Program-made: the position numbers and the translations under genes
From: Perkinsus chesapeaki ATCC PRA-425
Lineage: Eukaryota > Protista > Perkinsozoa
Assembly (NCBI GenBank): GCA_013115145.1
Contig: JAAPAO010000307.1
Location: 1 to 40,936 of the forward strand
Direction: 5' to 3'
DNA: 40,936 nucleotides
Part shown: in pieces, positions 1 through 40,936 of the stretch
Layout of the letters: every line of letters begins with the position of its first letter
How positions within the stretch are numbered: position 1 is the stretch's first letter
The notes under the pieces: model-generated
Databases searched by the model: none
What the model was told of the DNA's origin: nothing
The model's input: the letters and a program-made list of their open reading frames with translations, nothing else

Positions 1-1324
1 GTGTTATCCAGCAGATAACGTCCGTTTGTAGACAGTAGTGCTGACAATAGTAATCGCCATGACACCGTGAACTCCCCCGCCAAATTACTCGTATGCAGTT
101 CTCTCCTTGCTCTTGAACACCAATGTTCATCATCAGGCTATACTCAAGCTCAAGGTGTATCATAAGTTTGAACCTCGGAGCTATTCCCATGAGGTGGGAG
201 ACACGCAGTTCTGGTACCGCTTTTTCCATATTGCCCGCAAGTGTCGAGGAGACAGAACCACCCTTTATTCTCGAGGTTTAGCCTTCAGTCGATAGATTGT
301 TACTAAATAGCGCGGCTTTTTTGGGTAGAAGAACTGGTTCTGTATAGATGATATGGAATGTGGGTTGCTAGAATAAATCAACGACTGACATGGCTGATAT
401 TTCGGCAGCAACATTCGGTTTGCATAGGCGTTGGTCGCAGCTTGCATGCGAGCAATGGCACGGTGCCATTGGCGCCTCAGCGAAGGGGACCGCAGCATCC
501 GACACGTCGATGAAGTCTCCTCCACCATCAATGTCAGCAGCAATACGTGCTGCCGCGATGACCTTGGGAGTCTGAATGACTGATTGAATGACATTTTGCT
601 CCAATCAAAGAAGCTTCCCCTTGTGCCCGGTTGCGTTCATTCGTTGTCAATCTAGAAGAGCCAATACGCTTTTCCCTTCTGCAGACGGGGAGATGACACT
701 GCCTCCAGCTGAGGATGACACGTCACTGATTAACCCGATAGAAGATGTGAATAACGAATCATCATTATGGTCGGTGCCAACACCAAAGATGGCTAGAAGA
801 GGCGGCAGCTTTAGACGTAGCTGCTCGCTCAGCAGCTCCTCTGTGTTGTTGCACCAGAGATCTATATCACAGGACATCGATCCTCCTGCAGTACGAAGTC
901 GAACGTCGGAGTACCTGGGAGGTGAGGGCAGTCAGAGGCTGCTGCCGAGAGAGTCTCAAATTTAGAGCCGATTCTTCGCGTACTGGTGGAGCTCAGTCCT
1001 GACAAACCACAAGGGATTGTCATAATTCGGGAAGGTGACGACATTGAAGAAGTTGCTGGAGTGTTCGTTAGAAAGAATGATCTGCCGGAGGAGCTGGCAG
1101 GTAGGAGCTTAGTCGGGTGTTGCAGTTGTGATTGGAATGCAGTTCCATTGGCTGAGAAGATCCAGGAAGATCTGGCTCACATCAGTCGTCGTGAAACAAG
1201 TCCGATTAGGCAAGAAGTAGCCAGTGATGATAAAATAGACTTTGACCTCCGGAACGTGGAGCACCGTGAGAAACTGGGGGTTGAGAACCTCTCGACTATG
1301 CTTGAGTTCATCCACTTGAAGTGA
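1..1324 (+). CDS. 3' part of a multi-exon hypothetical protein with a C-terminal PFU-like domain (5' end probably outside the window)
   Basis: Exons at ~965-1100 and ~1146-1324 read PILRVLVELSPDKPQGIVIIREGDDIEEVAGVFVRKNDLPEELA/VPLAEKIQEDLAHI, resembling the PFU-like pattern V.L...I...GD....A..F..KN.LP; stop TGA at 1322-1324. Upstream Ser/Pro-rich exons (~390-960) and the true start are uncertain. Confidence 0.45.
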
Positions 1325-1369
1325 ACCAGCTGGTTACCATGTTACTTTTTTTGACTACTGGTTGAGATT

Positions 1370-4300
1370 ATGTGTAGCTGTGTAGGTCTATCCCCGGTAG
1401 TTCACGTACCTTCACCAGGGGAGAATACTCCACCAGTAGGAGCAGCACCTCGAAGGCGGACGCCAAAATCTGCTGCTGAGGAATTTTCAGTAAGTGGTAG
1501 GGTACGGAAACGGCGACGGGAATTGGCAGACAGCAGTCCCTCCTGGAGATAAGACACGACGATGGAAGAACGGTGGACATCTCTGGAGTGGGGTGAGAAA
1601 CAGAGGCCGCGGAGGCAGACGAGGAGGTTTTGGGGGAGGCCAACAAAAGCTTCTTGAAAATGGTTGGTCGCACCCAGCATTGAAGTGATAGCGGGTCTCA
1701 TAGGTGGCAAAAATGTGGAGCGCAAAGCCGCAGAAGGTCCGTCGGTATTCTCTAAGCTGCATGAACATGCAGAACTGAGACAAAAGAAGCTTATGCGAAA
1801 GAGGCAGGAGTTGCAGCAAGCCAGTACACCAATTCCGCACTCTGCCGCACGACCGTCGACAAGGTAGGAAGCACTAGGGTTACGCCGCGATAAAGTGAAG
1901 ATTCGCTGGCCCGCAACCCTTGGTGCCTATGATGAGGGTTAATCAAAGTGAGATACTTAGCTTGATGACCTAGCGGATCAGATTACCTCATCTACAGGCC
2001 CTGTAAGCTCAAAGAATATGAGATGAGTTAGGAGAAGAGTTCTAAACTAAGAAAGAGCTTAACTAAGCTGCAGAGCAAAAAAATGAACTCACTTAAGAAA
2101 TTCCTTGGTGGCCGTTGACTCGACTTCTACCACTCGACGTTTTCTCTTTCGAGGCCTGCGAGGTACTTTCACTTCAGACCGGCAGACAAGGCTATCATAT
2201 TGATGGACTTGGTTCATTTCTAGATCTGGCTCCAAATATCTTGATTGTGTTACACAATTTGTGTAGTTACCGTGGCACCCAATCAAACTTGAAGACCGAG
2301 GGAACCACTTGTACACCGGGACATCGTCTTTACACCATGCATGAGAAGTAGGCTTTAATAGCATTGCCTTTGAGGCATGTCATTGTTTCATTCTGACAAG
2401 GAAAATACGGCAACTCGTACAGCTTCAACGTGATCACGCTGTTCAACGGGATAAGGCCGAGCTTCAGGGTGCAACGTTTAAACCGTCCATTGGTGAGAAG
2501 ACTGGGAACTCTTACAACCAGGGAGCTAGTGGTGTCAGACAGGTACAAGTCAGCGAGTATGCCCAGGCGTGAGTAGATTCCATTCGGACAAGGAAAATAC
2601 TGAGATTCGGCAAGATGTGAGACGGGTACCCATCGGGGCTTGCGCTACGAAGATGTTGGCTAGGACACAGCTCGTCAAAAGTGGAGAGAAGAGAAAGCAG
2701 CACAACTGCGGATGGATATCGAACAGGAACAGATGAAGGAGTGCTCTTTTACGTGAGTGCACGCCATCTAGGAGCAATCTCTTGTGTAAAGCCGAGTGAC
2801 CAGTGAATGTACACACGTTCGATTGTCGCTTGTTCGCTTAGACCTCATTTGAATTCTGAGTCTCTTCGTATTGCCCACCAAAGAAATCCTTTCCAAAGGG
2901 GTGGGAGCCATTTTGAGACCCTCTACCAAGATGCATTTGAGAGGCGGGTAAGGCGATGTAGACTCGGAGGATAAAGTATCAATATCAGGAGCGAAAGGAG
3001 AAATGGCAGAGCTATCTTCCAGAGGGCGTCACTTTCGTGCCGGATATTGGAGCAGCGCACGAGCGCCCTTCTAACGACGAAAACAGGGAACAGTTTTTTC
3101 GCCGGCTCACGTTAAGCTGCTTATGCCGTTGTATTGGAGCAAGCTTCTTGGTTAGATACAGTCGCCAAGGTTCCACTCCTCGGAATATATGTGGCGATTC
3201 CCTTGCGTCCGGCTGTTTTCCCTTTACACATTCCGTTGTTGAACACTCCAGTGGTAATCCATCAAAAGCTCATAAAGATTATAACGGTGTGAGCCAGTAC
3301 ACTCGAGCAGGTGCCCTATCTGACAGTTTTCCTATCACCACTTGGGCTGCCACAACTAGCATTGATGGGCCAGGTAACCATCTGCTATTCCTGTTGAGCT
3401 AAATGGGCAGTTCTCTAGGCAACAAGAGTGCCCGGAGTAGCAGACGGAACGAGCGCTTCGCTACTGAAAGACTAAGTCACTCTGCGGGGTCTACAAATGG
3501 AGGGAAGGTTGCTCGATCGGGAGGAATCTTTGAAGTATACTGGAACTTTACATGTCCTTCCACCAGGAGACTTGCCGCCCTTCAGAGACTCTTCAACGAA
3601 TCTGTGGAACTGAAGGAGCGCGCGGCAGCGTCCGAGGCTGAAGCAATTAAGGTGGGTGGCAACAAGCTTGCTGAGTATCGAAGTGATCTAAGATTATCAA
3701 TCTTTGTATGGTAGTGGTCGAAGGAGCTATCCTCTGAAGCCAGGGCGTTAGAGAGAAGCAGAGAGATCCTGCAAGCCAAGAAAATGGAGAAGTACGATCG
3801 ACTATACCGTGGACTCGGAGGTGAGAGAGCTTGATTTATACGGTCGATGCTTATGTCCGTGTGGACCGTCATTGCTGATAACTATCTGACACTTTCCATT
3901 CGAGAGCACAGGAATTCATCGACTGGCGCTGTTTTCTCAGGTAAACCAGGATCGGATAATCCTAATGAATGGATCAACCCAAAAAACATTCGGAAGGATG
4001 CGATCGAGGACACTTGTGAAAGGGATATGTTATGTCTCCGAGAGTTGTCTCTCTACTTAATTATCTTCGTGGTGCAGGTGGCTCATATAGTATCGTATGT
4101 TGAGGAATCGGGGGAAGCTGTTAGCTGGGAGCAGTTCATTGCTGCAGTTGACTATAAGATACGATTGTCACGGAAGCCTTCCAGTCATCTCTTCATCTCA
4201 AATAGTATAAATAGGAAAGAAATGGGACAGTAAGCGATGCAATGGCAAGAACGAACCCATGTGTACTTAGGCCGAATGATAATGAACATGTGGAGGATGC

Positions 4301-4670
4301 GAAGATTACGAGCTTTACACCCCGTATAGATCCTCACTCATCGAGACTATTAGAGCGTCACCAGAATCGAGCGGTAGGGGAAATATAATGGGAGATTGCG
4401 AGGCGTTAGAGTAGGGTCCCATACATGAACGGTTAGTAGCTGAGAAACGTGTATGGGAAACTAAAATAGAAGATTTGAAAAGAGAAGTAGAGGAAAAGGA
4501 GCTCGAGGAGTGTAAGTATCTCTGCGAGTTGTGTGCTCATCAATCACTATGGATAAAATAAGAATGCTCGTGTGTGCTGTAATCGAGCTGAGATACACTT
4601 TCACTCCGCCGCAGGTACATTTCGTCCGAAGACTCGCCCATATAGGGAGCATCGTTTGCCGAGGAACTGA
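1370..4670 (+). CDS. Multi-exon coiled-coil protein with repeated [C/S]xFxPxI/T and LYxDA-type motifs (alveolate/ciliate-type repeat protein, function unknown)
   Basis: Exons read SVFSKLHEHAELRQKKL (~1740), GATFKPSIGEK (~2470), KECSFT (~2737), IFETLYQDAFERR (~2910), GRHFVPDIGAAHER (~3025), SFTPRIDPHSSRLLE (~4313) and ELEE-[C/G]/TFRPKTRPYREHRLPRN* (stop 4668-4670), separated by short GT-AG introns. Start position is approximate. Confidence 0.6.
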
Positions 4671-5206
4671 CGTGATGGCCGCTAGCCTTCCTTTATTCTA
4701 TCTTCTTGTATTATTACGACCACGACTGTTCCGGGAACAGTGTTCCCTAGTGGCTGCCCTGCGTTAACTCCTTGAGCTGCGAGAATCTCCGCTGATCAAG
4801 TTGTTGAGTGTTGAATTAGTGGGCCTCAGAAGCAGGGATCATGAATTCTCCCAATGGTTATCAATGTAATTCCGCACCAGCTAGAACCAATGATATCTAG
4901 AAGAGCAGTAGCTGTTATTTCTGTAGACATCACCTGCTGCAGAGTAAGAAAGTCCGCTTTACGCGAGATACCTAGGACTTCTCCAACACACTGTGTTAAA
5001 CACAGTACGCTGATTAGTCTCCAACTAAATTTTTGTTTAGTCTTGCGAAGACATGACTCAACAGAGAATAATAATGGTTTTGTTACACTGCTCCTGAGAC
5101 CTAGTTTCGCTGAAAGCCTATCAGCACCCTGGCTTTAATAGTAGTCAGTTGGTTGCGCAGTCAAGGCTTTTAGCGGGTCTCTTGTAGGAGACAATGAAAA
5201 GAGGCA

Positions 5207-5944
5207 TCACGCTTTGCTCAGTACAAAGCGTGTATTGTGTAAAACGATGAAAACTTTCGAACTGCCTGCGAAGACAACGTTGGTAAGATCACCTGGGCTC
5301 AAGGGATATCGCGGACAGATAAACCTGATATCGCGTTCTAGCGTCTCAACTGTAGCCGAGGGAGCCAAACCGAAGGGTTTGTATTGTAAGGACTTATCAT
5401 TCTCGGTGAGAATGATCGCGGCCACTGCAGTATCAATGCAGCCAAATTTTACATCACGGCGACCGTTAGAGTGGACGGTGTACTTGAGATGGACGCCTGG
5501 GAACGGATAGTTATCTCCCACGTACTCAAACGCTTCCGGTTGGACGCTGAAACTTGCCTGAGTAGGTCCAACCTCCTTCCACCGAACATGACATATAGAA
5601 TATCAGCAGTCACGAAGCTGAAGGTGGTCAGGTCTCTCTCTTGAAACACAACATCAGGGTAGATGGAGCGTATTCCTCTGTATAAACGAGAGACTCCTTC
5701 GCCTTTTTCGTCGAAGTTAAGAGCAAACCAAAGACCACCTTGACGGGTAAGAGCATAGTAGCCAGCAATGAAATGGCTGGTTGGGGTATCGAACATGATC
5801 ACCACAGTCTTATCCTCGCGGATGTCCAAAGCGAGGCGATACTGGACATCTTCAGCGTAGAGGTACATACCGCCCAACTGTTTGAGCCGCGACAGCGTGA
5901 GCAGTATGGGTAACGAAGATCAACCAAGCTCCGAAAAATCTCAT
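5207..5944 (-). pseudogene. Secreted two-domain family paralog A, disrupted by two frameshifts
   Basis: Signal peptide MRFFGAWLIFVTHTAHAVAAQTVGR starts at 5944. An apparent +4 (TATG, 5866-5869) leads to the middle frame YLYAEDVQYRLALD...RLDLLRQ. An apparent -1 at ~5553 leads to GFSVQPEAFEYVGDNYPFP...FVLSKA*. Colinear with the intact paralog at 7590-8330. Confidence 0.85.
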
Positions 5945-6007
5945 TTTTGCCAGAAGAAGCAGAATCTGTTTCGACGTTTGTCTGTCAATTTCACACAGCG
6001 GCTGTAA

Positions 6008-6016
6008 ACGCATGCG
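6008..6016 (-). promoter_or_regulatory. Conserved upstream motif (CGCATGCGT on the coding strand) of paralog A
   Basis: ACGCATGCG on + lies 64-72 nt upstream of ATG 5944; the same core occurs at a similar distance before the other paralogs. Confidence 0.5.
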
Positions 6017-6252
6017 ATACGTTCCAGGTTGGACGAGGCCCCCGGGCGAAGTATTGTCCAATACGTTGCGTTTGCCGCAGATACTAGATACTTTCGCGTT
6101 GGGTGTTCAACTAAAAGCGGCTCATTTGAGTGTGTCGTGCTGCTAGGACGGGTAATCACCACTACCTTCCAGCTCAGGCTTTGATACGTAATTCGTAATA
6201 GTATTGAGCAATGCCATGTAACACACTCGTCCTCTGACGCAGAGACCTAATA

Positions 6253-6297
6253 GTATTAGTCTAATACCACGCAGTCTGCGTGGTATTAGGCTAATAC
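6253..6297. repeat. Three abutting 15-bp palindromes forming one 45-bp palindrome
   Basis: GTATTAG-T-CTAATAC, CACGCAG-T-CTGCGTG and GTATTAG-G-CTAATAC read directly from the sequence. Confidence 0.95.
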
Positions 6298-7589
6298 CGT
6301 GAGAGACGCAGTTATAGCGATGTCCCGGGGGACTGTTATAGCCTTTACCCGAATATTGTATGTAGTGCATATTCGCGATGCACTTTTTGTAGCTCTGGAT
6401 TCCAGAAATGTTCAACCTCACCTTTCCCTAAGGGAAATGCCCTTGCTAAAGAGTAGATTTGAAGAGTGCAGAATAAATGAAGTATGGGTGGATAAACACC
6501 TCTACATGGGGACAAAGAGAATCACTAGACTCTCGTGACTAGAGTGGATCCAGACTGGGCACTGCGGGCTACAAAGTTCTTTGCAAAACTCCCCGTTTTT
6601 GTCATTACCGTTGTTTGGGGCATGCCGCTCTCCCCAGCTTTGCATTCCCCGGCCTTGTCTTCTCATTGCAAGCCGCAAACGAAGCAAATTCAGATGAATT
6701 TGATTGGCGCTCAGACCTTCGTCTTACCCCTTGTATGGGGACAACTCGTGGAGCGAACCTTGTTGGGGCGCTGGATAGCCTCAAGTCTGAATGTTACAAC
6801 GGCTCGTGCTCTTTGGCTCTTTGGTAGACACCGAAAATCGAGATGGGCAGCTACACCGATACCGCAACAAATTTCGCTCCCGGATCGGCTACAGTACGCA
6901 TGCATATTTTCTCTATTATTAAGACCGAAACTGTTCTCTGATCCTCGACCCACGTTAAAAGCATCAAGTTGGGGGATTTCGAAAAACTCCGCTGATCAAG
7001 TTATTGAGTGATGAATTTGTGTACCTTGGGGCAAGGATGGTCAATAAGGTAGATATACTGCGATGGCGCTATTATGCAGTAAGCTCGCAGCAATGCCTAA
7101 AAGAAATTATCAAAATGCTCCGGACCGTGTAACACTATGGATTGGATCAGAAGTGAGTGGTATCTCCTTGGAATTGAAGACTCTTGAAAGAGATTACCTC
7201 AATTTCTGCTCATAATGCCTACAAGTGGCGACGGGGGAAACGACTTCTACGCTATGGTTATTATTGACAACACGATTCCTCTAGAAAACTGGGGAAACTA
7301 TGCATCAACTAGAATCAATGATATCTAGAAGAGCAGTAGCCGTATAGTGTTATAGAAATCATCTGCCGCAGACTAAGAACGTCTGCGCGGTAACCATTTC
7401 CACGCAGAAGCGCGAAAGATTCACGGTAGGAGAAAAACCGATAAAGAAGAATCATGTGCAGCTGCTTCCAAGACTTGCTTCTAGCACTCTTCATTGGTGA
7501 TATACTTACCGATGCCACCTCAGCGGTACTACTAGAAAAATCACATATTAACAGCTGTTAGCGCATCGGCCTTACTTAGAGCCTAAGGA

Positions 7590-8330
7590 TCATATTTTAC
7601 TTAACACATAACGTCTCCCACTTAAGACAATGAAGATCGTTAACTCATCTGCGAAGACAACGTTGGTAAGGTCACCTGGGCTCACAGGAGTCCCCGGACA
7701 GGCAAGCCTGATATCACGCTTCAGCTTCTCAACATTATGTAGGGGAGCCAACTTGTAGGACTTGTACTTCAAGGACTTTTCGTCCTCAGTCAGAGTGAAC
7801 AATACCGTAGGAGATGCAATATCAGTGCATATAAATTGTACATCAAGTTCACCGTTAGAATAAACGGTGTAGCTTATATGGAGAGTTGGGAACGGGAACT
7901 CGCCTAACTTATAGACAAACCTCCCCGCTTGTAATGTGTGTCCCTGTCTTATCAAGTCCACTCTTTTACCACCAAGCATGACATACAGAGTATCCCCAGT
8001 GGTGTATGTCAAAGTTGTCAAGTCTCCATTTCGAATGACAATATCTGGGTAAACTGAACGTATTCCCATGTACCAGTGATGGACTCCTTCGAATGTACCG
8101 TTGAAATTGACGGCATAGGTGCCTCCACCTTGGTGAGTAAGAGGGTAGTAACCATCAATGAAATGCTTGGTCGGGGTATCAAAGATTAGTCCGACGGTCT
8201 TATCCGAGAAGACATCGAATGCCAAACGATACTTCCTACCCTCAGCGTGGACGTATCTGCCAATCGACTGGGCAACGGCGCCGGTGAGAGCTTGGATAGA
8301 GAAGACCAACCAAGTAGTGGAGAATCTCAT
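7590..8330 (-). CDS. Secreted two-domain family paralog B (246 aa, intact, intronless, signal peptide)
   Basis: Single ORF starting MRFSTTWLVFSIQALTGAVAQSIGRY. Two internal repeats each start GR[YF]V[HY] and contain GDLT; the C-terminal half has a conserved Cys pair. Homologous to four other loci in the window. Confidence 0.9.
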   Translation of the reverse strand: MRFSTTWLVFSIQALTGAVAQSIGRYVHAEGRKYRLAFDVFSDKTVGLIFDTPTKHFIDGYYPLTHQGGGTYAVNFNGTFEGVHHWYMGIRSVYPDIVIRNGDLTTLTYTTGDTLYVMLGGKRVDLIRQGHTLQAGRFVYKLGEFPFPTLHISYTVYSNGELDVQFICTDIASPTVLFTLTEDEKSLKYKSYKLAPLHNVEKLKRDIRLACPGTPVSPGDLTNVVFADELTIFIVLSGRRYVLSKI

Positions 8331-8403
8331 CTTTGCAGAGAATGGGCTATTCTGAGTAACTACAATATCCCGTTCACCGAATGTTCTCTCGCAGCTGCTA
8401 TGA

Positions 8404-8413
8404 ACGCATGCGT
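8404..8413 (-). promoter_or_regulatory. Conserved upstream palindromic motif ACGCATGCGT of paralog B
   Basis: Located 74-83 nt upstream of ATG 8330. Confidence 0.5.
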
Positions 8414-10598
8414 TATTTTCCGTGATGAAATAGGCCTCTGAATGGAGCCTCTATTACACAAAATCGTATAGTTATCGTTTTTGTTACTGGTACCATGTTA
8501 TGCGTCAAGCGTTGATATGGGGCCGTCGTACATGACTAGAGTTCCCGCCGTGTGGTCGACTCTTCGGCCTGCGCTCCTCCATGTACATTGATAATGCAAG
8601 AACACTTTATAGTTTTGTTATATAGCGCACAACGCCCTGTCGAAAAGATGTTGTGAGGGTCGCTGCGGTCCATGGCACATGGAGCTGGACACGGGTCCCG
8701 TGTCGAGGGATCTTACACAAGGGCCTAGCGTTGGGACCTAAAGACTGCCATGATTGAAGTTCATGAAGTGACCTACTAATCTCCCGATTTTCACTTAGTC
8801 TAAATATTTACAATCAGTGAAAGTCGGAGATATTGGACTCCAGTAATTGGAGAGCAGAAGTGGAAGTATCGCCATGCGTACTACAGATGCTTACCGGTAG
8901 CTCAACAACGTAGGTAGAGCCGAGCTTCGGTTGCCGAAGCACCCTTCACTAAAGGGCCTTCAGAAGGAGTTGAGGTCAACACTGGGTTTTCCGGTAACGG
9001 CACCTGTCCGATCGTTGTGCCCCACAACTTATTTCTGTGTTGTGCTAAGTGTCCTTGCATCCAGCTAGTGGACTCGGTCCATAGCTCATTCGTGGTATAA
9101 GTTCTTTAAGCTTCCGCGGTATCGACCTCATCACCTACGAACCACTAGCGAAGTGCAGGGAGAGTCTGTGCCTGCTTAGTTGTGCATTGTGTATTTTGCG
9201 CGAATGTGCCCCTGGGCGAGCGAGGTTCCTGATGGGAATCCTTCCCCAATGGAAAGTTGTGAAGGTGCGCCTTTGCAATAACTGAAGAGCTTGTGGTGTT
9301 TACTCCGGGTTTACACACTGAGGCTCGTCTCAGCTTGGAAATTTCGAGGAAATCTGACTTCCATTTTTTCTCTATCGGGAGGAGCCTGGTTTGTGACTCA
9401 TAGTTGGCTGGGCAAACTTGGCTCTCTACGTAGATTGTAGTGAGTACGAGTCACTAACTGGGCTCGGCTTCGGTGTTGTCACTGGCAGCCTATAGAGAGG
9501 TAATCCCAAACTTCAGAGGCTGTCTTGCCAAACAAGACATGCCGCCATCCGGCTGTCGGTAAACACCTTCGCCGGGCGAAGTTCGCCCTCTTCGCACCCT
9601 CCCGAAAAGATAGCGACTTACCTGATTCCTACGAGCCAGTAAGAAGCCATACGGACGTAAGGAAACTCTAGGAATTTGATCTTTGGGCTCCCTACCACCT
9701 GCGGAATTGATTGGCATGCTTCATTAAGCCACCAAATTTTTCGCACCCTATCTTTCGCAAATGCTACACGAGAAATACACTATTCCAGAGAAGGGGTTAC
9801 TATAGCCCGACCGAAACATCGTCTCTGGACTATGCCGAGGTTCGTTGAGTGAACTCCGGGACCTAGCGCTTTCTCGAATGGTAAACTGAAGTCAAGAAAG
9901 CTTTACTTTTCGCAGCGCCCGTGGGTTGACAACCTCAGGAGTAAAGCTACAGATGATTGATAATTGACATGTGAGTGCTTTAGCAGCACTGCTAACCTGT
10001 CCGACAATAGGTATTCTTCGTGCCTTGTATCGCTCGGTTCTGGTTACGCCTCGGGACGCCTAGAACGTCTGATCGCGCTCAAGAAGATCATGCTCTCAGC
10101 TAAGGACTCCCGAGTGACGGGGAATGGTGAATTCTAACTGTCGAAGGTAGCTCTTGGTTATTTCCGCGATTGTGAAAAGTAGGCAAGAGAAGTGGCACGG
10201 GGGGCGAGGATCTCTCAATTACTATATAGAGCGTTCTTGAGTCTAGACAAAGGTCAAATCTTGCCCTGAGGGTCTCCCTATCGTCACCTGTTCAAAATCA
10301 AGCATGACTGAGGTCGACTGCGGAACCAATCCATTAGCATTGACAACACAATCTCCTAATGAAGTTGAAAGGACTATGCGTTTTCCTGATTCATCGACAC
10401 CTAAGGTAGCAGCCGCATTGCGCAACTGGCAAAGAGTACCATGGGCATTCGTACGCCATAGGAAAACTTAGTGTTCACCCTACGGTAATGAAAGCCTCCA
10501 CTGGTAGAGACAACGGACAAAAAATGCGAGTTAAAAAACAAAGCCGAATAATAATCTAGACTTTGGCAGCGCTTGTACACGACCATGATAGCAAAATC

Positions 10599-11327
10599 TC
10601 ACTCTATTTTTTTCAGGCGAAAGAGCCTGTTCTCAAGGACGATCAAAACTGTGCTCAGCGTAGCAAAGCCGACCTCGCGTAGATCGTAAGGTTCCACGGG
10701 AAGCCACGGGCACATGTGCTTGACCTTCCTTCTCAGCTCTTCAATTTTGCTAGGAGGCTCCAAATTGTAGGCGTTGTCCGCCGATTGAGTGAGACCGAAA
10801 GACATAGTCGACATCTGACTGTGGAAGCATTCAAACTGCACGTCAAGGAGGCCTTCAGCATGAATGGTATAGTTTATGCGGAGAAAAGGACTGGAGCCTT
10901 CTACGTACATAAATTTGCCCGCCACCAATGGGAATCCGTACCCATACAAATCCAGCTTTTTTCCTTCGAACCCAACAGTCAGGAACCCATATGGTGAGTA
11001 CGTGAAGTTTGTCAAGTCGCCATCTCGAAAGAAAACATCGGGAGCGATACGCTTTATTTCTCTGTACCACAATCTCACGCCTTCGACTGTACCGGTAAAG
11101 TTGATGAAGTAGTTACTCGAACCTTGGTCGATAAGTGGATAACGGCCATCAATGAAGTGTTCGGTACGGGTATCGAAGATGATAGCAACACTCTTATCGT
11201 CATATACATCAAATCCCAAACGATATCTTCCCTCTTTCTGGGTATACAGGAACCTACCCGCTGGCTGCGCTACAGCAGTGATGAGGATATTGGCAGCTAT
11301 CACCGACCAAGTAGACGAGAATTTCAT
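10599..11327 (-). CDS. Secreted two-domain family paralog C (242 aa, intact, intronless, signal peptide)
   Basis: Single ORF MKFSSTWSVIAANILITAVAQPAGRFLY...GDLTNFTY...FECF...MCPW...; colinear with paralog B. Confidence 0.9.
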   Translation of the reverse strand: MKFSSTWSVIAANILITAVAQPAGRFLYTQKEGRYRLGFDVYDDKSVAIIFDTRTEHFIDGRYPLIDQGSSNYFINFTGTVEGVRLWYREIKRIAPDVFFRDGDLTNFTYSPYGFLTVGFEGKKLDLYGYGFPLVAGKFMYVEGSSPFLRINYTIHAEGLLDVQFECFHSQMSTMSFGLTQSADNAYNLEPPSKIEELRRKVKHMCPWLPVEPYDLREVGFATLSTVLIVLENRLFRLKKIE

Positions 11328-11383
11328 TTATGCGAAAATGAATACAATTTGCTTCTAACAGATTGCTGTTAAAGCCGGCTGGC

Positions 11384-11392
11384 ACGCATGCG
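11384..11392 (-). promoter_or_regulatory. Conserved upstream motif (CGCATGCGT on the coding strand) of paralog C
   Basis: ACGCATGCG on + lies 57-65 nt upstream of ATG 11327. Confidence 0.5.
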
Positions 11393-12606
11393 CTCTTTCA
11401 TTGGAGTTCCCAGGCGCCCCGAGTCGTCAGGGACACTCCTTCCCCTTACTCTTTTTCGTGGTGCTCAAGGACACCGACTTGTTGCAAAGGCTCCAACGGT
11501 ATAACTCCGGCGCAAGGCAGGGCTAAAGCCAGAGGGGTTTCGCGAACGCAAGCTTCTAGATGGATTAAGGGGCAGTCTGACCAGCGTGTTATGATAGTGC
11601 CATAAAAGTGTGAGTGACGCGCGCCTTGTCAACAAATGGAATTGGAATAGCGTTTGAACCGGAGGCGTCAGAGAGAGGACCACAATGGGTCCAACTATGT
11701 CATCCCTAGGAGAGCAACAACGGTTTTTCCAGCAAGCACATCGAAAGCCTGCATCGAAGAAGTGGATCTTGATTTCTAATAGAAACTTTCTATCACGCAA
11801 AGCACAGTGCCTTTAGCCCACAGTAGAAGGGGACACGGCGTGGGACCGGTCATAAGATGACGCGACGAAGCCGACAAAGAGACGTGGAGTTGTTATTACC
11901 ATGCTTGTAGCCTTCTTCGTCAGTTAGTTATGCAGCTGGGGGGCGATTCCTGCCATCCGACGGTGATTCAGATACTTGTCATTCCAATATGAGTAATCAT
12001 TGACAGGCAGGCGCCCATCTCTAGACAGTGCTGCTCGCTATAACGCGTCGACATTATATCATCAACTTCTGCGCCGCATTCGCAATAAGCTCCCTAGTCG
12101 CCCATGAAACCCCGGTCCGCTAGCAGATTGTAGTATACCTGAAGGTCTGATATAAGGCCAAGTTCTTGAGATACTTCCTTGATTTAGAATCAGACAGCAT
12201 ATCGAGTGGTTATTCTAGATAGGTCACGAAGATTCTAAGGAGACAGAGCCATCATCGAGCCATGCCGGACCTCAGCCATTCATTTCAACCTGGCACCAAC
12301 ACCACCATACCTTCAACAATAAAAAACAAGGAAAAGATAAGTAGCATATCAATGCTGCCATTGATGGCCTCTCCGATAGGTATCTGTTTAGTTCTGTCTA
12401 CTATGCCAATATGGCCACATTAGTAGTCCCATCATTGGAATGTTAGTAGGCCTTGTTCGTGGCTTCATTAGTATAATTTACTAGTATCATTCTGTGGTGT
12501 AACTGCTCTGATCACTAACTCTGTATCCTGGTTTTTTCCTGGTAATGCCGAGTTAGTTTTTTCCGGAGGCGGATGGGAGTTTGCGTGCTCGGTTGTGCTT
12601 ATTTCC

Positions 12607-13766
12607 ATGCGCATCGTTGGCACTGATAGCGATGAAGAAGGTGAAGTGGATGAAGTCCAAGACCGACAGTACAAGGTAAATTGCTTGAACTAAGCGTGCC
12701 AGCCCTGAACCGTCATTGGAGCCGCTAGGTTATTCTCCTTGGCAATGGTGCCGTTGGTAAGACATCGTTGGCTAACAGATTTTGTGACGACGGTTTCAAC
12801 ACTTCGTACAAGCAGACAATAGGCTTGGATTTCTTCGTCAAGGTCGGTTTGTTCCCCGAAAACCTTGGATACGCATCCTGTATTTTAGCGCCTGGTTCTG
12901 CCGGGCGAAATCAACGTTTGCCTCCAAGTGTGGGATATTGGAGGCCAAAGCATTGGTGGCAACATGATCAGCAGGTACGCGGGGCACAGCGTTCAACAAT
13001 TGAGAAAGGCTTGACTGTTAAACACATTATACAGCCTATACGCTAGTCTTCAATCTCGTTATATATTTGCGCCTTCATGAACTCGTTTTGATTAGGGAAA
13101 TTCTCCGTGGCATTAGGTACATTTATGGCTCGGACGCGGTTGTTCTAGTATACGATATAACAAGCTATCAGAGTTTCCAAGATCTCAATGACTGGCTGAG
13201 ACTTGTTGACAAGTAGATATCAATCATATCATGTTCTTTCTCCTTGAGGTTATGTTCGTATTCTCAGGGCAACTGGCGGTCAAACGGGAGGACAGAAAAG
13301 ACCTCCGTGAGTTGACTAACTGGACACGAACTGTGACTACCGTTTAGATTGCTTTTCCTTATGGGGAACAAGACAGACTTAGATCACATGCGCATGGTCA
13401 AATCCGAGAAGCACAAGGACTTCATCAGGGAGCACAATATGTCACCTGAGCCCTACTTGCCGATCAACTAGAATAATCGGTATTTCAGTAACGGAGGAGC
13501 CTTCCTCGTATCAGCCAAGACTGGGGATGCAGTTGCCACGTCATTGTACCAGGTAGCTGCACGATTGGCCGGGATATCCCTTCAACAGCCCGAAGTCCAA
13601 GTACAAGAAATGTCCTGGGTGGCCCATAGAGCCTTTCGCTCAGGTATACCAGAAGGTTGTTAAGGCCGAGCTTGTAGATCATGCACAGGATGATCCTAGT
13701 CATCCCCATGTCACAGCACAGAGAGAATCTCGTAGCAGCCGTCGTTCTCCTTGTGTGATTCAGTGA
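12607..13766 (+). CDS. RAB28: Rab28 small GTPase (multi-exon)
   Basis: Spliced translation: [36 protein letters not shown]...[38 protein letters not shown].../[20 protein letters not shown].../[10 protein letters not shown].../VSAKTGD.../KVVKAELV...CVIQ*. The [23 protein letters not shown] and VVKA motifs and the single CaaX end are Rab28 signatures. Confidence 0.95.
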
Positions 13767-13989
13767 TGGAGTAATGATTTTGTGTTTGTCAATGCAGAGC
13801 TGCGCTTTCTCCCATGTGTGGTCAAGGAAGTATGCATTTGAAGCTTTCGGAAACGAGAAATATCTCTGGTTATTTCAGTCAAGAAGATTTGACCAAGGTG
13901 ACAATATAAATTAGAGACGCTTCAACTAGCAGAGGCTCCTCTACGCTGCATAACGCCGAGTGTCCTGTGAACTTCGCTGTCTCGGCGTG

Positions 13990-16432
13990 GGAGTCATTGT
14001 AGAGATCTGTCGGCAGGTTCCAGCAGGGGTCGAAGAAGAACCACCTGCCCTGGGAAAGGACGCCAATTCCGTGAAACTAACGTGAACCTGTCTGAATCCA
14101 TCGCTGTGTATTAAAATGTATTTAGGCCAGTGATTTGTTCCAAGCTTGTTAATACTATTACCTCGATTGTTGATGAGATGAGCATTTTAAAACCCTCTCG
14201 ACCAGAGGTTCGTGCTATATCAATACAAGCTCGGTGTGTCTCCACGAAATCAGGAAAAAGAGGCGCAAGCTTATGCCCTGCCACATTTGAAACCGATTAG
14301 TAATGGGTTACCGGAAGCAATGGCAAGCCAGACTCGGAGGCTTAGCTTTGGCAGGCAGTACACAGTGAGTATCTGATCCTTAAGTTTCCTTGTCGGTTAT
14401 TCGCTGTGAGAAAAGATACTCACATTAGTACGGTCACCATGAAACGTAACAAGTCGAAATGGCAAAATCGGGAGACATTGTCTCGCAATCGGTTGTTAGC
14501 ATGACTGCCATTCAGCCAAGCAGCGTTATAAGTTTTATTTGAGCCTACCGGCCTCCTTCGCACCCCCCAGTGGGGGCCCCCATTGAGAATGAGAGTCCCC
14601 TGTTATTCGCCCTTAGTTACTATGCATTTGTAACGCCCCTTCTTTTCGAAGCAGATATTTCTTACTCTCAGTACTCTTCGGTGACCTCCGCCAACTTCCT
14701 AAACGAGGATACCCCTTGCAACCTGTCTTGGTGCCAAGCCCATAATAGCCTCCGAGAACTGCTTATCGACTCTCCACACCGGATGCTTGCTGCTCTCGAC
14801 AATATTCATGAACTCTTCCTTACTTTGGGCGTTCCCGTTATTGGAGGGTAATACCTGGCTATGAGCCAGCAGCTCCATGTCTATATCGTGCTTCGGACCA
14901 GCCGAAGTAGCGGATGCACACGATACCTCTACCTGTGGAGTTCAGCTTGATAGCAACTCTCCCGTAGCGTGTACTGAACCATTCAGTCAGAACTTGAACT
15001 GGGTTATCGATGAAGAATTACTCAGGTCGGCGCCTAAGGACCATCACGCGTTCGGGCAACTGCTTAGAATACTCGTTCAGCAAAGATGTAACGCCGCCGT
15101 TGCTGCGCTGCAAGTAAGCTTCCAACTCAAAGGCCCTCAGAGCCGATTTCCCGTCATAGAACGCGATTCTGAGATGTTTTCAGGTTCGACCAACTTCCTT
15201 TGCAGTCATCGAGCAAGAGCAGCAAAGAATAGTAGAGCTTCACTCCACCCAGGATGCCGCTTCAAGTGATACTTCTTGCTGCCGTCGGCTAATGATTATC
15301 CTGGTTAGGTGGTAGATGGCAAAGATCCTGTGTGTTCTCCATCGGCGTTGTCTTTGCTCTTCTCATGTGCGGTTGCTGCTGTCGAGAGCTCCTTGATGGC
15401 GGCACAAGTGCTTGGGTTCACGAGGGTTGCCGAGTTGATGTCGGAGAAGATACCTGTGAGTTGTATAAGACCGACGCGTATCATAGTTCACGAATCACGT
15501 CGTTTCAGCGATGAAAACTGTAACTGTATGAAGTTTCATCCACACCTGCTTCGTCGCTCGCTGCTGTTGTGAATGGCAGGCGCGTTTCTTAGCAATCTAC
15601 GTGGGTTCTATCTGATTTTACAAACAAACTCACAGGCACTTGGGGGAAACGGTTCGTGGACCTGTTCATCCGGCTTGTGTCCGATGACATGCCTAGAGCA
15701 CTGCGCGACCTGGGGGCTGTGCCCGGCGGAGTGAGAATGCCTCGCACTTTATCCTGTACCAGCCTCCATACTAGGTGATCGGTCGGGAAGAACCCAAGCA
15801 TGGAGATGGACAAGGTGATCTCCAACTGAGCGATGAGGGAGCTATGAGCCCATCTCTGGTCAGGACTTTCGAAACGTGCTTCAACAAGAGCTACTTCGGG
15901 GAAAAGAGCGCCTGATGTGGGCGGCCGCTGCGAGTCATCCTTTGCGAACGTTTACCTCAGTTGTGCATCTCTGGATGGAGGCGTGCTTCAAGGGACCTTG
16001 CTTGTCAGCTATCGCTACTTCAAAATGCATACCTCAAGTTCGAGGCCCCTTTTCTAGCAAAGGTTATCACCCAGTAGAACTCTATCGTTAGGAAATACGG
16101 CCACATCAGGTCAATGACCTTATCTCTTGCATGAACCAAAGGCTATCGCCGATTAAAGAAGCTATCCAGAAGCGACCGCTGGACACAGTGCGCTTGCTTG
16201 CGAGTGCTCGTACGGATGAGATGCGTTAGTCGTGCAACTGCCCTAGAGCGTCTCGCAACCTTCTACATATTTCAGACAGAGGGGACGCCATGCGATGTTT
16301 GGAAGAGGCTAGTTTCCTGGGAGGTATCAGCAGACTCCATCGCTTGATAGTAGAGAGGCTGAACGAAGTCATCACAGAGGACGGTGGCCTTGCGGGAGTG
16401 ACCGTCATTGAGTACGCCGAAACTGAGCTCTA
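13990..16432 (+). CDS. Multi-exon hypothetical protein (boundaries approximate)
   Basis: A series of plus-strand reading segments with GT/AG boundaries (14570-14851, 14877-15269, 15309-15572, 15876-16091) ends in ...LHRLIVERLNEVITEDGGLAGVTVIEYAETEL*. No family recognised. Confidence 0.45.
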
Positions 16433-16916
16433 GGATACTGAGCCCTTGAGAATTTATACCGTCGAGCGGCAACGGATGTATATCTACCGCTAAGGTATCC
16501 ACCGGCGATAATCGATGCGTTGGTCGACCAGCGCAACTTGTCCTCGGCCGAGATCACAACGAAGTCGTTTGACGTATCCGTGATTGATACTGTAGGGACA
16601 GATGGGTCGAGAAGGAAGTCACCGTTTCCTACATCGCTTTATATGATAGGCTCGATGTATGCAGGAGGCTCCCGAGGAAATAGTTGCCCAGTACAGTGAT
16701 AGGATCCCACCTCGCGCCGTAAGGCCACATTACTTCGAAAACAGACAGTCCCTAACGTCAGGTTGACCACTTTTGCGGAGTAGCAAGTATTCTCCTAGAA
16801 GCCTACCAAGCTTTAGTGAAAGAAGTAAAACTTGTTACGTAAAATTGCCTCTCCCCCGTTCAACAGCTACCATCTAGGGGCAGGTTTACCAAACAGACCT
16901 CGCTAGAAATTCGTCA

Positions 16917-17739
16917 GTGCGGCATTTCTGTTGGCTTTCTACGTTCTTCATCGCGATTCATCAGGTGATCAAGATGGATGAGCGATCCATCAACCCATCT
17001 CTGCTTCACAACACCAGCTTGTGCTGGAAGGTCCTCGAGTTCGCTATTAAATACAATTGCGCCGCGCTACTGTTGACAGAGGATATGTTCGAAGGTGTGC
17101 ACCAATTTCGAAGAACGGTCACAGAAACTGTTCTCAACCTATTTTAGGATGGGCCAAGTTGGCAGGTTTCTTAGAAAAAAGGTGCAGGAAGCACAGTCAG
17201 CGTGAGATGCTAAGGCACTCTGCTGAACGTGCAATTATTAGTACCGGATTGTTTGATGTGAGATATCTCCATTTAACGGACAAGAAGCTTTCCTGGCGTT
17301 TGAGCTTTGTCGTTCAAGATCAGCGGCATTGCATACGATCAGCTGAAAGAAGGGCATCAACTCGGCGGCACTTTTGATGGTGAAATCCTACGAAGGTCCA
17401 GTGTACCACTTGTATATAGGAACCGCTTATTTGAAGGGAAGTAAAGGGGAGTTATGTCCTCGGGGCACCGAAGAAGCGTCACTCACTCGGTCACAGGCAG
17501 CTTCCGGTATAGGCACCAATACTGAGGACAGTGGGGCACAATCTGACAGCTCATCTGTAAGCTCTAACAGTAAAGAATATGGAAGATTCGCTAGGTTGCT
17601 TGTTCCCTCAATTCCTCTGGTCTACAACAAAGGACCCAAACTGAAGAAGACAGCTACCTCTTCCGTTCGTTGCCAGCCCTGCTTTACCTCGATGAGCTGT
17701 CAGCTGATCACTCGATCTATCGTCAGCTTTTTGTGGTAA
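16917..17739 (+). CDS. Possible multi-exon hypothetical protein (boundaries approximate)
   Basis: Overlapping plus-strand ORFs 16917-17147, 17057-17377 and 17374-17739 contain protein-like segments (e.g. WKVLEFAIKYNCAALLLTEDMFE). No homology recognised. Confidence 0.35.
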
Positions 17740-18734
17740 AGCCTAGCTAAACTTCGCTTCCGCAATGATGCTGTAGCCTCGTAATGAGCAGCAGTACTCT
17801 TTACTTGCGCGCCTTCGTGGTGACATTGGCACTTGGGAGGAGCGGAGATTGGCAAGGCTAAGAGCGTTCATCACAGCAGAGGATGCCACCTCTGATCAAA
17901 AACACTCACTTAAAAAGGTTGGTTAGCTCGCAAGCTCTGTATACGAGTATGAGCTTAGGATGGATACGATGGCTGCAAGGGGAAGGAAGCAGACAGGCGG
18001 TACTCGCTGGAGTTTCCTGCGCCACATCAGACTTAGCAGGTACTTTGCTAGCATAGTCAAACTACTAGACAAGACCATAGAATCTACGATTAGCTCCAAA
18101 GGTGTGGCTGGAAGCTGATCGATTTAGACCTGTATGTTCTGCAGGCACAATCGAGAGACAGCGCTGGATATACCTTCTGCACATCACACTTATGTCATTC
18201 GAAACCTATCGGTTCGATTGAGCAAGCGTTACTGCGGACCACCTTGCCCATGCGTTCGGACCTTAAGGACTTGCGTTGAGCAGGCTCTTGTCGTTGATGA
18301 GGAGCCAGCTGCTGGAACCTGGCAGGTGCAGGGTAGTTCTGATATGACGATGTCACAGAGGCTCCGTCACAGAAGTGGTCCTGATTATTCCGGGCCCAAC
18401 GGAACTAGTGGTGATAGACCTATAAGGAATCCAATGCTAACCCCTGTAAAGGCAACCGTGAAAGGTGAGTCACCATTGTGAGTAAGCTGATATCACTACC
18501 TGGGCGGCTCTCGCTAATAAGAGCACAGCCAGGAAGCAGCACCCATCACGTGCCATTCGACTGGGGTGCACTGAGTGTACCCATACATTTGATGTCGCCT
18601 TCGTTACTCTCAGCTTCCCGACGCCTCAAGGGCTCACCTAACGCTTCTGACCCGGTTCCTGATCTGTCACCGGATGGCAATGCGAGGCAGGTCGTTAGCT
18701 TTTCCGGACCATGCGTTTCATTTTAAGATACGAA

Positions 18735-20653
18735 ATGTTGGTCCGCACATCTGCGGATAAGTTCAGAAGCAACCTCGAGTTCACCGAAAGACCTCGGCAG
18801 GTGGCAGCTGCCGTGTATCTTCCGCGCTTGTCCACTGGCTCCCTCAGGTGGCTTTCGCTATTATTTTTTTCTCGATAGTGGCGTATGTATCATACCGATC
18901 ATCGCTGGAGACTTTCGATGGGACTGACTCGGCCAGGGCAGCCGTAGGGATGGTATTTCTGACAGTGATAATGTAAGTGGACGGTCTTGTGCCAAACTAT
19001 TGTACGTGATGTGCGAATCCGCACTTGTTTGCCTGAAAGTTGTGAGGTGCAGCAGTACATGGCATTGGGGGGTGTCCTAGTGTACGGTCCAACATGCCAC
19101 GCTCATTGAGAAGACACCTGTGAAGTATGCACGTTACTCTGGATCCGAGGGTTTACAACAGAGAGGCTGCTTATCCCGCAAGTTCCGCATTCGTCTTCGA
19201 TCAGTTACAGCGTACTACAGACTCGTGATGGGTTGATGGTTCGGCCTCATCCAGCACTATGGCGAGCCATCCACGGCGCTATTCTTGTTTATATGATCAT
19301 TCTAGTTATTTTGCTTGGTAACTCCATTTCCTCATCACCAGTAACTCCTTTGCATTAGTGGTACCGCCTCGGCTCGGCATTCAGGCTGTTCATTTAATAT
19401 ACCCTGAGATCCATGGCGGTCCAGAAGCTGTACTCGCCAACATCGTCGACGCCGAACCTGGGAGTCAGCTCTCTACGCTGAGCACCATGTTATTGTGTCT
19501 CTCTTCAGGCCATAATAGTTTGATCTCATTCGATCATCTACACTGTGAATTGACATTCAGTCACATATTACGCAGTATTACCAACATTTGGTTTGCAGCC
19601 CATGTTGTGGGTTACTGGGCTAAAATGTGCCTTTTTAGGGACTGGAGTGTAAGCTCTTGCCCCTCCTCGTTGATCTATACGAAACCCTCAGATGTGTTGG
19701 ATGTACTCATTTGCATTTGAGTTGGCTGAGCTTGGTCTGGTGTGGGTCATACCCGAGTTCCAAGAATGCTGGTGGGATTCTTTGCTAATGGACGTTTTCG
19801 GCGCTAATTTCTTGGGTATGTGTCTTGGGCGCCTAACCCTCTCTTATCTGGAGTGCCAAACCTATACATGGGAATCGACAGGAATTGAGGGCTCGCCGAA
19901 GCCTTGTCGGGGAGGCCAAGGAATAGGTGGGCTATCTGGCGGTTCCCGTGCAGTTCCTCGAATTGCCTGGCAGGGCGTAGGCTCAAGCGAGCGGTGCTTC
20001 AATTCACGCCATATTCATGGAGTCGATATGACTGGCCACGAGACGCTTCACATTGGGTACTCTCCCAAGTAGCATGGCTACAGGTGAGCCCGTAGTAGTA
20101 GTACCGTTCTTGATTGTTTCTGTTTCAGTGTTATATACTGGAGCTCAACTCCTTCTTCCTTATACACGCTTTTGCTTTGAAGCCATCTCACATCTTCTGT
20201 CCCGTTCGACAATTGGCATTGGCTTTTCATGGAGCACAGGCTGTCCCAGAGTGGTATGAATACATAAAAGGCCGTACAAAAAGAATAGGTGAGTATCTTT
20301 GATAGCTCTGCTTCCTGCGAAGTTATCGTAGGTCATAACGTATGGTTACTGAGTTGCGTAACAGTGCTGGAGACTATAATATGTATACGTTACGGGAATG
20401 CCACGCACCACTTCTTGACCGATGATACCTCTCCACCTAAGGGAGACATAATTGCATGGGTCGTCTTCTGCTGCGTGACTCTGCTCTGGCTTGTTCTGTA
20501 CTTGTCTCTGTACAAGTCAAGTCATCTATCAGAGCTGCCTTCCTGGCTGAAGTGTTTGAGGTAACCCATGGTAGCTGTCATATTTTTATGCGCACGCCCA
20601 GATACTCCGCAGTAATTCCCCTTTTCTCGCTCTGTCGGCACTGGGCGCGATAA
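18735..20653 (+). CDS. PTDSS: Phosphatidylserine synthase, base-exchange (PTDSS1/2) type, multi-exon
   Basis: Exons encode DGLMVRPHP, IWFAAHVVGYWAKMCLFRDW, FELAELGLVWVIPEFQECWWDSLLMDVFGANFLGMCLG, LECQTYTW, LKRAVLQFTPYSW, LELNSFFL and WLLSCVTVLETIICIRYG, matching the PTDSS motifs RPHP, ECWWD and KRAVLQFTP. Confidence 0.93.
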
Positions 20654-21457
20654 GTTTTGCCATGTTACATGAATGAAGCTGCACTTAGATGATCATGATC
20701 TTTTCTTGCACAAACTTGCGTGTTGTGAAAAATGCAAGGAGCATTGATTTTGATGAGTTCAACTTCTCTGCACTGAAAGATTGGCTAGAGCTGGTTATGG
20801 TCGCAGTAACAAACTTAGGATGTTAATTAAATAGTGCAGTTAAAAAGCCTCGGGTGGCGCCGGATGGTGCATACCAGCCCGAACTGAAAGCCATGGAATC
20901 CGTGTCGCGGCACCTTTATAATAAGGGTCTTATTGCCCATATCCAAGGTGCTAGTCGCTGTGTGTCAATAAGGCGACCCCTGACTAAAGGGTTATTACTA
21001 CACTTACAGACTGTAAGTTACAGTACTATTCATTTCCTCGAAGGCGAGTATTATAGAACTCCGAGGTTGCACAAAGCCTTATGAGTTGCGAAGTCGACTA
21101 TTTACAAGTGGTCGGCAAAACGATAACTATCTCCAATTGACAACGCGACATGGGTGCATAGATGGGTGATTAGCCTTCATCGGCTTTTAATAGGATAGAA
21201 TAGATCAGATAACAATGCAAGGAGCATGTACCCAAGAACCACGCCCATTCTACTTGACGTAGACGGTGAAAAAAGTAATGGGATACTGATGCATCTATCT
21301 ATAATCTATCATTTAAACAGAACAAAAGGCTGACAAGTGACCAGAATTCCTAAGCGGTGATTATTATCGTATAAGGCTTATACCATATATGACACCGAAT
21401 CGCTGTCAGCGATAGGAACGTCCAGTCGAGGACAACGGAAGCGCTGCTGCTTCACCT

Positions 21458-22215
21458 CTAATACTCACTCTGACGGGTGGTAAGTGGATAGTAGACCCCC
21501 CGCAGAGCGATGAGGATATTAGTCGGACTAGCGAAAATAATGCTAGTTAGATCGTAGCTTCCAACAACATAACCCGGACAGACCTGTCGGACGAGCCTCT
21601 GTAGCTTCACAACGTTGGACATTGGGAGCAATTCATAGTGCTGAAACCATAGAATCTCGTCCGTGGCCCTTTCGGAGAGGCGGAACGGGAATGTAGGCGT
21701 TCTTAGATTCCCGCACCAGAATTTCACGTCCAGGTGATCTCCTCGAATGACGTATTTGATCTGTATGTCTGGGGAAGGTAAGTCACCTTGCTTGTACACG
21801 AATACACCATCATATAACCCTAAACCAGCCCTCCTTAGTTCGAGTCGTTCACCTCCAAACGTAAGGCAGAGGACATCACTGAATGTGAAAGTCAATGTCG
21901 TCAGGTCGCCTTCCTGAGGTTTGAACTCGGGCATTAGGCTTTGGATTTCCATGTACCAATAGTGGACTCCAGAATAGGTGCCTTCAAAGTTGATGTCGTA
22001 TGTATGATTTGCCCCAGATCTCTCGGTCAGGAGGTAGCAGCCATCAATGAAAGATCGCTCCGGAGTGGAGAAGATGAAACCGACATAGTGGTCCTCGTGG
22101 ATATCACACCATATTCTCCATTCTCTGTCTCGTAGGTGAACCTGCCCGCAGGCTGCGCGAACGATGAGAACAGGGCCTGAGTAGCTACTATGAATAAAAC
22201 CAGTGGGAAGGTCAT
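21458..22215 (-). pseudogene. Secreted two-domain family paralog D, frameshifted near the 5' end
   Basis: Signal peptide MTFPLVLFIVATQALFSSFAQPAGRFTYETENGEYG starts at 22215, then the frame changes at ~22105 to DIHEDHYVGFIF...YYPLTTRQSEY*. Alignment with the YRLAFD motif of paralogs suggests a ~7-nt deletion. Confidence 0.85.
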
Positions 22216-23322
22216 TGAGCAAATGCACAATTTGTTGCTATCAGTGCTACTGATTCAGTAACCTACGAGTGATCATTAGCTTATGTACATGCGTTCCGAT
22301 TCCCTAATGGCACACGGAGCCGCTGCACCGCCGTGTCTACTTGGCTATGTGGTTGTTGTCTGCGATTCTTGGTCTCGTAGGAGTGACACAGTGAGACAGC
22401 TGTCGTCACGGTCAGTCCAGTTGAGAGGCGTTGTGTTTAATACTTGGCTTGCAACTAACTCAACGGTAGCTCACCTCACAAATGGAGGGGAAGCATGGGA
22501 CACTGTTCCGGGGACAGGCAGATATATAGCTAGGTTTTCGGGAAGGCCTATACAGTTATATTGCTTCATTTGTGTAAGCTATCTCTCGTATTAATATAAT
22601 ACCACACAACACCAATGTAGTCGTGCCAAAGATATAGGATTACTGAGATTTAAGCTTTCCTATGTGGTTGAGGGAACGGTTTTGCCATACACGAAAGACT
22701 GGAGCCTTGTCGTAGACAAACCCGGAGGAACATGGTGACGTGCGCACCCTGGTTAATTTATCACCCGGGTCACCTTATTTACTGCCTATTACATAACTAT
22801 TAGTATTATATCTGTAGAGATATAATAATACTATCCCACACCGGTCTCAATACTATCATAGTACCATCCAATCAACACGTGGCTGCTATACTGGAGTCTC
22901 CAGACTGGAGATGGGTAGCATGATGCGGCTCAAAGATCCAGCCTGCATCTGGCACCTTCTCATCATAGAGTCTATTGCTTCTTCCCTTGGAAGCCGAAGT
23001 CACGAGCATCACCTTGTAGATTCATCGACTTGTCGGCGACGGACCGACCGTCGCGCTTTACGTGAATAATTGCGAGGTCACAAGTCAGGAAGTCATAATA
23101 AAATACTATGTCCCACGGCCTGTGGCTATACAATATTGACAACGCTATCCAAGTAGCAAGGTAGAAAAACTCTTCGTAAGACTTCTCAACTGAGGCGGGA
23201 CAGGATAGACTCGTTCGGTAGAACATCTACCCATAACATTATATTGCTGGCATTAAGACGCTGATCGAAGACGACGCCGAAACTCTCGGTTGCAGTTTCG
23301 TTATCTGCTAGTATTAGTGATA

Positions 23323-24085
23323 TCACCTCTCTTGAACTGTGCTCAGAGAATAACGCTTCCCTTGTAGATCGATAAATATCGTATGAGGCGAGGCGAAGAC
23401 AATGTTGGATAAGTCCTTGTGTCTAGGAGATATACCCTCACAGTTCTCCTTCACGTATTCATGTAGCTCCTTGACTTTAGAAGCTGGCTCCAACTTGTAA
23501 GACGTATACATTAGAGCCTTGCTCTTATCTTTTTTAACCAGAAGAAATGATACATCAGGTATCTTTGCACCCTTGCACTCAATGTTCACTTCTAGCTTAT
23601 CCCAATGGACACTATACTTGATAGGAATGTTCGGGGAGTTTACCGTTAATGTTTAAATACTCACCGTCTCGTGCATCAAGGCCTTCCCTCGTTAGATCAA
23701 GCCTTTCACCTTCAAACATAACAAAAGGGGAGTCACCATTTGTGAAAATGACAGAGGTCAAGTCACCGGAAACAGGCTTGAAGGTAGGCAAGATAGCCCG
23801 AATCCTATCATACCAATATTGAACCCCAGAAGGAGAAGATTTGAAATCGATATCATAAGTTTGACGAGCACGCTCGTCGAGGGGGAACATACCATCCTCG
23901 AGGGATTCTTCACCCATCACGAAAATGATACCGACTTTCTTATTCTCATTGATGTCAAAGGCTATCGTATACCCTTGATTCTTGTCCTTGTATAGATACC
24001 TGCCCACTGGTGGGATAGATACCTGTCCAACTGTGGTGAGCACGGCTTGAGCAGCTATCACGAACAGAATAGATGAGAAGATCAT
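23323..24085 (-). pseudogene. Secreted two-domain family paralog E, frameshifted at the domain junction
   Basis: MIFSSILFVIAAQAVLTTVGQVSIPPVGRYLY...GEYLNINGKL runs into a frame change in a C4 run (23633-23636), continuing PNIPIKYSVHWDKLEVNIECKG...YSLSTVQER*. Could also be a sequencing indel. Confidence 0.75.
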
Positions 24086-24266
24086 TGGGAAAGGACGCAA
24101 TTCTTCTTTGATACCTATCGGTTAAAACCAGCACTACGCTATGCACGTGCGTTACGTTTTAGGCCGATCGAGGGATCCTGGAGCCTACACGCGCCTGGGT
24201 CTCTGTGAACTCCCTATGAATTCGTCGTTTGCTATGGGCAACCATGTAGAAGAGGAGAGCCACTGG

Positions 24267-24289
24267 CTCTGAGCCAGATGATGCTACGG
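24267..24289 (-). other. Degenerate spliced-leader (SL)-like sequence
   Basis: The minus strand reads CCGTAGCATCATCTGGCTCAGAG, versus the Perkinsus/dinoflagellate-type SL ACCGTAGCCATC(T)TGGCTCAAG (recalled from the literature, not looked up). Confidence 0.5.
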
Positions 24290-25044
24290 CAAATATAAGC
24301 GATAACCAATAGTATTCAACAAGTCGGATATAACCATTCCGATAAGCAATCCCCTGATGTGTGGGAAATAGCACGAGACAAGGTTCGTGAATGAGAACTC
24401 AATCCACAAGGATGTATCCCTACTATACTTGAAGCAAGCCACCTCAGTTTACATTGGAGCCTCCAACGTCTTACATTTGCAACATTCAACTCTCGAGAAA
24501 CCAAGCTTCCCCGCAACAATGGGATAATCGAAAACGAATGGAAACTCCACTGTGAAACGTTATCAAGGATACGCCTGAACGGCAGCATGCGGAGGCTCCA
24601 CGCGGCGCGGGGTCCATGTAACCCGTTAACATAAGTCACTCAAAGTTAGTGAGAAACGTCAGCGATACCGCAGCACAACAGCCGTTTTCAACACGGAGCT
24701 GTGCTGGCATCGCAGCAAGTAGTCGTTGACGAACCGGTTACTGACCGGGGTCTGGTTCGTCGGGTAACCGGTGGTTACTCTGTTCAGTATTCGTGACGCA
24801 GGACCTTTTTCAACGGTCCATTGATGCTCCACGATTGTTGATGCTCTTGACTCTTAAGTACAGTGTGATAGGTTAGTTCCTGAGTTACATTTCTTTCGGT
24901 TAGCAAGGTATTTGCTGCGAAAATTCGCAAGGGGATGCATCGTAAAGGCGTGGTAGAAGTGAGGTGCACATTGATGATGGCACTGATTTAGGGTCGGTAC
25001 ATTGCGACAATTCCAGTCCAACAGCACTGCGGAACCTTCGATAA

Positions 25045-25095
25045 ATTCATGAACACCAATAGCCTATTGCCAATATGCTACTGGTGTTCATGAAT
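25045..25095. repeat. 51-nt quasi-palindrome (25-1-25, two mismatches)
   Basis: attcatgaacacca-a-tagc-c-tattg-C-caata-t-gcta-c-tggtgttcatgaat, centred on 25070. Confidence 0.9.
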
Positions 25096-26387
25096 GTCAT
25101 TGAATGTTTATGAATGCCTAATAAGCATTGCCTATTGGCAATAGGGAGCCGAAGAGTGAAGAGAGGTACAGGAGGACCCCCAGTGGGGATTCCCCACTAT
25201 GGGAAAGCGACTACTAGGCTATCGTGAGACGAGTGGTACAAGTGAATGAAGGGCGCACTTGAACTTCCGGTCTGGAAGGTAAACTGGTGAGCGCCATATC
25301 TCCATTTGATGGTACTCCTTCTGTCTATTATAGGTCTACGAGACAAAGCTCTCTATGAAGCGGTATTGGTCAGCAGTCCCATCAATCGAGGAGTTATCCT
25401 AGGCTATTTCCTGGTTCGGCGGTTCACCCGATCCCCTCCTCCCGGGCGGTTAGCTTGCAAAAGGATTGACTGACTATTCGTTTCACAAAGCAACTGGCTT
25501 ACGGAAAAGGGAACTCGTAACAACACAACTAACACCTTAACACAACTTAACTGACAACTAGTTAATTAGGCTAAGGCTCACTAAGCAACTGCTCGAATAC
25601 ACGCTCAGGCTAGCGGTTCCTCAACTCGCTCGCCCGCTTACCGCACCCGTAAGAATCTCAGGCATCATGCCGGGAGCCATACCGAGTGAACTTAGTCAAC
25701 TACGTCAACCCTCAATATAATTGTGTGAGGGTAATGGAATTCATTATGAACTATTCATAGTGTGTTCACGTTATGAGATGGCCACGCTTCTTGCTACTGT
25801 ACCTGCGTACTGGGAATGTAGCTCAGGCTCGTCGACATTTCAAGTACCAGCTGAGCTGCGGAGTGACCATATCTATAAAATGCAATAGTGCATGCGCCAG
25901 TGGCCTCTCATAGAGCTTACTAAGAGAGCATACAGAACCATAGATCATGGGTTTCCGTCACGTATCCGCCAGAGCCGCTAGAAACAATTAGCGAGGTGCG
26001 AGAACCGGCGGATCTCTGATTGAGCTGGAAGCAGAAGCTTTCTCCATTGGAGAATCTCCAACAACCCCTCACACATGGGCGGGTGGGAGGTCAAAGAAAA
26101 TCGATTGCACGGCAGCTCTTTAGCGACCTAGCAAGCGAGCCTTGTGGAATAAGCCGCGTACATTTCGGTGTAGCGAACAGCAGCCGGGCGGCCCGGCGCG
26201 GGCCACGAGAGTCCGGCCGGATACTCCCCGATTTTACTTCGGCGCATTTCGTTTATCGTACTATAAAATGAGCCAAAGAACTTTCCTCGCTTTTTTTCGA
26301 AAAAGCGAGCATAGTCAGGGATAGGAAGGAGATATCTTTGTTCTGCGGCACCGTAATTTGCAAGTCCCGTATTTATATTTCAAAGTT

Positions 26388-26978
26388 ATGGCTGAATCTT
26401 CCACAGACAACAACGTCAACGACCTTGCGGTATCTATGGCCGAGCACTCGGAAGGAAGTCCCGTGGAAAACAGAAAGGCTGGCTACAAGCAGGCTGAGTG
26501 AGTTGGCCATCGTTAAAGTGAACAGGCGAAGAACCTTTCGTAGGCATGTGCACAAAGTGGTGACGCCCATAATCGACCTTGTTGTGAGTACCTGCTTTAA
26601 TCGCACGAAGACGTTGATGAGCAGCGATGATGAGCGGGAAAGGGAAAGGTTCACGTGCAGTTGAGGGAGTTGCTGCTGAATATCACGTCAGGGTGGATAA
26701 GCCGGAGTTCAAATTGGAGCTTATTGAGGAGTGCATCCACACTATCTGTGATAAGTATGATGTACCGGATGATCGGAGGCCGAAACCTATGGGAGTATCC
26801 GCAGCTGATGTAAAGCATTCTTCCTAAAATCCTGTGTTATACGCGGATCACCTTTGCACAGATTAAAGCGATGGAAGAAAGCATAGCAGCTCTACAGAAG
26901 CAGATCGACGAAGAGAAGGAGATGAGAGAGTTAAAGAGGAAACCGAAGTCTCAGCCTCAGCCTAAAGAAGAATCCTGA
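26388..26978 (+). CDS. Small multi-exon hypothetical protein with a C-terminal coiled coil
   Basis: MAESSTDNNVNDLAVSMAEHSEGSPVENRKAGYKQAE/RRTFRRHVHKVVTPIIDLV/...VEGVAAEYHVRVDKPEFKLELIEEC...AAD/IKAMEESIAALQKQIDEEKEMRELKRK...EES*, with GT-AG introns. One splice junction is unresolved. Confidence 0.65.
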
Positions 26979-27291
26979 GGCACTGACCTTCTTTCATGCG
27001 ACATACGAAGTGTTTGAATCGAACGTGTGTGGCGTAGTGTTAGGAGACTATTGTCTAGCTACTCTGTTATTTTCGCTGTAACCCTACATCGAAAAAGTTT
27101 ACGGGTTAAATTACTTCCTCCGCCGATATGGATGGCAGTGGCCGGGCCACCGTGGCCCCCACTGAGTGGGGTACCACCAGTTGGCGTGCAGAAGGCGGCA
27201 GCTTCGACACAACAGTATCCGTCCAGCTTCTAAATGAATTGTACGAGTCGTACAGTACGACTGCTGAATATAATCATCGTATTATTGTATA

Positions 27292-27363
27292 GGGCGTGTG
27301 GTGTAGAGGTATCACGTCTGCTTTGCATGCAGAAGGCCCCGAGTTCAATTCTCGGCACGTCCA
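27292..27363 (+). tRNA. trnA-UGC: tRNA-Ala (anticodon UGC)
   Basis: 72-nt cloverleaf: acceptor GGGCGTG/CACGTCC with the G3:U70 alanine identity pair, anticodon arm TCTGC-TTTGCAT-GCAGA, T arm CCGAG-TTCAATT-CTCGG, discriminator A. Confidence 0.97.
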
Positions 27364-27783
27364 CGTTAATATGCACCGTGGCATATAACACTTTGTGACT
27401 TGCGACTTGCCTGTGGGCGAGCGCCATCTTGCCGGCTTCCGCGCCCGCCCTTACCGTCACTACTGGCCTCATTGGCATCAACGCTGACCGTCATAGTACA
27501 CCGTCCTGATATATTGCCATATCGTTCGGACGGCGGGCCGCGCTGCTCTCCTCGCAGAGTCTAACTAAAACTAAGCTTGATCGGTGCATTCTTTATAGAG
27601 TGCTCCACACAACTATGTATTAGCTTCCATGTTGTGGTGTCTTTTTCATCGATAGTCCTTCGACGTTACTTCAGTATAGTCCAATAATGTAGTTACTGGA
27701 ATCCAAATCAGCAGACGTGGCTGGAGTCAGCTACTAACGGCAGTGATTCTGGCAGTCATACTTTGTTACCCAGTTTTCACAGT

Positions 27784-30700
27784 ATGAAGACCTCATCGAA
27801 CAGGACGGCCTTCATAGCGTTCGCTCCAGAAGGGGCATCCTCGCCTGACCGAAGGAATGTATTGGCAATGGGAGGAGCTACCTCTGGTGGGCTCAAACTC
27901 GGTGTAATTGGGTAACCTTGCGACTTTTGTGGTGCAGGTATCAGCGGCAATGATTTTTCAACTAATACCAAGCTAGAGTTCGCCAAGATGGATCTTGGGA
28001 GTAACGACGCAGAGATGCCGGTAGTAACGGCGGGCTCGGGAGTACTGTTGTCGAACAGTAGGGTCTCGTAGATACTAGCGTCAATCGATCTGGAGTCTCC
28101 TTTCCATTCGCTTGACTGGGGCACCTTTCCGGATTCATCCAAGCTCCCCATGGGCATCCTTGCTGGCGGTTTAGGAGATGGTAAAGCGTCATGAAACAGC
28201 AGTTGGTGATGGGTTATCAGGCACGGTGCGTCTTTGGGATCCATCAGCAATATTGGACGGGGGTGGCAGAGAGCATGGGACTTTGAATGAAATGCAGCTC
28301 CATAATGGCATGCCCACTACAGCAGTAAGAGCGACACCAATGGCATCAGGAGTTCACTACCTATCATGTACAGTTGCAATTTCATCCGGCCAAGCCTGGT
28401 CTGATTGGCTCTGGTGGGGCTGATGGAGAGGTTAATATCATTAGTTGTGACAATCCCCGAAATCCCAGTGTTTTCAAACCAACTCATGGTCCGAATAAGC
28501 ACGCGGGTAAGGGGGCGAGTTGGTGGTACACGTAATGTTGATAATGGTGTGCGTCGGCAGGTACTGAGGTCACCTGTCTAGACTGGAATCGGAAGGTCCA
28601 GCATATTTTGGCCACAGCTAGTGGTAAGTAGTTGGGGTCGGTTAGCGGTCATTGCAGAGGATTATTAGGCACTAACGGGTTGACGGTCGTATGGGATTTA
28701 AAGTCCAAGAAGGAGGTTATTGGCTTTAGAGATCCCGGCAACAGAACTAGGTAAAATGGCCAAGTGTGATGAGGAGGGTTTAATGCATTGTACATGGTAG
28801 GGTGTCGAGCTTGCTGTGGCACCCTGATATCCCCACCCAACTGCTCGTGGCATACAATGATGATAACAATCCGACTGTCCAGTTTTGGGACCTTCGAAAT
28901 TGTCGGTATCCGTTCAAGGAGACCTCAGGCCACACTAAGGTGGGTTATTGATGGGTAAGTGGTTGAGCTACATTTTAACTTTAGGGCATCACCTGTGCCT
29001 CCTACTGTCCTCAAGATAGTTCCCTGTTATTAACATCAGGCAGGGACAATAGAAGTGTTGTTTGGCATATGGGCGAGGGACCATCTGTAGCCGCTGGTCA
29101 AGGTGTGCCGAATCAGGATCAGGTAGGAGGAGGATGAGGAGGGGAATGATGGAACTTCAAAGGGATTAAAATGCATATAATCGTTCGGATGGATTAAAAT
29201 GCATATAATCGTTCGGATGGATTAAAATGCATATAATCGTTCGGATGGATCCCTTCTCTTGTATTTATAGTCTGTTTGTTAGTCCTCTTCCTCCTCCTCA
29301 TCAATGGATATCTTTGCCGAGCTCCAATGTACTTCCCCAGCATTCGATGTTGCCTGGAGCCATGCTTCCCCGGGTATAGTAGCTACATCTAACACTAATG
29401 GTAATAACAACAACACCAACTTAGCATTGCCTTGGTCGTCTAGGTAAAGTATGTGTGCAGAGTGTAGCAGCGAGACAGTATGTCACCAATGTGAGGAATC
29501 CACCAAAGTGGCAGAAGGTACGCCTGTTGTTCGTGCTGCTGAGTATGTTGGTTGTCAGGAGCCGGTTGGAGTATCTTTTGGTTTCGCTGGTAAGATGGTG
29601 TCATTTGGCCCAAACAGCACGTAGGGAGGATATGGTCCATGGGAAGAAGTGTTGTATTCAGGGAAGTTAACATTCAAGTGGTTCCCGAGGAGCCGGCGCT
29701 CGTTAAAGAGGCTGATAGGTTTGAGAACTATTTGGCTAGAGGTAGCAAAGGAAGGGACCTGCCGCCGCCGCCGACACCTCGCCCCCCCTCCCCCGGGTTG
29801 ATCTTCTGCCCATCACAGCCTTCGTTCGAATGTAACATCGGTATCTATTATAATAAATACAATATAAATGCTGCATGGCATTGTTGAATGTAGTTTAGTT
29901 ATTAGAATCACGTATGTGGAACAATATCGGTTACTGTCATACCGCTCTTCGGTTTAATCGTGCCTTGAAGGGTGGGCTTTCCTTGCTTTGAGCGCCGCCG
30001 TTGCCATCATCCCACCCTGTAGGTGCGTTGAAGGAGTATTGTGAGGTTAAGATTGATGAGACTAAAGATGATCATGAAAAGCTAAGTTGGGATATTATGT
30101 CGTGTCTCTTTGATGAGGACTATCGGCAGGAGGTAGGGGACGGGTTCCGGAGGAGGAGGAGGAGGAGGAGGAGGAGGAGCGGGGGAGGAGTTAGGATGTT
30201 GATCAGGTTGTGGGGAAGATAGGCATCGATCACAATGATATAGTAAGGGCTGCGGAGCAGTATCTGGGGAGGCCAGTTAAGAGGGATAGGAGCGATAATG
30301 CAATATCAGCCCAAGGTGAGCAAGACAGCAGCACGGTGGAAGGGAAAATTACGTAATTTTTAGGCGGAGCGACGCAGGGGGAGATGGCTGATGGTCAACA
30401 GATGCAGGAGCAACAAGTAGCACCTATGGACTCTGAGCAAGCTGAGAACTTGTTTGATACTCTAGCGAGGTAGTGGTGCATGCTCGATACCAGATGGGCG
30501 GAGGATCGAATCCTGGTGATGCATTTTAGGACTAACGAGGAGTCCGAGCAGCAGCAGGCAGCTGAGCAAGGAGGTGGCGGGTCCTCTGCTGGGGGCCTTC
30601 TCAGCCCAATCGCAGACGTCACTCGTACGGTAAGTTGCTGCATCGGCCCTGACCGGCACTAGTACCTCCCGCTACTGTTCAGGAGACGGATTGGTCTAGT

Positions 30701-33636
30701 GGGGTGGAGCACATTATTAAACAGAGCCTCCTGGTTGGTGACCTTAACGCAGCTGTTGACTGCTGTATGAGGTCTGGCAAATACGCAGATGCATTGCTGT
30801 TGGCATCTGGTGGTGGACAGGACTTATGGCTCAGGACTAGGGATGAGTATATGAGAAGGCAACAGGATCCATTCTTCAGGATGGTAGTGCTAGTCGGGGG
30901 GGAAGATGTCGAAGGGAGGAAAATCGCTGCAGTATTATTGAATTGAATCCTTGCCTTGACGTGTTGCCCCTCGGGGACTATTTGTATTTCGTTTAGCATT
31001 GTCCCTAAGATTTGTAGAGGTTGCCTTGTATCAGGTGTCCTATATTATGACCAATGATATGGATAAACTTGTTGCCACCTCTGACCTTAACACTTGGCAG
31101 GAGACATTAGCGATCCTATGCACCTACGCCAATGAGCAGGAGTAAGGGGACTACAACACACATCTCGATGATCGGTAATCGAACTTGTCCAGGTTTCCAC
31201 AACTTTGCGAGACCCTGGCCCAGCGCCTGGAGAAGGAGCGGTTCGATGTCAGAGCTGCGGTGCTGTGCTATATGATATGCGGCAACTTCACGTAGGGAGT
31301 GTTAGGCAGCGGTTATTATTACGGACACGGTGCTCTCAGGCAAACCGTTCGGATCTGGGCATCGATGTCGACGCCGGGCGCCTCCTCTCAGTCTACCGCA
31401 CTGCAGGACTTGGTTGAAAAGATGGCCGTGATGCAGGTAGATAGGGGAAGGGGTTGTGCTGGTAGAAGGAGAAGTGTTGTCGTTTAGGCGGCAGTGAAGT
31501 ACGAGGGGAAGGACACTATATTTGTTTCTAAAGTGTCGAGGTAGGCGGGCAGAGGAGGAGGAGGTTACAGAGCGTGGCACGGGAATGCTTCTTGAGGGGG
31601 GAATATGCTAATTGGTTCTGGAACACATGATGTAGATACGCGCAGATGTTGGCTAATAGTGGCAGAGTTACGGCAGCTATGAGATATCTCACAATCATCA
31701 AGGATCCCAACGGGGGTAATCCGTGGGTTCGATCCCCGGCAGGGGCATCTTAATGTATTATTCTAGGTAATCAATATCAGCATTCAGCAGCAGCAGCAGG
31801 TCATAACGCGTCGTCTGATATACTAAAGGACCGTAGGGTGGTATAGTGGGCGGCAGATGAGCGGAGATGGATTGCACTCAGGCATTTACAACTCCGCGCC
31901 ACTGGGTGTTATGAACCAGATCGTCCCGACTCCTCCGCCCTTCCCATTCCAGCCAGTATCGCTGCAGCCAGCAGTGCAGCAACAGCAGCCGAGGGGAGGA
32001 ATGATGCAACAACAACAGCAGCATACAGCGACAGGTGCGGGGATCGAACTCGGGTGCATGGGTTATTAGAAGTGAACGGTCAGGTCGGACACCTTATGGC
32101 CAACGCCCCTCCGTATCAGGGTACCAGCCGCAACAGCAGGCAGCTCAGCACCAGGTGAGCATCAAACGACAACGCTGCTGGGGTGATTGGTCATCAGGGT
32201 TATATGAGACCGGTCGCCGGTGGGGCACCAGCCACCCCTGCGGGAGGATACGGCCACGCCAAGCCGCCCATGGGACCCCATGGGGCTCCCAGTGTGGCGT
32301 CGACTGGATATGGAATGAACCAAGGGTAGGATATTGCCTCTCGCTGGTGGTGCTCATTCGAAAGCTTGCAGGCTTGCTGCAGCTCCGTCACCGGTGAATC
32401 GCCAAATGGTGCCACCGCAGCCCACTGGTATGCCGGGCACGATGCCGCCTGGTCGGGGTGTTGGTCAGCAGTCGCCCTATAACGCTCCTGTCGCACCAGC
32501 TGCTCCTTCTGCTCAAAGTGGGTATGGTAATCAGCAAGGAGGGTATCAAGGGCAGCAGCATATAGCGGGGGGATATCCCGCTCAGCAACAACAAGCAGCA
32601 GCAGGAGGAGGAGGAGGCTATGGCGCCCAGCAGCAGCAGTCGGGGTATGGCACACCTGGCAGATATGCTGGGCAGAGGTCCCCAAGGCAACAACAGTATG
32701 GTGGTTATGGTAGTCAGCAATATGGTATGCAACAAGCTGGAGGCATGTCACCAGCGATGAACGGTCCTACAGGGTAGGGAGGGGGGTATTCCAATTGATA
32801 GGTGATGATGATTGTTGTTAGTCAACAACCTATGAGAAGTGGAATGGCTACACCTGTACAGCAGTCAGCAGCAGGACCAATGGGAGGGGGTGCAGCCAGC
32901 ACTAGTAGGCGGGAGAAATAGTATGGCGTTAGTTACATCATCCATATTATAGGGTCCTCTACGGCCCCTCATGCCGCCGCTGTTGCCACCACACCTGGCT
33001 TGCCGGTCAGTTGGCCAGTCCCGACTTCAGTACGGATATCTGCCCTCTATCTGCTAGTTGTACAGTGATTGTCAGGTTCAGCAAGCTGGCTACAGTAACC
33101 CAGCCACTCTGAGCGGCAATCAGGCAGTTGGTGCCCATAGTGCTCCTGTCCAACCCATGGCCCATCCGATGGCCCCGGCTGAGGTGGCTAACTGTCAGAG
33201 GGTAGAAGGAGGAGGAGAGTTATTGCGGACTGCCATGCTTACTTGGGAGCGTTAGGTGCTCAATCAGCTTTTGGAGATCAACTGCCAGGACGGCAACCGA
33301 CGGAAACGTAGGCGAGGTGAAGCGTGGGGGGGAGTATTCGATTCATCAGGGGAGGATCTCACCAAGCGCCTTGATGAGCTTTATACCAAGCTGCAGAGTG
33401 GCGACATCTCAGAGACGGCACAGGAGAAGGTTAAGGAGCTGTGTACGGCTATAGACGCTCAGGACTTCAACGCTGCCAAGAGGATCGTGGTAGGAAGGCT
33501 GTGGGGCTTGCCAGTGGGGACTGCTGTTAATGCTCCTCGGTATTGTTGCTTTGGTCAGACGGATCTTAGTGCTCACGACTGGGACCATAACAAAAACTGG
33601 GTTATGGGTTTGAGGAGATTGATGCCATCTCACTAG
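27784..33636 (+). CDS. SEC31: COPII outer-coat protein Sec31 (many exons)
   Basis: N-terminus MKTSSNRTAFIAFAP...DFSTNTKLEF...LDWG...GILAGGLGDG/TVRLWDPS and WD40 exons (WDLK, VQFWDLRN, VRNPPKW). ACE1 region IKQSLLVGDL.AAVDCC...ADALLLA and WQETLAILCTYA, a Pro/Gln/Gly-rich linker, and C-terminal KRLDELYTKLQSG...HDWDHNKNWVMGLRRL. Confidence 0.95.
29163..29250. repeat. Perfect 28-bp tandem repeat x3 (+4 nt) inside a Sec31 intron
   Basis: Unit ggattaaaatgcatataatcgttcggat at 29163, 29191 and 29219. Confidence 0.97.
30149..30179. repeat. (GGA)n microsatellite in a Sec31 intron
   Basis: About 10 consecutive GGA units. Confidence 0.9.
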
Positions 33637-33800
33637 GCTGCTGCTGATGCTGCCGCTTCCTTTCATAAGTGTTCATTCGGTAGCTGACTGGCGGCGGCGG
33701 CGGCCGACGCTGTTTTATCATACAGTGATGGTAGTCTCAGTGAAGGCATGTTCGGTTGTTGTGTTGAGGGTTATGCGAGTTAATAAAGATTAGTTTAATA

Positions 33801-35430
33801 ATGAGTGAACGGGAAAGGTCGGCTATTGGTCGGCCTAGAAAAGGCTCGAGTGCTGCGCCAGCAGCAGCATCAACTGGCAAGCGGAAGGTGCGTCTCTCCT
33901 GTGAGTTTGAGGCTGTAAGTTGATGCATTTAGGGCGGCGGCGGCAACGATCCGTCACCGTCCGGTAGCGGCTCGGGTGGCACGCCACCCCCGACTAAAGG
34001 CAGTTTTTTGAGAAGGTCTCCGATGGTTATTAACAATCCTGATAGGGACTGTCAGGAAATGAGCTGGAGTCTGAGGTGGCGCTTGGAGGAGGCCTCTTTC
34101 AGTCGTATCTGATTTCCTGTATCACTGGGACGTGTTGCCATAGTAGCAAGTGGTGGGTACAGGAGCTTCAAGGGGAAGAATGAGGCGGCCACCAGCTTGA
34201 TCTTAAAACATTCCTGAATGTGTGATTGAAAATCTGCTGCTGCTAATGATGAAAATGCACTCATCTGCTCAGCATGTTCTGAGTTGCTGACTCAAGCACT
34301 GTCCTCCTCCTCCTCCTTGATGGCAGATACGTGGACCGAAAGATACAGGTGTCGAATAACAGGCTGGTCGCTACAGGCGATCAGGGCTACTCCACAGTAC
34401 CCGCTGGTAACTGCCGTTGATAGTTCAGTACACTAGTAGCAGGTATTGGCAACCCATGGTGCCAGCAGTGGCAGCTGGTACTATGAACTAACGTTCGTTG
34501 GGGCCTCGGCTGGGTCGAGGCACGGGCCATCGGCGAGGATGGAGCCTCATATTAGAATTGGATGGTCTACGCGGATGACACGGTATGACATGCCTCTCGG
34601 CAGCGACTGCTTCTCGTTTGCTATGCGTGATATTGATGGGAGCAAGATAGTAAGTGAATGGCTAGGGCTCACTGATGATGATAGGGTTGTTGCTGTGCAG
34701 GTGGTGGCTCGGAGGATACCGTATGGGCGGAGGAGGATACTGCCGGGAGATACGGTAAGGAAATGCCTTATCCCATTCTACAGTACACAAAAGTCGTCAA
34801 ATTTCATTCTTGTTCTCTTCCACCGGCGTACATCTCAGATAGGATGCCACTTGTACATTCGAGATGCCCCTAAAGCCCCTTTACGATGCGACGATGGTCG
34901 ACCAGAGAGCTCCCTATGGCTGACTGGTAGACAGTCACTCCTGTCTTTGCTGCTGCTGGTGCTGCCTTATTAGTTCGCCAGGCTTGTTATGTGATCCTGA
35001 GGACCCCCCTATCCCAAGTATATCGGAAGGGTCCAGTATATCCTATTCGGTGAATGGTGATAGCTTAGGTGTAGCCTTTGAAGATGTTGTTGAGGGAGAG
35101 TACGCTATTTTACATAATCAACGCCAGTGCTCTTCGGTTAGGTATTTCCCGGCGGTTTCATTATACGGTGGTGCGGTGGTCGAAGCCAACTTCGGTCCCG
35201 CCTTCAAGTGTCCTCCACCAGAAGGAGCCCGGCCATGTTCCGAGATGTACTGTAACGTCGACTGGTGTGGATTGATGTGGAGAGTCAGGTTTGTTGCTGA
35301 TGATGGTGCCCCTCCTCTACGACCGGCACATTACATTCCAAGAGGGGCGACATCAGAGACCAAACTGGCGGCTTCAGAGATGATATTGTCAAGTCCGAAG
35401 GTGGAGGATTCGGCTATATCATCATTTTAA
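33801..35430 (+). CDS. ASH2L: ASH2L/Bre2-like SPRY-domain protein (COMPASS subunit homolog), multi-exon
   Basis: DRKIQVSNNRLVATGDQGYST/VLATHGASSGSWYYE, IRIGWS...MPLGSDCFSFAMRDIDGSK and YFPAVSLYGGAVVEANFGPAFKCPP parallel the ASH2L SPRY motifs (GYSMVRASHG, GWS..PLG.D.FSY, YFPAISLY...NFGP.FKYPP). The N-terminus has a GRPRK AT-hook-like motif. Confidence 0.85.
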
Positions 35431-35891
35431 TGTGCATGATGAGTTTCTAGAAGTTAATGTTAAGTTGGGTTATACAAATGTAGTGTATGGAGAGATGAAA
35501 GAAGCCGACTCCGTGCCGAGCTCCACACATGCGTACCTGCCAGTACATAGATAATAATTATCTGATCTCGGGGTTACCGATATTCCAAATCACTTCGGCA
35601 ACGTTTCCGTGTTGACTTATCAGTTCTCGATAGTGTTAGGCGCTGAAGCTTGGGTGGGATATTCAAGCCTTTGCAACAGCAAGCCTGCCTAAGTTTGTGG
35701 CTCAGAATCACCCATCTGACATCAGAGCATGCTGACGTGATATTCTAAGCGACTGATTCGGATATTGTTCTTAGTAGCAGCAAGATGAGATGTGTTGCTT
35801 GTTGGAGTGACTTATGTGATATTTCGGTGACACATGCGTCGTTTGAAGGATCTTGGGAGAGGCTTTCCAATACAATTAAAAATATCATTAT

Positions 35892-36601
35892 TCAACAATC
35901 GGCTATAATGGACGCGATGGCAACAGTTACTGAAATATTCAAAAAAGGCTTTATTCCTGCTCTGCTGATACGCGTGCGGTAAACACGTTGCGTCGACATA
36001 TTCCGATTGCAGGACGGCCATAAAAGCTCTGTAGTCGATCTTATTCCACCACTGCAACACTCCTCCACTATGCTTGTTATCCAACTATCCATCACTGCAA
36101 CACAACACCATCTACGATACACGTTATCATCATAGTGTTTCATCTGAAGTAGAAGACAGTCGCGAAGAGCAAGAATGTCGCAACGCCTAGGAGGATCGGA
36201 CTGACGTGATTCTCGTGGAAGTGTGGGGCAATCAATACAGCAATAGCGCAGATAATGGTGGATAGGACAGAAGTGACAAGTGCCACTTTACCCATGAAAT
36301 ACATATTAACCCACCAAGCTGCCACCAGGAATCCTAATAGGTATAAGAATAGGGCGAGAATGCAGAATACGCCGGTAACCAACCAACCATAGGCAACACA
36401 CTTTGCTTTACACATTGAGCTTTGGCCACCACCACACCCATCACAAGGTGCTTTAATGATGTCGGATACTATTAGAGCGGCTATATGGAGGGCAAAGGCT
36501 GTGACTACGAGGAGGACGAATGCCCAGTATTCCCCACTGTGGGGTGTGTAACCACCACCTGTACGACGGACTTCGCGATAACCATAGGTATGGTAAGGCA
36601 T
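35892..36601 (-). CDS. Small multi-pass membrane protein (hypothetical; 3' end uncertain)
   Basis: The 153-aa ORF 36140-36601 has three or more hydrophobic segments and a Cys-rich loop (PCDGCGGGQSSMCKAKC). A probable GT-AG intron near 36144-36203 would extend it into the ORFs at 35892-36143. Confidence 0.6.
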
Positions 36602-36855
36602 CCCAAAAGGGAGAGAGGAGGGGCTTAAACGAAAGAGGCTGAATTGGTAATGGTAACCTCAGCCTAGGATGAACATGCTCTTCTATTGCTGCTCCTACGA
36701 ATTCACGGAATAGTTCCTCTTGGCAACGTACGAGGATCTCGATTATTTGATGATATTGACAACTCGAATCTATGCAGAATGATATAATCACATCAAATAA
36801 TCGAGCAGTGTCAACTGATAGTGCGACTGTCTCATTGTACTTCCAAAACAGGCTA

Positions 36856-38958
36856 TCACGCGCCAACCCACTTATCAGAAGGGAAAAGTGTCTGAAAGCA
36901 GCAGCAACAACAAAGCTGTCCAAACACTGTCGTACTGGGTGGAATGCTACCTTGTTGGCCGATACACCGGCGGCCGAGCAGACAGGGGGAACCGAGCGGA
37001 CACCGACGAACTTGGTGCGATCATAGGAGTCCTTGTTCTTATAGGCGACGATCATATGGACAGTGCCTGATGGAACTGATGGGAAGGCAGGGGAAGGAAT
37101 GGGCTTACTGCCGCCGCCTCGGGCAATCATCACGCTCCAAGCTAAGAAGATAATCCATATACGATACCACTTATCGCCGAAGGATGAAACCTGAGCAAAG
37201 AGAATAGACAGTCTACAGTGGGGGTGCTGTAACTGACCATAGTGTTCTTGTTCTTGATGCAGTTGTCCAACCAACGGGAGATGGTCTCTGCGTATCTGAA
37301 ATGGAACTGACCAGCGCGGCGAAGCCTAGATGGAGCCTGGCGTAGTACTGGATTCCTTCATTCTCGTGACTCTGGACTTCAAATCCTGCTGCTTCAAGCT
37401 GGGCAATGACCCAGGCCAACGGTAAAGAGGCATCAGCTGCCGGGAAGATATACCTGTCATGTTGATCTTGCCGCGCTATATGGGTGGTCATTACGTTCCC
37501 ATGAACATGCCCCAGATGAGATCCTCGTATTGCCAAGCTCTCCTGAGGCCGGCGATTTGGAGATAAAAGATACCATCATCTTCAAGCATGTTATAGATCT
37601 GAGCACCCCATTGGTCATCAACTGCGCGGCGGCGGTGGAGTAATCAAACCTGTTTCATAAAACTGGGGTAATTCTTGACACCGACGTGCTCGGACATTTC
37701 CAGACACGTAATCTTGTTCCATCGTTTGTCCCTGACAGTTTGGTTTCGGACTTCACATCATCATCATCTCGCTTACTTTGGGATGTCACGATAGTCACAG
37801 TAGAGGAAGTCGATCTTCTCGGGAGCTACACCAGCTTCCTTTTGCTTTCCCTTTGCCCAAACTATCTGTTCCTTAGCAATGGTGACCGCGGTTGCTGCAA
37901 AGGGGAAGAGGCAGCATATTCATTGACTGTTCTACCAGCTGGTAGCTTACTCTGACAGCCGTAGTATTTAGAGGCATGTATAGCGAGAGTACCCCAACCA
38001 CAGCCGACATCCAGCAGCCTATCACCTGTTGATAAACCTCACTAGTAAATGATGGATGCTGCTGCTGCTGCTTATTACCTTGCTGGAGCTGTGCCTTACG
38101 GCAGACTATATCCAGCTTATTTCTTTGGGCATCCTCGAGAGTATCCTTGTATGAGGAAAAGACAGCAGAAGTGTAACTGGGTAGAGAGACACGCTGATCA
38201 TTTGGGGCCAGACGGGGCCTTACACCATCATAGGGCCAAGGAAGGAGCGGTAGAAGTCGTTACCACGATCGTAGGTGCCAGCAACCTGAAGGTGGAGAGT
38301 AGATGTCGGAGGCGGGGATCCAACTTGCCTCCTCGATGTCCATAGTCTGAGCATGGCTCATGCCTTGTGGCAAGAACCTTCCTAATAGAAATCTGATATG
38401 GAACGGTGTGAAGCACATTCTAAATAGCTTATTCTTGTGTTGTTCAAAAAGTGTACCTAATCAAGGAGCTCGGCGGCGAGGGAGAAGGGTCAACTACTTA
38501 CGAACGTCAACTTTGAGATCAACCCTAGAGTTGATGAAGTCTTCATAGAAGCATTGCATTGGAACCCTCTTACTGCCGTATTTGGACCGCAGGGAGGGAT
38601 CTTTGAAGGCCAGCCATTTATCCCAGTCAACGGTGACATCTGAATAGTAATTAACAAAGTGGTCGAGTGGTATAGGACTCACCGTCTCTGTCATGCAAGC
38701 GGCTGGTGATCCACATAGTGGCCATGAAGCCAATGCCAGCGATGATGAGGAGGCTACCGACGGCTAAACCACACTTTAGGGTTTCAATAGTGAGGGAGGT
38801 CAGGAAGGATGTCAGGCAGGTGGGTATACCAGAGGCCTGAGAGGGATAGTAGGACTGGTGCTGGAAGGTTAAGCTACGAGTGTGCGGAAGGCTGCGGCAA
38901 CAAGAACGACGGTAGCATAGATTGATGGTAGCTGGGATAGGGTGTCGACGTCGATCAT
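36856..38958 (-). CDS. Sphingolipid C9-methyltransferase-like / cyclopropane-fatty-acyl-phospholipid synthase family SAM-dependent enzyme, multi-exon (3' end approximate)
   Basis: N-terminal hydrophobic segments, then SKYGSKRVPMQCFYEDFI, TYDRGNDFYRSFLGPMMV/YTSAVF...DTLEDAQRNKL, CDYRDIP, KITCLEMSEHVG, MLEDDGIFYLQIAGLRRAWQYEDLIWGMFM, YIFPAADASLPL and KWYRIWIIFLAWS. Confidence 0.9.
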
Positions 38959-39358
38959 AGTGGGGATAAAAAACGAGTATTCCCTGAAGCGGGGATGCAA
39001 TGCTAAACCTCGGAGTGCATACTAGAAAGGTTTCAGTGATTCGAAGCTCGCCTCTCGTAGAGTTCAGTTACAAGGAGGATTAACGCCCTCGTCAACGATC
39101 GTTCATACTGCGCGCACCGCTCCGCTAAGATATGATGCATGTTCTACATTTTCATCCGCGCCGGTTCCCGATGGATGCTTCATCCTCCATTTCAGCTTTC
39201 TCTTCGGCAGCCGTTCGTGAACTAGTATCAACGCTTCTGAGTGGAAGTAAGCTCCTTGGAATCTTACGGGGATCCAGACGAATGGCTATGTGGATGGGCG
39301 GCGGCGACGACATGGTCAAATTTTCTTCCTTGTACGGTTAGTGGATTGCCCTTGTTAA

Positions 39359-40936
39359 ATGAGGCCACCGTCATACTCCTCCTCCTCCAGCAGCAGCAGT
39401 AGTAGTGAGGATGGCCCAGACAGCGATATGTGCTCAGAGGGATGGTCAGATAGCGAACTAGAAGTCAGTGATCATGAAGAGGTAGTATCTTTGGGTTGAC
39501 CGTGCAAGATACCAGATAGGTCACTTTCAGGAATCTCCAGTTCTCTGTTGTATATGTGATTTTTCCAGCCAAGACTCTGTGGCGGAGATCTGGTCCCACA
39601 TGCGATCAGCTCATAACGTAAACTCCAACGGGCAGTTTGATCTCACCGATGACTACCTCCGCATGAAGCTTGTCAACTACCTAAGGAAGAACCACCAGCC
39701 CCCTTCGAGTGTCTCGGACTTGGACTCTGATGAGTGGCTGCAGCCGGTGCTCGAAGATGACAGGCTCCTGTGCGAGGAGATCGGTGACATTGATATGGAG
39801 AACTCTCCTAATACCGGCAACACCCCGGGTGTCTCCCAGAATCCTAACGATCTAAGTCGAGATCAGCTCTTGGCTGAGAACGCTTTTTTGCGCGCACAGG
39901 TTGAGGATCTCAGACGCTTACTAATAGATGAGGATGACGAGACAACAACAGCAACCTCGAGGCCACGTAAGGGAGCTGGACGGTACTATACTGGGAAGAG
40001 CTTTAGTGGAGAGCCGGTCTACAGTGAGCCTGGCCAAGTTGGTAGGGGGGCTCCTACAATATTTAGAGAGTAATGAGGGATCAGGGGCAGCTTATACGAT
40101 AGTTACTGTTACTAAGACTATATAGTATTGAGTTTGTAATTGTTGGAACTTGTGATAGTTGGATGGTTAATTCTTAATGCAAAGGCTGCCTCGGATACCC
40201 TTCTTTGAGCGCCGGCCTTTGGTGGCTGTAGATGGAATGGAGGGTCGTAGGATAACATGCGCTGCAGGAGGCTCGGATGCAGTATGGCTAGGCTCTGAGG
40301 ATGGGGCTATAGTTAAACTGGAAAGAGAGTAAGATAGGAACAAAGAGTAGGGCTAGGCAGAGCTACTTACGGGGATTTGCAAACATGTAGAAACTTGAGC
40401 TTGGTTGTTTCCTTTTTATAAGGTTAATGTTGTATCAATCAATAGGATATATAGTATGTATCAATCTCTTCGGGAAATCTGTTTAGAGCTTTTGACTTTA
40501 TACGGTTCTAAAATCGACCCGGAAGGAATGAGCCACTTCCCCGTTGAAGCTCCTGGATCTCTGATGAGCTGCATTTCGTGCGATTTGTGCGCATGAAATC
40601 TATTGTTGTTGTCTTTGGTCAGTTTACGGTCATCGACTGCAGCAGCTGCCCTGACCAGTAGTGGATCGGAGGAGGGCCATCAGCAGGCACCATTACAAGC
40701 TTTTAATAGGGGTATAGTGGGGCTCAGAGATGTACCCTTGAAGCAGTGTGTGGTGGCTGTTGGAGAGGACTCCGTGGTGCCAGGATTGGAATCAGCTACA
40801 TGCTGGAAGTAATAGAGGAGTTGGCATGGGGGGTGTACTGTATAGTAAGGAATGGGTTACTATTAGAAAGGAGTTTGATAGGAAATATGTTACTAGTGAT
40901 ACGGAGGAGGAGATATAATAGAAAGGAGTTTGATAG
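39359..40936 (+). CDS. Protein with a PRMT3/ZNF277-like N-terminal acidic + zinc-finger region (partial; downstream exons unresolved)
   Basis: Acidic start (SSSSEDGPDSD, WSDSELE), then EIWSHMRSAH, DDYLRMKLVNYLRK and WLQPVLEDDRLL, resembling the PRMT3 N-terminus (F..HCKSEH, YIKLINFIR, LKPVLEDDLLL). No methyltransferase core was identified within the window. Confidence 0.55.

What the first reader, a model, noticed from the sequence alone, without database searches (positions are those of the whole stretch)
6253..35563. Intergenic enrichment of palindromes with a 1-nt centre, often chained
By eye I found 14 perfect palindromes with >=7-bp arms and a 1-nt centre, all outside identified exons: 6253, 6268, 6283, 8688-8704 (8-1-8), 22897-22911, 25131-25145, 25182-25198 (8-1-8), 26040-26054, 26183-26197, 27144-27158, 27157-27171, 27240-27254, 27246-27262 (8-1-8) and 35549-35563. 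A uniform-composition expectation is about 40936/4^7 = 2.5 for the whole window. My scan was not exhaustive, especially in exons. Arm sequences differ between sites, so the shared feature is geometry, not sequence. Many overlap as X-rc(X)-X chains. Inference: footprints of a DNA-level process such as fold-back template switching, hairpin-opening repair like the inverted duplications left by hAT-type excision, or selected cruciform/structure-specific binding sites. This could be an undescribed genome-wide feature.
Basis: partly seen in the sequence, partly recalled or inferred. Interest (0 to 1): 0.8.

Follow-up and report, generated by a model that had tools for sequence, protein, structure and literature searches.

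The report
Uniform 22-base transposon excision scars
The odd palindromes are real and nearly all belong to one fixed 22-base scar (an 8-base site, its mirror copy, then the site again), best read as the mark left each time an hAT-type jumping gene cut itself out of this shellfish parasite's DNA, so the genome keeps a countable record of past jumps.

Summary
Observation confirmed and sharpened. All 14 listed palindromes exist. An exhaustive scan finds 31 perfect palindromes with a 1-nt centre and arms of 7 or more, against 2.5 expected. Other spacers sit near background. 27 of the 31 belong to one 22-nt unit: t1-t7, reverse complement of t1-t8, t2-t8. The window holds 27 such units at 12 or more of 14 pair constraints (0.1 expected). 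Only the 8-bp, odd-centre geometry is populated. The centre bases are the complements of the terminal target bases. Inferred targets favour T at position 2 and A at position 7, the Hermes/hobo hAT motif (76/176 in this species, p = 6e-7). In a second contig of the same genome a perfect unit interrupts a Tc1-like transposase, and the two flanking frames abut at Sleeping Beauty residues 161 and 162. So a unit is 8 original bases plus 14 inserted ones. Units avoid open frames, cluster in two blocks, fold weakly, and occur in P. chesapeaki (the window), P. olseni and P. marinus. Best reading: hAT-type excision footprints repaired almost always the same way (about 0.8). No hAT element or occupied site was found in the 193 kb examined. 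This scan had already reported the same scar on other pieces of this genome. No paper describing it was found.

The parts
455..476 (.). 22-nt scar unit, 13/14 constraints; inferred target ATGGCACC
2244..2265 (.). perfect 22-nt scar unit (14/14); target ATTGTGTA
4726..4747 (.). perfect 22-nt scar unit (14/14); target CTGTTCCC
4984..5005 (.). 22-nt scar unit, 13/14; target CAACACAG
6246..6267 (.). 22-nt scar unit, 13/14; target CCTAATAC; left part of a complex site
6261..6298 (.). complex palindromes with 1-nt centres (14-1-14 centred at 6275, 8-1-8 centred at 6290) adjoining the unit at 6246; not decoded, possibly a long hairpin opening or repeated events
6423..6444 (.). 22-nt scar unit, 13/14; target TTTCCCTT
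6523..6544 (.). 22-nt scar unit, 12/14; target CACTAGAG
8689..8710 (.).
8831..8852 (.). 22-nt scar unit, 12/14; target TATTGGAG
8942..8963 (.). 22-nt scar unit, 12/14; target CCCTTCAG
9567..9588 (.). perfect 22-nt scar unit; target CTTCGCCC
11772..11793 (.). 22-nt scar unit, 13/14; target ATTTCTAT
20913..20934 (.). 22-nt scar unit, 12/14; target CCCTTATT
21003..21024 (.). perfect 22-nt scar unit; target CTTACAGT
21392..21413 (.). 22-nt scar unit, 13/14; target ACAGCGAT
22240..22261 (.). 22-nt scar unit, 12/14; target ATCAGTAG
22890..22911 (.). 22-nt scar unit, 13/14; target ACTGGAGA
24256..24277 (.). perfect 22-nt scar unit; target AGAGCCAG
25045..25095 (.). long 25-1-25 palindrome (92% complementary, 1-nt centre at 25070) that holds the unit 25056-25077 (12/14); read as a long hairpin opening or a second event on an existing scar
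25114..25135 (.). 22-nt scar unit, 12/14; target ATGCCTAT
25131..25145 (.). 7-1-7 palindrome not assigned to a good unit (best 10/14); may be a decayed scar or chance
25176..25197 (.). 22-nt scar unit, 13/14, with weaker zigzag extensions on both sides (25169, 25183)
25738..25759 (.). 22-nt scar unit, 12/14; target AATTCATA
26040..26061 (.). perfect 22-nt scar unit; target TTCTCCAA
26183..26204 (.). 22-nt scar unit, 13/14; target GCCGGGCC
27137..27158 (.). 22-nt scar unit, 13/14; the younger scar, nested in the first arm of the unit at 27150
27150..27171 (.). older 22-nt scar unit: 12/14 as it stands, 13/14 once the nested unit is collapsed to its 8-nt target
27240..27261 (.). perfect 22-nt scar unit; target TGTACGAC; 30 nt upstream of tRNA-Ala (27292-27364)
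35549..35563 (.). lone 7-1-7 palindrome, best unit score 10/14; within the chance expectation of about 2.5 per window

Best explanation
The palindromes are halves of a stereotyped 22-nt excision footprint of a cut-and-paste transposon of the hAT type. Step 1 (inferred): an element inserts and duplicates an 8-bp target t1-t8. Step 2 (established hAT chemistry, cited below): on excision each donor flank is sealed into a hairpin whose tip is one unpaired base, the complement of the flank base next to the element. Step 3 (inferred from the product): in Perkinsus both hairpins are opened at least 8 nt from the tip. That leaves 3' tails carrying the inverted target copy. The two tails are complementary over the 8-nt target, so they anneal; flaps are trimmed and gaps filled. 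The product is t1-t7, rc(t1-t8), t2-t8: 22 nt, a net gain of 14 nt, with two 1-nt-centred palindromes whose centres lie 7 nt apart. The scars are neutral, persist in non-coding DNA and decay by point mutation. A cut-and-paste element leaves one scar per jump while its copy number stays flat, so scars can greatly outnumber elements.
For: Shown here. (1) Fixed geometry: only the odd-centre 8-bp model is populated, with 7, 17 and 27 units at 0, <=1 and <=2 broken constraints against 0, 0 and 0.16 expected. Target lengths 5-7 and 9-12 and all even-centre models are at or near background. (2) The centre bases complement the terminal target bases: 26/27 and 21/27 in the window, 87/99 each when pooled. 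(3) Target bias T2/A7: 24/54 in the window (p = 0.002), 20/38 among the units of the first four extra contigs (derived), 76/176 in P. chesapeaki (p = 6e-7). A central TA occurs in only 1 of 46. (4) A unit is 8 nt plus 14 inserted. In L001 the frame upstream of a perfect unit aligns to Sleeping Beauty transposase 5cr4_A, ending at residue 161. The frame downstream, shifted by 14 nt, starts at residue 162. The Leu-Ser codons are present in both outer arms. (5) Nested scar at 27137/27150. (6) 27 of the 31 perfect palindromes lie in units. (7) Units avoid open frames and fold weakly. (8) They occur in three species' assemblies and in read-derived contigs. [quoted passage not shown] Hermes and hobo make 8-bp duplications at nTnnnnAn (PMC10368747, PMC2803484, PMC11226609). 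TcBuster uses nnnTAnnn (PMC3499496).
Against: No hAT transposase domain, no element with terminal inverted repeats and 8-bp duplications, and no occupied site was found in the window or in about 150 kb of further Perkinsus DNA. No allelic empty, occupied or scar polymorphism was seen, though only assembler contigs were available and these hide variants. Published hAT footprints are heterogeneous small indels (PMC3499496, PMC5873905, PMC4423477). The near-uniform product here (20 annealed forms against about 5-7 shorter forms and none longer) therefore needs an unusual repair route that I only infer. The +14-nt proof rests on one locus; a systematic search found no second clean case. The P. marinus units alone (n = 9) do not show the T2/A7 bias (6/18).
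Confidence: 0.8

Rival explanations
1. The scars are left by a different mobile element or nuclease that shares the 8-bp staggered target cut and flank-hairpin chemistry. Candidates are a Mutator-like element, an undescribed superfamily, or a domesticated hAT-like nuclease, rather than a canonical hAT transposon.
For: No hAT element was found in 193 kb. MULEs also form flank hairpins, and Muta1 has 8-9-bp duplications (PMC5499845). Perkinsus carries unusual DDE elements such as Dada (PMC3706591).
Against: The T2/A7 target bias is the Hermes/hobo motif (PMC10368747, PMC11226609). Only 8 bp is populated, with 1 unit at 9 bp and none at 10-12 bp. Most Muta1 excisions are precise (PMC5499845). Dada makes 6-7-bp duplications (PMC3706591). 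A nuclease that never inserts cannot create the duplicated outer arms.
Confidence: 0.1
2. Replication errors by fold-back or intra-molecular template switching create short inverted triplications without any transposon.
For: Template switching can produce X-rc(X)-X arrangements. The scars are net insertions. No element was found.
Against: Template switching predicts a spread of arm lengths and spacers, whereas exactly one geometry is populated. It predicts no nTnnnnAn target bias. It also gives no reason for the centre base to be the complement of the eighth base.
Confidence: 0.05
3. The palindromes are selected functional elements: cruciforms, protein-binding sites or small hairpin RNAs.
For: They are non-coding, clustered near a secreted-protein gene family, and 22 nt long.
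Against: The arm sequences are unrelated. Folds are weak, -3 to -6 kcal/mol with z between -1 and -1.9. Units decay by mismatches: 37 perfect, 25 with one and 37 with two. One unit disrupts a transposase reading frame. Nothing matches Rfam except a tRNA.
Confidence: 0.02

Closest known systems
Ac/Ds, hobo, Hermes (Ac-clade hAT) excision footprints
   Same: 8-bp target duplication retained. Palindromic P nucleotides centred on the complement of the base that adjoined the element. nTnnnnAn-like target bias. Hairpin intermediates on the donor flanks (PMC5873905, PMC10368747, PMC2803484).
   Different: Known footprints are heterogeneous, with deletions and mostly 0-3 P nucleotides. Long arms are occasional in yeast. 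Here one product dominates: the complete inverted target copy annealed between the two direct copies. The scars also accumulate to about 0.5 per kb overall and 4-5 per kb of non-open DNA in the rich blocks. I found no description of that.
V(D)J coding-joint P nucleotides (RAG, Artemis)
   Same: Hairpin-sealed coding ends opened off-centre, giving short palindromic additions.
   Different: RAG hairpins have no 1-nt offset and there is no target duplication. P runs are 1-4 nt, and joining is by classical end joining with deletions and N additions.
TcBuster and other Buster-clade hAT elements
   Same: 8-bp duplication and hairpin-type footprints (PMC3499496).
   Different: Their target motif is nnnTAnnn. 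Only 1 of 46 Perkinsus scar targets has a central TA.
Microhomology-mediated precise excision of mPing and MULEs
   Same: The target duplication guides repair of the excision gap by annealing (PMC4561436 title and abstract; PMC5499845).
   Different: There the direct copies anneal and one copy is lost, which restores the site. Here the inverted copies on opened hairpin tails anneal and 14 nt are gained.

Membership tests
hAT-superfamily excision footprint | 8-bp target-site duplication flanking the excision point | tested here: met
   Only the 8-bp model is populated: 27 units against 0.16 expected. Other lengths from 5 to 12 bp are at or near background. Centres lie exactly 7 nt apart in 12 of 12 perfect chains.
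hAT-superfamily excision footprint | Palindromic additions centred on the complement of the flank base that adjoined the element (1-nt hairpin tip) | tested here: met
   Spacer-1 specificity. Even-centre models are empty. Centre base equals the complement of the terminal target base in 26/27 and 21/27 in the window, and 87/99 each when pooled. Definition taken from PMC5873905.
hAT-superfamily excision footprint | Target preference nTnnnnAn (Ac/hobo/Hermes clade) | tested here: met
   T2 46/99 and A7 40/99 pooled. P. chesapeaki 76/176, p = 6e-7. The units of the first four extra contigs give 20/38 (derived). Motif taken from PMC10368747, PMC2803484 and PMC11226609.
hAT-superfamily excision footprint | The scar is a net addition to a formerly single-copy target (empty-site logic) | tested here: met
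   One locus only: at L001:1542-1563 the flanking frames abut at Sleeping Beauty residues 161 and 162 and the Leu-Ser codons are duplicated. Paralogue and cross-species alignments were uninformative.
hAT-superfamily excision footprint | A resident hAT transposase or non-autonomous hAT elements with terminal inverted repeats and 8-bp duplications in the same genome | tested here: inconclusive
   None found in 193 kb: TSD+TIR scans and Pfam on 117 ORFs. Earlier scan notes report hAT relics elsewhere in this genome (s1-221077, s1-242055, s1-218215); I did not check them.
hAT-superfamily excision footprint | Observed excision: the same site seen occupied, empty and scarred among alleles or strains | tested here: inconclusive
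   Contigs from two samples are identical to the window over 21350-27300. Contigs drop minor variants, and no raw-read run was offered.
hAT-superfamily excision footprint | Heterogeneous end-joining spectrum (small deletions, short P runs), as in plants, insects, yeast and human cells | tested here: not met
   The annealed 22-nt form dominates: 20 against about 5-7 independent shorter forms and none longer. This is a difference in host repair, not in transposase chemistry.
Template-switch inverted triplication | Variable arm lengths and switch points set by local microhomology | tested here: not met
   A single geometry is populated.

The most novel reading that the evidence does not exclude
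Perkinsus repairs transposase-made hairpin breaks by an almost obligatory route: the hairpin is opened far from its tip and the two inverted 8-nt target copies anneal. This may reflect weak or absent classical end joining. Every hAT excision would then write a self-identifying 22-nt record. These records would form a countable, datable archive of transposition. It amounts to about 2% of the DNA in the scar-rich blocks, spans at least three species, is concentrated around secreted-protein gene clusters, and far outnumbers surviving elements.
Probability: 0.45. Interest if true: 0.75.

Novelty: new variant of a known kind. Interest (0 to 1): 0.68.

Why it matters
Excision footprints are normally too small and too varied to recognise without a reference allele, so past cut-and-paste activity is invisible in a single genome. 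Here the scar identifies itself and gives its own target site. Excision events can therefore be counted, their target preference read, and their relative age estimated from arm decay, all from one assembly. The uniform product also points to an unusual way of resolving hairpin-capped breaks in perkinsids, a group with little DNA-repair genetics. That bears on genome editing in these shellfish parasites. Practically, each scar adds 14 nt and can break reading frames or mislead gene models, so annotators of Perkinsus genomes should know about it.

Tried and rejected
(1) Paralogue empty-site test inside the window (4.7-5.9 kb against 6.9-8.4 kb). The flanks next to the units at 4726 and 4984 do not align well enough. 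(2) Allelic variation in public data. Only assembler contigs were served, and they are identical to the window. (3) Orthologous comparison of P. chesapeaki L007 with P. olseni L009. Only coding DNA aligns, at about 75% identity. (4) Occupied sites. Scans for 8-bp duplications plus inverted termini gave only a scar palindrome, a low-complexity pair, the Tc1-like element's own termini, and one chance-level hit whose inverted repeat does not extend. (5) hAT domains in 57 + 60 ORFs: none. (6) A systematic search for further frame-joining scars: none beyond controls. (7) Exact-sequence look-ups of the window's secreted protein failed, and word-indexed homologue searches found almost nothing. The exhaustive search was needed. 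(8) I first took L001 for a second species. One search showed that the window itself is P. chesapeaki, so L001 is the same genome. True cross-species evidence comes from L009 and L010. (9) An apparent strand asymmetry (c1 against c2) in the window disappeared in the pooled set: 12 and 12 failures. (10) The position of the first nick in MULE excision could not be extracted from PMC5499845. (11) Two papers were not held. (12) No data on end-joining genes in Perkinsus.
Full report
OBSERVATION. The window holds 31 perfect palindromes with a 1-nt centre and arms of 7 or more, against 2.5 +/- 1.3 in 60 dinucleotide-preserving shuffles. For arms of 6 or more the figures are 48 against 9.4. Counted without nesting, spacers 0 and 2-11 give 1-7 sites each, near background, so the excess is specific to a single central base.

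ANATOMY. The chained sites have centres exactly 7 nt apart in 12 cases, and no other distance is enriched. Two reflection centres 7 nt apart define a 22-nt unit: t1 W c1 rc(W) c2 W t8, where W is a 6-mer. An example is A TTGTGT t ACACAA t TTGTGT A at 2244-2265. This reads as t1-t7, the reverse complement of t1-t8, then t2-t8. Direct 6-mer repeats peak sharply at offset 14 (32 against 7.5 +/- 2.6).

Scoring the 14 base-pair constraints of the unit gives 7 perfect units, 17 with at most one broken constraint and 27 with at most two. The expectations are 0, 0 and 0.1-0.16. At three broken constraints there are 37 against 1.8. The analogous models for target lengths 5-7 and 9-12, and all models with an even centre, are at or near background.

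Of the 31 perfect palindromes, 27 are halves of such units. The other four match the chance expectation. These are two in the complex site at 6261-6298, plus 25131-25145 and 35549-35563. The observation therefore reduces to one object: a sequence-independent 22-nt inverted triplication of an 8-nt site.

WHAT THE UNIT IS. Three independent lines point to an insertional scar of hAT type.

(a) Centre bases. c1 is the complement of t8 in 26 of 27 units and c2 is the complement of t1 in 21 of 27. Pooled over 99 units the figure is 87 of 99 for each. [quoted passage not shown]

(b) Target motif. The inferred 8-nt targets favour T at position 2 and A at position 7. The counts are 24/54 in the window (p = 0.002), 20/38 among the units of the first four extra contigs (derived), and 76/176 across P. 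chesapeaki (p = 6e-7). nTnnnnAn is the target motif of Hermes and hobo (PMC10368747, PMC2803484, PMC11226609). The Buster-clade motif nnnTAnnn (PMC3499496) is absent: 1 of 46. The hairpin geometry alone does not predict this motif, so it is independent evidence.

(c) A natural empty-site test. In another contig of the same genome (L001) a perfect unit at 1542-1563 lies inside a Tc1-like DDE_3 transposase on the minus strand. The piece upstream of the scar aligns to Sleeping Beauty transposase 5cr4_A residues 121-161 and ends ...VLEWPSL, with one further S. The piece downstream, in the frame displaced by 14 nt, aligns to residues 162-177 (SPDLNPIENYWSLLKR). The Leu-Ser codons occur in both the first and the third arm. 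The 22 nt are therefore 8 original bases plus exactly 14 inserted ones.

A nested case supports repeated events. Collapsing the unit at 27137-27158 to its target raises the overlapping unit at 27150-27171 from 12 to 13 of 14.

MECHANISM (inferred). After insertion with an 8-bp duplication, hAT excision seals each flank into a hairpin with a 1-nt tip. Suppose both hairpins are nicked at least 8 nt from the tip. The resulting 3' tails then carry rc(t1-t8) on the left and t1-t8 on the opposite strand on the right. These are perfectly complementary over 8 nt. Annealing, flap trimming and fill-in give exactly the 22-nt unit.

The window supports an almost uniform outcome. There are 20 annealed forms at one string mismatch or fewer, only about 5-7 independent shorter P-nucleotide forms, and none longer than 22 nt. 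A few longer 1-nt-centred palindromes fit distal hairpin opening or second events: 14-1-14 at 6261-6289 and 25-1-25 at 25045-25095. Broken constraints are about twice as frequent at the outermost pair, centre base against terminal target base (24 against about 12.5 expected, p = 0.006). That is where hAT footprints are known to vary. That Perkinsus favours annealing over classical end joining is my inference; I found no data on its end-joining genes.

DISTRIBUTION. One search identifies the window as Perkinsus chesapeaki contig JAAPAO010000307.1 (GCA_013115145.1). Only 4 of 27 units lie in open frames of 100 codons or more, which cover 49% of the window (p = 2e-4). All 27 lie in two blocks, 1-12 kb and 20.9-27.3 kb, around an intronless secreted-protein gene family. 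None lies in the other 22.5 kb, although that DNA has a similar share outside open frames (p = 2e-10). Together the units add 378 nt.

Seven further P. chesapeaki stretches carry 61 units. A P. olseni contig (L009) carries 2, one of them perfect, against 0.05 expected. A P. marinus ATCC 50983 contig (L010) carries 9, four of them perfect, against 0.15 expected. In all, 99 units in 193 kb comprise 37 perfect, 25 with one broken constraint and 37 with two. That is a range of ages which includes recent events.

Contigs built from reads of two samples carry 21350-27300 with no differences, although both samples may be the source of this DNA. The P. marinus record is a separate assembly of another species. 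An assembly artefact is therefore excluded.

WHAT IS MISSING. I found no hAT transposase domain and no occupied site in the window or in the other loci. I found no polymorphic site and no alignable orthologous intergenic DNA. The paralogue comparison within the window was uninformative. Scars greatly outnumbering elements is what a cut-and-paste element predicts, but the source family remains unidentified in the DNA I examined. Earlier notes of this scan report hAT relics elsewhere in this genome, including a scar whose 14 extra bases break a hAT reading frame. I did not verify those. One of them did prompt the frame test, which I ran on a different locus.

RIVALS. A different hairpin-forming element with an 8-bp stagger cannot be excluded without an occupied site, but the target motif and the strict 8 bp argue for the Ac clade of hAT (0.1). 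Template switching fails to predict the single geometry and the motif (0.05). Selected structures are contradicted by weak folds, unrelated sequences, mutational decay and gene disruption (0.02).

NOVELTY. The chemistry is known. What appears undescribed is the near-uniform product, its density and its presence across three Perkinsus species. Six literature searches found nothing on it, though the library lacks most subscription journals. This scan had already flagged the same scar on other pieces of this genome (s1-225823, s1-232618, s1-218090, s1-234902, s1-234906). I reached the hAT reading before consulting those notes (precedes). They are not independent evidence.

VERDICT. The best explanation is hAT-type excision scars with a stereotyped annealing repair, confidence about 0.8. 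This is a new variant of a known kind; interest 0.68.

Noticed in passing
window 5449-11327 (minus strand): The public annotation fuses three separate intronless paralogues (5449-5877, 7590-8330, 10599-11327) of a ~245-aa secreted-protein family into one 559-aa gene model, with 'introns' spanning scar-rich intergenic DNA (P0002). The exhaustive search finds 78 family members at E <= 0.001. All seven whose contigs I looked up are from P. chesapeaki.
   Followed up: partly
window 1-12000 and 20901-27300, against 12001-20900 and 27301-40936: The scars are strictly regional. All 27 lie in the two blocks around the secreted-protein genes and none in the housekeeping-gene blocks, despite a similar share of DNA outside open frames (p = 2e-10). 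This could reflect insertion preference (chromatin, local hopping) or stronger constraint in compact gene regions.
   Followed up: partly
L001:1204-2281: A ~1.07-kb Tc1-like element (DDE_3) in P. chesapeaki, with termini that begin with the palindromic octamer CTGCGCAG. Its transposase frame is broken by the perfect scar at 1542-1563 and by further frame changes upstream.
   Followed up: partly
window 24617-24652, 25670-25716, 25960-26007, 26199-26241: Short segments (36-48 nt) recur in other contigs of the read sets at high depth, up to about 1,700 against 60-120 for the locus. They are dispersed short repeats of unknown nature and were not identified.
   Followed up: no
window 26039-26061: The perfect scar at 26040-26061 matches a second contig elsewhere in the genome with one difference over 23 nt (record 7). 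This may be the same target sequence scarred twice, or a small duplicated segment.
   Followed up: no
window 29156-29250: Three tandem copies of a 28-nt unit (repeat finder family D4, copies 92% identical). GAG/GGA-rich low-complexity stretches lie at 29.1-32.6 kb.
   Followed up: no
window 4780-5415 and 6980-7798: An old segmental duplication, with offsets of 2200-2428 nt and surviving blocks 75-90% identical. It carries one paralogue pair of the secreted family. The copy at 5449-5877 looks truncated or frame-shifted.
   Followed up: partly
window 27292-27364: A tRNA-Ala(TGC) gene lies 30 nt downstream of a perfect scar. Perkinsus is known to carry Dada transposons that target tRNA genes (PMC3706591). 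No Dada remnant was looked for here.
   Followed up: no
L003:7002, 7879, 12481; L004:9237, 12080-12834: Several perfect or near-perfect scars lie inside the spans of annotated multi-exon genes (MatE, acetyltransferase, CRAL_TRIO), presumably in introns. I did not check whether any annotated intron was called only to skip a scar.
   Followed up: no
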